Shown here one piece after another: positions 1 through 64,000 of a stretch of DNA of 64,000 nucleotides. Below the pieces are notes generated by a model. It saw nothing but the letters and a program-made list of their open reading frames with translations. It made no database searches and was not told the DNA's origin. The stretch covers positions 352,001 to 416,000 of the forward strand of contig CAWJGT010000034.1 in NCBI GenBank assembly GCA_963842525.1, given 5' to 3'. How positions within the stretch are numbered: position 1 is the stretch's first letter; each line of letters begins with the position of its first letter. The DNA is from an uncultured Holophagales bacterium. Its GTDB lineage: Bacteria > Acidobacteriota > Thermoanaerobaculia > Multivoradales > UBA5704. The translations under genes and the position numbers were made by a program.

Positions 1-2988
1 CTGCGCCAGCTCCCCGCCGAGCAGCAGGAGCTGGAGGTGGGCGCCTGGCTGGAGGCGGAGCGGCGCCGCGGCTTCGACTGGTCGCAGCCGCCGTTGCTGC
101 GGTTCCACATCCACCTCCTGGACGAGGACACGTTCCAGAACAGCCTGAGCTTCCATCATTCCGTCCTCGACGGCTGGAGCGCCGCCACTCTGCGGACGGA
201 GCTGATGCGGGTCTATATGTCCACCCTGCGCGGCGAGGAGCTGCCGGAGCTTCCCCCGGACACCGGCTTCCGCGACTTCATCGCCCTCGAGCGGCAGGCC
301 CTGGAGTCCGCGGACACGCGGGAGATGTGGCTGCGGAACCTGGAGGGCGCCACAGCGACCCCGCTGCCGCGCTGGCCGCGGCCAAAGGTGGAGTCCCGCC
401 GGGGGCGCGACCTCTTCGTGCCCGTCTCTCCGGAGGTGGTGGACGGCTTGAAAAGGGCCGCCCGCCAGGCCGGCGTGCCGCTCAAGAGCATGCTCTGCGC
501 CTCCCACCTCAAGGTGATCCAGCTCGTCAGCGGCGAGAGCGACGTGATCATCGGCATCGTCGCCAACGGCCGCCCCGAGCAGGAGGGGGCCGACCAGTCC
601 CTGGGTCTCTTTCTCAACACGCTGCCCTTCCGGCTGCGCCTGGGGGAAGAGAGTTGGGCCGGGCTGGCGGAGGCCGCCTTTGCGCTGGAGCGTGACATGC
701 TCCCCCACCGCCGCTTCCCGCTGGTGGAGATCCAGGCCGCGCACGGCGGCCGGCCGCTCTTCGAGACGGTCTTCGGGGTGATCCAGTTCCACGTTTATAA
801 GGAGACCCGGGCCATCGGCGGCATTCAGGCCCTGTCCAGCTTCGGCTACGAAGAGACCAACTTCCCCCTCGGGGTCAACTTCGCGCTCGACGCCGAGGGC
901 TCGCAACTCGCCGTCCGCCTCAATTTCTCGGACGCCGAGATCGCCCTGGAGCAGGTCCGGACCATCGGCTCCTACTTCGAGCGGGCGCTGACAGCGATCG
1001 CCGACGCCCCCCGGCGCCCCCACGCCGAGGCTGCCCTGCTGAGCGAAGTGGAGCGCCGGCAGCTCTGCCACGACTGGAGCCGGGGCGGACCGGCGGCTCC
1101 CCGGGTCCACGCCGCCCGGCTGTTCGAGGAGCGCGTCCGGCAGGCTCCCGGCGCCCTGGCGGTGGTCGCCGACGGCGCCCGGCTCAGCCTGGGCGAGCTC
1201 GACCGGCAGGCCAACCAGGTGGCGCGGCTCCTCTCGGCGCGGGGCGTGGGGCCCGAATCGCGCGTCGCAGTCTGCCTCGACCGCTCTCCGGCCCTGCTGG
1301 TGGCCCTGCTCGCCATCTGGAAGGCCGGCGGAGCCTATGTGCCTCTCGACCCGTCCTATCCGTTCGAGCGCCTGAAGCTGATGCTCACGGACTCCCGGGC
1401 GGCGCTCCTGGTGACGGAGGACCCGCTGCTGGCCGCCCTGCCGGGCCCTCTCGAAGGGCTCCCGATCCTCCGCCTGGACGCCGACGCGTCGCTCATCGCG
1501 GCGGAGAGCGGCGATCCCCTGAAGGAGCCCCGGGATCCCGAGAGCCTGGCCTACGTCATCTACACGTCGGGCTCGACAGGCCTGCCCAAGGGGGTCCTGG
1601 TGCCGCATGGCGGCCTCGGCAACCTGGCCGCGGCGCAGACCGCGGCCTTCGATGTCCAGCCGGGAGACCGCGTCCTGCAGTTCGCCCCGGTGAGCTTCGA
1701 CGCTTCGGTGTCGGAGATCCTGCTTTCGTTGCTCGGCGGGGCGGAGCTCCACCTCGCCCCCGCGCCGCGGCTGATGCCCGGACCGGACCTCCTGGAGCTG
1801 CTCACCGAGCGGCGCATCACGCACCTGACGCTGCCGCCATCGGTCCTCGCCTCCCTGCCCGAGGCGCCGCTGCCGGACCTCCGGGTCCTGGTGTTGGCGG
1901 GCGAGGCCTGCCCGCCCGAGCTGGTCCGCCGCTGGAGCGGAGGACCGGCGGGCCGCACGGTGGTCAACGCCTACGGCCCCACCGAATCGACGGTCTGCGC
2001 CACCGCCGGCGATGCCGCGGGAGAGGGCGCGAGCCCTCTGGCGGGCGAGGGCAGGCTGGCGATCGGCCGGCCGATCACCGGCCTGCGCGTCCTTGTGCTC
2101 GACCGCACCCTGGCGCCGGCGCCCACCGGCGCTCCCGGCGAGATCCTGCTCGGCGGCGCCGGCCTCGCCCGCGGCTACCACGACCGGCCCGGCCTCACCG
2201 CCGAGAGATTCGTGCCCGACCCCTTCGGCTTCCCCGGCGGCGCGCCGGGCGAACGGCTCTACCGCACCGGCGATCTCGGGCGGTGGCTGCCGGACGGGAC
2301 CCTGGACTTCCTGGGCCGCATCGACCAGCAGGTCAAGATCCGGGGTTTCCGGATCGAGCCGGGCGAGGTCGCGGCGGCCCTCGAGCGCCATCCCTCCGTG
2401 CGCAACGCGGTGGTCGCGGCCTGGGACGCGGGTGGCGACCTGCGCCTGGCCGCCTGGGTCGTGCCGCGGGAGGAAGCCGCGGGCGAAGCGGCGGCGCTCC
2501 CGGCGCAGCTCGGCGGCTTCCTGCGGGCGTCCCTGCCGGCCCATATGGTGCCGTCGGCCTTCGTGATGATCGACGACCTGCCCCTCACACCCAGCGGCAA
2601 GCTGGACCGGGGCCGCCTGCCCCACCCCGGCTCCGTCCGCATCGGCCGCGAGGACCGCTACGTCGCCCCGCGCAACGCCACGGAGCAGCAGCTCGTCGAG
2701 ATCTGGGCCGGCGTGCTCGGTCTGGAACGGGTGGGCGTCGACGACAGCTTCCTGGAGCTGGGCGGGCACTCGCTCCTCGCCATGAAGCTCATCCTGCGCG
2801 TGCGCTCCGAGCTGGGGATCGACCTGCCGCTACGGATGCTCTACGGCACCAACACCCTGGCCGACATGGCCCTGGCAGTGGCGAACGCCGAGGCCCAGGG
2901 CCTCGACGCCGACCTTCTGGCCGAATTGCTGGAGGAGGTCGAGCAGACGTCGCCCGACCAGCTCGATGCGGAGCTCGCCGATGAATGA
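1..2988 (+). CDS. NRPS module C(DCL-like)-A-T, 5'-truncated by the window edge; A-domain code DASTVAAVCK (Tyr-like)
   Basis: C motif SFHHSVLDGWS and FETVFGVIQFHVY (DCL-like). A motifs YVIYTSGSTGLPKG, FDASVSE, NAYGPTE, YRTGD, QVKIRGFRIE, PLTPSGKLDR. PCP LGGHSL. Acidic C-terminal docking tail. Frame is open from the window start. Confidence 0.95.
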   Translation: MRQLPAEQQELEVGAWLEAERRRGFDWSQPPLLRFHIHLLDEDTFQNSLSFHHSVLDGWSAATLRTELMRVYMSTLRGEELPELPPDTGFRDFIALERQALESADTREMWLRNLEGATATPLPRWPRPKVESRRGRDLFVPVSPEVVDGLKRAARQAGVPLKSMLCASHLKVIQLVSGESDVIIGIVANGRPEQEGADQSLGLFLNTLPFRLRLGEESWAGLAEAAFALERDMLPHRRFPLVEIQAAHGGRPLFETVFGVIQFHVYKETRAIGGIQALSSFGYEETNFPLGVNFALDAEGSQLAVRLNFSDAEIALEQVRTIGSYFERALTAIADAPRRPHAEAALLSEVERRQLCHDWSRGGPAAPRVHAARLFEERVRQAPGALAVVADGARLSLGELDRQANQVARLLSARGVGPESRVAVCLDRSPALLVALLAIWKAGGAYVPLDPSYPFERLKLMLTDSRAALLVTEDPLLAALPGPLEGLPILRLDADASLIAAESGDPLKEPRDPESLAYVIYTSGSTGLPKGVLVPHGGLGNLAAAQTAAFDVQPGDRVLQFAPVSFDASVSEILLSLLGGAELHLAPAPRLMPGPDLLELLTERRITHLTLPPSVLASLPEAPLPDLRVLVLAGEACPPELVRRWSGGPAGRTVVNAYGPTESTVCATAGDAAGEGASPLAGEGRLAIGRPITGLRVLVLDRTLAPAPTGAPGEILLGGAGLARGYHDRPGLTAERFVPDPFGFPGGAPGERLYRTGDLGRWLPDGTLDFLGRIDQQVKIRGFRIEPGEVAAALERHPSVRNAVVAAWDAGGDLRLAAWVVPREEAAGEAAALPAQLGGFLRASLPAHMVPSAFVMIDDLPLTPSGKLDRGRLPHPGSVRIGREDRYVAPRNATEQQLVEIWAGVLGLERVGVDDSFLELGGHSLLAMKLILRVRSELGIDLPLRMLYGTNTLADMALAVANAEAQGLDADLLAELLEEVEQTSPDQLDAELADE

Positions 2989-5900
2989 AGCGGAGCGGCG
3001 GATCGCCTCCCTTTCCCCCAAGCAGCGCGAGCTGCTGATGCGCAAAATGCGGGAGCGCGGAACCCCGCCGGTCGCCCCCCGCACGCCCGAGATCCCAAGA
3101 ATTCCTGACGGGCCCACAGACCGCCACGCTCCCGTCCCCCCCACCGACTTCCAGGAAGCCCTGTGGCTGTCCCGGAGCGGCATCTTCGATCTCGGCGGCT
3201 CTGGGGCGAACGTCTATCTGGAATACGAGTTCCCCGGCATCGTCTGGCAGCTCGCCGCCAGCCTCAACGACGCCCTGCGAACCTTGATCGAACGGCACGA
3301 GATGCTGCGCACCGTCGTGCTCCCGGACGGCCAGCTCCAGCTCCTCTCCGAGGTGCCGCCCTACGAGGTCGAGGTCGCGGACCTGAGCGGGCGCGGCGCG
3401 GAGAGGATCGAGGAGCGCCGCCTCCAGATCCGCGAGGAGATGCGCTACGCCAATCGGCCGCCGGACCGCTGGCCGCTCTTCGAGATCGTCCTCCACCAGC
3501 TCGACGAGGGCAGGATCCGGCTGCACGCGCGCTTCGACCTGATCCTGATCGACGGCGCCGCCCGCGGCGTGCTCCTCTCGGAGCTGGTGCTGGTCCTCAA
3601 TCTCCCGGACCAGCCGCTGCCGGAGCTGGACGTGTCGTTCCTGGACCATGTCCGGGCGGTGGCCGCCTTCCGGGAGACCGAGACCTACGCCCGCGCCCAC
3701 GCCTACTGGATGGAGCGGCTGCCGCACCTGCCGCCCCCGCCGGTCCTTCCCCTGGCCCGTGCCCTCGCCCCCGAGGATGTGCCCAGGGTGGTCAAGCGCG
3801 ACCAGGAGGTGCTCGGAGCGGAGGACTGGCAGACGCTCTGCGGCCGGGCGGCCCGCGCCGGGATCACTCCCACCACCGCCGTCTCCGCAGCTTTCGCCGA
3901 GGTGCTGCGGTCGTGGAGCGCGGCCCCCGATTTCAGCGTGGGCTTCGGCGGCACCTACCGCCCCCCGATCCACCCCCACATCGAACGTGTTCTGGGCAGC
4001 TTCACGATCATCCACCTCCTGGCCTTCGAGGACGGTCCCGGCAGCTTCATCGACCGCGCCCGCCGCCTGCAGGAACGGATCGCCGCCGACCTCGACCACC
4101 AGGAGGTCTCGGGCCACCAGGTCCTGCGGGAATACAACCGGCTGCACCGGGTCGGCGCCCGCAGCGCCATGCCCATCCAGCTCAACAGCGTGGTCGGGTA
4201 CGGCTCCAACGCCCAGGCGGCGGCAGCGCCCCCGGCCTCGCCGGATGCTCCCGCGCCGGAGGGCGGCGCGCAGCCGGCGCCGCGGCCGATGATCCAGGTC
4301 GACCTGACCGAGGTGGACCTCCTGGCCACCCTCCCCCAGGTCCTGCTGTTCTGGGTCGTCCTGCCGAACCTGCAGGGCGGTCTCTCCCTGGTCAGCCAGG
4401 CCGTCGAGGAGGTGCTCCCCGGCGAGCTGGTCCCGGAGATGATCGAGGCCTACCGCGACCTGCTCTCCCGCCTCGCCACCCTGGACGCCGCGTGGTCCGA
4501 GGAGCGCCCCGCGCAGTGGGGAAAGAGCCGGCAGGAGGCGCTCCCCGCCGGTCCCACACCGGACGGAGCCGAGGACCTGTACCGCCGCATCGAGGAACAG
4601 GCGCGGACGAGCCCCGAGGCCCCGGCCCTGATCACCCCGAAAGGCACGCTCACCTACCGCGAGGTCCTCGACCGCGGCCCCCTCGCCGCCCTGGCTCCCG
4701 ATGGAAAGCCCCTGCCGGCAGGAACGGGCGCCGCCCTCCTGGACCTCGTCCACCGTCTGGAGCTGCGCCCCGGCGACCGTCTCTTCTCCCTGGCGCCCGC
4801 CGGCTCCCAGCCGGCCCTGGCCGACCTCCTGGCCTCCCTGGCCGCCGGTGCGGCCGTCGTGCTGCCGGCGCCCGGGGAGGAGCGCGATCCCGCCCGCCTC
4901 GCCGCGCTGGCGGCGCAGCACCGGGTCACCGTCTGGAGCTCGCCTCCGGCACTGCTGGAGGCCGTGGTCACCCACGCCGAAGGCCGCCGCCGGGCCGCCT
5001 TCCCTCCCCTGCGCCTGGCGCTGCTCCACCGCGACGCCGCGCCCTCTACGCTGGCGGCCCGCCTGGGAGCGCTCTGCCCCGGAGCACGCCTCACCTTCAC
5101 CTGGAGCTCTCCCGAGATACCCCTGGCCGCCGTGGCCGGGCCTTTCGCTCCTTCGGATCCGGCGGCGGAAGCCGCCTTCGAGCCCCTGGCCGGGCGCCGC
5201 CTCCAGGTCCTCGACGCAAGCGGCGTCCCGCGGCCGGCGTGGGCTCTCGGAGAGCTGTGGGCCGGGGGGCCCGACGGGCCCCTGGCGTACACCGGCGAGC
5301 GGGCGCAGCTCCTTCCGGACGGCAGGATCGCATTGCGGGGCGCCGGCACGGCGCCGCCGCCGGAGGCGCTGGGGTACGGCGCGGAGACGCGGTTCGTCGA
5401 GAGCGCCCTGCAACGGCACCCGGCCCTGCGTCACGCCCTGGTGGAATGGCGGGCCGGGGGGCCGCGAGGCCGGCTCCTGGCCTGGGTTCTGCCGCGCCCG
5501 GGCCGCCCGCCCTCCGCCAAGGAGCTGCGCCGCCACCTGCGCGCCGCAGGCCTGCCCGCGCACATGGTGCCGGACAGCTTCACCTTCCTGGAGCGCCTCC
5601 CCCTGACAGCGGACGGGGCCGTGGACCGCAGCCTCCTGCTGCCGCCGCCCTCGGCGGAGCCCGCCGCGGCGCCGGGAGCCTGGGGAGAGGTGGAGACGGA
5701 GCTGGCGGCGCTCTGGGAGGAGGTCCTGGGGCGACGCCCCACGACCCTGGACGACGACTTCTTTCTGTCGGGGGGGGACTCGGTGGCCGCGGTGCGGCTG
5801 CTCGCCCGCGTCACCCGTCGCTGGGGACGGGACGTGGACCCCGGCGAGCTCTTCGCGCGTCCGACCCTGGCGGGCCTGTCCGCCGCCGTGCGCCGTGGAG

Positions 5901-7420
5901 CCGGCCTCTCCTCCCGTTCCCCGCTTCCCCTCCCCGCCTGGGCTCGGGGCGCGGGCTCCCGGCTCGCCGGGCTCGGCCGGCGTCTGGCGGCGGCCGTTCC
6001 CGCCCTCCAGACAGGCAACCTCGCAAGACGGACCGCATCGCACGGTCTGCGCATGTACGCCATCCTCTGGATCGGACAGACCGTCTCCGGCATGGGGACG
6101 GCGCTCGGGACCTTCGCCTTGGGGGTCTGGCTTTTCCAGGAGACGAAATCGGTAACCCAGTTCTCAGGGCTGATGCTCTCCAGCGTCATCACCGGCCTGC
6201 TCCTGAACCCGGTCGCCGGGTCGTTGGCCGACCGCGTCGACCGCCGCCGGGTGCTGTTCCTCTGCAATTTGGCCTCGATGGCGATGACGCTCACCCTGGC
6301 GACGGCTCTCTGGCAGGGCTTCATGAGGCCCGAATACAGCTACATCATGGCGGTGGGCATGACCTGTATCGGCGTCCTGCAAGGCCCGGCTTTCGTCGCC
6401 TCGATCAGCACGCTGGTACCACGCCACCTCCTGGTCCGCATCACCAGCATGGCGCAGACCTCCGGGATGGTCCTCGCCATGATCGCCCCCCTGCTGGCAG
6501 GCTTCCTGGTGGGGAAGCTCAGCTACCACGGCGTGATCTTCATCGACGCCTGCACCTTCCTGTTCGCCGCCCTGACGCTGTTGCTGGTGCGCATCCCTCA
6601 ACCGCCGGCCTCCCAGCACTCGGGCCGCGACAACCCCTTCTACCGCGACATCCTCGTCGGCTTCAGCTATGTCAAGGCCCGGCCGGGCCTGCTCAGCCTC
6701 CTGATCCTCTTCGGCATCTCGAACTTCTCCATCGGCACGGTGCAGATCCTGCTGACGCCTCTCATCCTGAGCTTCGCCACCCCCGAGCAACTGGGCAGCG
6801 TGAACTCCGCCGCCCTCGCCGGGCTCTTCCTCGGTGGTCTGGTCCTCAGCATCTGGGGCGGGCCGCAACGGAAGGTCTGGAGCATCTTCGGCGCCCTGGT
6901 CGCCCAGGCGCTCATCCTGTTCCTGGGCGGCCTGCAGCCCAACCTGCAACTGGTGATGGGCGCCGTCTTCGCCTTCATGCTCGCCGGCCCCTTCGTGGGC
7001 AACAGCAGCCAGGCGATCTGGCAGAGCAAAGTGCCTCTGGACCTCCAGGGCCGCGTCTTCGCCGTGCGCGGCCTCATCGCCACCGGGGCCCTGCCGCTGG
7101 CCTACTCCATCGCAGGACCTCTCGCCGACCACGTCTTCGAGCCCATGCTCTCTCCCGGCGGGCTGCTCGCCGGCACGGTGGGCCGGGTGATCGGCGTCGG
7201 CGACGGGCGCGGCGTCGGCTTCCTCTTCATACTCCTGGGGGCCCTCGTCCTTACCGCCACCCTGGCCTCCTTCCTCAACCCGCGCCTGCGCAACGTGGAG
7301 ACCGAGATCCCCGACGCTGCCGGTCCCGATCACGAACCCGATTCCTCGGCTCCCACGCCGGGCAATCCGAGCCTCGCAATCGGCCCTCAGGAGGCGATGA
7401 CCCAACCGTCAGCTCGATGA
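2981..7420 (+). CDS. NRPS-like fusion: docking helix, degenerate Cy domain, truncated inactive A domain, PCP, C-terminal MFS transporter
   Basis: ATG at 2981 overlaps the upstream stop. Cy motifs PTDFQEALWLSR..LGG, RHEMLR, DLILIDG, LPPPPVLPLA. PCP FFLSGGDSVAA. MFS motifs WIGQTVSGMG, GSLADRVDRRRV, WQSKVPLDLQGRVFA with many hydrophobic helices. Confidence 0.85.
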   Translation: MNEAERRIASLSPKQRELLMRKMRERGTPPVAPRTPEIPRIPDGPTDRHAPVPPTDFQEALWLSRSGIFDLGGSGANVYLEYEFPGIVWQLAASLNDALRTLIERHEMLRTVVLPDGQLQLLSEVPPYEVEVADLSGRGAERIEERRLQIREEMRYANRPPDRWPLFEIVLHQLDEGRIRLHARFDLILIDGAARGVLLSELVLVLNLPDQPLPELDVSFLDHVRAVAAFRETETYARAHAYWMERLPHLPPPPVLPLARALAPEDVPRVVKRDQEVLGAEDWQTLCGRAARAGITPTTAVSAAFAEVLRSWSAAPDFSVGFGGTYRPPIHPHIERVLGSFTIIHLLAFEDGPGSFIDRARRLQERIAADLDHQEVSGHQVLREYNRLHRVGARSAMPIQLNSVVGYGSNAQAAAAPPASPDAPAPEGGAQPAPRPMIQVDLTEVDLLATLPQVLLFWVVLPNLQGGLSLVSQAVEEVLPGELVPEMIEAYRDLLSRLATLDAAWSEERPAQWGKSRQEALPAGPTPDGAEDLYRRIEEQARTSPEAPALITPKGTLTYREVLDRGPLAALAPDGKPLPAGTGAALLDLVHRLELRPGDRLFSLAPAGSQPALADLLASLAAGAAVVLPAPGEERDPARLAALAAQHRVTVWSSPPALLEAVVTHAEGRRRAAFPPLRLALLHRDAAPSTLAARLGALCPGARLTFTWSSPEIPLAAVAGPFAPSDPAAEAAFEPLAGRRLQVLDASGVPRPAWALGELWAGGPDGPLAYTGERAQLLPDGRIALRGAGTAPPPEALGYGAETRFVESALQRHPALRHALVEWRAGGPRGRLLAWVLPRPGRPPSAKELRRHLRAAGLPAHMVPDSFTFLERLPLTADGAVDRSLLLPPPSAEPAAAPGAWGEVETELAALWEEVLGRRPTTLDDDFFLSGGDSVAAVRLLARVTRRWGRDVDPGELFARPTLAGLSAAVRRGAGLSSRSPLPLPAWARGAGSRLAGLGRRLAAAVPALQTGNLARRTASHGLRMYAILWIGQTVSGMGTALGTFALGVWLFQETKSVTQFSGLMLSSVITGLLLNPVAGSLADRVDRRRVLFLCNLASMAMTLTLATALWQGFMRPEYSYIMAVGMTCIGVLQGPAFVASISTLVPRHLLVRITSMAQTSGMVLAMIAPLLAGFLVGKLSYHGVIFIDACTFLFAALTLLLVRIPQPPASQHSGRDNPFYRDILVGFSYVKARPGLLSLLILFGISNFSIGTVQILLTPLILSFATPEQLGSVNSAALAGLFLGGLVLSIWGGPQRKVWSIFGALVAQALILFLGGLQPNLQLVMGAVFAFMLAGPFVGNSSQAIWQSKVPLDLQGRVFAVRGLIATGALPLAYSIAGPLADHVFEPMLSPGGLLAGTVGRVIGVGDGRGVGFLFILLGALVLTATLASFLNPRLRNVETEIPDAAGPDHEPDSSAPTPGNPSLAIGPQEAMTQPSAR

Positions 7421-7460
7421 GCGTTCCACAGAGCTGACTTTCTGATCCGGAGGATCCAAG

Positions 7461-8792
7461 GTGATTGAGAATCGACAAATCAGGATCAGCGGAGCCGAGA
7501 TGCGCCAGACCGGCTCGCTACGCAGAGCGATCGAGAAAAGGGTGGGACCGGGGGCGCTGCGCTGGTACGTCACGGCCGCAGACCGCAGCGAGCTGGTGGT
7601 AGAGGCCACCATCGACACCGAAGCCAAGGCAGTGGCCGGCGAGACGCCAGCCGACCCGGGCGAGCGACCTCTCTATCCCGGCAAGGTCGCGGTCGTCAGT
7701 ATCGTCCCCACCGGCGTCGGCTGCTCTATCGGCGGCTATGCCGGTGACGCCGCGCCGGTCACCAACCTGCTCGCGGCGACCGCCGACTATCTGATCACCA
7801 ATCCCAACGCGGTCAACGCCTCCGATTTCATCAGCCTGGAGAGCAATGTTCTCTATACCGAGGGCTTCTGCATCGACCTGCTGGCCAAGGGCGAGATCGA
7901 TCTCTATGTGCCCTTCGCCAATCGCGTGGGGCTGATCGTCGAGCGGGCCGAGCCCGCAGCGCTCGACGCGGTCTTCAACGTGGTCAACACCGTGCGCGCC
8001 GTCCATGGGGTGGACATCGTCGACTGCGTTGTCACGCAACGGCCGCTCGGCAGCCGCTGCATCAAGAGCCGCTCGGGCGCCTTCGTCGGCACCGTCGAGC
8101 ATCCTGAGGTGTTGCTCGAAGCCTGCCGCCGGCTGATCGACCAGGGAGCGAATGCCATTGCGGTGACCTCCCAAATCCAGGACCTGCCGCCGGACGATTA
8201 CGTGCAGCACTTCGCCGGCGCCGGCGACGCGCCCAACCCCATGGGTGGTGTCGAGGCCGTCGTCTCTCACCTGATCGTAGACCGCTTCCGCGTGCCGGCG
8301 GCGCACGCGCCGATGCTCAACCAGAAGGAGCTGGATCTGCTCGATCGCGTGGTCGATGCCCGCGCCGGCGGTGAGATGTCGTCGGCGAGCGGTCTCGCCT
8401 GCGTGTTGATCGGATTGCGGCGAGCGCCGCAGCTCGCGCGCACGCCGCGGCTGCGCGCAGCCGATGTCCTCAACGTGAATAACCTTCTCGCGGTGGTGGC
8501 GCCGGCCGGCTGCCTGGGGGGCATCCCGGTGCTTTGCGCCATTGAACGCGGCATCCCGGTCATCGCAGTGGCGGCGAACGAGACCATCCTTTCGGTGGGG
8601 AGCGCCGCGCTTGGCATCGAGGATGAGGTGATCGAGGCGCGCAGTTATGCCGAGGCCGCGGGGTTGCTCCTCGCGTTCCGGCGCGGGATCTCTTCCGACA
8701 GCCTGACCCGGCCGTTGAAAACTTTGCGGCACCGCCGCTCATTGATCACGGCCGTGGAGAAGCCCCGGATTGGCAGGCGTGCAACTGGATAG
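7461..8792 (+). CDS. DUF3326 family protein
   Basis: Motifs IVPTGVGCSIGGYAGDA, LITNPNAVNA, NPMGGVEAVVSH, PAAHAP, ARSYAEAAG. GTG start after GGAGG. Confidence 0.8.
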   Translation: MIENRQIRISGAEMRQTGSLRRAIEKRVGPGALRWYVTAADRSELVVEATIDTEAKAVAGETPADPGERPLYPGKVAVVSIVPTGVGCSIGGYAGDAAPVTNLLAATADYLITNPNAVNASDFISLESNVLYTEGFCIDLLAKGEIDLYVPFANRVGLIVERAEPAALDAVFNVVNTVRAVHGVDIVDCVVTQRPLGSRCIKSRSGAFVGTVEHPEVLLEACRRLIDQGANAIAVTSQIQDLPPDDYVQHFAGAGDAPNPMGGVEAVVSHLIVDRFRVPAAHAPMLNQKELDLLDRVVDARAGGEMSSASGLACVLIGLRRAPQLARTPRLRAADVLNVNNLLAVVAPAGCLGGIPVLCAIERGIPVIAVAANETILSVGSAALGIEDEVIEARSYAEAAGLLLAFRRGISSDSLTRPLKTLRHRRSLITAVEKPRIGRRATG

Positions 8793-8802
8793 GCTGATCG
8801 GC

Positions 8803-8845
8803 CCGAACGGGTCGCACGTGCCCTGGACGATCAGGGTCGGGGTGC
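8803..8845. repeat. 43-bp direct repeat, copy 1 (fragment of the hydrolase gene; copy 2 at 14427-14469)
   Basis: ccgaacgggtcgcacgtgccctggacgatcagggtcggggtgc matches 14427-14469 at 40/43 positions. Confidence 0.85.
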
Positions 8846-9754
8846 CTACAGGAACAGCAACGCCACCCCGGCCACGGCCACCATGGCGCCGGCCACGCCG
8901 CCCACCCCGACCCGCTCGCCGCGCAGGACCACGACCAGCGGGATGATCAGCACCGGCGACAGCGCCATGATGCTCGCCGCCACACCGGCCACCGTCTCGC
9001 GGATCGCGATCAGCGACAGCGTCACCGCCACGAATGGTCCGCAGAACGCGCCCAGGGCCGAGAAGCCGAGGGCCTTGCCGTCCCGCAGGCCCGACCACAC
9101 CCTGGGCCACCAGCCCAGGACGAAGAACAGGATCGTATAGCCGGCCAATCCGGCGATGACCCGCACCTCGGTCGCTGCCTGCGCGTTGCCGTAACCGGCC
9201 ATGCCGATCTTGCTGAGGATCAGCCCGCCCGCCTGTCCCAGGGCGCCGCCGAAGCCGAGAGCGATCCCCGCGGGAGTGACGTGTACAGGGAGAGCCGTCT
9301 CGACCGCTGCGGGCGGCCGTTTCCTCTCCAGAATCGCCCAGGCGATGCCGGTGACCGTCAGCGTCATGCCCAGCAGATCGCGCGGCGTGAGCGTCTCCCC
9401 GAGGGCCAGCCAGCCGAGAAGCGCCGTGAGCGGCGGCACCAGAGCCATCATCAGCGTCGAGAGGCGCGGGCCCAGGACCAGGTAAGACCGGTAGAGGCAG
9501 AGGTCGCCGAAGGTGAAGCCCACCAGGCCGGAGATCGACAGCCACACCCACGCGTGCGGCGGCGCGTCGACCGGCAGAGGCATGCCGCGAAAGGCCCAGC
9601 TCGCCAGGGCATGGAAGGCCAGGGCAAAGACCAGCCGCACCAGGTTGACGGTGAGCGATCCAATCCGGCGTGACGCACCATCGATCGCCATCGCCGTACA
9701 GGCCCAGAGGGCGGCGGCCCCAAGCGCCGCGAGCTGACCGGTGTAAGCGGACAC
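8846..9754 (-). CDS. DMT/EamA family transporter
   Basis: 302 aa with ~10 TM helices in two EamA halves; SGLVGFTFGD motif. Confidence 0.9.
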   Translation of the reverse strand: MSAYTGQLAALGAAALWACTAMAIDGASRRIGSLTVNLVRLVFALAFHALASWAFRGMPLPVDAPPHAWVWLSISGLVGFTFGDLCLYRSYLVLGPRLSTLMMALVPPLTALLGWLALGETLTPRDLLGMTLTVTGIAWAILERKRPPAAVETALPVHVTPAGIALGFGGALGQAGGLILSKIGMAGYGNAQAATEVRVIAGLAGYTILFFVLGWWPRVWSGLRDGKALGFSALGAFCGPFVAVTLSLIAIRETVAGVAASIMALSPVLIIPLVVVLRGERVGVGGVAGAMVAVAGVALLFL

Positions 9755-9821
9755 GGAGGCAGAGCTTACCGCGGGACCTCACCCCCTGTCCCCGTAGTCC
9801 CTAGCTTTTCGCCGAAGGGAC

Positions 9822-9964
9822 CCCTGGGAGCGCCGGCGTCCCGCCGGCCCGGAGCTTGGCCGGCCGCTGAGGCATCGTCAGACACCACCGCCGCTCCAGC
9901 GGTCGGCGGCTCCGTCTCCGCCATAGCCTCGTTGAGAGCCGGCGAGACGCCGGCGCTCCCAGGG
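9822..9964. repeat. REP-like inverted repeat pair (27-bp arms)
   Basis: ccctgggagcgccggcgtcccgccggc (9822-9848) is the reverse complement of 9938-9964 with 1 mismatch. Confidence 0.8.
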
Positions 9965-10005
9965 CACACCCACCCCGACCCGGCTGCTACCAGGCGCCGG
10001 CAGGC

Positions 10006-10308
10006 AGGTCGAGAATCGACGCGGGCAATGAGCGCCCCTTCAATAAGACGTCGACCTAGCCATTTCTATTCTCGACCTAGCCGAGGCGTATGCAGACCAG
10101 AGGCTGCAATAAGTCGAGAATCGGCCATTCTGACACTCAATTTGCATCCTCAAGGTCGAGAATCGGCTCCTTGAGGTCGAGAAAAAGACTCTAAAGGTCG
10201 AGCGATCTGATACCAGAGTCGCGCTAGAGCGATCTGGAAGTCGCTGTTTGTTGCGGGCAGTCACTGCCCATCGTTCAGACATCGCTCTTTGCTTCCTCTG
10301 CTCGACCT
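10006..10308. repeat. Degenerate 21-bp-phased array, core AGGTCGAG/CTCGACCT in both orientations
   Basis: TCGA cores start at 10009, 10051, 10072, 10114, 10156, 10177 and 10198, all multiples of 21 apart. One more at 10302 is 1 nt off phase. Confidence 0.75.
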
Positions 10309-10547
10309 GGAGACACACCGCAGACCTGCCTGATGAGGCAGGAGAGTGCTACGGACCGGCGGATGGCCCCGGGAAGGGAGCAGAGTTGGCTTCGTGGAGC
10401 ATGGACGGCGTGGAGACGCGGGCGTTGATCGTCGGCGAGGACCCCCGCGCCCGCTGCGGCCTCACGGTCCTGGGGCAGGCCGCGGCCGGCGAAGCTCCAA
10501 GCCGGCGGGACGCGGGACCTTGATAAACTTCGCCAGGCTCCCCCACC

Positions 10548-13014
10548 ATGGCAAACTTCGACGTCTTCCTCAGCCACAACAGCAAGGACAAGCCCATCGT
10601 CCGCGAGATCGAGGCCAGGCTGCGCGAGCTGGGCGTCAAGCCCTGGCTGGACGAGAAGGTTCTCCTGCCCGGCGACCGATGGCAGGACGAGATCGAGAAG
10701 ATCATCCGCACCTGCGAGACCGCCGCCGTCCTCGTCGGCCCCAGCGGCATCGGGCCGTGGCAGGAGCCCGAGATGCGCGGTTGTCTCCAGGAATTCGTTC
10801 GGCGGCGGTTGCGCGTCATCCCCGTCCTGCTCCCCGGCGCACCCAGGAAGCCACGCCTTCCTCTGTTCTTGAAGGATTTCAGTTGGCTGGACCTTCGGAA
10901 CGGCCTGGCCGATTCCCTGCTGGACAGCTTCGTAGAAGCGATCCGCAAGGGTCAACAAAAGAAGGCTCGCGCGGTATCTACTCCGAAAAAGGCGCCGGAG
11001 CCACAGACGGGTCCGACCTTCCACAACCTCCCCTTCCCGCCGCTGCGCGACCTCTTCAAAGGAAGGGACACCGACCTCCTTCGTCTGGAGTCCACCCTCG
11101 ACCAGCCCGGCCGGGCCGCCGCCATCACCCAGAGCGAGGCGATCTCCGGCCTCGGCGGCATCGGCAAGACCCGCCTCGCCGTGGAGCACGCATGGCGCTG
11201 CGGCCACCGCTATACGGCCGCCTTCTTCGTCCGCGCCGACACGCCCGAGGCGCTCCGCCGCGGCCTCGCGTCTCTGGCCGGCCCGGCCCTGCTGAGCCTG
11301 CCGGAGCGGACGGCCGCGGTGGAAGAGGAGGTGGTCGCGGCGGTCCTGCGCTGGCTGCGGGAGCATCCCGGCTGGCTGTTGATCCTCGACAACGTGGATA
11401 CGGAAGAGGCGGCCGCCGCCGTGGGCGCGCTCCTGTCCAGCCTCTCGGGAGGACGGGTGCTCATCACCTCCCGGCTGAGCGAATGGCCGCCTGACGTCCT
11501 CACGGAGCCCCTGGACACGATTTCACGGGCGGAAGCCGTCCATTTCCTCCTCCAGCGCACCAAAAAGGACGATCCAGAGCAGGCCGGCCGGCTGGCGGCG
11601 GTCCTCGGGGATCTCCCGCTAGCGCTCGAGCAGGCCGCCGCCTACATCCTCCACACGCGGATGCGCTTCACCGACTACCTCGACGCCTGGCAGCGCGAGC
11701 GCCCGCAGGTGCTCCGCTGGCACAACCCCCGCCTGATGAAGTATCCCGCCCCGGTCGCCGTCACCTGGCAGACTACCTTCGAGGAGCTCGGCCCGTCCTC
11801 AGCCGCGCTCCTCCGCCTGACCGCTTTCCTGGCCCCCGACCCCATTCCGGTCGCGATGTTCGAGGAAGGGTCCGGGACCGTCGAGCAGGCGGCGGCCCTG
11901 TTCTGCGAGGAAACCGGCCGGCAGCCGGCCCCCTGCCCAGTCCGCGAGGCGCTCGCCGAGTTGGCGGCCTATTCGATGGTCACACTCCAAGACAAGGGGA
12001 CGTTCGCGGTCCACCGGATGGTCCAGGAGGTGCTGCGGAGCCACATCCCTGCGGACCGGCTCAGGGCCTGGATCGAAGCTCGCTCTGCGGATCGTGAACG
12101 CGGCGGCGGTCAGTGGCTCCAGCGATGTTCGCACGTGGCCGCGCTGGAACCCCTTACTGCCTCATGTCGCGCAAATTGTGGCCCAAGCAGATGAAGCCGG
12201 CATCGCAGAGCCGACGAGCCGGCTCATGAACGACCTCGGAAATCACCTCGCAGCGAAAAGCCTACACGCTGAGGCCGAGCCCCTTTACCGCCGCACGTTG
12301 ACCATCGCTGAGCAGCACGGGCAACCCCACCTCGGTACCTACCTCAACAACCTGGCGGCGTTGCTCCAGGCGACGAACCGTTATTCGGAGGCCGAGCCGT
12401 TGATGCGCCGCGCCCTGGCCATCGCCAAGCAGGCCTTCGGGTCGGATCACCCCAAGGCCGTCAGACACCTCAACAATCTGGCTTTGTTGCTCCAGGCGAC
12501 GAACCGTTATTCGGAGGCCGAGCCGTTGATGCGCCGCGCCCTGACCATCGACGAGCAGGCCTTCGGGACGGAACACCCCAACGTCGCCATAGACCTCAAC
12601 AACCTGGCTTTGTTGCTCCAGGCGACGAACCGTCATTCGGAGGCCGAGCCGTTGATGCGTCGCGCCCTGGCCATCGATGAGCAGTCCTTGGGGAAGGAAC
12701 ACCCCAATGTCGCCATAGAACTCAACAACCTGGCTCAGTTACTCCAGGCGACGAACCGTCTGCCGGAGGCCGAGCCGTTGATGCGCCGCGCCCTCGCCAT
12801 CGACGAGAAGTCCTTCGGGGCGGAACACCCCAACGTCGCCATCCGCCTCAACAACCTGGCTCAGTTGCTCAAGGAGACGAACCGTCAATCGAAGGCCGAG
12901 CCGATGATGCGCCGCGCCCTGGCCATCCTCGAGAAAAGCCTGCCTCCGGGCCACCCGTGGAGAGAGGGTGCGCGGCGAAACCTCGCGGCGCTTCTGGAGG
13001 AAATTTCCTCTTGA
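10548..13014 (+). CDS. TIR - NB-ARC - TPR (NLR-like) protein, split by a frameshift near 12077
   Basis: TIR FDVFLSHNSKDK..WLDE..GPWQEPE. Walker A GLGGIGKT, Walker B LLILDN, ITSR, GDLPLALEQAAAY, VHRMVQ. ORF 12094-13014 continues with 42-aa TPR repeats; removing one A near 12077 restores IELALRIVN. Confidence 0.88.
12343..12930 (+). repeat. Five 126-nt tandem TPR-coding repeats of high nucleotide identity
   Basis: Units begin ctcaacaa at 12343, 12469, 12595, 12721 and 12847 and encode LNNLAxLLQATNRxSEAEPLMRRALxIDE. Confidence 0.9.
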
Positions 13015-13040
13015 CACCCCGCTCCTCCCTCTATTACGCT
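13011..13040 (+). promoter_or_regulatory. Putative sigma70 promoter TTGACA-N18-TACGCT
   Basis: Consensus -35 overlaps the upstream stop codon. About 170 nt of hairpin-rich leader follows, then GGAGG and the ATG at 13217. Confidence 0.4.
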
Positions 13041-13216
13041 TCAGAGCGTAACAAGCTGTAGCCAACCCGCGAGAGGAGGTGCCGAGGGAGAGCAAAAACA
13101 GATAAGGAAGCCGTTCGAACCGTTTCCGCCGGGCTCTCTGCGGCCCGAAACAAAAACGGCCCGGAAGTGAGTTGACGCTCACTCCCGAGCCTGACCCGAC
13201 ACGGAGGATACACTCC

Positions 13217-13744
13217 ATGCAAGGCTCCGATGAGTCTAACACCCCGTCTTTCCCCGAAGTTCCGTCTTCCCACAACGCCTTCACCCCTGAGTTTCTGCAG
13301 AGGATCGGCGAGCGCGACGAGCCGGTGACGGCCGGCGAGGCCGACATGGCCGGACCGTGGTTTGTCGAAGAGATCCCGGGCGCCGGATTCGGGCTCTACC
13401 GTCTCGGCGAGGGCCAGGCGCGGCGGTTCCAGCCGTTTGCCGTGTTCCGCAGCGCTGCGCTGGCGCGGCTCGCCGCCGCGATCCTTCCCGGCACCGGCCG
13501 GGACCCGGCGTTCCGGCTGCGCACCGAGTCGGACCGCGGCGGTTTTGCCGTGGAGAACGGCCGGGAGGTGGTCGGCCATCTGGCTCTCTTTGACGAGCGG
13601 GTGATCGAGGCGCTCTGCGCGGTGGACAGCGTGGTGCGCTCTCCCGAGGCTCTCGCAAATCTGCTTGACGCCGCGGGCGGGATCGCGCTGGAGCGGGCGG
13701 GGGCGGTTCTCGACAGCCGGTTCCCGGAACGGGCCCGGGCATAA
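13217..13744 (+). CDS. Hypothetical protein (~175 aa)
   Basis: RBS GGAGG before ATG 13217, protein-like composition, no family recognised. Confidence 0.7.
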   Translation: MQGSDESNTPSFPEVPSSHNAFTPEFLQRIGERDEPVTAGEADMAGPWFVEEIPGAGFGLYRLGEGQARRFQPFAVFRSAALARLAAAILPGTGRDPAFRLRTESDRGGFAVENGREVVGHLALFDERVIEALCAVDSVVRSPEALANLLDAAGGIALERAGAVLDSRFPERARA

Positions 13745-13748
13745 ATAC

Positions 13749-13832
13749 CCGGGCTAGGAACAGCGCCGGGTGAACCCGGCTTCAAGCCCCATTCATGGGG
13801 CGCTGTTCCTAGCCCGGCGATTCATCGCCGGG
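13749..13832. repeat. REP-like palindromic element
   Basis: Perfect 19-bp inverted repeat ccgggctaggaacagcgcc (13749-13767 / 13799-13817) plus hairpin cccggcgattcatcgccggg. Same style as 54713-54915. Confidence 0.8.
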
Positions 13833-13874
13833 TGAGGGGCCGGGGCTCGCGTATGTCTTCGAGGCCTCTCTGCC

Positions 13875-14237
13875 GATGCAACTCGAGGATCATTCGCAGC
13901 GCCGCACCCTGCCGGCGCAGCAATTCAAGGACGAGATGCTGTAAAACGAGGTCGAGCTGCTGCGACTTGGGGTCGTGCACGGGCTGCGCACGGTCGCGCC
14001 GCTGCGACTCGGGGTCGCGCCGCAGCCGCGCGAGGTTAATTTGCTGCGAATCGGCCTCGATTTGCTGCCACTCAGGGTCACTTCGCAGCGAAACGAGGCC
14101 GAGCGCGGGCGGCGCAAGGTCGCGCGGCAGCGGCTGGAAGCTCGGGCGCGAGCGGAAAAAGGTCCTGCGCGTCGTGATGGAGCTCCATTTGCTGCGAAAC
14201 AGGGGCGAGTCACAGCGGCGCGAGGTCCATTCGCAGC
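13875..14237. repeat. Degenerate 21-bp-phased array, core GCWGC
   Basis: GCAGC/GCTGC at 13896, 13917, 13959, 14001, 14022, 14043, 14064, 14085 and 14127, then 14191 and 14233 after a 1-nt phase shift. Confidence 0.75.
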
Positions 14238-14257
14238 AGCGCGAGCCCACGCCCAGG

Positions 14258-14882
14258 CTACCCCACCGACCCCACAAACTCCGCCACCGCGGCCACCGCC
14301 TCGCCCACGTTCTGCGCCTCCGTCCGGCCGGACGACGCCCGCGGCTTGAACGAGTGGTCGCCGTCCTCCAGCCAGACGATCCGGATCGCTGGCGAGAGCT
14401 TGTAGCCGGCGACCTCGTCCGGGGTGCCGAACGGATCGCGCGTGCCCTGGACGATCAGGGCCGGGGTGCGCAGGTGCTCCAGGTGCGCGGTCCGGGTCTT
14501 CTTCGAGCTGGCCGGGCGGATGGAAGGGATAGCCGAGGCAGACGAGCCCGCGGGGCTCCACCTCGTCGGCGATCAGGCTGGCGATGCGCCCGCCCATCGA
14601 CTTGCCGCCGATCACGAGGTTGCCGGCGCCGCCGAGCTCCTCGATGGCGGCCTTCCAGGCCTCGCGCAGCACGGGCTCGCGGTCGGGCGGCCTCCGCCGG
14701 GCCTCCTCGCGGCGGGCCCGCATGTAGGGGAACTCGAAGCGCGCCACCCGGATCCCCTCCTTGGCCAGGCCCGCGGCGATCGCGTTCAGGGACGGCGAGT
14801 CCATGGGCGCTCCCGCACCATGGGCGAGCACGACGGTCGGCCCCGTTGCGGGACCCGTGACGAGGAGCTCCGGTTTGCGCAT
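14258..14882 (-). CDS. Alpha/beta hydrolase (Abhydrolase_11 / KANL3-Tex30-like), frameshift near 14500
   Basis: LAHGAGAPMDS, RFEFPYM, GGKSMGGR, LGYPFHPPG. The alternate frame continues TPALIVQGTRDPFG..WLEDGDHSFKP..AVAEFVGSVG to a stop at 14258. Confidence 0.85.
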
Positions 14883-14960
14883 CCTGTGTTCCTCCCTCCT
14901 TCTATGGTAGCCTCAGGACAGCATCTTGATGTTCATGGCTCGATCTGAGGCGAGAATCGC

Positions 14961-16541
14961 TTGATCCCGACTCCTGCACAGTTGGAGGAGGTCTCCAGTC
15001 TCCGCGAGGGCAACCTGGAGCAGGTGCCCTTCTCGCGACTGCTTTGCGCCCTGGCGGTCCACAGGAAAACGCTGGTCGTCGAGATCCGGCGGCGCCAGCT
15101 CTGGAAGAAGATCTTCCTGGAGGGCGGCGTGCCGGTGGACTGCCGCTCGAACCTCGCCCACGAGACCCTCGGACGGTACATGGTCCTCGAAGGGAAGCTC
15201 AGCGAAGAGGACTTCACCACCAGCCTTGCCCGCTCGGCGGCCAGGGGAGTCCCCCTGGGCGAGGTCCTCCTCGAGCTCGGGCTGGTCAGCGCGGTCGACC
15301 TCTTCAAGATCCTGCAGCAGAACCTGGCCAAGAAGCTGCTCGACGTCTTCTCCTGGCGCGAGGGCGAGATTCACATCCTCGACGACGGGAAGCTCACCGC
15401 CGAGTCGTCCCTCAAGGTGAAAGTCCCCCAGCTCATCCTCATGGGAGTGACGAAGCTCTCCCCGCAAGACGAGGTCGACATGGCCGTCGGACCTCTGGTG
15501 GGCAAGAGGCTCGCGATCAACCCCTCCCCTGCGTTCCCGCTGGAGGACATCAAGCTGAGCCAGCGGCAGGCGCAGCTCATCGAGGCAATCCGCCCCGGCC
15601 GGCGGATGGGCGAGCTTGCCGAAGCCACCGGGTTGCCCATCGACGAGATCAGCCGCCTGCTCTATGCGCTGTCGATCCTCGGCGTCGTGGCTCCGGCTGA
15701 CGCGCTGCCCAAGGACGCGCCGGCAGCGCCTCAGCTTTCGAGCACGGGAAGCTTCCAGCGGCCATCCCTGTCATCCCTCAAGACAGCTCCCATCGCAATT
15801 CCTCCTCTGGCCACGGCCGCCCCGCAGGCACCTCCCCAGGACGTCGAGCGGCGCCACAACGAGATCATGCAGGCCTATCTGGTCTACCGCCGGCAGGACG
15901 CCTTCGACCTGCTCGGCGTGCCGGAGGAGGCGACGCTGCCGGTCATCGACGCGAAGTACCTCGAATTCGCCCGCAGATTCGCTCCCTGGTTGCTGGACCA
16001 CATCGATCTGCGCGGCTTGGAAGAGCGGGCGCGCGACCTCTTCCTGGCAGGAGCGCGGGCCTTCGGCGAGCTCTCCGACAGCGAGCAGCGGAACACCCTG
16101 CGCTTCCGTCGCAAGACCTTGCGCGAGGAAAGGGAAAAGAGACCCCCGGCGTTCGGCGGCATCAAGACGGACCTGCTCGACTCCGAGGCGCAGTTCAAAA
16201 GGGGTCTGGCCCTGCTGGAGCAGGGAAAGCCCAAGGAGGCGCTCCTGCACCTGGAGTTCGCCTCCGACTGCGACCCGCAGAACAGCCTCTACGCCGCCGA
16301 GACCGCCTATTGCCGCTTCCAGGTGTCCTCGGCCCACGCCAACCAGGCGCTCCGCGAGCTCGGCGAGACCCTGCGGCGCGACCCGACCTGCGGCCTGGCC
16401 GCCTACTACGCCGGCATCATCAGCCGCGAGACCGGCAACTACGGCGAGGCGGAAAACCACCTGCGCCGCGCTATCAAGCTCATGGCCCCCGACCGCCGCC
16501 CGATCGACGCCCTCAAGGCGCTGCCAGCCGGCCGGCGGTGA
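14961..16541 (+). CDS. DUF4388/PATAN-like domain + degenerate J-like domain + TPR protein
   Basis: N-terminus GNLEQVPFSRLL..KKIFLEGG..ETLGRYMV. J-like segment DAFDLLGVPEEA..YLEFARRFAPW (HPD lost). C-terminal TPRs. Confidence 0.7.
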   Translation: MIPTPAQLEEVSSLREGNLEQVPFSRLLCALAVHRKTLVVEIRRRQLWKKIFLEGGVPVDCRSNLAHETLGRYMVLEGKLSEEDFTTSLARSAARGVPLGEVLLELGLVSAVDLFKILQQNLAKKLLDVFSWREGEIHILDDGKLTAESSLKVKVPQLILMGVTKLSPQDEVDMAVGPLVGKRLAINPSPAFPLEDIKLSQRQAQLIEAIRPGRRMGELAEATGLPIDEISRLLYALSILGVVAPADALPKDAPAAPQLSSTGSFQRPSLSSLKTAPIAIPPLATAAPQAPPQDVERRHNEIMQAYLVYRRQDAFDLLGVPEEATLPVIDAKYLEFARRFAPWLLDHIDLRGLEERARDLFLAGARAFGELSDSEQRNTLRFRRKTLREEREKRPPAFGGIKTDLLDSEAQFKRGLALLEQGKPKEALLHLEFASDCDPQNSLYAAETAYCRFQVSSAHANQALRELGETLRRDPTCGLAAYYAGIISRETGNYGEAENHLRRAIKLMAPDRRPIDALKALPAGRR

Positions 16542-16544
16542 GGT

Positions 16545-17560
16545 CTACGGCAAGAACCCCTCGATCACCGTCCCCCGCCCGGACTCCAGCGCCTTTTCGC
16601 GCACGAGCTGCCCTACGGCCAGGTCGAGGACGCCGAGGCCGAAGGGGCTGAAGACCGTGATTGCGGCCTCGTCGCGCTTGGGTGGCGCGGTGCCCGCCAG
16701 CAGGTCGGCGAGGGTACAGCGGATGAAGTCCCGGTTTCCCGCCTGCTGCTTGGCGAGGTGGATCGAGGTCTGGGCGCGGCTGACATGGTCGGCGTCGTCC
16801 ACCACGTTGTCCGCGGCGAGGATCACCCCGGCAGTGAGATCGCGCAGCGAGGTGTGGAGGATGGTGGCGCCCGGCGGGCATGCGGACAGGTCCGCCACGT
16901 GCGGCCGAACCGCGGTGGTGGCAAAGGCGATCAGGGGGCAGCTCCGGAAGATCTCGTCTGCGCTGTCCGCGACCTCCGCCTCGACGTCGCGATAGCCGTG
17001 CAGCATCTCCTGGAGCGCCGCGGCCATCGCTTGCGCCCGCTCGCGGTGCAGGTCGAAGAGGACGAAGCGCTCGAGGTCCGGGACGGCCCGCACCAGGAAG
17101 CGGGCGGTCTCGAAATTGATCACCCCGGTGCCGATCAGCCCTGCCACGCGAGTCTGGCGTCCCTTGCGCAGCTCGCGGGCAGCCAGGGCGGCGCTCGCGG
17201 CCGTCCGCCGGGCACTGATCGACGAGCTCTCCAGGATTGCCTCCGGCAGGCCGGTGGTCGCGCTGTTGAGGATCAGCACCGCCGAGGCGCGCGCCAAGCC
17301 CCGCTTCAGGTTGCCGGGAAACGAGGCGATCCACTTCATGCCGGCGACGCCGAAGCCGTCACCCAGGTAGGCGGGCAAGGCAATGATACGGTTGAGGTCG
17401 TCGTTGGGAAAGCGGAGGAAGGTCGAGTGCGGGAGCGAGTCTCGCCGCGGCCATGCGCCAGGTAGGCGCGCGCCACCACGTCCATGACCTCCGTCTCCCG
17501 GCCGGCGAGGAGCGATGCCACCTCGCCGCCGCGCAGGATCAGGATGTCGTCATCTCTCAT
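16545..17560 (-). CDS. sbnB: 2,3-diaminopropionate biosynthesis protein SbnB (ornithine cyclodeaminase family), frameshift near 17435
   Basis: AYLAHGRG, PHSTFLRFP..RIIALPAYLG, GMKWIASFPGN, RTAASAAL, GTGVINFE, FSPFGLGVLDL. Coupled to sbnA. Confidence 0.9.
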
Positions 17561-18612
17561 TTAAACAGGGTCTCGTTCTCGGGCCAGAGATCGGTCCCCT
17601 CGCCGAAGTGGCCACGCACCCATTCGTCCGAGTAGACCGTGTCCAGATAGCGCTCGCCGCGATCGGGCAGGATCACGACGCAGGTAGCGCCGGCGGGGAT
17701 CCTATCCCGGATCTTGCCGACCGCGCTCACCAGCCCTCCAGAGGAGGCGCCGGCAAGGATCCCTTCGCGGCGCACCAGCGCACGGCAGCCGGCGATGCAT
17801 TCGAGGTCGGAGACGTGGACACATTCGTCGATGTACTGGAGGTCGCAGAGCGGGGGGCGCAGACCCGCCCCCATGCCGGGCAGGTGGCGGGGACCCTGGA
17901 CGTCGGAGAAGATCAGGCTCCCCACCGAGTCGACCGCCACGACCCTGGTCACCAGCCCGTGCCGGCGCACGTACTCGCCGCAGCCGCGGACCGTGCCGCA
18001 GGTGCTGGTGGCACAGAAGACGTAGTCGACCTTGTCGTTGAGCTCCTCGACGATCTCACGCATGGTGGTGCGGAAGTGCGCGCCCGCATTGCTCTCGTTG
18101 GCGTACTGGTTGGGCCAGAACGAGCTTGCTCGAGCTCCTCCACGAGCTGCCGGACGCGCTTGAGCCGGGCCGGCAGGAGCTCGCCCGGTCTCCGGATCGG
18201 GCTCGGCGACGAAGTCGATCTGTGCGCCGTAGACCTCGAGAATGCGCAGATTCTGGTGCGACGCCTTGATGTCGACGACGCAGATGAAGCGCAGACCGAA
18301 GTACGCGCAGGCCTGCGCGAGGCCGATGCCCATGTTGCCCGAGCTCGACTCGACGACGACCGTGTCGGGCCCTACGTGGCCGGCGCGGATCGCCGCTTCG
18401 AGGATCTCGATCGCCGGCCGGTCCTTGAGGCTCCCGCCGGGGTTGAGCGCCTCCAGCTTGCCGAAAAGGCGGAAGGGCAGATCCGGGTAGACCTTTTCCA
18501 GGCGGACGAGCGGCGTGCTGCCCACCGCGGCCAACACCCCCTTCCTCGTCATCTCCTCGCCGACCGGCGCGGACAGCGTACCGTTTCGTGGGAGAGCGGA
18601 GAGCGTCGTCAT
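17557..18612 (-). CDS. sbnA: 2,3-diaminopropionate biosynthesis protein SbnA (PLP, cysteine-synthase-like)
   Basis: KLEALNPGGSLKDR, ESSSGNMG, WPNQYAN, ATSTCGT, PDRGERYLDTVYSDEW. Apparent compensating indels at ~18125-18185. Confidence 0.9.
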   Translation of the reverse strand: MTTLSALPRNGTLSAPVGEEMTRKGVLAAVGSTPLVRLEKVYPDLPFRLFGKLEALNPGGSLKDRPAIEILEAAIRAGHVGPDTVVVESSSGNMGIGLAQACAYFGLRFICVVDIKASHQNLRILEVYGAQIDFVAEPDPETGRAPAGPAQARPAARGGARASSFWPNQYANESNAGAHFRTTMREIVEELNDKVDYVFCATSTCGTVRGCGEYVRRHGLVTRVVAVDSVGSLIFSDVQGPRHLPGMGAGLRPPLCDLQYIDECVHVSDLECIAGCRALVRREGILAGASSGGLVSAVGKIRDRIPAGATCVVILPDRGERYLDTVYSDEWVRGHFGEGTDLWPENETLFK

Positions 18613-18841
18613 CGTCTGTCACCTCTCTGAAGGGGCCTCGCAGCAAATCGCACCATCCCTAACTCTATGTACGCTCAAGCCAAGGAAGCGGGACAAAACG
18701 AGCCTGGGACGTTGCCGCTAGAGCAAACTCCGGCGCTGTGCTAGCATCGCCGCGCCATAAGGCCACGTACGCCCGGCGGAGCCCCCGCCGGCCTCAGTCG
18801 GGCGGTTCTCGCGCCGGCGAACGAATCACAAGGAGGGGACG

Positions 18842-19303
18842 GTGAAACTCGGAGATGTCCTGAAGAAAGAGAGGGAGCGGAAAAAACTCTCGTCGGAAGA
18901 GACCGCGACCCGGCTTGGTATATCCCAGGAGCAGTACGGTGAGATCGAGGCCGGCGGCTCGCCGGCTGAAAAATGGGGTCCCTTGCTCGCCAAGATCGCG
19001 ATCAAGCTCGAGACGCCCACCTCGCGCCTGCTCGCCGAGAGCGGCAAGTCGGCCGACACCAAGAACGGCCAGGCCGCGGAGCTGATCCGCAAGCACCGCG
19101 AGCGCCGCGGCAAGACGGTCGAGCAGATGGCCGAGCAGCTCGAGATCTCGCGCGAAGAGTACGAAGAGATCGAGGCCGGGCAGTCCGGGATCGAGGAGTA
19201 CGGCCCGATCCTCCTGCACTACGCCGAGATCATCGAGCAGCCGGTCTTCAACCTCTTCTACCCCTGCGGCCTGCCGCTCGAAAAGCTGGACGACTATCCA
19301 TAG
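18842..19303 (+). CDS. Tandem XRE/HTH_3 transcriptional regulator
   Basis: Two similar halves (RERKKLSSEETATRLGISQEQYGEIEAG / RERRGKTVEQMAEQLEISREEYEEIEAG). RBS AGGAGG. Divergent from sbnA. Confidence 0.8.
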   Translation: MKLGDVLKKERERKKLSSEETATRLGISQEQYGEIEAGGSPAEKWGPLLAKIAIKLETPTSRLLAESGKSADTKNGQAAELIRKHRERRGKTVEQMAEQLEISREEYEEIEAGQSGIEEYGPILLHYAEIIEQPVFNLFYPCGLPLEKLDDYP

Positions 19304-19408
19304 CCGGTCGGCCGCGTGCCCGCGACTCGCCCTTGCACTCTGCCATCCGAATCGGCCTGCTCCCCGCAGGCCGATCGCTTTTCAACCCATGCTTCAGGAG
19401 CTCAACCG

Positions 19409-22400
19409 ATGATAGTGCGTCGATTTTTCCTTTCGTGCTCTCTTCTGCTGCTCCTGGCGGGCGCCTCCTCCGCCTTCGCCGCCCCCGCCAAGCCGGCAGC
19501 CGGCGGCCTCGACCCGGAGGTCTGGAAGGCCTACAGTTGGCGCGAGGTCGGCCCCTACCGCGGCGGCCGGTGCGCCGCCGTGACCGGCATCCCGGGTGAT
19601 GCCAAGACTTATTACTTCGGCGCCACCGGCGGCGGCGTGTGGAAGACGGTCGACGGCGGGCTCACCTGGAAGAACGTCTCCGACGGCTTCTTCGGCGGCT
19701 CGATCGGCGCGGTCGCGGTCTCCGAGTGGGACCCCAACGTCGTCTATGTCGGCGGCGGCGAAAAGACCGTCCGCGGCAACGTCTCGCACGGCGACGGCAT
19801 GTGGCGGTCGACCGACGCCGGCAAGACCTGGAAGCACGTCGGGCTCGACGACTCGCGCCACATCCCCCGCATCCGCGTCCATCCGAAGAACCCCGACCTG
19901 GTCTACGCCGCCGTGCTGGGCCACCTCTTCGGACCCAACGACATGCGCGGCGTCTACCGCTCGAAGGACGGCGGCGAGCACTGGGAGCGGCTGCTCTACG
20001 TCAACGACAAGGTCGGTGCGATCGACCTCGCGATGGACCCGACCAATCCGCGGATCCTCTACGCCACGATGTGGAACGTGAAGCGCACGCCGTGGAGCCT
20101 GGAGAGCGGCGGCCCCGGCTCCGGCATCTGGAAGAGCACCGACGGCGGCGACCACTGGACCGAGCTGACCCGCAACCCCGGCCTGCCCAAGGGCACCCTG
20201 GGCATCATCGGGATCACCGTCTCGCCGACCAACCCGGAGAACGTCTACGCCATGGTCGAGGCGGACGAAGGCGGCGTCTTCCGCTCGCGCGACGGCGGCA
20301 AGACCTGGACCAAGACCAACGAGGACCGGGGCCTGCGCCAGCGGGCCTGGTACTACACCAGGATCTATGCCGACACCGCCGACGAGGACGTGGTCTACGT
20401 CCTCAACGTCCAGTTCCACCGCTCCAAGGACGGCGGCAGGACCTTCAGGAACATCCCCGTGCCGCACGGCGACAACCACGACCTGTGGATCGCGCCCGAG
20501 GACCCCCTGCGGATGATCCAGAGCAACGACGGCGGAGCCAACGTCTCGACCGATGGCGGCACGACCTGGACGCCGCAGAACAACCAGCCCACCGCCCAGT
20601 TCTACCGGGTGTCGACCGACAATCACTTCCCCTACCGCATCCTCGGCGGGCAACAGGACAACAGCGCCGTGCGCATCCTGAGCCGCGCGCCGGGCGGCGG
20701 TATCGGCTTCGACGACTGGCAGGAGACGGCCGGCGGCGAGAGCGGCTACATCGTCGCCGATCCCGAGAACCCGGACATCGTCTACGGCGGCTCCTATGGC
20801 GGCTTCCTGCACCGCGTCGACCACGACACCGGTGCGCAGCGCGACGTCAACATCTGGCCGAACGACCCCATGGGCGCAGGCGCCGCGGACCTCAAGTACC
20901 GGTTCCAGTGGAACTACCCGATCCTCTTCTCGCCGAACGACCCGAACACCCTCTATGCCTCGGCCAACGTCCTCTTCAAGAGCACGGACGAGGGACAGAG
21001 CTGGGAGCCGATCTCGCCCGACCTGACGCGCAACGACAAGTCCAAGCTGGGACCGTCCGGCGGCCCCATCACCAAGGACAACACGTCCGTCGAGTACTAC
21101 GCGACGATCTTCACCGTCGCCGAATCGCCGCTCGAGAAGGGGGTGATCTGGGCCGGCTCGGACGACGGCCTGATCCATGTGACGCGCGACGGCGGCAAGA
21201 ACTGGAGCAACGTCACTCCCAAGGGACTCCCCGAGTGGGCGCAAGTCAACGCCATCGACGCGCACCCGTTCGAGAAGGGGGGCGCCTACGTGGCCGCCAC
21301 CCGCTACAAGAGCGACGATTTCCTGCCCTATCTCTACAGGACGACCGATTACGGCAAGAGCTGGACGCGCATCGACGACGGCATCGACCGGATGCATTTC
21401 ACGCGCGTCGTGCGAGCCGATCCGGGCAAGCGCGGCGTCCTCTACGCCGGCACCGAGCGCGGCGTCTACGTCTCCTTCGACAACGGCCGCAAGTGGCAGC
21501 CGCTCCAGCTCAACCTCCCCATCGTGCCGATCACCGACCTCACGATCAAGAACGGTGACCTGGTGGCCGCCACCCAGGGGCGCGGCTTCTGGGTGCTCGA
21601 CAACGTGTCGTTCGTGCACCAGTTGCCGACCGACCTCGCGAGCCTGGCTGGCGAGCCGGCCCACCTCTTCGCTCCGGCGCCCGCCTACCGCCTGTTGGAC
21701 GGCTTCAACTTCCAGCCGCCGGGCATGGGCCAGAACCCGCCGGCCGGCACAGCCGTCTACTACTACCTGCCGGAGGCGCCGCCCGGCCAGACCCTGAAGC
21801 TGGAGATCCTCGACAGCGCCGGCACGACCCTCCGGACCTTCACGGGCAAGTCCGAGGCCGCCCCCGCCCCAGGCGACGAGAAGACGGCCGAGAAGAAGGA
21901 CAAGGAGAAGGAGGCCGCCAAGCCGCAGGACCCCGCTCAGAAGCCCGACGTGGGCAACCCGGAGAAAGACCCGGCCAAACAGGAGAAGGAGAAGGAAGAG
22001 GAGGAACCTGACGAAGAAGAGGAGAAGCCGGCCGTCCAGAAGGGGCTCAACCGCTTCATCTGGGATCACCGCTATCCTCTGCTCGGCAAGGTCCCCGGCA
22101 TGATCACCTGGTCGGGCGACCCGATCCAGCCCGTGGTCCTGCCCGGCGACTACCAGGTCCGCCTCACCTTCGGCGACAAGAGCTGGACGGCGCCCGCCCG
22201 CATCCTCCCGGACCCGCGCACCAACGCAAAGCCGGAGGACCTCCAGGCCCAGCACCAGTTCCTCGTCGAGATCCGCGACAAGATCGTCGAGACTCACGAC
22301 GCCATCCGCCGCATCCGCGAGGTCCGCGCCCAGCTCGACGACCTGCGCAAGCGGCTCGGCAAGGACGACAAGTACGACGCCCTGCTCGAGTCGGCGAAGG

Positions 22401-22708
22401 CGCTCGACAAGAAAATGACCGCGGTGGAAGAGGCCCTCTACCAGACCAAGAACCGCAGCCCGCAGGACCCGCTCAACTTCCCCATCCGCCTGAACGACAA
22501 GCTCAATGCCCTGGGTGCCTCCGCCAGCCTCGGCGACTTCCGGCCCACCAACCAGGCCGTGCAGGTCAAGCAGGAGCTGACCGCGGCGATCGACGCCGAG
22601 CTGGCCAAACTGACCGGCATCTGGACGACCGAGCTGGCCGCGTTCAACGAGCGAGCGGCGCGCGAGCAGGTTGCGACGGTGATTGTGCCCGTTCCTCGGC
22701 TAAAATAG
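19409..22708 (+). CDS. Secreted VPS10/sortilin-like BNR(Asp-box) repeat glycosyl-hydrolase-like protein
   Basis: Signal peptide, REVGPYRGGR, many (S/T)xDGGxTW Asp-boxes, PHGDNHDLWI, RFQWNYP, coiled-coil C-terminus. Confidence 0.9.
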   Translation: MIVRRFFLSCSLLLLLAGASSAFAAPAKPAAGGLDPEVWKAYSWREVGPYRGGRCAAVTGIPGDAKTYYFGATGGGVWKTVDGGLTWKNVSDGFFGGSIGAVAVSEWDPNVVYVGGGEKTVRGNVSHGDGMWRSTDAGKTWKHVGLDDSRHIPRIRVHPKNPDLVYAAVLGHLFGPNDMRGVYRSKDGGEHWERLLYVNDKVGAIDLAMDPTNPRILYATMWNVKRTPWSLESGGPGSGIWKSTDGGDHWTELTRNPGLPKGTLGIIGITVSPTNPENVYAMVEADEGGVFRSRDGGKTWTKTNEDRGLRQRAWYYTRIYADTADEDVVYVLNVQFHRSKDGGRTFRNIPVPHGDNHDLWIAPEDPLRMIQSNDGGANVSTDGGTTWTPQNNQPTAQFYRVSTDNHFPYRILGGQQDNSAVRILSRAPGGGIGFDDWQETAGGESGYIVADPENPDIVYGGSYGGFLHRVDHDTGAQRDVNIWPNDPMGAGAADLKYRFQWNYPILFSPNDPNTLYASANVLFKSTDEGQSWEPISPDLTRNDKSKLGPSGGPITKDNTSVEYYATIFTVAESPLEKGVIWAGSDDGLIHVTRDGGKNWSNVTPKGLPEWAQVNAIDAHPFEKGGAYVAATRYKSDDFLPYLYRTTDYGKSWTRIDDGIDRMHFTRVVRADPGKRGVLYAGTERGVYVSFDNGRKWQPLQLNLPIVPITDLTIKNGDLVAATQGRGFWVLDNVSFVHQLPTDLASLAGEPAHLFAPAPAYRLLDGFNFQPPGMGQNPPAGTAVYYYLPEAPPGQTLKLEILDSAGTTLRTFTGKSEAAPAPGDEKTAEKKDKEKEAAKPQDPAQKPDVGNPEKDPAKQEKEKEEEEPDEEEEKPAVQKGLNRFIWDHRYPLLGKVPGMITWSGDPIQPVVLPGDYQVRLTFGDKSWTAPARILPDPRTNAKPEDLQAQHQFLVEIRDKIVETHDAIRRIREVRAQLDDLRKRLGKDDKYDALLESAKALDKKMTAVEEALYQTKNRSPQDPLNFPIRLNDKLNALGASASLGDFRPTNQAVQVKQELTAAIDAELAKLTGIWTTELAAFNERAAREQVATVIVPVPRLK

Positions 22709-22783
22709 ATCCCCGGGGAGGCCGGCGTCCGGCCGGGCCTCCCACCTCCACCAACTCACGAGAGTCCTAGCGAAGGCCGAATC

Positions 22784-24583
22784 ATGACTGTACTGACCGA
22801 TCGAACGACCAGCTATGAGCTCGGGCCCTGGGACCTTTCGGAGCTGCTCCCGGAGCCGAGCGAAGCGGTGCTCAGCCAGCGGCTCGCCCACCTCGAGGCG
22901 GCGGTGGCGGCCTTCGAGCAGTGCCGCGGCAGGCTGCATCCACAGATGGACTCGGGCGAATTCCTCGACATCCTCCGCCAGTACGAGGCGCTCATCGAAG
23001 AGATGAACGTCCTCGGCGGCTACGCGTCGCTCTGGTTCTACTCCGACACCAGCAGCCAGGACGCGCTGACCTTCCGCAACCGGGTCCGCCAGGCCTCGAC
23101 GGCGGCCCACAACCGCATCCTGTTCTTCACGCTGTGGTGGCGCGGGCTCTCCGACGACGAGGCCCAGCGGCTGCTGCCGTCCGATCCCGCGCACGCCGAC
23201 CAGCGGCACTACCTGCGCGACCTGCGGCGGTTCCGCGCCCACACGCTCGACGAGAAGTCCGAGCAGATCATCAACATCAAGGACGACAACGGCATCGGCG
23301 CGGTGATGACCCTCTACTCCATGCTCACCAACCGGTTGGAGTTCACGTTGGAGGCGGACGGCGAGGTCAAGAAGCTGACCCGCGACGGGCTGATGAGCTA
23401 CGCCTTCTCACCCCAGCCCGACCTGCGGGAAGCCGCCTACCAGGAGCTCTACCGGATCTACGCGCACGAAGCGACGATCCTCGGCCAGATCTACGTCAAC
23501 CGGGTGCGCGACTGGTATGACGAGCAGGTGGTCCTGCGCGGCTACAAGTCGCCGATCGCCGTGCGCAACACCGACAACGACATCCCCGACCGCGCCGTCG
23601 AGGTGCTGCTCGAAGTGGCACGCGACAACGCGCCGCTGTTCCAGCGCTACTTCCGCATGAAGGCCGGCTGGCTCGGCCTCGACCGCCTGCGCCGCTACGA
23701 CCTCTACGCGCCGCTCGCTCCCTCGGACCGGCAAGTCCCCTACCCCGACGCGGTGCGCTCGGTGCTGGCGACCTTCCGGGCCTTTCATCCGGGGTTCGCC
23801 TCTCTCGCCGAGCGGGTCTTCGACGAGGGCCACCTGGACAGCGACATCCGCAGGGGCAAGCGGGGTGGCGCCTTCTGCTCCACCGTGCTGCCGCGCTACA
23901 CGCCCTGGGTGCTCGTCAACTACGCCGGCCGGGTGCGCGACGTGGCGACCCTCGCCCACGAGCTCGGGCACGCGATCCACAGCATGCTCGCCGAGCATCA
24001 TTCGGTGCTGACCCAGCACGCCTCCCTGCCGCTCGCCGAGACCGCATCCGTCTTCGGCGAGATGCTGATGACCGACCGGCTGCTGCGCGAGGAGAGCGAC
24101 CCGCTGATCCGCCGCGAGCTGCTGGCCGCGGCGGTCGACGACGTCTACGCCACGGTGCTGCGCCAGGCCTATTTCGTCCTCTTCGAGATCGAGGCCCACG
24201 AGGCCGCCCTCGCCGGCCGCACGATCGAGGAGATCAGCGACCTGTACCTGGGCAAGCTTCGCGATCAGTTCGGCGACAGCGTCGACGTGGCGCCGGAGTT
24301 CCGCTATGAGTGGCTGAGCATCCCGCACATCTACAACACACCCTTCTATTGCTACGCCTACAGCTTCGGTCAGCTCCTGGTGCTGGCGCTCTACCGGCGC
24401 TATCAGGAAGAGGGCGAAGCCTTCAAGCCCGGCTACCTGAAGCTCCTCGCCTATGGCGGCTCCGAGCGGCCGGAAACGATCCTGGCCGAGGTGGGCATCG
24501 ACATGGCCGACCGCACCTTCTGGCAGGGCGGCTTCGACCTCGTCCGCGAGAGGATCGACGAGCTGGAAGCGATCGAGCTGTAA
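22784..24583 (+). CDS. pepF: M3 family oligoendopeptidase F
   Basis: WDLSEL, GKRGGAFC, TLAHELGHAIH, LAETASVFGE, PFYCYAYSFGQL. Confidence 0.92.
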   Translation: MTVLTDRTTSYELGPWDLSELLPEPSEAVLSQRLAHLEAAVAAFEQCRGRLHPQMDSGEFLDILRQYEALIEEMNVLGGYASLWFYSDTSSQDALTFRNRVRQASTAAHNRILFFTLWWRGLSDDEAQRLLPSDPAHADQRHYLRDLRRFRAHTLDEKSEQIINIKDDNGIGAVMTLYSMLTNRLEFTLEADGEVKKLTRDGLMSYAFSPQPDLREAAYQELYRIYAHEATILGQIYVNRVRDWYDEQVVLRGYKSPIAVRNTDNDIPDRAVEVLLEVARDNAPLFQRYFRMKAGWLGLDRLRRYDLYAPLAPSDRQVPYPDAVRSVLATFRAFHPGFASLAERVFDEGHLDSDIRRGKRGGAFCSTVLPRYTPWVLVNYAGRVRDVATLAHELGHAIHSMLAEHHSVLTQHASLPLAETASVFGEMLMTDRLLREESDPLIRRELLAAAVDDVYATVLRQAYFVLFEIEAHEAALAGRTIEEISDLYLGKLRDQFGDSVDVAPEFRYEWLSIPHIYNTPFYCYAYSFGQLLVLALYRRYQEEGEAFKPGYLKLLAYGGSERPETILAEVGIDMADRTFWQGGFDLVRERIDELEAIEL

Positions 24584-24584
24584 A

Positions 24585-26295
24585 TCAGCGGGGCCGGTAG
24601 AGCCGCAGCACCGGCCCCGTCCGCAGGTCCGTCGGGACCCACTCCTTCACCAGCTCGAAGGACCGGAAGATCTCCTGGTACCGCTCCGCCATCGCGCGCT
24701 GGTGGGGCCGCGTCAGCGCTGCCGGGTCCTGGAACCGGAGATAGGCGGAATTCGCCACCAGGACATAGTCGAACCGTCGCAGCTCGGCCATTGACAGCCG
24801 GGTGACGAAGCGCCGGTGCAGCACCTTGTACTCGCCCGCCGGAAAGTTGGGCGTGTAGGTCTCCTTGGCGATCGACGCGCCGCGCGGCACGTTCTCCCGG
24901 ACCCAGGCCGCGGCCACGTCCCGCGTGCTCGGGCTCGCCAGGCCGATCGCCTGCCGGACCGTGCGGTCCGCCGGCAGCCAGAGGCAGACCGCAGCAAGCA
25001 AAGCGGCCAGCGCCGGACGCAGCCCGCGCTGTCGAAGGCCGCCCAGCCGCTCGATCCACTCCGCGATCCCCACCCCGAGGAAGGCCGCCAGGATCGGGAG
25101 CGCCGGGTAGAGGTTGCGCTTGACCACCATGTGCATCGACGAAATCAGCACCAGGTACGCCACCGGATAGGCGGCGAGCCAAAGCCACCGCCGCCGCTCG
25201 CGTCCCGCAGCCAGGTACAGGATGAGCCCTGACAGGCCAGCGATCAATGCCGGCAGGCCGAAGCTCCAGGCCAGGTCCCGTGTGTAGGCGGCTACATTGC
25301 TGTGCGGCATCACGCCGAGCCAACCGCCCCGGCCGTACTGGCGGGCGCCGAAGAACACCCCTCTCCGGCCTTCGAACGCCGCCTCCGGGAAGACCACGAG
25401 ACTGGGCATCACAACGAGGAACGCCGCGATCGCCGCGAGACCCGCCCAGAGGAGACCCAGCCCGAAGTCCCGCCGCGAGATCCGCCAACGCACCCAGACG
25501 GCCACGATCGCCACCGCCACGAGGCCGGCCGGATACTTGCTCCCCGCCGCCAGCCCGGCGGCGACCCCGGCGAGGAGGTAATCGACCGCCCGCTCCTCCT
25601 CCAGCAGCCGTGCCACGAAAAGAAGGCAGACCGTAGCAAAGAACGCTGACGGGACATCGCAGATATTGAGGTGCGATCCCTCGTTGTACAGCGGCGAGAA
25701 GATCAGCAGCAGTGAGCCGAGAGCTCCTGCCCATATGCCTCCCATCCGTTCGCCGATCCGATACACCGGAACGACCGTGAGCGCCGAGAGCAGCCCTACG
25801 ACCGATCGCAACACGAGCCACGACACTCCCAGCGGCTCCGTCACTCCCACGAGGCGCGCCCATCCGCCCACCACGCCCGGGAAGAGCGACGCCAGCCAGA
25901 GGGCCAGTGCGTCCGCGTAGTACATCAAGTGTGGATAGACGAACGAGAGGCGCAGCGGCTGTCCGCCGACGATCTTGCTCGCATGGTGGTAGTAGGTCCC
26001 CTCGTCCGCGTAGTACCGCCCTTCGACCTCATGCGAAAGGCCGGTGAAGCGGACCGCCAGCGCGAGCACGACCAGAGCCGGCAGGAGCAGCGCCAGGACG
26101 AGCCCGGCCCTTTTTTCCCGCAATCCGGCGGGCCAGGAGGGCACCCAGCCAGAACACCGTCGCCAGCAGGGCCGCCACGACGACGACGCGGTCTACGACA
26201 GCCGGCAGGCCATGACCGAGAATGTCGAGGAGCCAGAGGAGGAGCACCAGGACCCACGAGAGCCCGGCCGCCCTGAAGCACACCCGCGACATCAT
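24585..26295 (-). CDS. GT-C / ArnT-PMT_2-like membrane glycosyltransferase, frameshift near 26110
   Basis: YYADEGTY loop, [11 protein letters not shown], multiple TM helices. The hydrophobic N-terminus ([11 protein letters not shown]..) is in another frame across a T7 homopolymer, and its ATG overlaps the ynfA stop. Confidence 0.75.
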
Positions 26296-26616
26296 CTCCG
26301 CCCGAAAAGGATCAACGCGGCACCCAGGAGGCAGAGGCCGGCTCCGCAGAGGTCCGCGAGATCGGGCCGCCGGAGACTCCATCACCCGCGCCCAGGCCAG
26401 CGCGGCCACGATGTAGATCGCGCCATAGGCGGCGAACGCCCGTCCGGCGAAATCAGACTCCACGAACGTCAGCGCCACGGCGAAGACGATCAGGCAGGCC
26501 GCTCCCGGAATCAGCCAGAGAGGGGAGCGGCCGAGCCGAAGCCACATCCAGACCATGTAGCAGCCTGCGATCTCGCAGCCGGCGGCAACCAGGAAGGCGA
26601 TCAGGCTCCGTGCCAT
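26292..26616 (-). CDS. YnfA/UPF0060 small membrane protein, frameshift near 26375
   Basis: [34 protein letters not shown]. The alternate frame ends [20 protein letters not shown]-stop. Confidence 0.8.
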
Positions 26617-26662
26617 CCGTGCAGCATTGCTCACCGCTGCGGGCGATGCAAGAGGCTCTTGC

Positions 26663-26959
26663 CTACCAGACGAACAACAGGTCGAACCGGTTGTCGGACG
26701 CGGCACCCGCGTGGTTGAAGCACCGGACCGACGCGCTGAAGTCGGCTCCTCCAGTGGTCCAGCTCACCACCTTGCACTGGTCCGCGTCCTCTCCGCCATA
26801 GGCCGTCACCTGAACGTGGCCTCCGGCTCCCCACGAGCCGCTCCCCGCGAACAGGGCGCCCCCGCCCACGGCCTTGCAGGTGACGGTATAGGTGCCGACC
26901 GCGGTTCGGGTCACGCTGATTCCCGCGGACCTGGCGAGCGAATTGTAGGAGTAGGGCAC
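26663..26959 (-). pseudogene. Probable C-terminal remnant of a secreted beta-rich protein
   Basis: [44 protein letters not shown] reads like an extracellular beta domain with a Cys pair. No signal peptide or clear RBS. Confidence 0.45.
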
Positions 26960-27275
26960 CGAATAGGCGCGCCAGCGCGAGCAACGTTACACGGGTAGAC
27001 CGCTTCCCTTCCCTGGGTAAGCAATTGCCCGATCCAAAGGCGAATTCCTGAGATCCTCCCACAGCGCCGGACCTGGCAATTCCTTTGCACCCGGACCGTT
27101 GACAGGCGACAAAGAGGTCCGCTGCCAACGTCAGCCGACATTTACTTCTGATTCCAGGCCCCTGCCGTGACTTTTCAAGTTGGGGAGCCCCGGCGGTGCC
27201 TCGCCCACTGCACCTGATGGATCTGAAGCGGCACGCCCGTATGGAGCGGAACGTGCCGTAGGAGAAGGAGAGGAT

Positions 27276-28502
27276 ATGTCACATTCCAAGACGATCGTAT
27301 GGCGCAGTCTGCCGGTCCTGGTCGCGCTCGTCAGCCTCCTGACGATCGGCGTTCAGACCGCCGGAGCCGCTCCCCGTGTGGACGTCTCGCAGTCCCTCGG
27401 GCATGGCCTCCACACCGTCCAGTTCTCCACCCCGCGGGGGACGCTCAGCGTACGCCTTCCGGGCGACATGGCCCAGGGAGACGCGGTCACCGGGACGTTC
27501 GCCGCGTCCTACGCCGGTCTCGCCGGCTACGAAGTCGAGATCGGTGGCGTGAGATCGCTGGTCTCGGAGGGGCGGATCTCCACTCTGCTGCCGATGGCCG
27601 AGCGGACCCGTGTGACCCTGCGCAACCCGCAGGGCCGGGTCATCGCCAGCACCTCGCTGTCGGCCCTGCCGGAAGCGCCGGACCTGACCGCACTGTTCGC
27701 AGCCGCGCCGATGCTCCTGCCTCGCATCAACCAGGCAGGCCTTCCGGTGCGGGTGCTGGGTGACTTCGCAGGGTCGTTCGACGGAGTCGCCGTAACCCTC
27801 GGCGGCCGGCCGGCCGAGCTGCTGGCCGTATCACCCCGCACCCTCGTGGCGGGCACGCCGCCGGACCTTCTGGGGCTCACCCGCATCGTCGTGAGCCGCG
27901 GCGGCGTCACGGCGGAGGGGGACCTCCAGAGCTTCGCGATCCGTACCGAGATGGCTCAGCAGACGCTCCGCGAGGGGGAACGGACCTCGCTGCGGGTCCG
28001 CATCGAAGGCCTCCAGGGCTGGAAGGAGGCGCTCACCCTGAGCGCGATCAACCGGACGCCGGATACCGTCCTGCTCGAAGGTGCCAATGGAAACCTGCTC
28101 GATCAGTCGATCGCGGCGGACGCGATCGATGGCCGCGGCACGTTTTCGACCGAGCTGAGCCTGCTCGGGCTGCGCGATGGGCAGCTCGATGTGTCGATCG
28201 TGGTCGGCACTCCCACCACGGGCCCACAGCACCTGGTCAATGTGACGACACCACCCCACATCACCGCCACTTCCGCGTATGCGCCTCCCAGCAGCCACGC
28301 CACCAACGAGACCTGGCCGCCCCACATGGTGAACGTCTCCTGGCCCCCCCACACCGCAAACGTGACATGGCCGCCGGCCCACGTTGGCAACGTGAGCTGG
28401 ATGGTTCACCACACGGGCACGACGGTCTGGCAACTGCCGGCGACGGATACCAATCCCAAAGAGACCCCCAAGGAGTCCAAACCCGGCGATATTCAGAACT
28501 GA
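27276..28502 (+). CDS. Secreted hypothetical protein with C-terminal H-x2-N-V-[ST]-W-P-P repeats
   Basis: RBS GGAGAAGGAG, signal peptide ending AGA-A, beta-rich body, ~7 His-anchored repeats at 28230-28430. Confidence 0.8.
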   Translation: MSHSKTIVWRSLPVLVALVSLLTIGVQTAGAAPRVDVSQSLGHGLHTVQFSTPRGTLSVRLPGDMAQGDAVTGTFAASYAGLAGYEVEIGGVRSLVSEGRISTLLPMAERTRVTLRNPQGRVIASTSLSALPEAPDLTALFAAAPMLLPRINQAGLPVRVLGDFAGSFDGVAVTLGGRPAELLAVSPRTLVAGTPPDLLGLTRIVVSRGGVTAEGDLQSFAIRTEMAQQTLREGERTSLRVRIEGLQGWKEALTLSAINRTPDTVLLEGANGNLLDQSIAADAIDGRGTFSTELSLLGLRDGQLDVSIVVGTPTTGPQHLVNVTTPPHITATSAYAPPSSHATNETWPPHMVNVSWPPHTANVTWPPAHVGNVSWMVHHTGTTVWQLPATDTNPKETPKESKPGDIQN

Positions 28503-28597
28503 CATTCCGGCAAGCCGGAACGAGACAGCCGGCCCGACCCGCGATGGAACCGGCCGGGCAGGCTGTCTCCACCGGCTCCGGCCAAAGGAGAAAAACC

Positions 28598-29710
28598 ATG
28601 CAACGCAGCATTCGATCCAATTTTATTGCCTTGGCAGCTTGCCTCCTGGCCCTGCAGGCCGCTCGACCGGCTGCGGCCGAGGCGGGGGCTCCCACCCCGC
28701 CGCAAGACCTCCCCAAGGTGTGGTTCAACCAACACGCCATCGAGGGGGCGCAGGCAAAGATCGACGTCAACGATCCGTTGGCGGTGTTCCGCCTGGTCTT
28801 CTCTCAGCTCGCCGACGAGGTGGTCGTCTACCCGACCGAAAATTACTACTACTACCAATTCCAGAACGGCGGCAAGACCTACTGGGGGAACCTCCGGCTG
28901 GATGCGAACGATCGCGACCGGGGCGTGCTCCACCTGGGCTACTTTCAATTCAACGAGAGCGGCATCTCGAAGGATCTCACCGGTTTGGGCCGTCCGCTGA
29001 CCATCGCCGATGGCGTCCGGCTCTCGAAGGTGGACCCGTGGCGATACGACGTCGGATTCGAAGGGAGGACGGTCCGCTTCAGGCTCAACGACACGGGCTA
29101 CGCGCCGCCGCAACGCGCTCGCCTTCGCCCCGGCGAGACCTACGTGGGGCCGGTGTTCGACGAATCGGGTCTCAGGTTCCACCTGATCTTCGATCGCGAC
29201 ACCCGGCACTTCATGTATGTCCTCAATGAGGACGTCGAGGTGCCCGAGGAGCTCATCCGCTTCAGCGATCGGGTCCTGATCGGCCGGCGTTCCGCGTTTG
29301 CTTTCCTCGACGACAGCGCCAACACGCGCAAGGTCCTCATCGCCGTGCACGCCAACAATGTCAACCGCAACAATTACTACGACGGGCCGTTCGATCAGCT
29401 TCCCGACAACTATGCCGAACGGACGCAGATCCAAGGCTTCATCGAGGCCGCCTACCCGTACATGAAGGGCAACATCGACCGGGTCGGCAAGCTCCTCAGC
29501 AGCAACGACACGCAGAGGGTCGCGATCGCACCGTACGCCGTCTACAGTCACATGGGCGAGCTCCAATTCGTCGACGCCTGCGCCGGAAAAGCCGGCAACG
29601 AGGGCAGCTTCTACACCTGTGTCACGCCCGACCTGCAGAGCATGCAGATGGCCTTCGGTCCGCCGGTGCCGATCGGCGAAGCGTCGGTGCGCGGAAAGGT
29701 GGGCGACTGA
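28598..29710 (+). CDS. Secreted hypothetical protein (YPTENYYY / NNYYDGPFDQLPDN motifs)
   Basis: RBS AAGGAG, signal peptide, aromatic-rich globular sequence, C-terminal Cys pair. No function assignable. Confidence 0.8.
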   Translation: MQRSIRSNFIALAACLLALQAARPAAAEAGAPTPPQDLPKVWFNQHAIEGAQAKIDVNDPLAVFRLVFSQLADEVVVYPTENYYYYQFQNGGKTYWGNLRLDANDRDRGVLHLGYFQFNESGISKDLTGLGRPLTIADGVRLSKVDPWRYDVGFEGRTVRFRLNDTGYAPPQRARLRPGETYVGPVFDESGLRFHLIFDRDTRHFMYVLNEDVEVPEELIRFSDRVLIGRRSAFAFLDDSANTRKVLIAVHANNVNRNNYYDGPFDQLPDNYAERTQIQGFIEAAYPYMKGNIDRVGKLLSSNDTQRVAIAPYAVYSHMGELQFVDACAGKAGNEGSFYTCVTPDLQSMQMAFGPPVPIGEASVRGKVGD

Positions 29711-29921
29711 CACGCACGACCTCGATCCGCTCGCCGACGCGGACCACCACTCTCTCCAGCGGTCTGCTCTCCGGCTGGCAGGCGGCGAGCCGCTCGCGAA
29801 GGTCCGCATGCCGCTCCAGGTCCAGACTCCCATTGGTCCCGTTTCTCTCGCCGTCTGACAGTGGCAGCCCTTCTGGGTCGTGCTCTTCTGCCGGCCTCGC
29901 TCTCCATGCGGGACGGGCCGA

Positions 29922-32900
29922 TCAGCCGAGCTCGTCGAGAAGCCCACGGGCCTCGCGAAGGTCGCCCGTGTCGAACCCCTCGGTGAAGCGGCCATAGATA
30001 CCTGAGAGCAGCTCGCTGGCCTCGGCCTTCCGGCCTTGACCCGCCCACAGCCGGGCGAGGCTCATCGCGGCCCGCAGCTCCAGGGACTTCGCGCTCTGGT
30101 GGCGGGCGACGTCGAGAGCCCGGTCGAACAACTTCTCGGCCTCGGATTCCGTGGCACCGCTCCGGCGGAGCAGCTCTCCCTTGAGACGCCAAAGCTCGGC
30201 ATCGAACAGACGCTGTCCGCCGCTGTCGGAGATCTCCAGGCCCTTCTCGACGGCCGCGAGCCCTTCGGGGATGCGGTCCGCCTGGAGACAGCTTTCCGCC
30301 AGGAGGGCCAGGTGATTGGGCACACCTGCGAGCGCCCCGAGAGAAAGCCTTCCCCCGATGCCCTCGCGCATCCGCTCGAAGGCGGAAGTCGCCTCTCCAA
30401 GAGCCGACTCCGCCCAGGCGCGAAGGAAGACCGCCACGGAGATGAAGTGCCGATAGCCCTGCTCGGTCGCGAGGGAGGCCAGCTCTCCGATCTGCGCCAG
30501 GACCTCCTGCGGCTCACGCCGGTACGCATGGATCTCGCTGGCGAAGTACACCACGAAACAGCGCGAGAACAGGGCTTGCAGCTCCCGGGCCTCCGCCACC
30601 GCCTGGCGGCTCTGCCGGAGGGCCTGATCAGGATCGCCGAGGAGCCACAGCGTCCAGGCAAGGTTGGCCATTCCCTCCAGCAGGAGGTTTCCCGAGCCGG
30701 GCAGGGAGAGGTCGACGCTCGCATCGGTCGACTCGAAAAGCGAGATCGCCTCCTCCAGGTGGATTCGCGCGCGGGCGAGCTCGCCGCGGCAGAGCAGGAC
30801 GAAGCCCAGCCCCTGATGGCTCACCCTAAGGAGGCCCGGCAGCTCCTGGCGGGCCATTTCGTGGAGCCGTTCCGCGATCTCGAGGCCGCCGTGCATGTCA
30901 CCGCTGATCAGACGGTTGATGAACAGCCCGCGCAGGGTCGCGAAGACCTGTGGCGTCTGACCCACGTCGCCGCAGAGCTCCCAGGCCCGCTGGAAGGCGT
31001 GCTGCACCTCCGGCGTCGAGAAGGTCCGCGTGGCGGCCAGCGCCATGCCCAGGGCGAGCTGCAGCGCGATCTCCTGCTGGATCCGCTCGCCGCTCTCGGG
31101 CAGCTCGGCGAGCAGGGCGAGCGCCCGCTGGAGGTGGCCCCCGGCTTCCAGATAAGCCGAGCCCTGGGTCGCCCTCTCGCCTGCGCGTTGCCAGAGCGGG
31201 ACCGCCTGTGCGGGCAGGCCCGCCTCGGTGTAGTGATGGGCCAGCACCTCGGGTTGGGCTTCGACGATCTCGGGGAACCGTCTTTCCAGGACGCCCGCAA
31301 CCCGGCGATGGAGCCGCCGGCAGTCGGCCCGCAGCAGCGAGGCATAGGCCGCGTCCTGCAGCAGGGCGTGCTTGAACAGGTAGCGCTGGTGGGGCCGGCG
31401 CCCCCGCCGGAACAGGATTTCGGCGGCGACCAGGCGGTCCAGCTCACGCTCGAGGTGCTCTTCGCTGCACGGAGCCACGGCGTACAGCAGGCCGGCCGGG
31501 ATCTCCCGGCCCAACACGGCCGCGAGCTGCGCGATGTCCCGCGCCGGGCCGAGCCGGTCGAGCCGGGCTCGCAGCCAGCCTTCGAGCGTGGCGGGGATTT
31601 CGAGCGAGGGCCTGCCCGAGGACGCCTCCGGACCGGTAGCGGAGCCCGCCTCCAGGATCATCCTGGTCAGCTCCTCGACGAACAGCGGGACGCCGTCGGT
31701 GCGGGCGGCGATCTGCTCGCGGACCGCGGGAGCCAACGACCGATCGGCCGTCAGCCGCTCGACCATGAGCCCGGCCTGGGTGCGGCTCAGCGGGCTCAGG
31801 GTCAGGCGCGTCAGGTCGGACCGCTGCCCCCAGGGCGGCCGGAGCTCCGGGCGGAAGGTGAGGAGGAGCAGGAGGGGGACCGCGGCGGCGTGCTCGATGA
31901 GCAAGCCGAGCAGCTCGAGGCTGGAAGGATCGAGCCAGTGCAGATCCTCGACGACCAGGAGGAGCGGCTGCCGGTCGGCCATCGCCAGGAGCAGGGCGAG
32001 GACCGTCTCGAGGGTCTGACGGCGCTGCTCCTCGGGGCTCATCGGCGGCAGGCTATGGCACTCGCCGGCGGGAATCGACAACAGGAAGGCGAGCAGCGGC
32101 ACGGCCTGCGGGAGGTCGGGGACCAGGCGCGCCGCCTCCTGCTCCAGGCGAGCGAGCCGGTCCTGCGGCGGCTCGTTGCGGTCGGCGGCGAGCCAGCGCT
32201 GCAGCAGCTCGCGGATCGGGTGCAAGGCGCTGTGGCGGTGGTACGGCGAGCCGTGGGCCTCCAGCCAGTCCGCGGCGCCGGCAGTCACCCGCTGCCGCAG
32301 CTCCCAGACCAGGCGCGACTTGCCCAGGCCCGCCTCGCCCGCGAGCAGGACCACCTGCCCCGCGCCCTCCCGGGCCACGGCCCAGCGTTCCAGCAGCAGG
32401 CCCAGCTCCTGCTCGCGCCCCACCAGCGGAGTCAGGGAGACGGAAGCCTCGATCCGGGTCTGGGCCCCGCTTTCGGCCAGGACTCGCCAGGCGCGCAGCG
32501 GCGGGTCACCCCCCGGCAGCGAGACCGGCACCAGCTCTTCGCACTCGAAGTACCCCGCGATCAACCGGTGTGTCGCCGAGCTGACCAGCACCTTGCCGGG
32601 CGCGGCCAGGCTCTGGACCAGGAATGCCACCTCCGGGGCCTCGGTCAGGGTCACGTCGCCGTTCGCGGCGCCCTCGCCTGCGGCGGTGATCATCGGGCCG
32701 GTGTGGATGCCAATCCGCAGTGTCCAGGCCCCGGGTCGCGCCGGGAGCTGTCTGGCCCGGGTGACGATTTCCAGGGCTGCGCGAAGCGCCCGGTGCGCGT
32801 CGTCCTCGTGCGCGAGGGGATAGCCGAACCAGGCCACCCAGCCGCGGCCTCGCCTACGGCCGAGGCGCCCTTCGAAACGATCCACGACCTCGGCCAGGAG

Positions 32901-33467
32901 ATTTTGCAGGGCCGGCATCTCCGCGAGCAGGTCCTCGGGATCGAGCGGAGCGTCTCCTGCCTCGGCGAGACTGCAGCTCAGCGCCGTCGCCTGCCGGCGC
33001 TCCGCCGCCCGCTGGAGTGAGGGTGCCTCAGCGGCGTCCATGCCGCCCGTGCGGTCTTCGAGCGGGTAGGAGCCGATCCTGGCTGGCTCCTCCCCAGGCG
33101 CTTCGGTCGCCTTCTCCGCCGGCACGGCCGGAGCGAGCAGGCGGTATCCCCGCTTGGGAATGGTCTGGACATAGCGCGGCTCCCGGGCGTCGTCTCCCAA
33201 GGCCTTGCGGAGGCTGTGGATCGCCTGGGAGAGCACACCTTCCTCGACGAACGCGCTGCCCCAGACGGCCGCCAGCAGCTCGTCCTTGGAGACCACTCTC
33301 CCCTCCTGGACCGCCAGATAGATGAGCACATCCATGACCCGCGGCTCAAGCCGGACCGACTTGCGGTCCGAGCACAGCGTGCCTTCCGCCTGGCGAACCA
33401 ACCACTCGCCGAGCCGGAACCCGCCGATCCGCGGAAAGCGTGTGGCTGGCTCTTGCGACTCGCTCAT
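29922..33467 (-). CDS. Winged-helix (Trans_reg_C/CadC-like) + class III cyclase-like + AAA/STAND ATPase + TPR regulator
   Basis: RLEPRVMDVL..VSKDELLAAVW..LRKALGD..QTIPKRGYRL. AERRQ..FGYPLAHEDDA..RIGIHTG. GEAGLGKS, EDLHWLD, GVPLFVEE, FKHALLQDAAY. C-terminal ELRAAMSLARLW..FTEGFDT. Confidence 0.92.
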   Translation of the reverse strand: MSESQEPATRFPRIGGFRLGEWLVRQAEGTLCSDRKSVRLEPRVMDVLIYLAVQEGRVVSKDELLAAVWGSAFVEEGVLSQAIHSLRKALGDDAREPRYVQTIPKRGYRLLAPAVPAEKATEAPGEEPARIGSYPLEDRTGGMDAAEAPSLQRAAERRQATALSCSLAEAGDAPLDPEDLLAEMPALQNLLAEVVDRFEGRLGRRRGRGWVAWFGYPLAHEDDAHRALRAALEIVTRARQLPARPGAWTLRIGIHTGPMITAAGEGAANGDVTLTEAPEVAFLVQSLAAPGKVLVSSATHRLIAGYFECEELVPVSLPGGDPPLRAWRVLAESGAQTRIEASVSLTPLVGREQELGLLLERWAVAREGAGQVVLLAGEAGLGKSRLVWELRQRVTAGAADWLEAHGSPYHRHSALHPIRELLQRWLAADRNEPPQDRLARLEQEAARLVPDLPQAVPLLAFLLSIPAGECHSLPPMSPEEQRRQTLETVLALLLAMADRQPLLLVVEDLHWLDPSSLELLGLLIEHAAAVPLLLLLTFRPELRPPWGQRSDLTRLTLSPLSRTQAGLMVERLTADRSLAPAVREQIAARTDGVPLFVEELTRMILEAGSATGPEASSGRPSLEIPATLEGWLRARLDRLGPARDIAQLAAVLGREIPAGLLYAVAPCSEEHLERELDRLVAAEILFRRGRRPHQRYLFKHALLQDAAYASLLRADCRRLHRRVAGVLERRFPEIVEAQPEVLAHHYTEAGLPAQAVPLWQRAGERATQGSAYLEAGGHLQRALALLAELPESGERIQQEIALQLALGMALAATRTFSTPEVQHAFQRAWELCGDVGQTPQVFATLRGLFINRLISGDMHGGLEIAERLHEMARQELPGLLRVSHQGLGFVLLCRGELARARIHLEEAISLFESTDASVDLSLPGSGNLLLEGMANLAWTLWLLGDPDQALRQSRQAVAEARELQALFSRCFVVYFASEIHAYRREPQEVLAQIGELASLATEQGYRHFISVAVFLRAWAESALGEATSAFERMREGIGGRLSLGALAGVPNHLALLAESCLQADRIPEGLAAVEKGLEISDSGGQRLFDAELWRLKGELLRRSGATESEAEKLFDRALDVARHQSAKSLELRAAMSLARLWAGQGRKAEASELLSGIYGRFTEGFDTGDLREARGLLDELG

Positions 33468-33523
33468 GGTGAAGGAGTGGCCCCGAAAGACAGAGGACGC
33501 GCTCCTTCAATTCTACGCTCCTC

Positions 33524-33592
33524 TCCTGAGGTTCTTCCTGAGAGTTTCCTAAGATTTCCCAAAAGACGTGCAGTGCCTCGCCGGACCAGACT
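33524..33592 (+). promoter_or_regulatory. Heptamer direct-repeat operator / duplicated promoter, copy 1
   Basis: TCCTGAG 33524, TCCTGAG 33536, TCCTAAG 33547, TCCCAAA 33557. Segment 33535-33592 matches 34964-35021 at 50/58 positions. Confidence 0.7.
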
Positions 33593-33647
33593 ATGACAGA
33601 CGGCTTCCGCACACCTTCCAGGTCCGTCCGCCGTCGAGGAGAAAACA

Positions 33648-34943
33648 ATGAACGCGACACCTGCCAGACAAGCGGAGAGATCCGCGAATATCTTCATCAG
33701 CTATCGCCGCGAGGACAGCGGGGGCCATGCCGGGCGGCTTTTCGATGGCCTCAGCGATCACTTCTCCGGCCGGCTCTTCATGGACGTCGACACCCTCGAG
33801 CCAGGCGTCGATTTCGTCGAGGCGATCGAGAAGGCCGTCGGCTTCTGCGAAGTGCTGATCGTAGTCATCGGCCGCGAGTGGCTGACTCTGACGGATGCGA
33901 GCGGGCGCCGGCGCCTCGACAACCCGGGGGATTTCGTACGCCTGGAAGTCGAGCACGCCCTGGCGCGCAACATCCGGGTCATTCCCGTCCTGGTCGAGGA
34001 CGCGCCGATGCCGCGCGGCGAGGAGCTGCCGCCTTCGCTCGCCCGGCTGGCGCGACGCAACGCCATCGAGCTCAGCGATGCCCGCTGGGCCTACGACGTG
34101 GACCGCCTCGCGCAGGCGATCCGCGACGTCCTGGGCGAGGAGGGTGCCCCGGCGCCGCAGCCGGCCCCTGGAAAGCGGCGGGACACACCACCCCAGGCGC
34201 CGCCTGCAAGCATCGCGCGGCCCAGACCGCGACGGCTCGTCCTCGCCTCCGTCGCGCTGCTGTCGATGACCGCGCTGGCGACCGGGGGATGGATCGGAGG
34301 GAAGGCCCTGCAAGGCGATTCGCCCGCGGAGGTCCCCACGGCCGGCCGCGGCGGCAGCGACCCTCCACCCACACCGGTCGTTCCCGGCCCGGGCCCCGAG
34401 AGCGGCGAGGCGATCGGGGTTGCCGCCCGCGGCCAGACCGCGGAGCCTCCTTCCAGCCCTTGGCCTGCCGACAGGACCCGGCAGCGGTCCACCGCCAAGG
34501 CTGCGCGATTCCGAGCCGCCCGTGGCGAATTCCCTTCCGGAAGAGGCCTTGCCGACGGCGCAGGCCATGATCACCTCGCCGCGGGACGGCGACAAAGTGG
34601 GCAAGTCCATCACGGTCGAAGGCGTCCTCTCCGGGCTCGCCGACGGCCAGAGGGCATTCCTCTGCGTGCAGCCGCTCCAGGGCCCGATCTATCCTCAAGG
34701 GGAGCTGTTCCCCGAGGCCGACGGTCGATGGTCTCTGCGTGCGGACAGCTCGGACAGGGACTATCAGACCTTCGTCGTGCTCTCGACCAGTGCGGAGGCG
34801 GCAGAGGCGCTGCACGCGCGTGCCAGCCTCGGCAGTCTGCCCGAGGGGGCCTCCATCCTGGGCCTGTCGTCACGCTCGACCGACAGGGGAAGCTCGCCAA
34901 TCTCCGGGAGAGGTGGAAACGCCGCCAGGATTCGAGCCGTTGA
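33648..34943 (+). CDS. TIR-domain protein with TM helix and extracytoplasmic Ig-like domain (two compensating frameshifts at ~34430-34520 and ~34860)
   Basis: IFISYRREDS..FMDVDTLEPGVDF..DFVRLEVEHAL..VIPVLV. TM LVLASVALLSMTALATGGWI. The alternate frame gives ITSPRDGDKV..VEG..IYPQG..DGRWS. Confidence 0.8.
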   Translation: MNATPARQAERSANIFISYRREDSGGHAGRLFDGLSDHFSGRLFMDVDTLEPGVDFVEAIEKAVGFCEVLIVVIGREWLTLTDASGRRRLDNPGDFVRLEVEHALARNIRVIPVLVEDAPMPRGEELPPSLARLARRNAIELSDARWAYDVDRLAQAIRDVLGEEGAPAPQPAPGKRRDTPPQAPPASIARPRPRRLVLASVALLSMTALATGGWIGGKALQGDSPAEVPTAGRGGSDPPPTPVVPGPGPESGEAIGVAARGQTAEPPSSPWPADRTRQRSTAKAARFRAARGEFPSGRGLADGAGHDHLAAGRRQSGQVHHGRRRPLRARRRPEGIPLRAAAPGPDLSSRGAVPRGRRSMVSACGQLGQGLSDLRRALDQCGGGRGAARACQPRQSARGGLHPGPVVTLDRQGKLANLRERWKRRQDSSR

Positions 34944-34963
34944 TGCGCGCGGACAGGAGGACT

Positions 34964-35021
34964 TTCCTGAGATTTTCCTAAGGTTTCCTCAAAGACGCGC
35001 AGTGCCCCGCCGGGCCAGGCT
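34964..35021 (+). promoter_or_regulatory. Heptamer direct-repeat operator / duplicated promoter, copy 2
   Basis: TCCTGAG 34965, TCCTAAG 34976, TCCTCAA 34986, upstream of the sigma fragment. Confidence 0.7.
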
Positions 35022-35075
35022 CCATGCAGAGACCGGGTTGCGGCCCTGCATCCCGGCCCCCTCTGGAGGTCCGAG

Positions 35076-35471
35076 ATGGTGGCTGAGCCCACGAAATCTG
35101 CGAACCGATCCGTCGACGAGGCACGGCAGGCGGCGCGGGGGCGGGCGCTCTTCGAAAACCATTTCGACCTCATTCAGCAGAGACTCCGGCAATTGAGCCG
35201 CCGCAGCGGCCTGCCCGACCGCGAAGCGGAGGCGCTCTGCTCCTGGGCCCTGTTGCGGCTCGTCGAGAACGATTATCGAGCGCTGGCGAAGTGGGAGGGC
35301 CGGAGCTCCTTCTCCACCTATCTCACCGTCGTTCTCGTCAGCCTGATGCTGGACTACCGGCGTTCACGCTTGGGGCCTACAGCTTCGGATGCCGCAGATG
35401 GAATCCGGTCGCGTCCTGGTAGGCCCTGGCCAGCGCCAGGACCTCCCCTTCTCCGAAAAGCCGGCCCATGA
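35076..35471 (+). pseudogene. Truncated ECF sigma70-like gene (region 2 only)
   Basis: LFENHFDLIQQRLRQLSRR..LRLVENDYRALAKWEGRSSFSTYLTVV..LDYRR. Similarity stops at ~35376, where the frame runs antisense into the amidase 3' end. No region 4. Confidence 0.65.
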
Positions 35472-37083
35472 ACGTGATGCTGGTCGGGGTCCCGTCCTTC
35501 CGGAAGCCGTTTGGTAGGACCACGGCCGGATGGCCTGTCAGGTTGGTCAACAGCAGGTTGCCGCCGCCATAGCTGGGCGAGACGTAGGCGTCGAAGTCGG
35601 CCATCAGCTTCGCCATCTCGCGCATGGCCACGGTCCGGATGCGGTTGGCCGCCAGGTAGGCCACGGCCGGGATGGTCTGGCCCTGGCGGAAGACGTTGGG
35701 CCAGGCCTGCTCGATCTGGCGGACCAGCAGGTCGTCCTTGCCGCTGCGGGTCAGCTCGTCGAAGGCGTCGCGGCCTCGACGCTCGAGGATGATCCCCAGG
35801 GCGTCGATCGGCAGGTCGGGCAGCTCGATCGGGCGGAGATCGATCCCCAGCTTGCGCAGGTCTTCGAGGGTCTGCAGGTCGAAGGCGTGCCACTCTTCGC
35901 GGCCTTCCTGCGGCTTGGCCTCGAAGGTCGACTTGAAGTAGCCGACGCGGAGCTTGCGCACGTCCAGGTCGGGGTCCCAGCGGAACGGCGCATCGATCAC
36001 CGTGTTGTCCTTGCCGTCCGGACCGTGGATCGCCTGGAAGACCAGGGCGCAGTCCTCGACGCTGCGGCAGATCGGGCCGAGCTTGTCCATGGTCCAGCAC
36101 AGGGCCATGGCGCCGTGGCGGCTGACCCGGCCGAAGGTGGGACGCAGCCCGGTCGCGCCGTTCCGGGTGCAGGGGGAGACGATGGAGCCCAGCGTCTCGC
36201 TGCCGATGGTGAAGCCGACTGCTCCCGCGGCCGTCGTCGAGGCCGAGCCGGCCGACGAGCCGCTCGAGCCCTGCTCGAGGTTCCAGGGGTTACGCGTCAT
36301 GCCGCCGAACCAGACATCGCCCCAGGCGAGCTCGCCCAGGGTGAGCTTGGCGACCAGCACCGCCCCGGCCTGTTCCAGGCGCTCGACGACGGTCGCGTCC
36401 ATGTCGATCACCTGGTCCTTGAACAGCACCGAGCCCCAGGTGGTCTTGTAGCCGCGAGCGGCGAGCAGGTCCTTGGCACCCCACGGGATGCCGTGGAGCG
36501 GTCCGCGATACTTGCCGGCCGCGACCTCCCGGTCCGCCCTCTCCGCCTGCTGGAGCGCCAGCTCCTCGGTGTAGGTGATCACGGCGAGCAGCTTCGGATC
36601 GAGGCGCTTCAGCCGCGCCAGGTACATCTGCGTGAGGTCGACCGAACGGATCTTGCCGGCCCGGACGAGCGGCGCGAGTCGGGTCACCGGCCAGAAAGCC
36701 ACGTCTTCCAGAGACGCCGGGGCGGCAAGCGGCTCCTTCGGCTCGCTCATCCGGACGCCGCTCGGGCCGCCGAGCTTCGTGCCGGGCAACACCGGATCGA
36801 AACGGAGCGCCGGCGGCACGCTGTTGTCCAGATGGAAGGCCCGGATCTTTTCGTAGTCCTGCTTCTGCTCGTCGAGCCCCTTGAGCATCAGGTCGCGCTC
36901 GGCAGGGGTGAATTCGAGGCCGGCGACCTTCTCGGCCTCGGCAAGGCTCTGGGCGGAAACGCCGGGCGCCTTCTCGTCCGCGGTGAGAACGGCAGGCAGG
37001 GCGCCGCCGGCCGCCACGGCAATGGTGAGAAACCGCCGGCGGTCGAGGCTGGGCAGAGCAGGGCGATCGATGGGCTCGGACAT
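35377..37083 (-). CDS. Tat-exported amidase (amidase signature family)
   Basis: DRRRFL Tat motif, GPLHGIPWGAKD, GSSGSSAGS, GSETLGSIVSP, TNLTGHPA. Confidence 0.92.
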   Translation of the reverse strand: MSEPIDRPALPSLDRRRFLTIAVAAGGALPAVLTADEKAPGVSAQSLAEAEKVAGLEFTPAERDLMLKGLDEQKQDYEKIRAFHLDNSVPPALRFDPVLPGTKLGGPSGVRMSEPKEPLAAPASLEDVAFWPVTRLAPLVRAGKIRSVDLTQMYLARLKRLDPKLLAVITYTEELALQQAERADREVAAGKYRGPLHGIPWGAKDLLAARGYKTTWGSVLFKDQVIDMDATVVERLEQAGAVLVAKLTLGELAWGDVWFGGMTRNPWNLEQGSSGSSAGSASTTAAGAVGFTIGSETLGSIVSPCTRNGATGLRPTFGRVSRHGAMALCWTMDKLGPICRSVEDCALVFQAIHGPDGKDNTVIDAPFRWDPDLDVRKLRVGYFKSTFEAKPQEGREEWHAFDLQTLEDLRKLGIDLRPIELPDLPIDALGIILERRGRDAFDELTRSGKDDLLVRQIEQAWPNVFRQGQTIPAVAYLAANRIRTVAMREMAKLMADFDAYVSPSYGGGNLLLTNLTGHPAVVLPNGFRKDGTPTSITFMGRLFGEGEVLALARAYQDATGFHLRHPKL

Positions 37084-37200
37084 CGGACCTCCTGGAAAGG
37101 ACGAGACCGCCGGATTCTACTCCGGACGTGAAACCTTTCGCGCCCCTGCTTCGTCTGGTTGGACAAGCAGGCGCCATCGGGTGCCCCAGGAGGAGACGAA

Positions 37201-37769
37201 ATGAACGGCAAGAAAGCCCTTGTGATCTCACTGCTCGCGGTCAGCCTGACGGCGGCGCGAGCTTCCGCGGAAGACCTCTATCTCCATGTGAAGGTCCACG
37301 ATGCGAAAGAGGACAGCCATGTGAACATCAACCTCCCGCTCTCGGTGGTCGAGAAGTCGTCGGCCTTCATCCCGTCCGAAGCCCGCTCGTCCGGCAAGAT
37401 CCGGATCGACGACGAGGACATGAGCGTCGCCGAGATGCGCGAATGTGGGCCGAGCTCCAGAAGCATCCGGATGCGACCTGGATCAGCGTCGACGAGCCGG
37501 ACTCCAAGGTCCGCGTCTCCAAGCGAGGCAAATACCTGCACATCCTCGCGCAGGACCGGAAGGGGGGATCCGGTCGAGGTGAGGACGTGGAGATCAAGAT
37601 CCCGGCGTCCGTCGTGGCGGCAATGCTGTCGTCGACCAAGGGCAATGAATTCGATATCGCCGGGGCCATCCGCGCGCTGGCCCGCGAGGGCGAGGGCGAG
37701 TTGGTGACCGTCACCGGCGAGGACGAGACCGTCCGCATCTGGATCGACGCTCGGTCCGAGAGCAGGTAA
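37201..37769 (+). CDS. Secreted hypothetical protein, frameshift near 37445
   Basis: RBS AGGAGGAG, signal peptide, LHVKVHD..VNINLPLS. Continues in another frame as WAELQKH..VEIKIPASVV..ETVRIWID. Confidence 0.7.
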
Positions 37770-37781
37770 AAGGAGATCGCC

Positions 37782-38234
37782 ATGTCACGCGGCGCCAAGA
37801 TCCTCACCGCGATCGCAGCAGCGTTCGCGATCCTCTTCCTCGGGTCCGGCCTGCTGGTCGCGGGCACGATCGCCGCGACCGGCTTGGTCACGGTCAATGT
37901 GCACGACAAGGCCGAGGGCACTCACATCTATCTGCCGGTCCCGGCCATGGCTGTCTACCTGGGCATGGACCTGCTCCCGCTGGTCATGGACGACTCCGAC
38001 CTGGCCGAGATGCGCCGGGACATCGGCGACTGGGGCCCCTTCATGGCCGCCACGCTGCAAGGCCTCGCGGACTGCCCCGACGGAGTTCTGGTCGACGTCC
38101 GCGACGGTGACGAGACGGTCCGTATCGTCAAGGAAGGCCGGTCCTTCGAGATCCGTGTCCGCAACCGCGACGAGTCGGTCGACATCTCGGTGCCCGCGCG
38201 GGTGCTCTCGAAGGTCGCGCGGTTCGTGGCCTGA
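37782..38234 (+). CDS. Membrane-anchored hypothetical protein, similar in style to the upstream gene
   Basis: RBS AAGGAG, N-terminal TM, VNVHD..IYLPVP and ETVRIVK..VDISVP motifs. Confidence 0.75.
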   Translation: MSRGAKILTAIAAAFAILFLGSGLLVAGTIAATGLVTVNVHDKAEGTHIYLPVPAMAVYLGMDLLPLVMDDSDLAEMRRDIGDWGPFMAATLQGLADCPDGVLVDVRDGDETVRIVKEGRSFEIRVRNRDESVDISVPARVLSKVARFVA

Positions 38235-38235
38235 A

Positions 38236-38290
38236 CCTCACCCCCTACCCCCCTCTCTCGTCGTGCTCCCGCCGACCGGGAGAGGGGGAC
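38236..38290. repeat. CCTCACCCC..CCTCTCCC..GGGAGAGGG palindromic REP-like element
   Basis: Same family as 42195-42250 and 58709-58862. Confidence 0.6.
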
Positions 38291-38430
38291 GTCGTTGAGG
38301 TAGCCTGCGCGAGGTCGTCGCTGCCCCGCCGTGTCATCCTGAGCGAAGCAACCTCTCTGCCCGCAAAGCCATATTCCACGTGCGCTTGCCGTCGTCGACG
38401 CTCGCATGCTGCCGTCGAAGCCGATATCCA

Positions 38431-38610
38431 AGGTTTTTAAGACCTACACCCGACTTTTGAGGCTTATCCCGAACTTTCCAGGCCAACGCCAGACTTTTAA
38501 GGCCAGCACTCGATTTTTCAGGCTGACGCCGGACTTTTAAGGCCTTCGCCAGACTTTTAAGGCTTACACCGAATTTTTGAGGCCTATCCCCGACTTTTCA
38601 GGCTCGCCCG
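38431..38610. repeat. Nine-unit 20-bp tandem array, approximate consensus nGACTTTTnAGGCYnnCnCC
   Basis: Exact 20-nt register from 38431: aggtttttaagacctacacc, cgacttttgaggcttatccc, gaactttccaggccaacgcc, agacttttaaggccagcact, cgatttttcaggctgacgcc, ggacttttaaggccttcgcc, agacttttaaggcttacacc, gaatttttgaggcctatccc, cgacttttcaggctcgcccg. Confidence 0.9.
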
Positions 38611-39835
38611 CGGCGGCTCGACTTACTGCCGGTTCGGGCTTCACCACCATCGCCGCAATCCGTCGTCCAATCGCGATCGAGGCGGTGGCGCCGGGCGATG
38701 GGGCGTTGAGGACGTGGATGGCCCGTTCGCTCTGGGCGATGCGGAAATCGTCCACCAGCCTCCCCTGCCGGTCGAGCGCCTGGGCTCTCACGCCGCTGCC
38801 GGCGCGCTGGACGTCCTCGTCGCGGATCGCCGGGACGAGCCTCTGCAGGTCCTTCACGAAGGCCTCCTTGACCAGCGAGCGCCAGACTTCGTAGGCGGCA
38901 GTCTGCCAGAACCGGGCGGCCAGCCGCCAGAGGCCCGGCCAGGCGGCGGATTCGAGGGCATCGCGCAGGGAGATGTCCCGCCAGCGGTAGCCCTCGCGCT
39001 TGAGGGCCAGCACGGCGTTGGGCCCCGCCTCGACCGAGCCGTCCACCCTGCGCGTCAGGTGGACGCCGAGGAAGGGGAAGCGCGGGTCGGGCACCGGGTA
39101 GATGAGGCCTCGCACGAGGTCCCTTTTCTCCGCTGCCAAGTCGTAGTACTCGCCGCGGAAGGGGACGATCCGCACGTCCACCGCGGCGCCGCAGAGGCGC
39201 GCGATGCGGTCGGACTGGAGGCCGGCGCAGTTGACCAGGAGCGAGCAGGCGACCGGCCCCTGCCGGGTCTCGACCACGAGTCCGTTGCCATCGCGGCGGA
39301 CCGCGGTCACCCGGGCGTTGGTCAGGACCCGGCCGCCGCGCTTCTCGATCCGGCGGCCATAGGCACGGGCCACGGCCTTGTAGTCTACGATGCCGGTTTC
39401 GGGCACGAGCAACGCCGCAATGCCGGCGGCGTGCGGCTCGATATCCTTGATTTCGTCGGCGCGCAGCCTGCGCAGGCCCTGGAGGCCGTTTTCCCGGCCG
39501 CGCCGTTCGAGCTCGTCGAGCCGCGGCAACTCCTCGGGGTCGAGAGCCACGACCAGTTTGCCGCAGCGCTCGTGGGCGATTCCCTCTTCGGCGCAGAGCC
39601 GGTAGAGGGCGCGAGCCCCTTCTACACAGAGCTGCGCCTTGAGCGAGCCCGGCTTGTAGTAGAGGCCGGAGTGGATGACGCCGCTGTTGTGGCCGCTCTG
39701 GTGGACGGCGAGGCGGTCTTCGGCTTCCAGGACCAGGACGGACCGGCCGGCCTCGGCCAGCGCCATGGCCGTGGCCGCACCCACCAGGCCGCCGCCGACC
39801 ACGGCCACCTCGCACCGGAGGTCCGCGGAGGTCAG
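38564..39835 (-). CDS. lhgO: L-2-hydroxyglutarate oxidase (FAD-dependent); start approximate
   Basis: VVGGGLVG, HQSGHNSGVIHSGLYYKPGSLKA, PFRGEYY, IYPVPDPRFPFLGVHLT, SGVRAQA, NAPSPGATAS. Confidence 0.92.
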   Translation of the reverse strand: MTSADLRCEVAVVGGGLVGAATAMALAEAGRSVLVLEAEDRLAVHQSGHNSGVIHSGLYYKPGSLKAQLCVEGARALYRLCAEEGIAHERCGKLVVALDPEELPRLDELERRGRENGLQGLRRLRADEIKDIEPHAAGIAALLVPETGIVDYKAVARAYGRRIEKRGGRVLTNARVTAVRRDGNGLVVETRQGPVACSLLVNCAGLQSDRIARLCGAAVDVRIVPFRGEYYDLAAEKRDLVRGLIYPVPDPRFPFLGVHLTRRVDGSVEAGPNAVLALKREGYRWRDISLRDALESAAWPGLWRLAARFWQTAAYEVWRSLVKEAFVKDLQRLVPAIRDEDVQRAGSGVRAQALDRQGRLVDDFRIAQSERAIHVLNAPSPGATASIAIGRRIAAMVVKPEPAVSRAAAGEPEKSGIGLKNSV

Positions 39836-40482
39836 GGCGACAACCTCTCGACGATCCAGGCTCCATCCGACGCTTCGTCCGGCAGCCGCCGGTAACGCAG
39901 TCGGTCGTGCAGGCGGTCGGGCCGCCCCTGCCAGAACTCGACTCTCTCGGGGCGGAGCCGGAAGCCTCCCCAGCTCTCGGGGAGCGGCACCTCGGCGCCT
40001 TCGAAGCGCTGGGCGACCTCCCCCACCGCCAGCTCGAGGAACTCTCGGCTCGCGATCACGCCACTCTGCCGCGAGGCCCAGGCGCCTACCTGGGCGCCGC
40101 GCGGCCGGGACCGGAAGTAGGCCTCGGACTCCTCGCGCGAGGTCCTCTCCACAGTGCCTTCGACCCGCACCTGGCGGTCGAATGCCGACCAGTAGAAGAC
40201 CAGGGCCGCACGCGGGTTTTCGGCCAGCTCTCGCGCCTTGCGGCTCTCGTAGCTCGTGTAGAAGACGAGTCCCCGCGCGTCGCACCCCTTGAGGAGGACC
40301 ACACGCGCCGAAGGCCGTCCCTCACGGTCGGCGGTCGCCAGGACCATGGAGGTCCAGTCGTGGGGATCGGCAGCGGCCGCCTCGGCCAGCCAGAGCTGGA
40401 GCTGCTCGATGGGATCGGCGGCGAGGTCGCGCTCGTCGAGCCCGCTCCTGGCGTACTCCCGGCGCACGTCGGCGATGTCCAT
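39832..40482 (-). CDS. pdxH: Pyridoxamine 5'-phosphate oxidase
   Basis: RREY, PSARVVLLKG, YFRSRPRGAQVGAWASRQS, EFWQGRPDRLHDR, ERLSP. Confidence 0.96.
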   Translation of the reverse strand: MDIADVRREYARSGLDERDLAADPIEQLQLWLAEAAAADPHDWTSMVLATADREGRPSARVVLLKGCDARGLVFYTSYESRKARELAENPRAALVFYWSAFDRQVRVEGTVERTSREESEAYFRSRPRGAQVGAWASRQSGVIASREFLELAVGEVAQRFEGAEVPLPESWGGFRLRPERVEFWQGRPDRLHDRLRYRRLPDEASDGAWIVERLSP

Positions 40483-40500
40483 GAGTCGTCGGGCCCCTGC

Positions 40501-41016
40501 TCAGGGCCGCCCCAGGAGGGTGCCCAGGATGCCCTTCTTCTTGGCGCCCTTCTGGTAGGTACCCATCAGGACGGCCTGGGCCAGGATGTGCCCGTCCATC
40601 GCCGCTTCGAGCTTCGATTTCGTCGGGTGGTGGAGGTCGGGCAGGACGGTGTCGAGGGCGTACAGCTTGAAGAAGTAGCGGTGGCGGCCGATGGGTGGAC
40701 AGGGGCCGCCCCAGCCGGTGCGCTTCCAGTCGTTGAGCCCTTCGAGCGTGCCCGCCGGCAAATCGGTCGGAGGAATCCCCTCGCGCAGCCCGGTCGAGGA
40801 GGCCGGCAGGTTGTAGAGCACCCAGTGGACCCAGGTCATCTTGGGAGCCCGCGGGTCGGGCGCGTCAGGATCGTCCACGATCAGGGCGAGGCTGGCGGCG
40901 CCCGCCGGAACCTCGCGCCAGTCAAGCGCGGGCGAGATGTCGTCCCCTTCGCAGGTGTAGAGAACGGGTATTTCTTGATCGTTCTCGAAGACCGGAGACA
41001 TTAAAGTCAGGCTCAT
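40501..41016 (-). CDS. YbhB/YbcL (PEBP/RKIP-like) protein
   Basis: YTCEGDDISP, DDPDAPDP, WVHWVLYN, GPCPPIGRHRYFFKLYALD. RBS GAGGAGGAG before ATG 41016. Confidence 0.92.
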   Translation of the reverse strand: MSLTLMSPVFENDQEIPVLYTCEGDDISPALDWREVPAGAASLALIVDDPDAPDPRAPKMTWVHWVLYNLPASSTGLREGIPPTDLPAGTLEGLNDWKRTGWGGPCPPIGRHRYFFKLYALDTVLPDLHHPTKSKLEAAMDGHILAQAVLMGTYQKGAKKKGILGTLLGRP

Positions 41017-41228
41017 CGCACGCTCCTCCTCGCGGCCTATTCTATCCAAACCGTCCTCCGCGTGGCGGTAACGGATCTCCACCTCTTCGGTAGTGGAAAT
41101 CGAGTCTTTTTCGATCCCCTTCTCTTTTGCAGAGAACCGCTGGAACGAATCATCCTTTGAATCGATCAATTGGCGCACGAATGCAGTACTCACGGCGGTT
41201 TGCGTGATGTTAAATCTCGTTCGTCATA

Positions 41229-41265
41229 TTGACTTACGCCGTCATTACGCTTAACATTCGAATGT
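41229..41265 (+). promoter_or_regulatory. sigma70 promoter TTGACT-N17-TAACAT for imuAB, with overlapping operator-like repeats
   Basis: -35 at 41229-41234, -10 at 41252-41257. TTACGC-N5-TTACGC lies in the spacer. Palindrome ACATTCGAATGT at 41254-41265. Confidence 0.65.
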
Positions 41266-41291
41266 CGAGCACGGAGGAGAGGAAAAAAGAA

Positions 41292-42176
41292 ATGGTCAGC
41301 CCGCTGCTTCGAGAGACTCCCGAGGAAACGCTGGCCGAGGGCGCATTCTCTCCCGCTTTGCGGCGGCTGCGCTCTTCTCTGCCTCAAGAGCTTCGGCCGC
41401 GTCTGGTCAGCGCCCGCGAGCTCGGCCGGTCGCTGCGCGACGAGGAGGAGGAACATCCGCCGTTCCGGACCGCCGTGCCGGCGCTCGACCGTCTTCTCGA
41501 AGGGGGTCTGCCGCGCGGGCACCTGGTCGAGCTGGTCGGCGCGCGGTCGAGCGGTCGCTTCTCCACCCTGCTCGCGGCTCTCGCCGCGGCCACCGGCGTG
41601 GGAGAGGCGGCGGCGCTGGTCGACCTGGGAGATGGGCTCGATCCGGCGGTGGCCGAGTCCATGGGCACGGACCTGGAGCGCCTGCTCTGGCTCCGTCCCA
41701 CGGACTTGAAGCAGGCCCTGGCCGGCACCGAGATGCTGCTCGGCGCCGGGTTTCCGCTGGTGGCGCTCGACCTGGGCAATCCGCCGGTGCGCGGCGGGCG
41801 TGGCGTCGAGGCCGTCTGGCTGCGGCTGGCCCGGACCGCCCGCTCGCACGGCTCGGTGCTGCTGGTGGGGAGCCCCTACCGGGTGAGCGGCACCGCGGCG
41901 AGCGCCGTGCTGAAGGCGGGCCGCGCCCGCGCCGTCTGGCAGGGTGGCGAGGGCTCTCCATGGCTGCTCGGCGGCTTCACCTCGCACCTCGAGATCGAGA
42001 AGCACCGGGGCCGCCTCGCCGGCCAGAGCGAGGGTCTGGAGCTGGCCGTGGCCGAGAGCCCGCTCCCCTCCGCGAAGCCCATCGCTCCGCCTCGGCCGCA
42101 GCCCCGGCCCGCAGAGCCGCGCGAGCTGCCGGAGGCCTGGGACATGCCCCTGCGGGCCGCGGGCGGGCGGAGGTAG
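41292..42176 (+). CDS. imuA: ImuA-like RecA-fold protein
   Basis: TAVPALDRLLEGGLPRGHLVELVG, degenerate Walker A GARSSGRFS, DLERLLWLRP. Directly upstream of imuB. Confidence 0.8.
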   Translation: MVSPLLRETPEETLAEGAFSPALRRLRSSLPQELRPRLVSARELGRSLRDEEEEHPPFRTAVPALDRLLEGGLPRGHLVELVGARSSGRFSTLLAALAAATGVGEAAALVDLGDGLDPAVAESMGTDLERLLWLRPTDLKQALAGTEMLLGAGFPLVALDLGNPPVRGGRGVEAVWLRLARTARSHGSVLLVGSPYRVSGTAASAVLKAGRARAVWQGGEGSPWLLGGFTSHLEIEKHRGRLAGQSEGLELAVAESPLPSAKPIAPPRPQPRPAEPRELPEAWDMPLRAAGGRR

Positions 42177-42194
42177 ACCGTGGTTGATCCCGTT

Positions 42195-42250
42195 CCCCCT
42201 CTCCCGGCGGGGGGTGGAAGGGAGATGGGAGAGGGGGCCAGGGGGTGAGG
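42195..42250. repeat. REP-like palindromic element (CCCCCTCTCCC..GGGAGAGGGG..GGGGTGAGG)
   Basis: Inverted repeat between imuA and imuB; same family as 58709-58862. Confidence 0.6.
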
Positions 42251-43786
42251 ATCGCCTGCATCTCTCTCCCGCTCTTCCCCCTGGCCGCGCGGCTGCGAAG
42301 CGAGCCGGAGCTCGGCCGCGAGGCCGTGGTCGTCGTGGATGGCAACGGCAACGCCGCCCGGGTGGTCGCGGCCAACAAGCTGGCACGCGGGGCCGGCGTC
42401 AAGCCGGGCCAGACCCTCCCGCAGGCGCGAGCGCTCTGCCCCAAGCTGGTAGCCCGGCCGCGCGACGAGGAGTGCGAGCGGGCCGCCCAGGAGGCGCTCC
42501 TCGAGGCGGCGGACCGTTTCTCGCCGCGGGTCGAGGACGCCGGCGAGGGCGTCGCCTTCCTCGATGTCGACGGGATCGAACGGCATTTCCGCGGCGACTC
42601 GCCGGAGCTCGACCTCGGACGGGCGCTGATCGCCGCGGCCGAAAACGAAGGATTGCCCGTCCGGGTCGGGATCGCCGGAAGCAAGCTGGCGTCGCGGATC
42701 GCCGCCGGGCTCCCCGACTCGCCGGTGGTGGTCCCCGACGGTGAAGAGGCGGGCTTCCTGGCGCCCCTGCCCCTTGCCCGGCTGGCTCCCGAGGTGGACC
42801 TCGCCGAGACCCTGGAGCGCTGGGGCGTGCGCTCCGTCGGCGACTTCGCGAAGCTCCCCACGTCCCGCGTGTCGAGCCGGCTGGGCCGGCACGGCCGCGA
42901 GCTGCACGCCACGGCGCGGGGGATCGATCCGCGTCCGCTCATCCCCCGCGAGCCGCCGCCGGCCTTCAGCGAAGGGATGAATCTGGAATGGCCGCTGGTC
43001 TCTCTGGAGCCCTTCCTGTTCGTGGGCCGCGCGGCCCTGGAGCGGCTTTGCGCCCGCCTGGAGGCCCAGGGCCTCGCCTGCATCCGCCTGGAGCTCCAGC
43101 TTCGCCTGGAGCCCGACGGCCATCAGGTGCGCTCGATCGACCTGCCGGCGCCGAGCCACGACACCAAGACCCTGCTCACCCTGGTCCGCCTCGACCTGGA
43201 AGCGAACCCGCCGGGAGCGCCGGTGGCCGGCTTCAGCTTCGCCGCCCATCCGGACCGTCCACGGGAGGCCCAGCTCTCCCTCTACGGCCCGGCGGCGCTC
43301 TCGCCCGACAAGCTGGCCACCACCCTGGCCCGGCTCTTCGCCCTCCTCGGACCCGACCGCGTCGGCTCGCCGCGGCCGGTGGACGGCCACCGCCCCGAGC
43401 GCTTCGAGCTGGTCGAATACCAGCCGCCTCCCCCGCCGGACGTCCGCCGCGAGCCGCGCACCGGCCGCGGCCTGCTCGCCGTCCGCGTCCTCCGTCCGGC
43501 CGTATCGGTCGAGGTGCTCACCCGCGAGCCCGCGCCGGAAGAGGAGCCGCGGCTCCTGCCGCCGGTCGAGGTCCGCGCGCAGTCCCAGGAAGAGGCCGAC
43601 AAGCGCCCACGGATCGAAGGCAGGATCAAGGTCGCCTCCGGCCCCTGGGGCCTGGAGGACGCCTGGTGGTCCGAAGACCCCGCCGGCCGCGACTATTGGG
43701 ACGTCGAGCTCGCCGGAGGCGCCATCTACCGTCTCTTCCGCGAGCGCCGGACCGGCGAGTGGTTTGCGGATGGGATCTACGATTGA
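42245..43786 (+). CDS. imuB: ImuB, catalytically inactive Y-family polymerase homolog
   Basis: [39 protein letters not shown]. Catalytic Asp motifs absent. C-terminus SGPW..WW..RDYWDVE..YRLFR..W..DGIYD. Confidence 0.88.
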
Positions 43787-45789
43787 GTCGACGAGGCCGG
43801 GGGTGCCTCGCCCACGATCGTGAAGTGGAAGGTCGATCCCCGGCCGACGGTGCTCTCCGCCCAGATCTCGCCGCCCAGGAGCTCGGCCAGCCGCTTGCTG
43901 ATGGCGAGGCCGAGCCCGGCGCCGCCATACCGGCGGGACGGCGAGCCGTCGAGTTGGAGAAAGGGAGTGAAGAGGCGATCCAGGTCCTCGCTGGAGATGC
44001 CGATCCCGGTGTCAGTGACGGCGAAATGGGCCTGATAGCGATCTTCTTCCAGCAGGCGGGCGGAAAGCTCAACGCGCACCTCTCCGCGCGTCGTAAACTT
44101 CACGGCGTTGCCTAGCAGGTTGAGCAGGATCTGACGGGTGCGGCCACGGTCGCCGAGGAGCAGCCCCGGCGTGCCGTCGGCGATCGAAGAGCGGAGCGCC
44201 AGGCCCTGCCTGGCCGCCAGGGGAGCGATCATCTGGAGGCTCTCCGCGACGACCGCCGCGAGGCTGAAGGGCGCGCACTCCACGGCGAGCTTCCTCGACT
44301 CCAGCTTGGAGAAGTCGAGGATCTGTTCGATCAATGCCAGGAGGGCTTCGCCGCTGATCTGCAGGGCCTCCACATACTGCCTCTGCGCTGCGTTGAGCGA
44401 GGTGCCTGCCAGCAGCTCCGTCAGGCCGATGACACCGTTCATGGGGGTCCGGATCTCGTGGCTGATGTTGGCGAGAAACTCGCTCTTCGCACGACTGGCG
44501 GCGAGCGCCTGGTCCCTGGCCTCTTCGAGCTCGCGGGTGCGCTCCAGCACCTGCGCCTCCAGGCCGAGGCGCAGGCGGTCGAGCTCGTCATGGACGCGCC
44601 GGAAGCGGCTCGACAGGGCGATGCGCATCGCAACGAGGACCGCCGCGAAGCCGAAGGCCGCCAGCGAGAACGGCGCGCTCCACGGCAGAGGGAGAAGGTG
44701 CCTCGCCAGCTCCAGCCCCTGGATCGCGATCATCGCCAGTCCACCCGCGGCGATCGTCCGCGCCTCCACGTCGCCGCGCCGGGCCTCGCGCAGGATGAGG
44801 ACCGTCGCGGCGATGAGCAGCGGCAGGAGCCATAAGTAGCGGAAGGGGTTGCTGGCGACGACCGGATGGATGTCCGGCCACAGGCCCACGAACCCTGCCA
44901 GCACCAGATGGGAGAGTTGGTACGCGCGAAGCCAGGACGGAATGGGCCGCGCAAAGAAACGCCAGAGGAACTGGATCGCCAGCGCCGCGGCGAAGTGTCC
45001 CGAGATGTCGCTCAGCCGCACCGCGACGGCGTGGCTCGCGGTGACCTGGTAGATCCAGAAGGTGCAGGCCGTCGTGTTGACCGCGAAGGCCAGCGCGAGC
45101 AGGCCGAACCAGAGGTGCTCGATCTGCGTGCGGCGGCGGCTGAACAGCAGGAGATGATAGAGGGCCGCGGCGGCGAAGAGGGCCGCGAGGACCAACAGGG
45201 GAAGCTCCCTCAACAGGTGGCCCGCCCAGATTGCCCGGACGCGGTCCCGCAGGGCTGGATAGGAGCCGAGCGTCAGATCCTCGCCGACCGGAGCGGCCTG
45301 CGGGTCCCGGTCCGAGGCCCAGCCAATGCGCCGCACCCGCAGGGCGAGGCGCAGCATCCCTCCCGGCCCGACCTCCTCGCGGGGGACGAGAAAGACCTCG
45401 GGAAATGGGAACGGCAGGGTCGAGGACCAGCCCCGGGAGCGCCCGAGCAGCCTCCCGCCAGCGTAGACCTCATAGCCTCCATACATGGGCGGACCGAGAA
45501 GAAGGCCCAATTGGCCCTTGGCGGAGGCCAAGCGCGCTGCCTCGCCGAGCGGCACGGTGCTCCGGAACCAGATGTCGCCGTCGACATCGTCCAGGCCGAG
45601 CTCGCTCCATGTGGCAGGCAGTCGCGCCGCCGGCCAGGCCGAGTCGTCGAAGCCGGGCCGTGCCCAGCCAGGGTCGTCGCCGGTCTGGACCCTCCACCCG
45701 GCGGGTCCCTGTGCGGCGGCAACGGCAGGGGTCAGCAGGACGATGGCAAGGAGGACCATGCCGGTCGCTCCGCGGCTGTGCTGGGTCAT
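43777..45789 (-). CDS. Sensor histidine kinase (sugar-binding-like extracellular domain + 7TM + HisKA + HATPase)
   Basis: [21 protein letters not shown], ~7 [47 protein letters not shown]. No receiver domain. Confidence 0.9.
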
Positions 45790-45846
45790 CGTGCAGACCC
45801 AGTATACGTCTGTGGGAGGACCGAAGGGGAGAGGCTGGAGGGGAAG

Positions 45847-45875
45847 GAGAGCCGCGGTCAGGGACCGCGGCTCTC
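45847..45875 (-). terminator. Hairpin downstream of the beta-barrel gene
   Basis: 13-bp perfect stem gagagccgcggtc / gaccgcggctctc with a 3-nt loop; weak U tail. Confidence 0.5.
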
Positions 45876-45884
45876 TCTCAGGAT

Positions 45885-46451
45885 CTAGAAGCGCCAGACG
45901 ATGCCGGCGTTGACGCCGATGCCGCTCAGGTCGATGGCGACATCGTCGCGGATGTCGTCGGGAAAGCCGTCGTCGTCCTCAGTGACGGTCCCCTCGATGC
46001 CACGGTAGATGGCCTCGACGTTGAAGGCCAGGCCAGAGGGCCTGCGACCGAAGTCGCCGCCCGCCACCACGTACCAGCCCACCTCGTCGTCGATGTCACC
46101 TTCGGTGGTGTCGAGCAGGTAATAGCCGGCGCCGCCGCCGACGTACGGCTCAAAGGCGGCACCCTCAGCGAAGCGGAAGGCGAGACCCGCCTCTATTGGA
46201 ATGGCGCTGATCTCGAAGTCGAAGCGCTCGGGGTCGGTATCGGCGGTCACGTCGCTGAAATAGGTGCCGCGCAGCTCGACGATGCCCCAGCGCAGCTTGG
46301 TCGCGACGCCGAGTGCCTCGTCCGAGTCCTTGGTGCTCCAGTAGGCACCGCCGACGCTGAAGTCCGTCGCAGCCGCTGGTTGCGCCAGCAATCCCAGGCC
46401 GGCGATGGCGCCGAGCACGAGCACACACATCGTGATGATCTTTCTGTTCAT
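45885..46451 (-). CDS. Outer-membrane beta-barrel protein
   Basis: Signal peptide, [10 protein letters not shown], alternating strands, C-terminal Phe (GIVWRF). RBS GGAGG. Confidence 0.85.
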
Positions 46452-46663
46452 GGTGCTACCTCCGTTTTCCCTTGCATGTCGCATGTCGCGTAACCACCCT
46501 CACCGAGTTACGACTGGTTGAGCCCTCCCGGCCGGAATCTCGAGAAGACCTCTCCCCCGTTGACCGGCCGAGCTTTGGCAACACGGTGCCCTTCAGGGCA
46601 CGCGGTGCTGTCCCGAGCTTTACTGCAAGGGGCGTTCCAAGTGCAGAGAGGAGATAGGATCGA

Positions 46664-48469
46664 CTACTTGCGCCGGTTGGCCTGCAGGATGCGCTTGCGG
46701 ATGCGGGCCGAGCGGGGAGTCACCTCGACCAGCTCGTCCTCGCGGATGAACTCGAGCGCCTGCTCGAGGTTCATCACTCGGGGCGGCACGAGACGGATCG
46801 TGTCGTCGGACCCGGAGGCTCGCATGTTGGTGAGCTTCTTCTCCTTGGTGATATTGACGTCGAGGTCGTTGGTACGGGCATTCTCCCCCACCACCATCCC
46901 CTCGTAGACCTCGTCTCCGGGAGCGATGAACAGCTCGCCCCGGGGCTGGAGGTTCTCGATGGAGTAGGCGGTGGCCCGGCCGGTCCGGTCCGCCACCAGG
47001 GCGCCGTTGGTGCGGTGGGCGATCTCCCCCTGCCAGATGTCCCAACCGTCGAAGAGGTGGTTCATGATGCCGGTCCCCTTGGTGACGGTCAGGAACTCGC
47101 TGCGGAACCCGATCAGGCCGCGGGACGGGATCCGGAACTCCATGCGCACCCGGCCCGAGCCGTGGTTGACCATCTTCATCATCCGGCCGCGGCGCACCCC
47201 CATCTCCTGGGTGACGACGCCGATGAACTCCTCCGGGCAGTCGATCACCAGCATCTCCATGGGCTCGTGGAGCTGGCCGTCGACCCTGCGGGTGATGACC
47301 TCGGGCTTGCCGACCGAGAGCTCGTAGCCTTCGCGGCGCATCATCTCGATCAGGATGGCGAGCTGGAGCTCGCCGCGGCCCGAGACCTTGAACACCTCCG
47401 GCGAATCGGTGGGCTCGACCCGGATCGAGACGTTCGTCAGGATCTCCCTCTCCAGGCGTTCCCTGAGCTTGCGCGAGGTGAGGTGCTTGCCATCACGGCC
47501 GGAGAACGGTGAATCGTTGATCGACACCATCATGGAGATGGTCGGCTCGTCGATCAGGATCGGCGGCAGCGGCCGCGGATCGTCGCGGTCGGTCAGGGTC
47601 TCGCCGATGTTGACCTCCTCGATCCCGGCGATGGCCACGATGTCGCCCGGCCCGGCCTCGGCAATCTCGACGCGCTTCAAGCCGTCGTAGCCGTAGAGGA
47701 GGGTCACCTTGACGTGATCGACCCGGCCGTCGTGGCGGCAGAGCCCGGCCTCCTGGGCCTTGCGCAGCCGGCCGTTGAAGATGCGGCCGATGGCAAGGCG
47801 CCCGACGTAGTCGTCGTAATCGAGGGTGTTGAACTGCATCTGGAGCGGCGTCGCGGCATCCCAGACCGGCGCCGGCACGGAGCGCAGGATCTCCTCGAAG
47901 AGGGCCTCCAGGGTCGTATCCGCACCGTCGGGCTCGCGGCGGCACAGCCCCGCCCGGGCGTTGGCGTAGAGGATCGGGAAGTCGAGCTGCTCCTCCGTGG
48001 CCTCGAGGTCGATGAAGAGGTCATAGACCTCGTTGACCACCTCGCTGATGCGGGCGTCCTGGCGGTCGATCTTGTTGATCACAACAATCGGCGGCAGACC
48101 GGCCTCCAGGGCCTTGCGCAGCACGAAGCGGGTCTGCGGCAGCGGCCCCTCGCTGGCGTCGACCAGCAGCAGGACGCCGTCGACCATCTTGAGCGTTCGC
48201 TCGACCTCGCCGCCGAAGTCGGCGTGGCCCGGCGTGTCGACGATGTTGATCCGCACGCCGCGCCAGGTGATGGCCGTATTTTTGGCCATGATGGTGATGC
48301 CCTTCTCCCGCTCGAGGTCGATCGAGTCCATGACCCGGTCCACGACGTTCTCGTTGGCGCGGAAGATCCCGCTCTGCCAGAGCATGGCGTCGACCAGGGT
48401 TGTCTTGCCGTGGTCGACGTGGGCGATGATCGCCAGATTGCGGACGTCCTCTCTGATCTGCTCAGTCAA
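46664..48469 (-). CDS. typA: Translational GTPase TypA/BipA
   Basis: [64 protein letters not shown] start. Confidence 0.97.
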
Positions 48470-48581
48470 GCGGTTCTCTCCGAATGAAAAGGGGAAAGCC
48501 CGGGGCGCGGCTCCGCCGCGGTATGGGGACTCGAGGATAACACAGGGCAGGCCGGGGGAGATTCCCCGAAAGATCCAGGGC

Positions 48582-48932
48582 TCAGGCGCTGTTGGACCGT
48601 CCGAGGTCGAGGACCGCCTTGCGGACCCGCTCCACCTCGCCGCGCTCGAAGTAGGCCGTGCCGCAGTGGGAGCAGACCCAGGCGGGCACGTCCTTCCAGG
48701 CCAAGCGGTAGCCGTTGCGGGCGACGGTGACCGGCGCCGTGGCGCGCTGGATGGCCCCCTGGCAGCCCAGGCAGCGCATGGGCAGGACCTCGGAGGCCGG
48801 CACGGGACGCGCCAGGACCGGCAGGGTCGCATCGAGGTCGGCCGGGCTCGGCTCCCGCAGCTTGGCCGCCGGCATGGCGTAAGCTTTCCGGGTGAACGAG
48901 GAAGAGAAGCGCTCTTGCATGGGCATGGACAT
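48582..48932 (-). CDS. YgiT-type zinc-finger protein
   Basis: [23 protein letters not shown]. Confidence 0.75.
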
Positions 48933-49066
48933 GTAGATCCCCCTCGTGAAGCGCCATTATATCCTGCAAAACGCTTGCCGGAACTGTCCTGCACCGCGGC
49001 GAGTCTAAAGAGGAAGGATGGGGACATGACAACATTCGAGGACCTGCAGCAGGAGGAGGGGCTCCG

Positions 49067-50503
49067 GTGAGGCTCTTCCTGGCTGCCCTGGCCCTGATGG
49101 CCACCCCGCCGGCTCCGCCGCCTGCGCCCGAGCTGCCGCGCGGCCAGGTCGTCGAGAAGGTCGCCTGCGCCAATGCGCCCCGGTACAGCTATGCGCTCTA
49201 CCTGCCGTCGGGCTACCGGCCGGACCGGGTGTGGCCCGTCGTGTACGCCTTCGACTCCAAAGGGAATGCCAAGGAGATGGCGGAGCGGCTGCGGGCCGGG
49301 GCCGAAAAGTATGGCTGGGTGGTGGTCAGCTCGCACGACTCCTCCAATCTGATCGCCATGGAGGAGAACTTCCAGATCATGCGTGCGCTGTGGGCGGATA
49401 CCCACTCGCGCCTGGCAATCAACGACCGGCGGGTGTACGGACTGGGCTTCTCGGGGCTCGTCCGCTTCGTCTGCATGCTGGAGAACACGGTTCCCGGCAG
49501 CCTGGCCGGAGTGCTCGGCCTCAACGGCGGGTTCCCCCTCGGCTATCCGCCGTCGAAAGAGACCCCGTTCCCCTTCTACTTCACCGTCGGCGACAAGGAC
49601 TTCAGCTACTACGAGCTGCTCGACCTCGACGCCAAGCTCGCGTCGCTGCGCCTCCCCCACCACCTGGAGATCTTCGAAGGCTCCCATCAGTGGCCGCCCG
49701 AGGCGCTCTTCACCCGGGGGATCGCCTGGATGGAGCTCCAGGCGATGCGGCGCGGCCTGCGCGAGAAGAACGCCGCCCTGGTGGAGCCGCTGTGGGCCGA
49801 GGACCTCGCCCGGGCCCGCGAGCACGAGGCCGCCGGCCGGGTCTGGGAGGCCTTCCGCGCCTGGACCGCGCTGGCGGCGGACTATACCGGCCTCCGGAGC
49901 ACCGAGGAGATGAAAGAGGTCGAATCCCGCATCGCCGCTCTCAGGGATTCAGAGGCGCTCCGCGGGAACCTCACGGCGCGCGAGGCGAGAGACCGACGCG
50001 ACCGCGAGTACCTCGAACGGATACCCCGCCTCTTCGAGCAGGTGCCGTCGGAGATCGGCCCCGACAGCGTCAGCCAGATGCTGACCGACCTCAAGATCCC
50101 CGACCTCAAGAAGAAGGCCGAATCCAGCCCCGACCCCGCGGAGCGCCTGGCCGCCGAGCGCCTGCTCTACGCGGTCTACATCCAGACCGGCCTCTATCTG
50201 CCGCGCGAGCACTCCCAGCGCAAGCAGTACGACCGCGCGATCTTCTTCCTCCAGGTTGCCGCGACAATCGATCCCGACGTGCCCCATATCCCCTACCGCC
50301 TCGCCTCCACCTGGGCGCAGAAGGGGAACCCGCGCAGGGCCTTGGACTACCTGGCGCTCGCGGTGGACAAGGGTTGGACCGACCTGGTGATGCTGGAGGG
50401 CGACCGCACCTTCGACACGCTGCGGCAGACCGAGGACTACAAGAAGATCGTCGACGAGATCCTGCGCCGCCAGCAGCAGGCCTCGACCAAGCCGCCTTCG
50501 TAG
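49067..50503 (+). CDS. Secreted alpha/beta-hydrolase-fold (esterase-like) protein with C-terminal TPR
   Basis: [44 protein letters not shown]-like tail. Confidence 0.7.
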
Positions 50504-50504
50504 G

Positions 50505-50801
50505 TCACCGCTCCTCGAACGGCTCTTCCATCCCGACCGAGAACATGCCTTCCAGGTCGTAGCGGGAGAAGGCGCGGAACGCGATCAGGGTCTCGGTGCG
50601 CACGATCCCTTCGATCTTCAGCATGTGATTGGTGACGGCGTCGGCGATCTGCTCGTTGTCCTTGACGCGGGCTATGGCTACCAGGTCGTAGTGCCCGGCC
50701 ACGGAATAGACCTCGGTGATCCCAGGCAGCTCCACGAGCTTTTCCGCGACTTCGTTGACCCGGGCCTTCTCGACAATCAGGAGAATGACAGCGCTGACCA
50801 T
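50505..50801 (-). CDS. Lrp/AsnC ligand-binding-domain protein
   Basis: EVYSVAGHYDLVA..IEGIVRTETLIAF. Confidence 0.88.
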   Translation of the reverse strand: MVSAVILLIVEKARVNEVAEKLVELPGITEVYSVAGHYDLVAIARVKDNEQIADAVTNHMLKIEGIVRTETLIAFRAFSRYDLEGMFSVGMEEPFEER

Positions 50802-50861
50802 GACCCCTCCTCTCGGCTGCCGCTCACTCTATAACAGGGCAACTGTTAGGCTATCGCCGCC

Positions 50862-52091
50862 ATGGACGTCGCCAACCCGCTGCCCGACGCGCTGCCCGAT
50901 CCCATCTTCCGCCGGACGCTCGACGTGCTGATCGAGCTGACGGCCCTGTCTTCCCAAAGCAGCGATACCGAGGGCTTGGGCCGCATGGCCGCCCGCCTCG
51001 CCGAGGAGCTGTCGGCCCGCGGGCTCGCCGTCGAGGTCCGGGAGGACGAAGGAGAGGGCGGCCTCCGGCTTCCCGTCCTGGTCGCGCGGGGAGAGGACAC
51101 CGCGCGCGGCCACCTCCTCCTCATCGGCCACATGGACACGGTGCTGCCTGCGGCCGAGCCGCGGATCGAGGACGGTCGGCTGGTGGCAAGTGGGGCCATC
51201 GACATGAAGGGAGGGCTCGCGGCCTTCCTGGGGGCCCTCGACCTCGTGCGGCACCGGGGTGGAACGTTGCCTCCCGACCTCCTCCTGGCCGTGGTGCCGG
51301 ACGAGGAGGTGGGCGGCAGGATCTCCCGGGCCACGGTGCGGAGCTGGGGGGAGTCGGCGCGGGCCCTCTGGGTCCTGGAGCCCGGCGAGCCGGCGGCGGA
51401 CGGCGCCGAGACCCTGGTCGCCGGCCGGCGGGGCATGTTCGACTGGCACCTGCGAGTCACCGGGCGCGCGGCGCATTCGGGCCTTCACTACTGGCAGGGC
51501 CGCTCGGCCCTGATCGCTGCCGCGAGCTGGTGCCTCGAGGCCGAGTCGCTCTCGCAGCGGAAGAGCGGCCCCACCGTGAACGTCGGCCGGTTCGTTGCCG
51601 GTGATGCGAGCTTCGTCGAGGATCTGGCCGAGCAGCACGTCCTTCTCGGCACTGACCAGCAGCTCAACGTGGTGCCGGACCGCGCCATCGTCGAAGGCGA
51701 AGCCCGCTTCCTCCGTGCTCCCGAGGGGGAGGAGATCGCGCAGCGTCTCGAGACCCTGGCCCAGGAGGTGGCCGCCAGGACCGAGACAGAGCTGACCTTC
51801 ACGCGCCAGCCGACCATTCCTCCCGTCGATCCGGATGGACCCCACGCCGCCTGGAGCGAGCGGGCCGTGGCCCTGGCTGCTGCCCGCGGCTGGCGTCTGG
51901 AAGTGGAAAGGGAGCGCGGCGGGATCTCGTTCCCCAATTTCCTGCGGGACCCGGACCGCATCCCGGTCCTCGACGGCCTCGGCCCAGTCGGAGACGGGAT
52001 GCACACGCGCGGCGAGTATGTGGACCTGCGGTCGCTCGCGCGCCGCATTGTGCTGCTGGCGGATCTGCTGGCCGAGGCCCCGGCCACCTGA
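50862..52091 (+). CDS. M20/M25/M40 metallopeptidase (glutamate carboxypeptidase-like)
   Basis: LIGHMDT, GAIDMKGG, PDEEVG, GRAAHSG, DGLGPVGDGMH. Confidence 0.88.
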   Translation: MDVANPLPDALPDPIFRRTLDVLIELTALSSQSSDTEGLGRMAARLAEELSARGLAVEVREDEGEGGLRLPVLVARGEDTARGHLLLIGHMDTVLPAAEPRIEDGRLVASGAIDMKGGLAAFLGALDLVRHRGGTLPPDLLLAVVPDEEVGGRISRATVRSWGESARALWVLEPGEPAADGAETLVAGRRGMFDWHLRVTGRAAHSGLHYWQGRSALIAAASWCLEAESLSQRKSGPTVNVGRFVAGDASFVEDLAEQHVLLGTDQQLNVVPDRAIVEGEARFLRAPEGEEIAQRLETLAQEVAARTETELTFTRQPTIPPVDPDGPHAAWSERAVALAAARGWRLEVERERGGISFPNFLRDPDRIPVLDGLGPVGDGMHTRGEYVDLRSLARRIVLLADLLAEAPAT

Positions 52092-52366
52092 AACGTACCT
52101 ACTCTTCCGCCAGCTCTTTCCCGATCGTCCGTCGGAGCTGTGCGTAGGCCTCCAGGAGGCCCTCCCCGATGTGCGCAAGCTCGCTGAAGGCCTGGCGGAG
52201 CTTTCCGAGATCGTTCATCTGTCCCGACATGAGGCCGGTCAGAGCCTTGTCGAAAAATGAGATGTCCGTTTCTTGACACCCTGACGACCACGGTCAACTG
52301 AGCCAGGATGGTTTAGACTCCCCCTCCGACATCTGATTTGCCAAGATGGCACGGAGGGACCGAAGA

Positions 52367-53479
52367 ATGAGCGGAAGGCTGAACCGTCGTGAGCTCCTCC
52401 GCGCCGGCGCCGCAGCAGGTCTGGCGGCTGCGGCGCCGCGCGGGATGTTCGGGCAGGCCCCGGCTGTCGTTGCGCCCAAGGGCATCCAGCCCGTCGTCAT
52501 TGCCTCCGCCAACGGCAACGTGGCCAAAAACGGCGGCGAGGTCACCTGCGTCCAGAAGGCGTTCGCGATGATGACCCAGGGCTCTGACGTCCTGGACGCC
52601 GTCGTGGCAGGCGTCAACATCGTCGAGCTCGACCCCGAGGACGACAGCGTCGGCTACGGCGGCCTGCCGAACGCCGAGGGCGTCGTCCAGCTCGACTCGT
52701 CGTGCATGCACGGCCCGAAGAAGCGGGCCGGCGCCGTGGCTTCGCTCGAAGGCGTGCGCACCCCGTCGCTCGTCGCCAAGGCGGTCCTGGAGAACACGGA
52801 CCACCACCTGCTGGTCGGACACGGCGCCCAGAGCTTCGCACGCAGCCTGGGATTCAAGATCGAGGACGACCTCAACACCGACCATTCGCGCCGCCTCTGG
52901 CTCGAATGGAAGCGCCGGATCGATCCGGACCACTACCTCGACCCGCAGAAGCGCGTCCAGGCCGGCTACCGGGTCGCGCTCCAGATGGCCCACGAGGGAC
53001 TCATCAATCCCGAGCACCTGTGGGGCACGATCAACTGCAGCGGCATCAACGCCAAGGGCGAGATCTGCGGCGTGACGACCACCAGCGGCCTGGCCTGGAA
53101 GATCCCGGGCCGCGTGGGCGACTCCCCCATCCTCGGCGCCGGCCTGTACGTGGACGGCGCGGTCGGCGCCGCGGGCTCGACCGGACGCGGCGAGGCGAAT
53201 CTCTACAACCTCTCGTCGTTCCTGATCGTCGAAGCCCTGCGCAGTGGCGCGAAACCCAAGGACGCCGGCATGGCAGCGCTCCGCCGCGTCGTCGCCAACA
53301 CGGTCGAAAAGCGGCTGCTCAACGACCGCGGGCTACCGGCCTTCGGGCTGAATTTCTATGTCCTGAACGCGAAAGGCGAGCACGCGGGCGTCTCGATGTA
53401 CCCGTCGAAGTACGCGTTCTGCAACGAGGATGGTCCCCGAATCATCGAGACCGAGGCGCTCTACGAAGAAAGGCCGTAG
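52367..53479 (+). CDS. Tat-exported Ntn-hydrolase (glycosylasparaginase / isoaspartyl peptidase family)
   Basis: NRRELL Tat motif, DSVGYGGLPN, WGTINC (Thr nucleophile), TTTSGLAWKIPGRVGDSPI, STGRGE. Confidence 0.9.
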   Translation: MSGRLNRRELLRAGAAAGLAAAAPRGMFGQAPAVVAPKGIQPVVIASANGNVAKNGGEVTCVQKAFAMMTQGSDVLDAVVAGVNIVELDPEDDSVGYGGLPNAEGVVQLDSSCMHGPKKRAGAVASLEGVRTPSLVAKAVLENTDHHLLVGHGAQSFARSLGFKIEDDLNTDHSRRLWLEWKRRIDPDHYLDPQKRVQAGYRVALQMAHEGLINPEHLWGTINCSGINAKGEICGVTTTSGLAWKIPGRVGDSPILGAGLYVDGAVGAAGSTGRGEANLYNLSSFLIVEALRSGAKPKDAGMAALRRVVANTVEKRLLNDRGLPAFGLNFYVLNAKGEHAGVSMYPSKYAFCNEDGPRIIETEALYEERP

Positions 53480-53485
53480 CGGCTG

Positions 53486-53956
53486 TCAGACCTGCAGGAA
53501 GCGTTCGATCTGCCGCCGGTGGCGGAGGATGTGAACAATGGCGTGCTCCAGCATCTGTTCGAGGTCGTAGACCACGCCCCAGCGGCTGTGGATCCGGACC
53601 GCTTCCATCTCCGCGTCGCTCATCTGCCACCTGCCCTCCAGTGTCGCGACCGAGTGCTCCATCATCTCCGCCAGCCGGAGCAGGCTGTCCGTGCGGGAAA
53701 AAGGCGGCCGGTTTGTGGGCCGCTCTGCCGGGATAGAGAGCGCCTCGCGGATATACAAGGAATAGCCGTAGCCCGCGGCGATCACATGCTGGACGATCGT
53801 CTGGATCGAGCGGCAGGCCGCATCCTGCGTCTGCTCGTCGCGGACGAGCTCGTAATCGGCGTCGGACAGACCACCGACCAGGCGAGAAAACTCGGCGGCG
53901 GCCCGCTCGTATTCGTCCATCAAGGCCCCGACGGCGCCGGGGCGGTAGGTTTTCAT
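53486..53956 (-). CDS. DinB family protein
   Basis: SIQTIVQHVI..EQMLEHAIVHILRHRRQI. Confidence 0.85.
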   Translation of the reverse strand: MKTYRPGAVGALMDEYERAAAEFSRLVGGLSDADYELVRDEQTQDAACRSIQTIVQHVIAAGYGYSLYIREALSIPAERPTNRPPFSRTDSLLRLAEMMEHSVATLEGRWQMSDAEMEAVRIHSRWGVVYDLEQMLEHAIVHILRHRRQIERFLQV

Positions 53957-53957
53957 A

Positions 53958-54341
53958 TCAGTCTTGGATCAGATCGATCGTAACGATGTGATCGGTCGGA
54001 TCGATGTTCAGGGCGTACGTATAGCGGCCGGGCTCGAGGAGGGTTTCGCCCACGAAATCGATCGGCTGGAAGGTGAAGGTCTCACCGTTCGCCACCACGT
54101 CGATCTTCGCGTACCGGTACGCTTCTTTGACCGGTTTGTAGGCGCTCACCCCGCCCTTGGGAATGGCTCCATATTCGAACTTGTCCGAGGTGAAGGTCAC
54201 GTCGACTTTATCGAAATCCCGATCGCTCCGGTTGGCGATCCGGATCTCCAGGCCGTCGGATTTGCCGTTGGCGCTGGTGCAGGCACCAGCGGCGAATGCG
54301 AGCAGGAAGGCAATTGCGAAGAGGTGTAGTGTGACTTTCAT
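53958..54341 (-). CDS. Hypothetical lipoprotein
   Basis: Lipobox AGAC after a hydrophobic stretch; beta-rich domain. Confidence 0.75.
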   Translation of the reverse strand: MKVTLHLFAIAFLLAFAAGACTSANGKSDGLEIRIANRSDRDFDKVDVTFTSDKFEYGAIPKGGVSAYKPVKEAYRYAKIDVVANGETFTFQPIDFVGETLLEPGRYTYALNIDPTDHIVTIDLIQD

Positions 54342-54378
54342 GTGGTCAAACTCCTTGGAGCGCGGATCTATTCATCTC

Positions 54379-54642
54379 TCATGAGTCGGGCCACAGCTGC
54401 GCCTTGACCTCTTCCCACGTCTCCTCGTCTTCCGGGTGCCGGTCAATATCGACAAGACGTTCGTCCAGGATCTTCCTTTGCCATACAGGGTTTGTGACAA
54501 CGCCCTGGACGTCGGACGAGGCGGGGCCGTAGAAGTCGCGTTCGAACTCCTCCAGCGGCTCATCAAAATCGTCTGGAACTATAAGCTTTCCCTGATCGCT
54601 GCCGAACACGCGATCTTTCGGAGCACCGCTCATGGCTTGCAC
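54379..54642 (-). pseudogene. Chimeric relic of two antitoxin-like genes
   Basis: GSDQGKLIVPDDFDEPL (DUF2281/Phd-tail-like) joined to PVWQRKILDERL..TWEEVK (addiction-module-component-like). No toxin adjacent. Confidence 0.5.
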
Positions 54643-54712
54643 CTTAGCGGGAATGGGAAGCTAAATCAAGCTCTCGCCAACGTGCTTCGACTCCTCGTGT
54701 GTGTTTGAAAAT

Positions 54713-54915
54713 CAGCCCCGATAGGGGCGGCCGGAATTAGCCCGGGATTTCAATCCCGGGAAGCCAGCATCCCCTAGACCCGGAGCCCCGCCAGGGGCGA
54801 CAGGAAGCCGTCCGGCGAGGCCTCCTGCGCCCCTGACGGGGCTGGATCGTGGGTTTGGACTCGCGATCCCGGGCATGAATGCCCGGGCTAATTCAGGCCG
54901 CCCCTGGCGGGGCTG
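54713..54915. repeat. REP/BIME-like nested palindromic element
   Basis: Four AGCCCCGnnAGGGGCG-type hairpins (two per orientation) and tagcccgg(g)..cccggg hairpins, arranged as a large inverted repeat after cphA. Confidence 0.8.
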
Positions 54916-54932
54916 GTTTTCCAGACACCCAC

Positions 54933-57725
54933 TCAATCATCATGCTCGCCCGCGCTCTGTAGGACCGCGACCTCCGAGGCCGCGGCGGGCGCGGTGACGA
55001 TCGGCGGCAGCGACGTGGGGTCGGGAGCGTCGTCTCGCGTGAGGAAGATCGGGGCGACCGGGGCCATTCCGACGGGGGCCTCGGCGGGACGGCCGAAGCT
55101 CACGATCTGCTGCCAGCTCCGGTCCAGCTTGTCGCCGAAGATGACGAGGAGGTCGCCGGGCTGCGCCAGCTCCAGCGCTTGCTGGACGGCGTCGACCTCG
55201 GAGAGGACGTCGGAGGAGATGCGCTCCTCCGGGAAGCCGGCTTCGAGGAGGCCGCGGCGAAGGAGGGCCCCGATCTCTCCCGGCTTGCGCCCGCGGTGGT
55301 TGTCGTCCTCGCGCAGGAGGATGAGGTCGAACCCGGGCGCTGCCACGCGCGCCAGGTCGAGGATGTCCTCGTCCCGGCGGTCGCCTGGCGCGGAGAGGAC
55401 TCCCAGTCTGCGGCCGTGCACGGTCAGCTCGCGGATGGTCTTCGCCATGAAGGACATGCCGTGGGCGTTGTGGGCGTAGTCGAGCAGGACCCGGAAGGGA
55501 TGCTCGTTGTAGAAGTTCATCCGGCCCGGGGTCTGGAAGAAGTCGGTGGTGAAGGTGCGGAGCCCCTGGCGGATGTTGTCCAGGCTCATGCCCATGGCGA
55601 GCGAGATGGCGGTGGCGAACATCGCGTTCTGCACGTTGTGCAGGGCGTGCCCTTCTACAGTTGCCGGGATCTGCCGCGCCCAGAGGACCGGGATGTGCTC
55701 TTCGCCGTTGTAGAGGACGAGCATGCGGCCGTTCAGGCCTTCCTCCAGGACGACCGCCTTGCCGTGGTCGCGGATATGGCGGCGGACCCGCTCGTTGTTG
55801 CGGTCCATGGTCACGTAGATCGGCTTGCCCGGGCTGTGCTCGGCCATGGGCGCGACCCGCGGGTCGTCGGCGTTCAGGACGCACCATTCCTGCGCCACCT
55901 CGACGACCACGCGCTTGACCTCGGCCAGCTCGTCCAGATCCTTGATCCCGCCCATGCCGAGGTGGTCGGAGGCAACGTTCAACACCGCGCCGACCGTGCA
56001 CTTGCGCCAGCCCAGGCCGGCGCGCACGATGCCGCCGCGGGCGGTCTCCAGCACCGCGGCGTCGACGTTCGGGTCGCGCAGCACCAGATGGCTCGCCCAC
56101 GGGCCGGTCATGTCCCCCTTGGCGGTCAGCACGCCGTCGATGTAGACGCCGTCGCTGGTCGACATCCCGACGTGGCGGCCGGAGAGCTTGAGGATGTGGC
56201 CGACCATGCGCGTGGTGGTGGTCTTGCCGTTGGTGCCGGTGATGGCGGCGATGGGGATGCGGTAGGGGGTCCCCTTGGGGAACAGCATGTCGATCACCGG
56301 GCCGGCCGCGTCGCGCGGCTTGCCTTCGGTGGGCGCGACGTGCATGCGGAAGCCGGGAGCCGCATTGATTTCGACGATGGCGCCGCCCACGTCCTGCCAG
56401 CTCCGCGAGATGTCCAGCGAGAGGAAATCGACGCCGCCTACGTCGAGGCCCACGGCCTGCACGGCCCGCTCGGCCATGACCCGGTTGTCGTAGTGGATGA
56501 CGTCGGTCCGGTCGATCGCCGTGCCGCCCGTGGAAAGGTTGCCGGTCGAGCGGAGATAGAAGACCTGGCCCGCGGGGAGGACCGTGTCGAGCGTATGCCC
56601 GGCCTCCTCCACCAGGCGCTCGGCCTGGTGGTCGACCTCGAGGCGAGTGAGGACCTTCTCGTGCCCGACGCCGCGCCGGGGATCGCTGTTGACGATCTCG
56701 ACGAGCTCGCGGATCGTGTGGACGCCGTCGCCCACCACGTGGCCGGGGACCCGCTCGGCCACGGCCACGACCTTGCCGTTGACCACCAGGATGCGGTAGT
56801 CGTTCCCCTCCTGGAAGGTCTCGACGATCACGGTCGAGGAGCGGTCATAGGCCTCGTCGAAGGCGGTGCGCACCTGCTCGGGCGTCCGGAGGTTGATCGA
56901 CACGCCGCGGCCGTGGTTGCCGTCGAGCGGCTTGACCACCACCGGGTAGCCGATCTTCTCGGCGGCGGCGACCGCGTCGTCGGCCTCCCAGACCCGCTCC
57001 TGGCGCGGCACCGGAAGGCCCAGGTCGGCGAGGATCTGGTTGGTGAGCCGCTTGTCCGAGGCGATCTCGACGGCGATGTGGTGGGTGCCGCTGGTGACCG
57101 TGGCCTGGATGCGCCGCTGGTACTTGCCGTGTCCGAGCTGGACCAGGGAGCGGTCGTTCAAACGGATCCAGGGGATGTCGTGCTCCTCGGCGGCACGCAC
57201 GAGGGAGGCGGTGGACGGTCCAAAGGCACGGCGCTGGGCGAGGCGGACGAGCGAGGTCAGCTCGGCCGGGAAGTCGAAGGGCTCCGGATCGTGCGCCGCG
57301 CGCTCGGGCGGCAACAGATGCCGGATCAGCCGCAGGCCGAGCTCGGCGGCGCGCAGGCCGACCGACTCCTCCTCGAAGCTGTAGATCACGTGGTACTGCC
57401 CGCGAGGCAGGTCGTGGCTCCGCGTCTTGCCGTAAGTGACCGGCGTGCCGGCGAGGCATTGCAGCTCGATCGCCACGTGCTCCAGGACATGACCGAGCCA
57501 GGTGCCCTCGTCCTCGGTCATCCGCCGCACGAAGCCGCCCTCCTGGTCATACGAGCAGTGGTGCTCGGCGAGGGTCGGCGCCAGCTCCAGCAGACGGTCG
57601 GCGAAGCCGGGCAGGCGAAGGGTGGGATAGTCCTCCAGCTCGCCGAGGTCGACGCGCAGGCGGATGACCTTGCGCAGGGCGTAGAGATTGGGGCCGCGGT
57701 AGACGCGGGTATCAAGGATCTTCAC
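54933..57725 (-). CDS. cphA: Cyanophycin synthetase CphA1
   Basis: VYRGPN, EHHCS..GTWLGHVLEHVAIELQ, FGPSTASLV, KPLDGNHGRGV, NLSTGG, EINAAPGFRMH, ITGTNGKTTT, LETARGG, DYAHN, PGDRRD. Confidence 0.96.
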   Translation of the reverse strand: MKILDTRVYRGPNLYALRKVIRLRVDLGELEDYPTLRLPGFADRLLELAPTLAEHHCSYDQEGGFVRRMTEDEGTWLGHVLEHVAIELQCLAGTPVTYGKTRSHDLPRGQYHVIYSFEEESVGLRAAELGLRLIRHLLPPERAAHDPEPFDFPAELTSLVRLAQRRAFGPSTASLVRAAEEHDIPWIRLNDRSLVQLGHGKYQRRIQATVTSGTHHIAVEIASDKRLTNQILADLGLPVPRQERVWEADDAVAAAEKIGYPVVVKPLDGNHGRGVSINLRTPEQVRTAFDEAYDRSSTVIVETFQEGNDYRILVVNGKVVAVAERVPGHVVGDGVHTIRELVEIVNSDPRRGVGHEKVLTRLEVDHQAERLVEEAGHTLDTVLPAGQVFYLRSTGNLSTGGTAIDRTDVIHYDNRVMAERAVQAVGLDVGGVDFLSLDISRSWQDVGGAIVEINAAPGFRMHVAPTEGKPRDAAGPVIDMLFPKGTPYRIPIAAITGTNGKTTTTRMVGHILKLSGRHVGMSTSDGVYIDGVLTAKGDMTGPWASHLVLRDPNVDAAVLETARGGIVRAGLGWRKCTVGAVLNVASDHLGMGGIKDLDELAEVKRVVVEVAQEWCVLNADDPRVAPMAEHSPGKPIYVTMDRNNERVRRHIRDHGKAVVLEEGLNGRMLVLYNGEEHIPVLWARQIPATVEGHALHNVQNAMFATAISLAMGMSLDNIRQGLRTFTTDFFQTPGRMNFYNEHPFRVLLDYAHNAHGMSFMAKTIRELTVHGRRLGVLSAPGDRRDEDILDLARVAAPGFDLILLREDDNHRGRKPGEIGALLRRGLLEAGFPEERISSDVLSEVDAVQQALELAQPGDLLVIFGDKLDRSWQQIVSFGRPAEAPVGMAPVAPIFLTRDDAPDPTSLPPIVTAPAAASEVAVLQSAGEHDD

Positions 57726-58618
57726 GAGTAGCTCTCGACCGTGAGGTCATCGTAGGCCACGGCCCGCGTCTCCCTCGCAGAAGCGGTCTCGGCAGGCGGA
57801 ATGCCCATCCGGCGCTTCAGATCATAGCGGCATCCGGCGGTCAGGACGTCGAGCTTCAGGCCCAGCATCGCCAGGGGCTGGCCGCGATGGGTGGCGAAGG
57901 CGTCGGTGAAGCGCATCCCGCAGGCGTCGACCACGGTCACCGCCCCGGCGCCGAGGACTTGCAGCGTGCCGTCCGGATCGATGACCGCGGCGGTGTCCTC
58001 GTCGACCCCTACGCCGAGCGGCTCCGGGTTGTAGGAGAGCGCGGTGAGCAGCCGGCCGAGGCGGTCACGGCGCCGGAAGTGCTGGTCGATGACGAGGTCG
58101 GGAGCGAGGCCGAGCCCCTTCGCCATCTGGACGAGCCGGCGTCGGGGGGTGGCGCCGCTGTCGCCCATGGAGATCATGTGCTCGGAGAGGACGGCGGCGC
58201 CCGCGCTGGTGCCGGCCACGACCATGCCGGCCCGGTGGCGGCGCAGGATGGCCTCGCCGAGCCGCGTGCCGCCGAGGGCCGAGGAGATGCGGAGCTGGCT
58301 GCCGCCGGTCAGGAACAGGCCGGTCGCATACTCCAGAAGGTCGAACATCTCCTGGTCGGCGCCGAGGGCGTCCTCGCGGGTGGAGACGCGCAGCACCTCG
58401 GCCGAATCGGCGTCCAGGCGGTGGAACAGCTCGGCGTAGCGCTCGCCGGTGTCCGATAGCTCCGACGCGGTCGCCAGGATGACCACGCTGGCGTCGGGCC
58501 CGCCGCACGCCTCCACGAAGTGGCGCAGGATCAGGCGCTCGCGGACCTTGTCCTCGGCGCCTCCGATCGCCATCAGCAGCCCCGGCCGCGGGCCAACCGG
58601 CACGGCAATATCTTCCAT
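57722..58618 (-). CDS. cphB: Cyanophycinase (S51 serine peptidase)
   Basis: IGGAEDK, FLTGGSQLR, GTSAGA, IDQHFRRRDRLGRL, GVDEDT. Overlaps the cphA start by 4 nt. Confidence 0.95.
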   Translation of the reverse strand: MEDIAVPVGPRPGLLMAIGGAEDKVRERLILRHFVEACGGPDASVVILATASELSDTGERYAELFHRLDADSAEVLRVSTREDALGADQEMFDLLEYATGLFLTGGSQLRISSALGGTRLGEAILRRHRAGMVVAGTSAGAAVLSEHMISMGDSGATPRRRLVQMAKGLGLAPDLVIDQHFRRRDRLGRLLTALSYNPEPLGVGVDEDTAAVIDPDGTLQVLGAGAVTVVDACGMRFTDAFATHRGQPLAMLGLKLDVLTAGCRYDLKRRMGIPPAETASARETRAVAYDDLTVESYS

Positions 58619-58708
58619 GGATAGCAACCTCCCTCCGCCGGGCGCCGGTGCGCGCGACGCGGTGAAACAACCTGGTGCCGAAAAGGCGACGGAATGGTAA
58701 CACGGACA

Positions 58709-58862
58709 CCCTCACCCCCTAGCCCCCTCTCCCATCCGCACTCCCATCCTCCCGGGAGAGGGGGAACTCCCAACGCTCGCTTTTTCAAGGTCTTGGGTGG
58801 TGGCGCCCCCTCTCCCGGGCGGGTGTGAGTGCGGATGGGAGAGGGGGACGGGGGGTGAGGGT
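58709..58862. repeat. Inverted pair of CCCTCACCCC..CTCTCCC..GGGAGAGGG elements
   Basis: 58709-58765 and 58806-58862 are near reverse complements, each with an internal hairpin. Confidence 0.8.
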
Positions 58863-58920
58863 AGGCGGGCGGAGGCTCCAGCTACGATGACTTTGACGGG
58901 ACCGTGTGGGCTCCCGAAGC

Positions 58921-61837
58921 TTACCGGCTTTGCGGCAACCGCGAGCGGCGGTAGCGGCCGAGGAAGTGATTCAGGTAGAGGATGAGGAGAATCGCAATGA
59001 GGAGCCAGGTCGAAATCCGGCCTGAGAACGAAACGGGCGGCACCGCGATCCGGCCGCGGGCCAGGCGCGAGCCCACGAGGACGACCAGCTCGCCGCCGTC
59101 CGTGAAGTCGAGGTCGTCGACCGCTCCGGAGGCCGGCAACCCGCCGGTCACGGTGCGCACGTTCCGGGTGCCGGGCCGGTACCCGATCAGGTCCGGCGGC
59201 ACGAACGGCGGCCACGACCACCTGCGGCTTTCCACCCCCGCCCAGACCGTGCCGCGGCGGTCCACCGCAAGGATTGCCACCGGCCGCCTCACGGCACCGA
59301 CTTCCGCGAAACGGGAGCCCGCCCGGAGAGCCCGGCGGGCGACGAACAGGCCTTCCCGGGTGCCCGCCCAGAGGGTTGCGCCGTCGGGAGAGGCAGCGAG
59401 GGCGCGGATCTGCACAGTGCCGGGAAAATCGATCCGGTGGCCGGGCCCGCCGCGGGCCGGCAGGAACCGCACATGGGTCGCGGCACGCCGCATCGCCAGC
59501 CGCGGATCGAGGAGGAAGGCTCGGTCGAGAGCGTTGTAGGCGAGGAAGGCTGAGCCGTCCGGGAGAGCCGCCAGCGCGTCCACCGGACCGGACGGCAGGC
59601 CATCGTCCACCCTCGCCGTGCGCTCGACCACCGGCCTCTCACCCTCGATGCGGACGCGCGCCGCGCCCCCGGCGGTGGCCGCCCACACCGTCCGGCCGCC
59701 GCTGCCGGGAACGGCGGCCAAGGCGTGCACGTCCAGCGAGGGCAGGCCGCGGACGCTGTCGCGGCAGGCTTCTCCTTCCTGAGGCCCGCAGAGCCGGAGA
59801 CCGCCGAACCGCAGAGCCACCCAGACCCGTTCCGCGCCGGCAGGCGCCACATCCCAGACCGGCAGGCCGAACGGGACCGCCGCCACGGCCGGAGGACCGG
59901 TGGCCCGCAGCTCGGTGAAGCTCACGCTGTCGCCACGGCTGCGCACCACGAAGCGGCCTGCGAGGGCGACGCGCGAAGGCGGCGGCGGGACGCGCGGAAA
60001 GGAATGGTCTGGAAACGGGAGGATGCTGAGCGCGCCGGCCTCATCCTGGTCCTCGGCGCCGGCCAGGACCAGGCGAAGGAGACCTCCGTGCGTCGCCAGC
60101 CAGGCGGCTCTTCCCGCCGGATCCGGCAGGATGCGATCGATGTCCCGGAACGGCCGGTCGATGCCGTCATAGGCAGCGATGGTCCTGCCCGCCGCGTCGA
60201 AGCGGTGGAGGAAGGGCCGGTAGTTGCGCACCTCCGTGCCCGGCTGCTGCGGCCCCACGACCGCGCCGGCCATCCATCCGCCCCCCGATGCCTCGACCGC
60301 AAGGGCTCTCACCTCACCGGGCCAGCGTGCAAACCTGCCGGAGCGGACGTCGAAGCGCAGCAGCCCCCTCCGCTGTGTCTCGATCCACAGAGCCCGCCCG
60401 CCGGGCTGAAGGTGGACACGCCGGATCATGTCGCCGCTCGCCGGACTGAGGAGCGGCGTCGAGAACAGCGTGGAGGCTCCGGTCGCGCGGTCGGCGCGGA
60501 GGAGATCTTCCTGCGTGGCGATCCACACGGTCTTCGCCGCCGGATCTTCGAGCAGCGCGAGAGTCGAGCCGTCCGGCCACCTCCCGGGCGGGCGGCCAGG
60601 GGACGAACCGGTCCGCTGCGGGATCGAAGCGGGCGACCCCGCGCGAACCTCCGGCCAGCAGAGCGCCGCCGGCAGGATCGCGACCGAAGTAGGAGACCGA
60701 CCGGCTCGGCAGGCCGTCCGCTTCGCCATAGTTGCGGAACTTCGAGGTCTGGGGATCGAAGCGACTCACCCCCACGCCGTTCACGACGAGCCAGAGCGGA
60801 CCGCCGGCACGTTCCTGGTGGAGGACGGTCACCCAGCCGGGGAGCCCGTCTGCGGCGGTGACCTGCGACCAGCTCCCGGACCGGGGATCGAAACGGATCA
60901 GGCTCCGGTTCGTGGCCAGCCACACCGGACCGCCACCGCGTTCCTGGACGAACGCGGCGACACGGTCGCCTTCCTGCAAGAGGCCGGGAGCCGGAACGGT
61001 GAGCCGGCCCGTTGCCGGATCGAGCCGGACGAGAGAGCCGGAGCCCGCGAGCCACAACGCGCCGCCGGACTCCTGCCAGAGCCCTTCGAGATCGTTCGCC
61101 GGAAACCCGGGACGCCGCAGCAGCGGGGTGACCGCTCCGGTGGCCGCTTCGAGCCGCACGATCCCTGCGCTGGTGGCGAGCCAGACCGGACCACCGGCTG
61201 CGCGATAGAGGGCCTGCACCGTGCCGACCCGCTGTCGGGGCGGGGGGAAGAAACGGGTCTCGCCGGTCGCTGGATCGAGCCGGGCGAGCTGGTTTTCAGC
61301 CCAGGCCCAGAGAGCGCCGCCGGCTCCCTCTTCACGGTAGAGAGCCGAGATCGACATCCCGTCGAGCTTGCCGGGCGCTGCCTTCACCTCCCCAGGCACG
61401 CTGCCACCAAGCTCGGGCTTCCAGGGCCGCTCCGCCGTGGCAACGAGATCCGGAGTCTTACCGCGTCCCTCCGGGGTGAAGTCGATGCGGCCCGTCCGGC
61501 GATCGAAACGGCTCAGCGCCCCATCTGTGCCGAGCCAGAGATCGCCCTCGACATCCAATTGAAAGCTGTGGACGGCGTCGCTGGCGAGACCGTCGCGGGT
61601 GGTGAGGCGCGTCAGGATGCCGGTCCGCGGATCGAAGCGGATCGCGCCGCCGCCGGTCGCAAGCCAGAAAGCTCCCGAGGGCTCCTGATAGACCGTCTCG
61701 ACCGGTTGGACCAACGCCGGTCGGTCCGCGACCGGCACGTCCCAGGGCTCGAGCGGCGCCACCCACTCCAATGCCCGGCATCCTGCCAGGCCGAGAGGGC
61801 CTGCGACGACGATGGCCAGCAAGGCTCTCGTTCGCAT
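58921..61837 (-). CDS. Beta-propeller (Reg_prop-like) lipoprotein with C-terminal TM, frameshift near 60730
   Basis: Lipobox LAGC, repeated G-x-(L/V)W-(L/I)-(A/G)T and DGLPS motifs in ORFs 60314-61837 and 58921-60729, terminal TM WLLIAILLILYL. Confidence 0.75.
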
Positions 61838-61935
61838 GATGGAGGCTCGATCCCAGACAGGTGAAACATGATGATACCACGCGGGCTCCCGGCCGCTTGA
61901 CGCAAGGTCCGCGCGCCCGCAACATTGCGCCTCAC

Positions 61936-62640
61936 ATGACTGCGCAGAGAAAGCTCCTCGGCATCCTCGGCGGCATGGGGCCCCTGGCCTCCGCCGAGCT
62001 CATGACCACGATCTACCGGGTCAGCCGTTTCGACCGCGAGCAGGAGGCGCCGGCCTGCCTCCTCTACTCGGACCCCAGCATCCCCGACCGCACCACCGCC
62101 ATCCTCGCCGGCGACGTTGCGCCAGTGGCCGCCCGGCTCGCCGAGGGGATCGAGGCCCTCCTGCGCCTGGGGGCGCGCCGGGTGGTCATCGCCTGCGTGA
62201 CTGCGCACGGCTGCCTCCCCCACCTGCCGGAGGAGCTGCGGGACAACGTCATCTCCCTCATCGACCTCGTGATCGACGAGGTCGAGGCCAACCCGGGCCG
62301 TTTCCTGCTCCTCGCCACCCGCGGCACCCGGTCCGTGCGCATCTTCCAGGACCACCCCCGCTGGCCGGCGGTCGGGGACCGGGTCGTCCTGCCCGGCGAC
62401 GAGGACCAGCAGCGGATGCACGACTGGCTCTACCGCATCAAGCAGAGCGAGCCTCTGGAGCCCTGCGTCGACTGGCTCCACGCCCTCGCCCGCTCCGAAC
62501 AGGCAGACGGCCTGATCTTCGGCTGTACCGAGCTCCACCTCCTGCACCGGGTCTGGAAGGCCAGCGCGGACGTTCCAGACCTGCGGATCGTCGATCCGCT
62601 GCTCACAGTGGCGCGGGAGCTGCCTCGGCTGATGGCTTGA
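61936..62640 (+). CDS. Aspartate/glutamate racemase family protein
   Basis: LGILGGMGPLAS, IPDRT, IACVTAH, LATRGT, FGCTELH; both catalytic Cys present. Confidence 0.9.
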   Translation: MTAQRKLLGILGGMGPLASAELMTTIYRVSRFDREQEAPACLLYSDPSIPDRTTAILAGDVAPVAARLAEGIEALLRLGARRVVIACVTAHGCLPHLPEELRDNVISLIDLVIDEVEANPGRFLLLATRGTRSVRIFQDHPRWPAVGDRVVLPGDEDQQRMHDWLYRIKQSEPLEPCVDWLHALARSEQADGLIFGCTELHLLHRVWKASADVPDLRIVDPLLTVARELPRLMA

Positions 62641-62666
62641 GCGCCGCAGAATCGCGGCAGGCACTC

Positions 62667-63296
62667 CGTCGCAACAGGCTCATCATCCGATACAGAGTGT
62701 CGACACATTGTCGCAGAGCGAGGCGCGCTGCCGTCGCATTGCGACACTTTGTCGCAGAGAGGCTTCCTCTATTCCGGCGCAAGCTCACACTGGCGCAGCG
62801 TCCGCAAACATTGCGACAGTGTGAGCTTGCAATGTCGCAGCGGCAGCGTACGCTGCGACTGCGGAACGCTCACTGTCGCAGCGCCTCCCGCGCTCCACGG
62901 GACTCTCCCTGCGTTGTCGCAATGAAACAGAGCAATGTCGCAGATGCTTCGCGCATCATCGCGAAATGTCGCTGCATCGTCGCGATGCTTCAACACCTTG
63001 TCGCGATGTCACCTGAGATGTCGCAGTACATGGTGCTTCTGTTGCATCGCTCCCGAGCACTGCCGCAACTCCCGCTGCGCAGGACGACCGCGAGCGGGCA
63101 ATCCGTGAGGAGTTGGTCCCGCTGCGACAAATGGCGGGGGCAGCGGACCGGCGTTACGGCGCCCGTTTCTACTGCAAGCTGACGCTGTCGCAGGGTTAAT
63201 GAGACGCTGCGACAGTGCGAGCTTGCAAACGGCAGGCTCCGCCTTGGCTGCGACACTCAACATCGCTTCAGGGGGGAGCTTCGCGACGTTGCGACA
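62667..63296. repeat. Degenerate 20-21-bp-phased array, core TGTCGCA/TGCGACA in both orientations
   Basis: Cores at 62667, 62709, 62750, 62791, 62812, 62833, 62854, 62874, 62915, 62936, 62978, 62999, 63019, 63040, 63061, 63123, 63186, 63208, 63249 and 63290. Confidence 0.85.
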
Positions 63297-63403
63297 AGCG
63301 GCGCGACTTCGACGGCAGGGAGAAAGACTTTCCTCGTATTCGTCATTCCGAATAGAAGCTGTAGGCTCGTAGGTGAGCGCGAGTCCTGGCGCACCGGACG
63401 GCG

Positions 63404-64000
63404 ATGACAACTCTCGAGCAGCAACCTCCGCCGGCAGGCCCGTTTCGAGGCGAGCCGATCATCCTGGACGGGAGGTACCGGCTGGAGCAACGGCTCGGCG
63501 AAGGCGCGACAGGCGTTGTCTACCGCGCCGTCCACCTCGGCCTGAAGAAGGCCTTCGCCGTCAAGCTGCTGAAGGCGACCTCGGATCCCCTCTCGCTGGC
63601 GCGGTTCCGGAGGGAAGCCGAGGCGCTGGGACAGCTCCGGCACCCGCACGTGGTCGAGGTCACGGATTTCGGGATCGATGACCAGGCGGGCGGAGAGCCC
63701 TACCTCGTGATGGAGCTGCTGGAGGGAATCTCGCTCGCTGACCTCCGTCGCGAGGTGTGCCCTATACCTCTGCCAAGGGCGCTGCCGATCCTGGAGGCGA
63801 TCGCCGCAGCGGTCGACGCCGCCCACGCGCGAGGCATCCTGCACCGCGACCTCAAGCCGGGCAACGTCCTGCTTTCTGCGACAGCGGAGGGCGAGCCGCT
63901 CATCAAGGTCCTGGACTTCGGTCTGGCGGAGATTTCCGGCTCGCCGGGTGTCGCCGGGGACGGAGAGGATCATCGTCCCGACGAGCGCCTGACCACCACG
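63404..64000 (+). CDS. Hanks-type Ser/Thr protein kinase, 3'-truncated by the window edge (absent from the ORF track)
   Basis: Read manually from ATG 63404: LDGRYRLEQRLGEGATGVVY, AVKLL, RFRREAEAL, YLVMELLEG, HRDLKPGN, KVLDFGLA. Confidence 0.93.
   Translation, partial: MTTLEQQPPPAGPFRGEPIILDGRYRLEQRLGEGATGVVYRAVHLGLKKAFAVKLLKATSDPLSLARFRREAEALGQLRHPHVVEVTDFGIDDQAGGEPYLVMELLEGISLADLRREVCPIPLPRALPILEAIAAAVDAAHARGILHRDLKPGNVLLSATAEGEPLIKVLDFGLAEISGSPGVAGDGEDHRPDERLTTT

Follow-up and report, generated by a model that had tools for sequence, protein, structure and literature searches.

A conserved Cy-like domain and terminal carrier fused to an exporter: a candidate hand-off station at the end of a nonribosomal peptide synthetase line without thioesterase or reductase domains

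Release is the least predictable step of nonribosomal peptide synthesis, and genome mining usually offers no explanation for NRPS lines that lack a thioesterase (TE) or reductase (R) domain. The 64,000-nucleotide stretch of DNA analysed here (the window), from an uncultured Holophagales bacterium, raises this question. How might such a line let go of its product? We consider it probable, with modest confidence, that the gene at positions 2981-7420 (+ strand) encodes a non-elongating terminal hand-off station that couples off-loading to export.

The gene is a single stop-free ORF that runs from 2966 or 2981 to 7420. Its start codon is likely the ATG at 2981, because this codon overlaps the upstream stop codon (TGA 2986-2988) and agrees with the N-termini of homologues; residue numbers are counted from the ATG at 2966. 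The encoded domains are, in order, a docking helix, a Cy-type condensation domain (hereafter Cy*), an adenylation (A) remnant, a carrier, a basic linker and a 12-helix DHA3-type transporter of the major facilitator superfamily (MFS). Immediately upstream (1-2988, +) lies the 3' portion of the final elongating NRPS gene, which is a normal C-A-PCP gene with an acidic C-terminal tail. Its A domain is intact, with Pfam matches to Condensation, AMP-binding (1-384 of 384), AMP-binding_C and PP-binding, and the alignment shows every A motif. The start codon and docking-type helix (MNEAERRIASLSPKQRELL..., 2981-3085, +) show 47% mean identity in free-standing family members, and this helix may dock the end-module protein onto the last elongating module. 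The overlapping stop and start codons, the helix and the absence of an upstream TE agree with the initial annotation, which took this protein to be the terminus of the line. In a paralogue on contig C3, Cy* is instead fused in-line after a PCP and a plain linker replaces the helix; Cy* is likewise fused in-line in P0126 and in genome G074.

The Cy* domain (3128-4519, +) is identified by Pfam (Condensation, residues 99-382, profile positions 43-330 of 456), a family HMM, a tree and a residue table. Its best sequence matches in the PDB are canonical Cy domains (EpoB-Cy 5T7Z, BmdB-Cy2 5T3E and HMWP2-Cy2 7JTJ; E 3e-60 to 2e-50, with EpoB-Cy at 3e-60). Its motifs were read by aligning it both with five canonical Cy domains that this genome encodes and with the solved EpoB-Cy and BmdB-Cy2. 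In place of HHxxxDG there is DxxxxD, kept as DLILID (D191...D196, continuing as G-x-x-R200), whereas canonical PVVFTS reads PIQLNS and SQTPQVxLD reads ATLPQVLLF. The alignments thus bear out the motifs initially reported.

Canonical Cy catalysis depends on an Asp-Thr dyad and a helper Gln, while an Arg in alpha-10 contacts the phosphoserine of the acceptor carrier and a Pro-Gln pair contacts the acceptor arm, as set out in PMC9547227. The residue table compares 45 Cy* domains with 219 canonical ones. The second Asp of DxxxxD is found in 44 of 45 Cy* domains and the alpha-10 Arg in 42 of 45; in the TPQ stretch, Pro occurs in 45 of 45 and Gln in 44 of 45, but Thr in 0 of 45. The dyad Thr is present in only 10 of 45, versus 202 of 219 canonical domains, and is replaced by Asn in the window (N407) and in 27 of the 45. 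The dyad Asp (206/219 in canonical Cy; F462 in the window) is outside the five commonest residues, which account for 44 of 45 Cy* domains, and is found only in P0020. Similarly, the helper Gln (193/219 in canonical Cy; V464 in the window) is outside the five commonest residues (44/45). Arg200 is present in 45 of 45 Cy* domains but absent from the four commonest residues (138/219) at that position in canonical Cy. Compared with EpoB-Cy, BmdB-Cy2 and HMWP2-Cy2, Cy* therefore retains DxxxxD and the residues that bind the acceptor carrier (alpha-10 Arg) and its arm (Pro-Gln), whereas the four residues of cyclodehydration (dyad Thr, dyad Asp, helper Gln and TPQ Thr) are replaced and an invariant Arg is gained. 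Such a domain could bind the downstream carrier and its phosphopantetheine arm, with no residues left for handling or cyclodehydrating a Cys, Ser or Thr acceptor.

The Cy* rows form one clade of 46 in a FastTree phylogeny, with SH-like support of 99, that is sister to 62 canonical Cy rows; 48 rows had been picked by the Arg marker and 46 of the 48 lie inside this clade. The family HMM gives 710 bits for the Cy* domain of the window versus at most 470 for canonical Cy. Members derive from many sources and are 37-90% identical. A carrier domain follows Cy* in 45 of 45 members, which is not the arrangement of a terminal releasing condensation domain of the CT type. Mean pairwise identity within the family is 46.7% for Cy*, 48.2% for the A remnant, 48.8% for the A-domain C-terminal subdomain, 47.0% for the carrier and 56.1% for the MFS, but 23.8% for the linker. 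On these sequence comparisons, Cy* is a conserved clade with its own invariant residues outside the canonical Cy clade, and the module is no product of local decay. The label 'pseudo' given to the Cy-like and A domains in the initial annotation is therefore unsupported, since the A remnant, where present, is also as conserved as the carrier. Homologues with the same supposedly degenerate pattern were found, while the other outcome considered there, full active Cy-A homologues that would indicate recent decay, failed to appear.

Two broader surveys were also run. A whole-protein profile run over the order scored the best four candidates per genome, and there canonical Cy-A-PCP modules outscore Cy*, which precludes a count of Cy* from this survey. 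A GTDB-wide locus scan kept 80 loci of the 419 relatives confirmed among 600 matched stretches. Most of the 80 have ordinary modules followed by an MFS, and the Cy* family is represented by only two, L026 and L031.

The adenylation core of the window (4733-5272, +) comprises the A4-A7 region only. Pfam AMP-binding matches residues 596-769 and covers only positions 198-377 of the 384 in its profile. An A1 motif remains, but A2-A3, including the P-loop, are deleted in alignments with the intact upstream A domain and with longer family members. The C-terminal subdomain (5378-5632, +; AMP-binding_C 811-884) reads DGAVDR at A10, without Lys. Pfam and alignment hence confirm the early reading that the A3 P-loop and A10 Lys are missing. 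The P-loop (SGTTGxPKG) occurs in 0 of about 15-16 aligned family A regions, the A10 Lys in only one (P0038), and the A core is missing in 10 of 45 clade members. With neither P-loop nor A10 Lys, the remnant is predicted not to be an active ANL adenylation domain. Because it would be unable to activate an amino acid, the module presumably adds no residue. The carrier (5678-5899, +; PP-binding 912-975, E 2.5e-12) carries Ser939 (codon 5780-5782) within LSGGDS (5765-5782), and two alignments of the family show this Ser without exception (33 of 33 and 39 of 39 members). Both a PP-binding fold and a GGxS Ser are thus present, as expected of a peptidyl carrier. Most likely, Cy* takes the completed peptidyl chain off the upstream carrier and places it on the bare thiol of this terminal carrier, or otherwise processes the chain there.

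There are three Cy* end modules in the genome, on contigs C34 (the window), C3 and C19, and each terminates a long NRPS region. Although the genome has 14 TE (PF00975) and 11 R (PF07993) matches, none lies in these three regions, and the closest PF00975 match on C34 is about 162 kb downstream of the end-module gene. As originally stated, no TE or R follows the module; the next gene encodes a DUF3326 protein. The region upstream of the end module in the window has some 27-31 modules by motif count, and several of its NRPS frames are interrupted inside A domains in this assembly, which casts doubt on the function of the line as assembled. Downstream of the C3 paralogue is another NRPS start (FAAL-ACP, C-x-PCP), and downstream of C19 are NYN and ABC genes. 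A search within the three loci and next to them turned up no hydrolase, and none of the three has a free-standing A gene. No accessory gene is common to all three, the only matches being antisense shadow frames of NRPS genes, so the device itself is the sole shared candidate for termination.

One alternative is that another A domain, either from elsewhere in the line or a free one, loads the terminal carrier with an amino acid in trans. Cy* would then add a last residue as an amide, ester or thioester without cyclodehydration, release would be spontaneous or fall to a distant hydrolase, and the MFS would be fused for proximity only. Modules without an A domain that are charged in this way exist, as exemplified by yersiniabactin HMWP1, and both the retained acceptor-carrier contacts of Cy* and the invariant carrier Ser fit such a role. 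In addition, an internal canonical Cy-A module in two of the three lines could provide Cys, Ser or Thr. However, the C19 line has no such module, and neither a free-standing A gene nor a common accessory gene accompanies the end modules. Moreover, canonical Cy turns four polar residues towards the acceptor amino acid, and in Cy* hydrophobic or neutral ones replace all four; this alternative also leaves release unexplained. We therefore view trans-loading as a serious but somewhat unlikely alternative.

Two described Cy variants bear on this choice. AzsO of azaserine biosynthesis (Cy-A-CP; PMC10445470) resembles Cy* in that DxxxxD is kept, the dyad Thr is replaced by Asn, a docking domain is located at the N-terminus and the protein has no TE; this likeness is drawn from the published description. 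The Cy domain of AzsO forms an ester, which is acyl transfer without cyclodehydration, and thus shows that a Thr-to-Asn variant can acylate a side chain while relying on a discrete thioesterase, a point in favour of trans-loading. The same paper cites a proposal that Cy domains form a thioester first. In AzsO, unlike in the Cy* module, the A domain works and loads Ser, and the dyad Asp is replaced by Asn rather than by a hydrophobic residue. Also, its cluster encodes the discrete thioesterase AzsB, whereas no TE lies near the end module, and AzsO is not fused to an MFS. The Cy domain of TlnC (thiolactomycin; bioRxiv 10.1101/2024.12.18.629141) likewise belongs to an atypical Cy clade with Asn for the dyad Thr and acts at the end of its line, where it off-loads the product as a thiocarboxylate. 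It differs from Cy* because its dyad Asp is kept and required, a working A domain loads Cys on its carrier, and it is not linked to a transporter. AzsO and TlnC provide a precedent for Thr-to-Asn Cy variants that carry out other acyl-transfer chemistry, which supports the hand-off reading.

A further possibility is that Cy* itself is the release catalyst. Terminal C-type domains free chains in other systems, and here the chain might be passed to water, to an internal nucleophile (macrocyclisation) or to a free amine, for instance Dap or a polyamine, leaving the carrier a secondary role in gating, regulation or anchoring of the pump. An anionic group on a free acceptor could be bound by Arg200, and P0036 lacks an intervening carrier altogether, its full C domain being joined straight to an MFS of this kind. 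The window also encodes SbnA/SbnB-type Dap synthesis, as well as the DUF3326 protein (7461-8792, +; PF11805, 298 bits), whose gene begins 40 nt downstream with its own GGAGGA and is possibly co-transcribed with the end-module gene. The DUF3326 family occurs in a polyamine toxin cluster, according to a preprint (bioRxiv 10.64898/2026.06.12.731819). It has no PDB relative and no NCBIfam match, and an Atlas search returned only its own family. Of its two copies in the genome, neither is at the other two end modules, which also lack SbnA/B, and so DUF3326 is no general partner of the end module. The conservation throughout the family of the carrier Ser and of the residues that bind the carrier on the acceptor side, needless with a free acceptor, also argues against this reading, which we regard as doubtful.

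The MFS domain (6047-7300, +) is followed by a Pro/Ala-rich C-terminal tail and the stop codon (7301-7420, +; TGA 7418-7420). Pfam matches to MFS_1 (residues 1034-1372; 92 bits) and MFS_3 (32 bits) are both above cut-off, hydropathy indicates about 12 hydrophobic segments, and motif A (G-x-x-x-D-R-x-x-R-R) reads GSLADRVDRRR. The TIGR00900 model gives 170.7 bits, under its cut-off of 319.6, and the EntS and Mef models fall far under theirs. These scores place the transporter in the DHA3 / EntS-Mef branch but in no named equivalog. Between carrier and transporter is a basic linker (5900-6046, +) with 8 Arg/Lys and no Asp/Glu, and its conservation (24%) is the lowest of all parts. This short linker may hold the terminal carrier at the cytoplasmic face of the exporter, in which case the chain would be off-loaded right at the pump entrance and would leave the cell directly.

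The association of pump and module is not peculiar to this genome. The MFS is fused to the Cy* module in 39 of 45 clade members and in a second paralogue of the same genome, and in the split forms it is encoded by the next, overlapping or in-frame gene. The suggested link to an exporter is thus conserved across the family. In genome G011, the MFS match has no adjacent NRPS. In the MFS tree, 39 of 44 Cy*-linked domains fall within one clade of 42 rows, and the MFS of the window belongs to this clade, which is nearly exclusive to Cy*-linked proteins. Cy* is therefore co-inherited with a dedicated MFS clade. Nevertheless, the MFS and Cy* trees disagree, and P0008 is 84-95% identical to the window in its NRPS part but only 48% in its MFS. 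This mosaic and the discordant trees indicate that the pump is swappable, which counts against an intimate, co-evolved catalytic interface between carrier and pump. The 20 positions specific to Cy*-linked MFS domains hold Thr, Gln, Arg, Tyr, Pro, Gly and hydrophobic residues, and none of them is a catalytic-type residue (His, Cys, Ser, Asp or Glu). Protein P0032 has, between carrier and MFS, a 546-aa insert that on first impression, by eye, was taken for a hydrolase. This candidate was set aside, as it has no Pfam match and Atlas features point to GT4 glycosyltransferases (0.96), which serves as a lead only.

Could the module simply be a relic, a decaying and functionless Cy-A-PCP terminus, or could an assembly error have joined carrier to MFS? 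Frames are broken in other NRPS genes of the assembly, a G8 run lies within the GGDS codons of the carrier motif, the A core has been lost repeatedly, and the share of the window's sampled words exceeds one tenth in none of the sequencing runs. The ORF runs from the intact Ser in frame into a full MFS, as first proposed. A recommended check with independent reads was made with contigs and gave partial support. Two near-identical soil-metagenome contigs align without gaps over 5932-6083 and 6077-6227, and so no stop or indel is present from 5932 to 6227, but no near-identical contig covers 5783-5931. Within the linker, these contigs show two differences, a synonymous Gly codon and a Thr-to-Ala change. 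Contigs near-identical to the window come from X4 (two contigs) and, in small number, from X2 and X3, the rest being mostly distant relatives. No RNA run is among those listed as containing window sequence. With the pattern and the fusion recurring in so many divergent members, family-specific residues held invariant and the domains conserved far above the linker, a relic or artefact is largely refuted and we deem it highly improbable.

Hand-off alone leaves the thioester unbroken, and the lack of a hydrolase at the loci counts against the hand-off reading; the bond might be cleaved by hydrolysis or by a distant trans-acting enzyme. MFS transporters of the DHA3 type are known for substrates of less than 1 kDa, which is also difficult to reconcile with a product of 27-31 upstream modules. 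The peptide made by the line is the presumed export product. A more daring version is that Cy* is a peptidyl thiol-to-thiol transferase which, with carrier and MFS, forms a self-contained termination device whose chain is released only on entry into the pump, by analogy with DltC-DltB, where a membrane protein meets a thioester still bound to its carrier. We judge this version unlikely. To our knowledge, acylation of a bare phosphopantetheine thiol has not been described for any domain of the C superfamily. If true, this version would give the NRPS condensation superfamily a reaction with which it has so far not been credited, and it would represent a further general NRPS ending besides TE, R and terminal C, one used by giant lines of Acidobacteriota- and Chloroflexota-labelled genomes.

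NRPS-MFS fusions have been annotated elsewhere, as was noted at the outset, yet the named actinobacterial examples carry a TE. Proteins named 'non-ribosomal peptide synthetase/MFS transporter' in Streptosporangium, Kitasatospora, Amycolatopsis, Micromonospora and others similarly consist of a terminal NRPS module and a C-terminal MFS_3/DHA3-type transporter, with an MFS part 31-36% identical to the carrier-MFS part of the window protein. However, a Thioesterase domain is located between carrier and MFS in 75 of the 120 matches listed, whereas the window protein has no PF00975, and their C and A domains are full-length Pfam matches. Their MFS domains also form a separate clade, and the window does not have the order C-A-PCP-TE-MFS. 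A phrase search of the literature found no paper on NRPS-MFS fusions, and broader searches yielded nothing pertinent. In Myxococcus xanthus AM003 and Lysobacter sp. CCNWLW3, the last NRPS gene overlaps a following MFS_1/MFS_3 gene of the same superfamily branch. There the pump is a separate protein, and the line closes with an ordinary module, C-A-PCP-TE or C-A-PCP-R, so release is explained.

Three simple sequence markers identify the end device: DGxxR within the core motif, PQxLL with a hydrophobic residue after it, and fusion of a carrier to a DHA3 MFS. The device is found in many uncultured lineages from soil and freshwater. It could thus be entered as a new terminus class in product-prediction tools. 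Cy* may be a third functional offshoot of the Cy family beside AzsO and TlnC. The covalently fused synthase-exporter pair offers a direct test bed for the long-discussed coupling of synthesis to export. In PpsE-MmpL7 the last synthase contacts the exporter, and LplT-Aas fusions are another case of such coupling; these pairs, like DltC-DltB, would resemble the end module in idea only, as they belong to different protein families. The NCBIfam model NF006386, for an MFS-acyltransferase-ligase fusion, gives a weak match to the end-module protein (E 8.9e-5).

The window protein at 2981-7420 (+ strand) carries a conserved, non-elongating, terminal Cy*-carrier unit that is tied to a dedicated exporter and lacks both thioesterase (TE) and reductase (R) release domains. 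Here, Cy* denotes its Cy-like condensation-type domain and the clade to which this domain belongs, and the end module comprises Cy*, an A-domain remnant, the terminal carrier and an MFS pump. In the window translation, the + strand frame is open without a stop from 2966 to 7420, and residues are numbered from 2966. The ATG at 2981 is the likely start codon, since a start at this site overlaps the TGA (2986-2988) of the upstream gene and gives an N-terminus, MNEAERRIASLSP, which the alignment shows to be common to free-standing homologues. Pfam matches on this + strand frame are Condensation (residues 99-382), AMP-binding (596-769, covering only profile positions 198-377 of 384), AMP-binding_C (811-884), PP-binding (912-975) and MFS_1 (1034-1372), with MFS_3 also matched. 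The transporter part has about 12 helices by hydropathy and is nearest to TIGR00900 and the Mef/EntS models of NCBIfam, with every score under the model cut-off. The 50 residues ahead of these helices include 8 Arg/Lys and no acidic residue, which is as expected if this stretch were a cytoplasmic linker. According to Pfam and alignment, the upstream gene (1-2988, +) encodes a normal C-A-PCP, in which no A motif is missing and the C-terminal tail is acidic. A DUF3326 gene (7461-8792, +; Pfam) with its own GGAGGA lies 40 nt downstream of the end module.

The motif changes listed in the initial annotation are borne out by alignment to five canonical Cy domains from the source genome and to the solved domains EpoB-Cy (E 3e-60) and BmdB-Cy2 (E 3e-52). 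DxxxxD is kept as DLILID, PVVFTS is replaced by PIQLNS, and SQTPQVxLD is replaced by ATLPQVLLF. In the A region, A1 is present and the A2-A3 stretch is missing; the A3 P-loop and the A10 Lys (DGAVDR) are absent, as had been claimed. The carrier Ser is intact in the motif LSGGDS.

A comparison of 45 Cy* with 219 canonical Cy domains reveals which residues are kept across the clade. Retained are the second Asp of DxxxxD (44/45 Cy*, 218/219 canonical), the alpha-10 Arg (42/45, 213/219), and the Pro (45/45, 175/219) and Gln (44/45, 218/219) of TPQ. By contrast, the Thr of TPQ is found in none of the 45 (canonical 205/219), and the dyad Thr in only 10 (Asn in 27, Asp in 8; canonical 202/219). The dyad Asp and the helper Gln, present in 206 and 193 of the 219 canonical domains, both fall outside the five commonest Cy* residues, which at each position account for 44 of the 45 domains; one member, P0020, retains the dyad Asp. 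Arg200 occurs in all 45, and in canonical domains lies outside the four commonest residues, which account for 138 of 219. In the HMWP2-Cy2 study (PMC9547227), the alpha-10 Arg is modelled on the phosphoserine of the acceptor carrier, Pro-Gln touches the acceptor arm, Asp-Thr is a putative catalytic dyad and the DxxxxD aspartates are structural. Read with these roles, the residue pattern means that Cy* retains the features for seating the downstream carrier and that its predicted acceptor-amino-acid site has turned hydrophobic.

There are 275 Cy-type and C domains in the set gathered from the source genome and the search matches. From these, a FastTree tree of 116 rows was built with 48 domains whose marker column reads Arg, 60 canonical Cy domains (5 from the source genome and 55 random draws) and 8 ordinary C domains, leaving out three duplicates of the genome's own sequences. 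All but two of the marker rows (46/48) form a single clade with SH-like support of 99. Its sister group of 62 rows consists of all canonical Cy domains plus the other two marker rows, which carry canonical motifs. A profile of the Cy* family scores the three source-genome copies at 639-710 bits, and no canonical Cy domain exceeds 470. This conserved clade and the recurring pattern in homologues speak against decay confined to this copy, a reading the initial annotation had left available, and judged from these alignments the window end module is no product of local decay.

An artefact might be sought in the run of eight G at 5770-5777, within the codons for the carrier motif GGDS, a kind of site where long-read assemblies are prone to length errors. 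As assembled, the frame across this run yields the conserved motif. None of the public sequencing runs holds the window well. Two contigs from one soil metagenome, at least 98.7% identical, cover 5932-6083 and 6077-6227 without gaps, and the two differences, at 5977 and 6011, amount to a synonymous Gly codon and a Thr>Ala substitution. Thus, the claimed in-frame passage from carrier to MFS stands where these contigs span the junction, and 5783-5931 is supported by the open frame and by fused homologues. A relic or an artefact is a very improbable explanation of the end module.

Sixteen A regions were aligned: that of the upstream gene, which is intact and served as reference, and those of 15 family members, among them the window protein and the paralogue on contig C19. 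The A3 P-loop is found in none of the 15, and the A10 Lys only in P0038. The C19 A domain is full-length but motif-dead, the window copy lacks its N-terminal half, and the A core is wholly missing from the paralogue on contig C3 and from 10 of 45 family members, six of which are without the C-terminal subdomain as well. All aligned members have the carrier Ser. Mean pairwise identity among 33 members is 46.7% for Cy*, 48.2% for the A core, 48.8% for Asub, 47.0% for the carrier and 56.1% for MFS, compared with 23.8% for the linker. All five domains are thus under constraint, and the A remnant can nevertheless be dispensed with. One possibility is that the terminal carrier, with its invariant Ser next to a dead A region, is loaded in trans; we regard this as a tentative and rather unlikely alternative, and Cy* keeps its predicted carrier-seating features.

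The pump is in the same chain in 39 of 45 Cy* clade proteins. The carrier of the C3 paralogue is followed by a TAG, with the MFS beginning five codons on in the same frame, relatives G004 and G005 have overlapping carrier and MFS frames or one stop between them, and in G074 the MFS frame comes after an in-line Cy*-carrier and overlaps it. An MFS tree of 143 rows places 39 of the 44 Cy*-linked domains together in a clade of 42, whose other three rows are truncated records with the upstream part not visible; the Herpetosiphonaceae-labelled group and P0041 are placed outside it. A search with the carrier-MFS part gave 328 significant matches, of which the best 120 were examined: 35 have Condensation and MFS without a Thioesterase family, 75 also have Thioesterase and are actinobacterial proteins named 'non-ribosomal peptide synthetase/MFS transporter' by NCBI, and 10 join MFS to other enzymes. 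Among the matches listed, the closest named relatives are MAGs labelled Thermoanaerobaculia, with 80% identity in this part, and further relatives are labelled Herpetosiphonaceae.

There are three end modules in the source genome (9.95 Mb, 34 contigs), each standing at the end of a run of NRPS frames that share a strand, although such a run may not be one single line. These runs lie at about 237-359 kb on C34, the window's contig (where regular expressions count 27 P-loop and 31 carrier motifs), about 216-300 kb on C19 and about 1589-1503 kb on C3. None of the genome's 14 thioesterase or 11 NAD_binding_4 matches is inside them. An accessory gene common to the three loci was sought and none was found, and the genes following the two paralogues are unrelated. 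Within C34:237000-355000, a region that lies upstream of the window and takes in its first 3 kb, several NRPS frames shift partway through an A domain, so that A3 is read in one frame and A7-A10 in the following one (e.g. at about 334.2 kb and 346.8 kb); the breaks could reflect assembly indels, or real frameshifts or damage.

We lean modestly towards the general statement that Cy* delivers the completed chain onto the terminal carrier, with off-loading at the pump. Most simply, transfer would proceed via attack by the bare arm thiol. The thiol-acceptor idea derives from the hydrophobic acceptor pocket, the dead A domain and published Cy variants. In the azaserine enzyme AzsO (PMC10445470), a Thr>Asn domain makes an ester that is freed by a discrete thioesterase, and the AzsO study cites a proposal that Cy domains start with a thioester. 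In the thiolactomycin report (bioRxiv 10.1101/2024.12.18.629141), TlnC-Cy, with Asn-Asp, off-loads a thiocarboxylate. Cy* itself might be the releasing enzyme, using a free or internal nucleophile, but we consider this unlikely, as Cy* retains the features for seating a carrier. Several observations weigh against an export-coupled hand-off to the terminal carrier. No hydrolytic partner was found at the end-module loci, no catalytic-type residue specific to Cy*-linked MFS domains was found, for a pump of this kind the presumed product is large, and the pump is swappable, as judged from the MFS tree and from P0008. This homologue matches the window protein at 84-95% identity over Cy*, A remnant and carrier, whereas identity drops to 48% in the MFS and 14% in the linker, which indicates that the carrier-MFS junction has undergone recombination. 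NRPS-MFS fusions are already annotated and atypical Cy clades published; no paper on an NRPS-MFS fusion or on the Cy* clade was found in the open-access literature searched. What appears to be new is a TE-less termination device composed of a new Cy offshoot, a carrier and a DHA3 pump.

The wider MFS branch seems to serve as a hub where assembly-line products are exported and matured. It occurs as a separate gene after an ordinary C-A-PCP-TE in Myxococcus xanthus AM003 and after C-A-PCP-R in Lysobacter. P0036 (KS-AT-ACP-C-MFS), a match of the carrier-MFS search, is a PKS module ending in a full-length C domain that is joined straight to the pump without an intervening carrier. In P0037, P0039, P0041 and P0043, from the same search, the branch is fused C-terminally, via an acidic linker and one extra hydrophobic (thirteenth) helix, to an M28 peptidase or penicillin-amidase domain; this hydrolase would be placed outside the membrane, suggesting a role in maturation after export. 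P0032 (Cy*-A remnant-carrier) has an insert of some 540 residues before its MFS (residues about 900-1445), with no Pfam match and Atlas features resembling GT4 glycosyltransferases; if real, it would be a tailoring domain at the terminal station.

Another line starts immediately behind the C3 end module and its MFS (L024, C3:1495131-1500852, - strand), with a FAAL-type AMP-binding plus carrier protein, followed by a C domain that lies about 620 residues from the next carrier; Pfam gives no A-domain match in this interval. The genome's only other DUF3326 copy (G000:C9:1521306-1522673) has a luciferase-like monooxygenase and a LanB-type dehydratase as neighbours. The window's DUF3326 protein has no PDB relative, and the family is named once, as PavB in a polyamine-toxin cluster, in bioRxiv 10.64898/2026.06.12.731819. 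Genes of SbnB type (16545-17378, -; TIGR03944, 332.6 bits) and SbnA type (17557-18612, -; TIGR03945, 388.4 bits) both score over cut-off. This pair, 9 kb beyond the end module, represents the L-2,3-diaminopropionate pathway, and it probably supplies a building block for the line. Just past the cluster, at 10548-13014 (+), TIR_2 and AAA_16/DUF7779 matches are followed by a TPR-rich frame, and by this domain order the product is a predicted STAND-type TIR protein.

Follow-up and report, generated by a model that had tools for sequence, protein, structure and literature searches.

The window analysed here is a stretch of 64,000 nt (contig CAWJGT010000034.1, 352,001-416,000) which contains four arrays of short, regularly spaced core motifs; coordinates are positions in this window, and C-numbers denote contigs of the genome. 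Array 1 (A1, 10006..10308) separates two divergent genes, that of an EamA transporter and, to its right, a TIR/NB-ARC-like STAND gene (10548..12194, + strand), which matched Pfam TIR_2 (5e-22), DUF7779, AAA_16 and NB-ARC as well as the TIR models of PADLOC. Array 2 (A2) forms a lattice at 13887..14243 (13875-14237 in the initial annotation) and is faced by the 3' end of a gene encoding a 190-aa protein (13172..13744, + strand). This protein had no match in Pfam, PHROGs or PADLOC, but it has 14 matches in the genome and belongs to an unnamed multicopy family whose members flank nine arrays. Array 3 (A3, 38431..38610) is located between convergent genes. Array 4 (A4, 62667..63296) has an Asp/Glu racemase gene on its left (61861..62640, + strand; Pfam Asp_Glu_race, 1e-24), which was not found in the two same-genus genomes sampled, and a Ser/Thr protein kinase gene on its right (63404..64000, + strand; Pfam Pkinase, 5e-30), which continues beyond the window. 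Dispersed repeats adjoin three of the arrays: a REP/MITE-like repeat of ~190 bp with an internal inverted repeat at A1 (9794..9986; many copies on other contigs, 82-91% identity), a palindromic repeat of 88 bp at A2 (13745..13832; at least nine copies, 97-100% identity) and a further repeat at A3 (38235..38349; copies on several contigs, 76-86% identity). These repeats are context and lie outside the arrays.

Phasing of the four arrays

The initial annotation had described four arrays with a phasing of 20-21 bp, and this was confirmed. In all four, the top lag of the autocorrelation was 20, 21 or a harmonic and exceeded that of dinucleotide shuffles (1000 per array). The position of the core centres on a one-turn lattice was analysed by a Rayleigh test against 5000 random placements, with cores picked after the sequence had been seen; the cores of all four arrays share one face of the helix, with 10.0-10.55 bp to the turn.

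A1 contains six exact GGTCGAG cores in both orientations (+-+++-) on a 10.5-bp lattice, or eight AGGTCGAG cores if one mismatch is permitted. Its autocorrelation at lag 21 (z 3.5) was reached by 1 of 1000 shuffles and its R of 0.98 at 10.50 bp by 11 of 5000 placements. A1 is the weakest of the four; it has only six cores, no homologous array was found elsewhere in the genome and it fell below the threshold of the genome-wide periodicity scan. A2 comprises ~17 units on a 21-bp lattice, each of which starts with GGTC and contains a core that reads GCTGCGA or TCGCAGC depending on its orientation (lags 42 and 21, z 10.0, 0/1000 shuffles). Thirteen GCTGCGA cores with at most one mismatch gave an R of 0.72 at 10.55 bp (44/5000); with the seven exact cores only, the value was 418/5000. 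Homologous arrays are located at C30:35673-35989 (75% identity) and C20:64788-65094 (73%). A3 consists of nine head-to-tail 20-bp units, each GACTTTTnAGGC plus a variable 8-9 nt, in a single orientation throughout (lags 60, 40 and 20, z 11.0, 0/1000 shuffles; TRF period 20, 8.5 copies). Eight cores, all on the + strand, are exactly 20 bp apart (R 1.00, 0/5000), and two sister arrays were found at C13:8090-8270 and C34:522740-522920. In A4, 14 exact and 22 near-exact TGTCGCA/TGCGACA cores occupy ~30 lattice positions in both orientations (exact cores: +-+-+++++-+---) with steps of 20 and 21 bp mixed; the exact cores are spaced by 31, 10, 62, 21, 41, 41, 21, 83, 104, 63, 22, 41 and 41 bp (lag 21, z 5.7, 0/1000 shuffles; R 0.92 at 10.40 bp, 0/5000). 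A paralogous array at C12:86340-86991 is 68% identical over 650 bp. The earlier statements that the core flips in three arrays (A1, A2 and A4), that one array is strictly 20-nt periodic (A3) while another mixes 20 and 21 (A4), and that the arrays are not CRISPR were all upheld.

A genome-wide class with a pitch of two helical turns

A scan of the whole genome revealed 242 regions with 20-21 bp periodicity, of which 194 are non-coding-like, in 74 sequence families of up to 25 arrays each. The class postulated in the initial annotation, phased elements with different cores and a common two-turn pitch, therefore extends far beyond the window, whose four arrays are members of a genome-wide set of ~200 non-coding arrays with cores two turns apart. 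The Fourier period of the 242 regions had a median of 20.65 bp and fell within 19.5-21.5 bp in 192; among 316 TRF loci of at least 100 bp, 223 had a period of 19-21, 40-42, 59-64, 81-84 or 102-105 bp. Since the pitch is non-integer and near two turns of B-DNA, a constraint that acts on the DNA duplex rather than on codons or RNA is indicated. A literature search did not find a description of such arrays.

Translation of the arrays as heptad-repeat ORFs, in which 21 bp would equal seven codons, can be given almost no credence. A2 does have a strict 21-bp lattice with two frames open over most of its length, 175 of the 242 regions have a frame that is at least 95% open, and 50 of the 194 non-coding-like arrays lie inside a stop-to-stop ORF according to a crude gene caller, but both open frames and ORF overlap are expected at 68% G+C. 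Codon-like asymmetry was seen in 48 of the 242 regions, which are probably real coding repeats; it was below 0.25 in 194, and in the open frame of A2 the G+C content at second positions (0.65) was like that at first positions (0.64). A1 has stops in six of six frames, the period of A3 is exactly 20, A4 mixes 20, 21 and 22, and the median period (20.65 bp) falls short of 21.0. As the initial annotation had concluded, coding does not explain units of mixed 20 and 21 bp and cores whose strand flips within an array; paralogous copies, moreover, differ by 1-bp (A2) or 1-2-bp indels (A4). Some of the 21-bp arrays might still be coding.

We also consider it very unlikely that RNA or single-stranded DNA is the active form of the arrays, be it as transcribed repeat RNAs (protein sponges or precursors processed into 20-21-nt pieces) or as hairpins or cruciforms of inverted cores. 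The folding of A4 surpasses that of shuffles by far on either strand (z -8.3 and -5.8), which leaves room for hairpin or cruciform readings, and a 14-bp inverted repeat within A4 is preserved in the C12 paralogue by two compensatory double changes, as read by eye from the alignment. However, any DNA palindrome folds equally on both strands, and for A3 a signal of RNA folding was absent (z +1.1 and -0.1). A function as RNA would give no reason for a 20.65-bp pitch composed of 20 and 21, a search of the arrays against Rfam gave no match at gathering thresholds, and arrays are found alike next to 5' ends, next to 3' ends and in convergent gaps. Divergent, tandem and convergent gaps contained 30, 74 and 38 arrays, compared to 363, 1071 and 429 gaps of these types in the background, and no preference for one of them was seen.

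Gene X, its arrays and its predicted fold

Arrays with TGCGnCA-type cores, which include A4 and perhaps A2, are found directly upstream of a gene, here called gene X, that encodes a lineage-specific protein of 165-175 aa. In this genome, 12 of 19 gene X loci have a periodic array on the upstream side and none of 19 has one on the downstream side, at a periodicity threshold passed by 0.73% of windows genome-wide. Among 58 gene X loci of other Thermoanaerobaculia genomes, an array was found upstream in 52 of 57 assessable loci and downstream in 1 of 55, so at least one subclass of arrays has a dedicated protein. Of the 194 non-coding-like arrays of this genome, however, only ~17 have gene-X-type cores and only eight adjoin a gene X copy, and therefore ~90% of the class is without a candidate binder, including A1 and A3, for which none was found. 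A4 is of the array type placed upstream of gene X elsewhere, but as an "orphan" copy. The A2 core type is also present upstream of a gene X homologue (locus L117), but the recognition helix paired with it elsewhere is absent from the paralogues of this genome.

The cores were compared with the spacers between them, judged against 2000 circular shifts. Between A4 and its C12 paralogue, core identity was 0.92 and spacer identity 0.64 (0/2000 shifts), and one indel in this pair is exactly one unit (21 bp), so that phase is preserved. In a comparison of three arrays linked to gene X, the values were 0.90 and 0.55 (0/2000); for A2 and its paralogues they were 0.79 and 0.61, which is not significant (134/2000). 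These alignments indicate that the cores of TGCGnCA-type arrays are under purifying selection. In 68 gene X modules, the type of recognition helix tracked the type of array core: ASD[VI]LRRML is paired with (A/G)CCGCAA, RLASTALRRL with GTCGCA, and TA[SA]VAL with GACGCA, GATGCA or GGCGCA. Protein identity and 6-mer similarity of the arrays gave a Spearman coefficient of 0.40, and in pairs below 50% identity the helix region was no better a predictor of array similarity (rho 0.15) than the whole protein (0.22); co-variation of protein and core can arise from co-inheritance alone.

The AF2 model of the gene X product (mean pLDDT 81) has a 63-residue N-terminal helix (7-69), a disordered linker of ~25 residues (disorder at 73-87) and a C-terminal winged helix (94-166). 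VIA-align returned Zalpha (Z 9.2), the Fur DNA-binding domain (9.1) and linker histone H1 (8.1), and also the winged helix of ORC/Cdc6 initiators (6.8-7.8). Pfam DUF3253 matched three of seven paralogues scanned (E 4e-7 to 2e-4), two of them above the curated cutoff, while Rep families, WHD_Rok and Rok_N gave no match. The DNA-binding domain of Rok (5zux, 5zuz) was among the Foldseek matches with an E-value of 0.046, and a Rok-like cluster was the nearest named neighbour in a language-model search (score 0.85), which serves as a lead only.

A winged-helix gene directly behind ~20-22 bp repeats that face one side of the DNA, several of them direct repeats, is the classic geometry of iterons and parC. 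In theta-replicating plasmids such as pPS10, F, P1 (oriR/incA), RK2 and R6K, iterons are tandem units of ~19-22 bp, with one site per two turns on one face, beside the gene for the winged-helix Rep initiator that binds them, and extra iteron arrays elsewhere titrate the same protein. Repeat-type centromeres, such as parC/ParR of pSK41 (20-bp repeats) and R1 or tubC with its winged-helix protein TubR, have a phased repeat array followed by the gene for a small protein that coats the array cooperatively; with its strict 20-bp pitch, A3 would likewise have its sites follow a gentle turn around the helix, similar to the ParR-parC superhelix. The arrays could hence derive from integrated plasmid-like replicons, as relics or as parts that still function, either iteron origins or copy-control sites with gene X as a Rep-like gene, or centromeres with gene X encoding the binding protein, and the ORC/Cdc6 matches would fit the former. 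Nevertheless, we regard this as highly improbable. Gene X has a single winged helix and a long N-terminal helix, whereas Rep proteins have two winged helices, and ParR is a ribbon-helix-helix protein. There are ~17 gene X copies per chromosome and ~200 chromosomal arrays per genome, many of them unlinked and with different cores, and each array has 20-35 units in both orientations, a unit number far above that of known origins. A tblastn search with gene X gave 0 matches in 72,556 plasmid and 50,697 phage records. No ParA, ParM or TubZ-type motor gene accompanies the arrays at gene X loci, and no other conserved gene is present beside gene X across the loci of other genomes; the loading of partition proteins proposed in the initial annotation thus gained no support.

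Turnover of the arrays and their candidate role

Arrays were not conserved in relatives at orthologous sites: at the site of A1, none of five congeners has an array, and at that of A3, one has a different array and four have none. This speaks against a constant regulatory function of an array at its site. The surroundings of arrays are variable regions with TA, TIR/STAND, NACHT, AbiE and IS genes. Two of the three IS91-family rolling-circle elements of the genome and one remnant abut TGCGACA arrays, and each unit of A3 and of several other families includes one T or A tract.

Such turnover and surroundings would fit arrays that are satellite-like DNA, be it selfish or neutral, or whose role is purely mechanical, and that arise and spread in variable regions through duplication and unequal recombination. 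Their pitch would then reflect curvature or the response to supercoiling, not a bound protein, and gene X would be a passenger or a regulator of its own small subset only. The multi-copy families, the satellite-typical higher-order units (40, 60 and 84 bp), the tracts, the IS91-family neighbours and the lack of a favoured gap type also fit this reading, which we consider unlikely but take seriously. Curvature alone, however, does not need G+C-rich 7-nt cores that are 0.90-0.92 identical between spacers of 0.55-0.64, orientation flips at constant phase fit the recognition of sites, gene X is linked to arrays in 52 of 57 loci, and the arrays there are not accompanied by a transposase or by terminal repeats. 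REP/BIME, BOX and NIME-type interspersed repeats consist of single or few palindromic units; they are likewise lineage-restricted, non-coding, multi-copy, intergenic-only and gained or lost between close relatives, but do not form long arrays locked to the helical phase. Separate REP-like elements are also present here and adjoin arrays. A eukaryotic precedent is outlined in a preprint on C. elegans, in which dispersed, Helitron-derived minisatellites (PATC) evolved a period equal to the DNA helical repeat and act as mechanical insulators (bioRxiv 10.64898/2026.08.08.743475); the link to rolling-circle transposons is shared. As outlined there, those elements have a 10-bp A/T-tract periodicity that acts via mechanics and nucleosomes, whereas the arrays described here have specific G+C-rich cores every 20-21 bp and, in one subclass, a dedicated protein. 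Since higher-order units and indels of whole units are compatible with ordinary unequal recombination in which phase is selected for, the unknown repeat-generating process suggested in the initial annotation is not needed.

We lean towards the reading that the four arrays act in cis as docking strips, to be occupied by DNA-binding proteins that are sequence-specific and oligomerise. In each strip, a short core recurs every two helical turns, sometimes every one, which places all sites on the same side of the duplex. The overall interpretation given in the initial annotation is therefore partly supported, in the phased, non-coding class though not in the partition link or the repeat process; its idea of protein loading on one helix face gains indirect support from gene X adjacency and core selection for the TGCGnCA type (A4, perhaps A2), but not for A1 and A3. 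For strips of this type (A4, possibly A2), the putative binder is most likely the gene X product. Its predicted architecture, with a helix for oligomerisation at the N-terminus, then a flexible linker and a small DNA-binding domain at the C-terminus, is that of nucleoid-associated silencers of the Rok, H-NS, MvaT and Lsr2 type; unlike those, which target AT-rich tracts, it would target discrete G+C-rich cores in phased arrays, and each genome has many paralogues, each with its own core. The winged helix would read one core, the linker would permit reading in either orientation, and the N-terminal helices may pair or chain adjacent molecules into a cooperative filament on one face of the DNA. 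With an array directly upstream of its own gene, such a module would be self-contained and probably autoregulated, while orphan arrays with the same core, for example A4, could be bound in trans by the products of two intact gene X paralogues that have TGCGACA arrays (C9:1898259-1898780 and C30:111732-112244). A1 and A3 follow the same geometric rule with unrelated cores, and the consequence of binding for the organism may be silencing, insulation or bridging.

Geometry and coding capacity of the four arrays

When the sequence was re-read, all four arrays of the initial annotation were found in place (array 1, 10006-10308; array 2, 13887-14243; array 3, 38431-38610; array 4, 62667-63296). The surrounding assembly has 9.95 Mb in 34 contigs and 68% G+C. 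Autocorrelation at lag 20/21 was scored against 1000 dinucleotide shuffles per array and stood out in each of them, with z-values of 3.5, 10.0, 11.0 and 5.7 for arrays 1 to 4; the observed value was reached by 1/1000 shuffles for array 1 and by 0/1000 for each of the others. The proposed periodicity thus withstood the comparison with composition-matched sequence. The top autocorrelation lags were 20, 21 or multiples thereof in each array, and the unit comprises 20-21 bp in total, with a core (the short motif repeated once per unit) of 6-12 nt. The core centres were also fitted to a one-turn lattice and compared with 5000 random placements. Array 3 gave R 1.00 at 10.00 bp and array 4 R 0.92 at 10.40 bp, each reached by 0/5000 placements, and array 1 gave R 0.98 at 10.50 bp (11/5000). 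For array 2, R was 0.72 at 10.55 bp, which was reached by 44/5000 placements with at most one mismatch and by 418/5000 with exact cores. Array 3 keeps a period of 20 throughout, array 4 mixes 20, 21 and 22 with part of its cores at half steps, and array 2 consists of ~17 units on a strict 21-bp lattice. The flips in core orientation described for three arrays were seen in arrays 1, 2 and 4 and are absent from array 3. Array 1 is the weakest of the four: it has six cores, falls below the threshold of the genome scan described below, and no homologue of it was found elsewhere in the genome.

CRISPR arrays are built of 24-48-nt repeats that alternate with unique spacers about as long, usually together with cas genes; with a unit of only 20-21 bp and a core of 6-12 nt, the arrays are not CRISPR, as had been stated before. 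A translated heptad-repeat ORF would keep one frame open and a period of exactly 21, show codon-position bias and differ only by indels whose length is divisible by 3. Arrays 1, 3 and 4 do not fit this because of their period or their stop codons: array 1 has stops in each of the six frames, and the strict 20-bp period of array 3 and the mixed period of array 4 are incompatible with a reading frame, as the initial annotation had argued. Array 2, two frames of which are mostly open, was rejected as coding because its paralogues are separated by a 1-bp indel and G+C in its open frame is not distributed over the codon positions as in real genes of this genome; its cores flip strand as well. None of the four is a translated heptad ORF, and the four arrays are not coding. 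A six-frame search for ORFs carrying at least three DPNG motifs gave 0, and repeat peptides of that type were therefore not tied to the arrays.

Several other features lie nearby. The tandem repeat at 12341-12927 (126 bp, 4.7 copies) is an ordinary coding repeat of 42-aa TPR_12/TPR_10 units in a STAND-associated TPR protein. At 13172-13744 (plus strand), a member of an unnamed ~190-aa family is encoded which recurs at 13 further places in the genome; the family has 14 matches here and 1-8 per congener, several of them with a single in-frame TGA, and flanks nine periodic arrays. The Abhydrolase_11 gene at 14258-14882 (minus strand, Pfam) is apparently frameshifted: the match ends at profile position 116/193, ORF residue 127, and a second frame with a third-position G+C of 0.94 runs on from 14572 until a stop codon at 14258. 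Two matches to the Acido-Lenti-1 sRNA (54714-54760, minus strand, 42.2 bits; 54868-54914, plus strand, 40.6 bits; gathering score 37) oppose each other ~110 bp apart; their presence points to Acidobacteriota.

A genome-wide class with a common pitch

The initial annotation had inferred a class of phased DNA elements. The genome was scanned in sliding 240-bp windows, in which nearby lags of equal codon phase served as the reference for lag 20 or 21, so that ordinary coding periodicity cancels. The scan returned 342 regions, 242 of them with at least three windows at z ≥ 3.5, and these 242 include arrays 2, 3 and 4. Codon asymmetry was low in 194/242 regions; the remaining 48 resemble coding repeats. 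A generic open-frame test was uninformative because of the 68% G+C: a frame at least 95% open was present in 175/242 regions. The best Fourier period had a median of 20.65 bp and lay between 19.5 and 21.5 bp in 192/242. A whole-genome search with TRF gave 316 tandem-repeat loci ≥100 bp in length, 223 of which fall on a ladder with a step of ~20.7 bp (periods of 19-21 in 103 loci, 40-42 in 38, 59-64 in 56, 81-84 in 14 and 102-105 in 12). About 76-84 kb of the genome lie in arrays, which are not biased towards gaps between divergent, tandem or convergent genes.

Grouped by all-against-all BLAST, the 242 regions formed 74 families. Of these, 44 are singletons and 30 have several copies, up to 25 arrays in one family; the families differ in core without any relation between them, e.g. 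ATCGATCCAG, CGCGGTCC, AAGCTCCGC, CTTCCGGA and GGTCGGAC. The different cores on a common phasing claimed for four arrays recur genome-wide: dozens of unrelated cores share a non-integer pitch near two turns of B-DNA. This helically phased pitch is the central fact of our analysis and points to a constraint acting on duplex DNA.

The sequence AAGCTT is ~14-fold enriched in the arrays (1.53 vs 0.106 per kb), with 129 of the genome's 1051 sites within 84 kb of arrays. It is often central in a palindrome between two inverted cores, e.g. at C9:107881-108480, C34:675240-675700 and C30:112700-112800 (C-numbers denote contigs of this genome).

Conservation in relatives had been named as a check on the class, and here the arrays turned out to be unstable in place. 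The site orthologous to array 1 carries an array in 0/5 congeners, and that of array 3 carries a different array (core CTGCGTC/TGACGCA) in one congener and none in the other four. This different array (L123, G004:C296) lies ~150-900 bp downstream of the DAO orthologue, has a period of ~41 bp (z 10.5) and is preceded by a G/C-rich REP-like hairpin of the same kind as that beside array 3. The racemase flanking array 4 was not found in the two same-genus genomes sampled, and identity to other members of the family does not exceed 55%.

Within the genome, array 4 and its paralogue on C12 share 68% identity across 650 bp. Their cores are 0.92 identical compared with 0.64 for the rest, a difference that 0/2000 circular shifts reached, and the sole long indel between them is exactly 21 bp. 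A 14-bp inverted repeat in array 4 (GCAAGCTCACACTG ... CAGTGTGAGCTTGC, 62779-62831) is kept in this paralogue at C12:86430-86490 via two compensatory double substitutions, as judged by eye. Core identity likewise exceeded that of the remaining bases in three arrays linked to gene X, the gene treated in the next section (0.90 vs 0.55; 0/2000 circular shifts); in the trio comprising array 2 the values were 0.79 vs 0.61, which is not significant (134/2000 shifts). Array 4 folds well on both strands, and a role as an RNA or hairpin is conceivable for it; array 3 gave no support for such a role.

Gene X as a candidate reader of one subclass

The TGTCGCA core of array 4 occurs in at least eight arrays genome-wide, with spacings that are multiples of ~20.7 bp. 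Four of these arrays begin immediately beside a paralogous gene, here called gene X, which encodes a ~170-aa protein with a predicted coiled coil and winged helix. The genome has about 17 copies of gene X, and most have an array of 20- or 21-bp period upstream whose core differs from copy to copy (TGCGACA, TGCCGCA, AGTCGCA, GCGGTGGATAAGCTTA and CTGCGGCAGAG, among others). A periodic window within 800 bp, at a threshold of z ≥ 3.5 passed by 0.73% of windows genome-wide, was present upstream of 12/19 gene X loci in this genome and downstream of 0/19. Of 18 genomes sampled from the same taxonomic family, 14 have gene X, with arrays present too; it was found in 0/12 genomes from other families of the order. 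An 11-row alignment retrieved 58 loci from other genomes, with 57 upstream and 55 downstream sides assessable; 52/57 were periodic upstream and 1/55 downstream. An array directly upstream of a putative binder gene is also the arrangement of parC/ParR and tubC/TubR; unlike in those systems, no ParM, ParA or TubZ NTPase adjoined gene X in the 58 loci. Indeed no neighbour recurred in them, the next ORF cluster being present in 4 loci, and the unit is therefore the gene plus its array alone. There are at least 393 homologues; among 120 listed, the named ones are called 'hypothetical', save two with an automatic 'PopZ' label.

Toxin-antitoxin-like small genes (AbrB/MazE-, PIN-, HigA- and RHH-like, assigned by eye from N-terminal sequences) often lie 3' of gene X, as do Uma2-type genes (examples at C11:236200-237000, C13:56500-56730 and C9:476300-476640). 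Arrays also abut TIR-, NACHT- and AbiE-type genes.

An AlphaFold (AF2) model built from 24 aligned sequences (mean pLDDT 81) predicts a helix at residues 7-69, a disordered stretch at 73-87 (pLDDT below 50) and a winged helix at 94-166. A fold search with residues 87-172 placed them among winged-helix DNA-binding domains, with VIA-align Z-scores of 9.2 for Zalpha, 9.1 for Fur and 8.1 for linker histone H1.8; Foldseek E-values for such matches were only about 0.01. DUF3253 (PF11625) scored above its cutoff of 22.1 in two of seven gene X paralogues (26.5 and 30.5 bits) and at 22.0 in a third; the other four, including the copy beside a TGCGACA array, gave no hit, and a literature search on DUF3253 gave no paper. 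There was no match to PHROGs, nothing below E 0.2 among PDB sequences, and in PADLOC only a weak match to the AbiEi winged helix (E 0.003). As modelled, gene X resembles Rok and H-NS in its order of N-terminal helix, flexible linker and C-terminal DNA-binding domain. Pfam Rok_N or WHD_Rok gave no hit in the seven paralogues at E up to 1; the link to Rok consists of weak leads only, and the sequence does not place gene X in that family.

Plasmid iteron replicons have tandem 17-22-bp repeats in helical phase adjoining the gene of the binding protein, and the gene X arrays, helically phased ~20-bp repeats beside the gene of a putative binder, are alike in this. They depart from classic iterons in that many of their units are inverted, and gene X is modelled with one winged helix, unlike iteron Rep proteins with two such domains. 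Iteron replicons reside on plasmids or phages and have an AT-rich unwinding element and DnaA boxes; gene X is present in about 17 chromosomal copies. The arrays are unlikely to be relics of plasmid iterons or centromeres, since gene X matched no Rep family in Pfam or NCBIfam, no homologue was found in plasmid and phage collections, and no motor gene is present.

In 68 gene X-array modules, 6-mer similarity between arrays rose from 0.07 at <35% protein identity to 0.46 at >80% (Spearman 0.40), and types of recognition helix accompany types of core. Shared descent of gene and array alone could explain this co-variation. The core CTGCGA of array 2 matches an array upstream of a gene X homologue in another genome (L117). 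The putative binder of array 4 would be a gene X paralogue, and less surely that of array 2.

On the question which genes flank the arrays, raised in the initial annotation, gene X is the candidate partner for the TGCGnCA-type subclass; other frequent neighbours (kinases, NRPS, MacB/FtsX, histidine kinases, NACHT and TIR-STAND proteins) were rejected as partners, being merely large families here. By a rough count, ~17/194 arrays of this genome have gene X-type cores, 8 of which adjoin a gene X copy; arrays 1 and 3 and ~90% of the class are without a candidate reader. A TPR family was also considered: an array lies at most 700 bp from the 3' end in 14/115 of its genes vs 105/3622 long ORFs (e.g. 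C9:601584-602966, with an array at 603031-603870), and tblastn with one TPR C-terminus gave only 5 usable members. This 3' enrichment is real, yet few arrays are covered and several array families are involved, so that no TPR binder was proposed.

Proposed docking strips and their significance

The data are best fitted by arrays that serve as one-faced docking strips, where proteins would recognise the short core and assemble into oligomers along the DNA; this binding and oligomerisation, like any effect on the cell, are inferred. A satellite-like or purely mechanical origin of the arrays is possible. Helitron minisatellites offer a eukaryotic parallel (bioRxiv 10.64898/2026.08.08.743475), and two of three IS91-family elements, as well as one remnant, abut TGCGACA arrays. 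The three copies of this 2.9-kb element with a Y2 transposase (C9:1899673-1902559, C3:356326-359213 and C25:537196-539904) are 98% identical, and the remnant (C3:1117181-1117506) is 81% identical. Two copies and the remnant occupy the same relative position just beyond three homologous TGCGACA arrays, which are ~75% identical to each other. As a carrier of arrays, the element was rejected: its third copy has neither a TGTCGCA core nor a periodic array alongside.

A farther-reaching extension of the docking reading, which we consider rather improbable, is that Thermoanaerobaculia carry a programmable, sequence-addressed chromatin layer. Its addresses would be the dozens of families of helically phased arrays, with ~200 arrays per genome; every address would have a dedicated DNA-binding protein that forms filaments, and the coiled-coil winged-helix family would be the first such reader identified. 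Arrays with a common core would act together in trans, through bridging or co-regulation, and variable, defence-rich parts of the chromosome could be insulated or silenced in modules. Such a layer, if true, would be without a described counterpart in bacteria.

A survey of literature listings found no published description of phased arrays or of gene X; new here are the genome-wide scale, the 20.65-bp pitch and a candidate partner protein for one subclass. If the docking reading is true, a widespread group of soil bacteria sets aside almost 1% of a 10-Mb genome for docking arrays. With gene X, arrays of this kind have a candidate protein partner for the first time. The gene X-array pairs would form a natural library of candidate orthogonal pairs, each of a short core and a small binder, which makes experiments on core reading and on the effects of arrays direct and which may provide orthogonal parts for chromosome labelling or synthetic regulation.

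Follow-up and report, generated by a model that had tools for sequence, protein, structure and literature searches.

The window (the whole stretch of DNA that was analysed, 64,000 nt) corresponds to positions 352,001-416,000 of the forward strand of contig CAWJGT010000034.1 from an uncultured Holophagales bacterium (GCA_963842525.1). The two co-oriented genes which the original prediction had placed here, A (P0001) and B (P0002), were confirmed in their coordinates and translations. The locus has the following features:

27276-28502, + strand: gene A, open reading frame with translation, 408 aa
27276-27368, + strand: signal-peptide-like N-terminus of A (residues 1-31 approximately); basic residues, LPVLVALVSLLTIGV, then TAGA
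27378-28208, + strand: body of A, residues 35-311; three predicted beta-sandwich (Ig-like) domains, all beta, AlphaFold2 pLDDT approximately 85-97
28230-28433, + strand: tail array of A, residues 319-386; seven H-x4-[S/T] units, S/T at +5 in 7/7
28506-28589, + strand: strong predicted RNA stem-loop in the 95-nt A-B spacer; MFE -49.1 kcal/mol, z -4.65
28598-29710, + strand: gene B, open reading frame with translation, 370 aa
28598-28678, + strand: signal-peptide-like N-terminus of B (residues 1-27 approximately); MQRSIRSN, FIALAACLLALQAA, then RPAAA
28829-28855, + strand: conserved block YPTENYYYY of B, residues 78-86; P79, E81 and Y85 in 94/94 B domains, N82 and Y83 in 93/94
29369-29413, + strand: most conserved block of B, NNYYDGPFDQLPDNY, residues 258-272; N258, D262, G263, P264 and D266 in 94/94 B domains, Q267, D270 and N271 in 93/94

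A Shine-Dalgarno-like GGAG/AAGGAG sequence precedes the start ATG of each gene (GGAGAAGGAGAGG upstream of gene A and AAGGAG upstream of gene B). Both products are probably exported, judging from their basic and hydrophobic N-termini and from the N-terminal helices in the structure models (residues 12-25 of A, at low pLDDT in AlphaFold2, and residues 3-21 of B). Hydrophobic N-terminal segments are also present in the aligned B homologs, some of which carry a lipobox-like L-A-[AG]-C.

The stem-loop in the A-B spacer was equalled by none of 200 shuffled sequences. It lacks a T-run, and no terminator was detected by the scan at this position. An intergenic hairpin as a general trait of such gene pairs was rejected, since z was below -2 in just 8 of 41 spacers. 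The scan detected no promoter-like or terminator-like sites delimiting an A-B operon. A PMT_2 glycosyltransferase gene, common to no other locus compared, lies 1.1 kb upstream on the opposite strand.

The carrier protein A and its tail array

Foldseek matches of the A body were generic multi-Ig proteins, e.g. ICAM-5, contactin, SbsB and SGBP-B. The match to IPT/TIG PF01833 (18.1 bits, residues 164-216) remained under the gathering cut-off of 20.9, and the NCBIfam match to Soli_cterm (20.2 bits) did not reach its cut-off of 29.05. Two homologs of A were found, P0122 (42% identity) and P0123 (30%), and both keep the architecture as well as the tail pattern. A tail-less paralog of the A body is encoded on contig C9 of the genome.

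The seven tail units HLVNVT, HITATS, HATNET, HMVNVS, HTANVT, HVGNVS and HHTGTT start at H319, H328, H341, H350, H359, H369 and H378, respectively. N-x-S/T is present in five of the seven and W at +6 in four. The tail sequence first described from the DNA, including the five N-x-S/T units, was recovered in the translation, and the proposed codon divergence between the copies was apparent as well: Tandem Repeats Finder reported a period of 27 nt with 2.6 copies and 72% matches, and five aligned units showed 76% column identity, with differing Ser/Thr codons. Units of the A type also occur in P0122, P0123 and L015. The tail is predicted to be disordered (AlphaFold2 pLDDT 24-31 over residues 314-408), which may stem merely from the 7-sequence alignment.

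The pattern of the A tail is not a product of chance. A six-frame translation of the 9.95-Mb genome contains the sequence H..N.[ST]W at 16 places, and the sole cluster is formed by the four occurrences in the A tail. At least six H-x4-[ST] per 150 aa were counted in 8 of the 86,654 frames of the window's genome (at least 60 aa long), gene A being among them; three of the other seven were inspected and proved to be simple repeats or spurious frames.

Coupling of the B family to His-Ser/Thr arrays

We surveyed 80 species-genome loci with a B relative, drawn from many phyla, and scored as an array any ORF with at least six H-x4-[ST] per 150 aa. Such an ORF was found at 44 of these loci and was located directly upstream of B and co-oriented with it at 42. 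At four further loci, a variant array (H-x3-G-x3-S-x-Y) occupies the same position and orientation, and in L077 the array lies directly downstream of B. The array-bearing taxa include Thermodesulfobacteriota, Aquificota, Thermoanaerobaculia, Devosia and many Hyphomicrobiales. In the metagenome survey of another 80 loci, an independent collection, a looser threshold was applied (at least five units per 150 aa, or at least three H-x3-G-x3-S-x-Y units), and an array ORF was found upstream at 21 loci, 17 of which have at least nine units. All six of the best metagenome matches to the B of the window have an upstream array.

No adjacent array was present at 28 of the 80 genome loci, 17 of which belong to one Xanthobacteraceae-type clade with lepB-rnc-era-recO synteny, and 29 metagenome loci had at least 1 kb of upstream sequence yet no array. 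B can thus exist without a neighbouring array. When the partner from L061 was used as a query against five of the genomes without an adjacent array, a relative of its N-terminal domain was found in one; weak matches covering only the first 140 or so query residues were obtained in two more genomes of this kind. No H-x4-S array was seen in the portion of these relatives that was examined.

Repeats and B domain are also joined in single proteins. The order in P0135 is an A-like body, repeats and then B, and 9 of the 14 long B-family representatives inspected carry 7-40 H-x4-[ST] units, either N- or C-terminal to B. Another of the 14, P0142, has a fused variant repeat. P0235, P0242, P0243 and P0244 are examples of natural fusions. 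Among the cultured organisms that carry the module are Devosia sp., Rhodoplanes roseus, Lutibaculum baratangense and Microbaculum marinum. After the neighbours of 81 loci had been clustered, no third gene common across phyla was found besides B, the partner and antisense shadows, so the module is self-contained. The ABC ATPase, xanthine dehydrogenase and lepB-rnc-era-recO genes near B reflect clade synteny. The A-B pair belongs to a conserved cassette. The original prediction of a substrate/modifier pair hinged on B homologs co-occurring with His-repeat proteins; they do so in both surveys and in fusions of both orders, and the functional coupling of A and B proposed there is upheld.

Two of the chemistries proposed with it, N-glycosylation and His-Trp cross-linking, did not hold for the family; a modification directed at His and Ser/Thr may. 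Among 1746 His residues in 42 partners, 83% have S/T at +5 (S 67%, T 16%), compared with an S+T background of 8-22%, and no other offset is conserved. The family-wide signal is therefore His...Ser/Thr. Asn at +3 follows 6% of these His residues and Trp at +6 follows 18%; many arrays, such as those with HRPIGS, HNKKRS or HVKPWS, have neither. Asn and Trp are thus lineage-specific, which makes N-glycosylation and His-Trp cross-linking poor general models. The unit H-x-x-N-[VI]-T-W recurs in P0242, L006 and L015. The role of N, G or D at +3 may be no more than to favour a turn.

The carriers vary from short signal-plus-repeat proteins and Ig-bodied proteins like A to proteins of 900-1550 aa, some with PG_binding_1; fn3 and InlB B-repeat domains were also found in partners. 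The number of units per partner is 5-94, and in L091 Tyr stands in place of His in part of the array. One B per 5-90 units is also compatible with a non-catalytic role. A sorting signal of the PEP-CTERM/LPXTG type was rejected by eye, as there are 5-90 repeats and no hydrophobic C-terminal stretch in the partners inspected.

The motif type tracks the B clade. All six rows with the variant H-x3-G-x3-[ST]-x-Y belong to a single clade of 12 rows in the B tree (SH-aLRT 99), and the motif classes need 13 changes on this tree, compared with a mean of 31 after shuffling, which none of 500 shuffles matched.

The B family and its possible function

At least 979 B homologs were found at E ≤ 0.001 among the 7999 candidates scored, and the family profile search gave 929 clusters at 50% identity. 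The model of B (pLDDT 88.6, pTM 0.81) predicts a compact fold made up mostly of beta structure, in which invariant acidic, amide, Arg and Tyr residues form a cluster. Thirteen positions show no substitution in 94/94 domains (P79, E81, Y85, G97, D188, R244, N258, D262, G263, P264, D266, R307 and Y313), and identity over 36 aligned homologs from several phyla is 39-58%. Four segments had been picked out as motif-like before any homolog was known; all of them (YPTENYYYY, GNLRLD at 97-102, DESGLRF at 188-194 and NNYYDGPFDQLPDNY) are present and lie within the best-conserved blocks of the family. Alignments of 37 and of 94 B domains have no invariant His, Cys or Lys, the usual redox-metal ligands or nucleophiles, and the only frequent Cys residues, two close to the C-terminus, are missing in several members. 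B therefore lacks the mark of a heme or copper maturase.

The early impression that B fits no nameable family proved correct. At E ≤ 1, the sole result of the Pfam-A scan was a GW match at chance level (E 0.21), and no match was obtained for B in NCBIfam, by sequence or profile in PDB, or, in usable form, in ESM Atlas; PADLOC matched neither A nor B to a defence system. Fold searches gave nothing above background, the match to a sliding clamp (TM 0.10) being spurious. These searches thus offer no function for transfer to B by homology. A kinase-like reading, based on the resemblance of D266-x4-N271 with I-D-x-x-G to a kinase catalytic loop, was dropped, as the searches revealed no protein-kinase-like fold. 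Our literature searches on His-rich or H-x4-S repeats yielded no description of the system. A and B are one case of a widespread two-part module which, as far as we could find, is undescribed.

We give even odds to B being an enzyme that acts on each H-x4-[S/T] unit outside the cytoplasm, in a split or fused arrangement resembling that of plant burpitide cyclases. The array units share only a His with a Ser/Thr five residues on and are borne by whichever carrier a lineage uses, in the window a presumably secreted three-Ig-domain protein with a tail predicted to be disordered. B would contact each unit directly and recognise it as a linear motif, a role of substrate which the predicted disorder of the A tail would fit. 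It would then modify or process the unit, the likeliest options being a change at the Ser/Thr hydroxyl or a link between the two side chains, and the acidic cluster of B may hold a divalent metal. The 13 invariant residues and the degree of identity across phyla suggest an enzyme-like protein. The periplasm offers few group donors, which limits the plausible chemistry of B.

B could instead be a non-enzymatic binder of the repeats (a receptor, anchor, assembly nucleator or chaperone) that holds, folds or displays the carrier in the envelope or at the surface. Binding would explain equally well why the two parts co-occur, why they are fused in either order and why motif matches clade, and both the surface or envelope domains of the partners (Ig-like, PG_binding_1, fn3, InlB B-repeat) and the lipobox-like N-termini of some B homologs are consistent with it. 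We nevertheless consider this role unlikely: one B for 5-94 units would be a poor docking stoichiometry, 13 invariant and mostly charged or polar residues at 39-58% identity exceed what a docking surface typically needs, and the units, in a tail predicted to be disordered in A, have no conserved hydrophobic core for a folded repeat.

A distinctly unlikely explanation is that the array is a His ladder which buffers or scavenges metal, with B as a metal-loading or metal-dependent partner, e.g. holding an ion in its acidic cluster. It leaves the 83% of S/T at +5 unexplained amid drift elsewhere, as well as the replacement of His by Tyr in L091, and no metal transporter or regulator is common to the loci compared. 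Moreover, the His residues of known His-rich metal proteins are clustered, as in HxxHxH or in His runs, rather than single and spaced. The evenly spaced His residues, up to 94 in one protein, would suit such a ladder, and the conserved acidic and amide residues of B (E81, D188, D262, D266, D270, N258 and N271) could bind a Ca/Mg/Mn-type ion. Surface His-rich zinc proteins are also known, namely those with the polyhistidine triad (PMC3842936).

That the units are N-glycosylation sites or His-Trp cross-link cores, with B as the corresponding maturase, is very improbable. The N-x-S/T and Trp residues of the window's own tail, the recurrence of H-x-x-N-[VI]-T-W in three other proteins and the nearby PMT_2 gene all speak for it, but they are outweighed by the low family-wide frequencies of Asn and Trp and by the confinement of PMT_2 to this locus. 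Enzymes of the PglB type need the extended sequon D/E-x-N-x-S/T, and D/E at -2 is present in 0/5 of the tail sequons in the window; to our knowledge, no sugar donor would be obvious for a soluble periplasmic protein such as B is expected to be. Finally, the reading in which A merely happens to lie beside B, its repeat being a low-complexity sequence without a specific role, can practically be dismissed: the A-B link is a computational one, no promoter- or terminator-like site defines an operon and a strong hairpin separates the genes, but the two parts are found side by side in distant phyla and two collections, natural fusions exist, and the background is 8 in 86,654 frames.

If B is indeed an enzyme acting on the units, a farther-reaching proposal, which we make only tentatively, is that it represents the first of a new class of enzymes that modify peptides outside the cytoplasm and have a fold unlike solved structures. 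Such enzymes would read a two-residue code (S/T at +5, or at +8 in one clade) and add to the tens of units on each carrier a modification so far unknown, such as a histidinoalanine-type link between His and Ser/Thr or a His-directed O-modification. They would follow in prokaryotes a split and fused logic like that of the burpitides and would have spread horizontally through bacteria, CPR bacteria and DPANN archaea.

Action of B on the H-x4-[S/T] units would mean a new post-translational system outside the cytoplasm, together with an enzyme family not recognised before (about 930 clusters at 50% identity) and a very simple recognition code. Hundreds of 'hypothetical' proteins would gain a function, among them the very large envelope proteins with His repeats in Hyphomicrobiales, and a short tag with a dedicated soluble domain could serve protein engineering. 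Should B do no more than bind the repeats, it would still be of interest as a new domain for peptide recognition that uses a two-residue code. The fate of the His...Ser/Thr unit in the presence of B is a two-gene question that can be tested by mass spectrometry.

Comparison with known systems

The tandem beta-sandwiches of Ig-like and IPT/TIG surface proteins, with the S-layer protein SbsB among the Foldseek matches, resemble the three domains of the A body; those families have neither the His-Ser/Thr tail nor the B partner, both of which are seen in the window.

BURP cyclases have conserved Cys-His motifs that bind copper. B differs from them in having no conserved Cys-His pairs, no fold match and no Pfam match to the BURP domain, and its hosts are prokaryotic. 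The likeness is thus one of architecture only and not of membership. In plant burpitides, the repeated cores are either fused with the domain acting on them or carried by a separate neighbouring precursor (PMC11253845, PMC12186524, PMC10107690). The family of the window likewise comprises split forms (the window and the 42 loci with an array directly upstream) and fused forms (P0135, P0244, P0242 and others). Burpitide cores contain aromatic residues or His, e.g. QLLVWRGH of moroidin (PMC11253845). The conserved pair of the arrays is His...Ser/Thr rather than Tyr or Trp.

The arrays also share with the precursors of multi-core RiPPs the many near-identical short units in which only the residues relevant to the modification are conserved. 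The enzymes of those pathways are UstYa-type oxidases, proteases and ATP-grasp ligases, none of which was matched in A or B by the Pfam scan. Multi-core RiPPs processed after export include fungal dikaritins, cyanobactins and microviridins (PMC11253845). RiPPs are made from small leader-core peptides, whereas the carriers of the arrays described here are large, folded and up to 1550 aa long.

A further comparison is offered by the streptococcal polyhistidine triad (Pht) proteins, whose motif is HxxHxH. They too are extracytoplasmic and carry repeated His motifs (PMC3842936). In contrast to the Pht motif, each unit of the present arrays has just one His, with S/T obligatory at +5, and the arrays are accompanied by a dedicated, as yet unnamed partner domain.

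Gene A, gene B and their surroundings

The two genes are co-oriented and separated by 95 nt, each is preceded by a Shine-Dalgarno-like sequence, and both products begin with an apparent export signal as read from the sequence. The features of the region are as follows.

24585-26144, reverse strand: membrane glycosyltransferase of the PMT_2/PMT family (E 9e-16), 1.1 kb upstream of gene A
26663-26959, reverse strand: putative 98-aa ORF (MPYSYNSLARS...), no Pfam match, a short distance upstream of gene A, where it overlaps other frames
27276-28502, forward strand: gene A, 408 aa, signal-peptide-like N-terminal segment
28506-28589, forward strand: RNA stem-loop filling the A-B spacer
28598-29710, forward strand: gene B, 370 aa, signal-like N-terminal segment
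29922-33467, reverse strand: 1181-aa regulator (Trans_reg_C, cyclase-like domain, AAA_16, TPR), converging on gene B

We have confirmed from the ORFs the seven His-led units in the tail of A and protein B with its signal-like segment beside it, both described in the original prediction; Ser/Thr follows the His at +5 in all seven units (H-x4-[ST]). The units have diverged at the DNA level (27-nt period, 72% matches, differing Ser/Thr codons). The AlphaFold2 model, based on a 7-sequence alignment, contains three confident beta-sandwich domains at residues 35-311 (pLDDT about 85-97) and a tail at residues 314-408 that is modelled as disordered (pLDDT 24-31). The body of A matched only generic multi-Ig proteins in Foldseek, and its Pfam score for IPT/TIG lay under the cut-off. 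The tail pattern is confined to gene A in its own genome, which was searched throughout; at least six units per 150 aa, with a maximum of eight, were found in 8 of the 86,654 frames of this 9.95-Mb genome. Only two homologs of gene A were found and both keep the tail; one is on a contig equal in length to that of the closest B homolog and may be its neighbour. A paralog of the Ig-like body of A (G000 contig C9, L003 1177-2391, reverse strand; 35% identity over residues 42-319) lacks the His-Ser/Thr tail and ends in a segment that looks helix-forming by eye; the body is thus a module that can occur without the tail and without B.

The stem-loop in the spacer (−49.1 kcal/mol, z −4.65) was not equalled by any of 200 shuffled sequences and lacks a T-run. 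By attenuating or stabilising the transcript, it could cause more A than B to be made. A z below −2 was reached in 8 of 41 cassette spacers, and a strong stem-loop is thus not general to the cassette. No link between the 1181-aa regulator and the cassette was seen.

The family of B

B had no relative in Pfam, NCBIfam, PADLOC or PDB sequences. The B family is large and unnamed. A word-indexed search gave at least 979 homologs among the candidates scored, and a complete HMM scan over 1.84 billion representatives gave 929 clusters at E <= 0.001, of which 796 also passed E <= 1e-10. None of the 120 homologs listed carried a precomputed Pfam domain, and any names given were 'hypothetical'. Species genomes held relatives in at least 519 candidate stretches, from hosts including Alphaproteobacteria (Hyphomicrobiales above all), Acidobacteriota, Thermoanaerobaculia, Aquificota, Thermodesulfobacteriota, Saccharibacteria and Woesearchaeota. 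B was not found in the 40 related genomes searched (0/5 in the genus, 0/24 in the family). This patchiness, the wide host range and a slightly lower G+C at the locus (0.644 vs 0.68-0.71 in the flanks) suggest acquisition by horizontal transfer.

The model of B (pLDDT 88.6, pTM 0.81; 37-sequence alignment) is confident and mostly beta with C-terminal helices. It matched no solved structure, the best Foldseek hit having a TM of 0.10, which strongly suggests a new fold; this is a suggestion rather than a result because B was well sampled at residues about 52-161 only.

Arrays beside and within B proteins

B travels with His...Ser/Thr arrays. Among the 80 species-genome loci matching B best, an array ORF, defined by our own threshold of at least six units per 150 aa in stop-to-stop frames rather than curated gene calls, was present in 44, and in 42 of these it lay immediately upstream of B in the same orientation, usually at a density of 15-25 units per 150 aa. 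In L077 the array is directly downstream, and in L023 arrays flank B on both sides. After the 1746 His residues of the 42 partners (array proteins encoded beside B), position +5 is S in 67% and T in 16%, against an S+T content of 8-22%. N, G or D is common at +3 or +4, and no other single offset is conserved. A variant unit, H-[IV]-x-x-G-x3-[ST]-x-Y, takes the position upstream of B in L017, L021, L029 and L031, with a short form in L032.

The proteins carrying these arrays are mutually unrelated. Some are signal-plus-repeat proteins of 190-330 aa (RSWHxRxRSWH or HTKNVTWPP repeats), others are Ig-bodied and A-like (L015, and L017 with the variant motif), and others are Hyphomicrobiales proteins of 900-1550 aa with arrays such as HRPIGS, HVKPWS or HIPRVSRAQ after an N-terminal domain that is conserved in those read. 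This domain of about 600 aa, without a Pfam match, is common to the upstream ORFs of L035, L042, L044, L030 and L070 and has motifs such as DHGxDGRSYF and CWNxADFRRRxWGL; PG_binding_1 was detected in two of the five large carriers scanned with Pfam. Several of the large proteins end in long Gln-rich tails. No third gene common across phyla was found at B loci.

Metagenome contigs held at least 524 B relatives. Under a looser threshold (at least five units per 150 aa or at least three variant units), 21 of the best 80 loci had an upstream co-oriented array, with nine or more units in 17. The array is divergent in L122 and 1.4 kb upstream in L139. No array was found in 29 loci with at least 1 kb of upstream sequence, 23 were too short to tell, and five had weak, chance-like minus-strand frames only. 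All six best matches to the B of the window had an array. In L091 (3-1109, forward strand) the His units give way to RRRGY-x-x-R-S-S, with Tyr at the place of His and Ser still at +5; the array of L157 has a period of 6 (SH-x4-SH). The original prediction of a coupled, putatively extracytoplasmic pair proved right in kind, and adjacency by chance is ruled out for practical purposes.

The two parts also occur fused. In P0135 (Bacteroidota MAG, 1055 aa) a body like that of A is joined to variant repeats and, at the C-terminus, to a B domain. Nine of the 14 long representatives examined carry 7-40 units, placed N-terminally to B in P0244, P0235 and P0243 and C-terminally in P0236, P0242, P0280, P0265, P0188 and P0176; the repeat of P0142 is of the variant type, P0252 is truncated at the first units and three have other N-terminal segments. 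The unit of P0242, H-x-x-N-[VI]-T-W, is that of the window. P0124 and P0128 (about 720 aa) are tandem B-B proteins with two complete motif sets and no array. Nine more hits, of 707-751 aa, are near these two in size.

In a quick IQ-TREE tree of 94 B domains, with SH-aLRT support only, the B of the window has P0003 and P0004 as its sisters (support 99), and the six rows with the variant motif all belong to one clade of 12 rows (support 99). Seventeen partner-less rows form a single Xanthobacteraceae/Pseudolabrys/Rhodoplanes clade (support 91), in which the gene order is lepB-rnc-era-recO-B; this order without an adjacent array was found in L026, L034, L041, L047, L057, L066, L068 and L071 (B at about 8001 or as listed per locus). 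Either the partner is elsewhere in this clade or B has another role there. Array-class labels changed 13 times on the tree, vs a shuffled mean of 31, a value reached in 0 of 500 shuffles. The labels are clustered, which is not strict co-evolution because related rows share labels.

Proposed function and known systems

The A/B-type pair is a self-contained two-part module. The sole common feature of one part is His and Ser/Thr at a fixed spacing, and the other keeps 13 residues in 94/94 domains (P79, E81, Y85, G97, D188, R244, N258, D262, G263, P264, D266, R307 and Y313), with seven more kept in 93/94. We give an even chance to the reading that the module is exported and that B acts catalytically on each unit, recognized as a linear motif in the predicted disordered tail, possibly with a divalent ion held by its acidic/amide cluster. 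Catalysis would fit such charged and polar conservation across several phyla, which is typical of active sites. As candidate chemistries, B might link His to Ser/Thr through their side chains, alter the hydroxyl as directed by the His, or cleave at regular intervals. A tight hairpin pairing residues i and i+5 would fit the spacing and, speculatively, could bring both side chains together. A copper or heme oxidase is unlikely for a presumably soluble, extracytoplasmic protein without conserved His, Cys or Lys, and such a protein has no evident sugar or phosphate donor.

A non-catalytic B with a docking, anchoring or assembly role would be compatible with that genomic evidence and with the surface-type domains of the carriers, but it is unlikely given its poor fit to one B per 5-94 units and to the cluster of invariant polar residues. 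A metal ladder loaded by B is more doubtful still, since it leaves the obligatory Ser/Thr and the Tyr-for-His array of L091 unexplained. N-glycosylation or a His-Trp link, as originally predicted, is wrong or unproven and appears very improbable: the residues concerned are lineage-specific (Asn at +3 in 6% and Trp at +6 in 18% of partner units) and none of the five tail sequons has an acidic residue at −2. Some bacteria use PMT-type enzymes to O-mannosylate Ser/Thr residues of the proteins they export. The PMT_2 gene near gene A is not shared with other B loci.

The module is widespread and, as far as we found, undescribed; literature searches on the motif and on His-rich periplasmic repeats, whose coverage excluded most subscription journals, returned nothing relevant. 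Plant burpitides offer the nearest analogy: their repeated core peptides are either fused to a BURP-domain cyclase or carried by a separate precursor (PMC11253845). B is not one of these cyclases; it has neither a BURP match nor Cys-His motifs, and its fold, sampled mainly at residues about 52-161, gave no match. By our rating the module stands far from every known system, and two genes suffice to test it.
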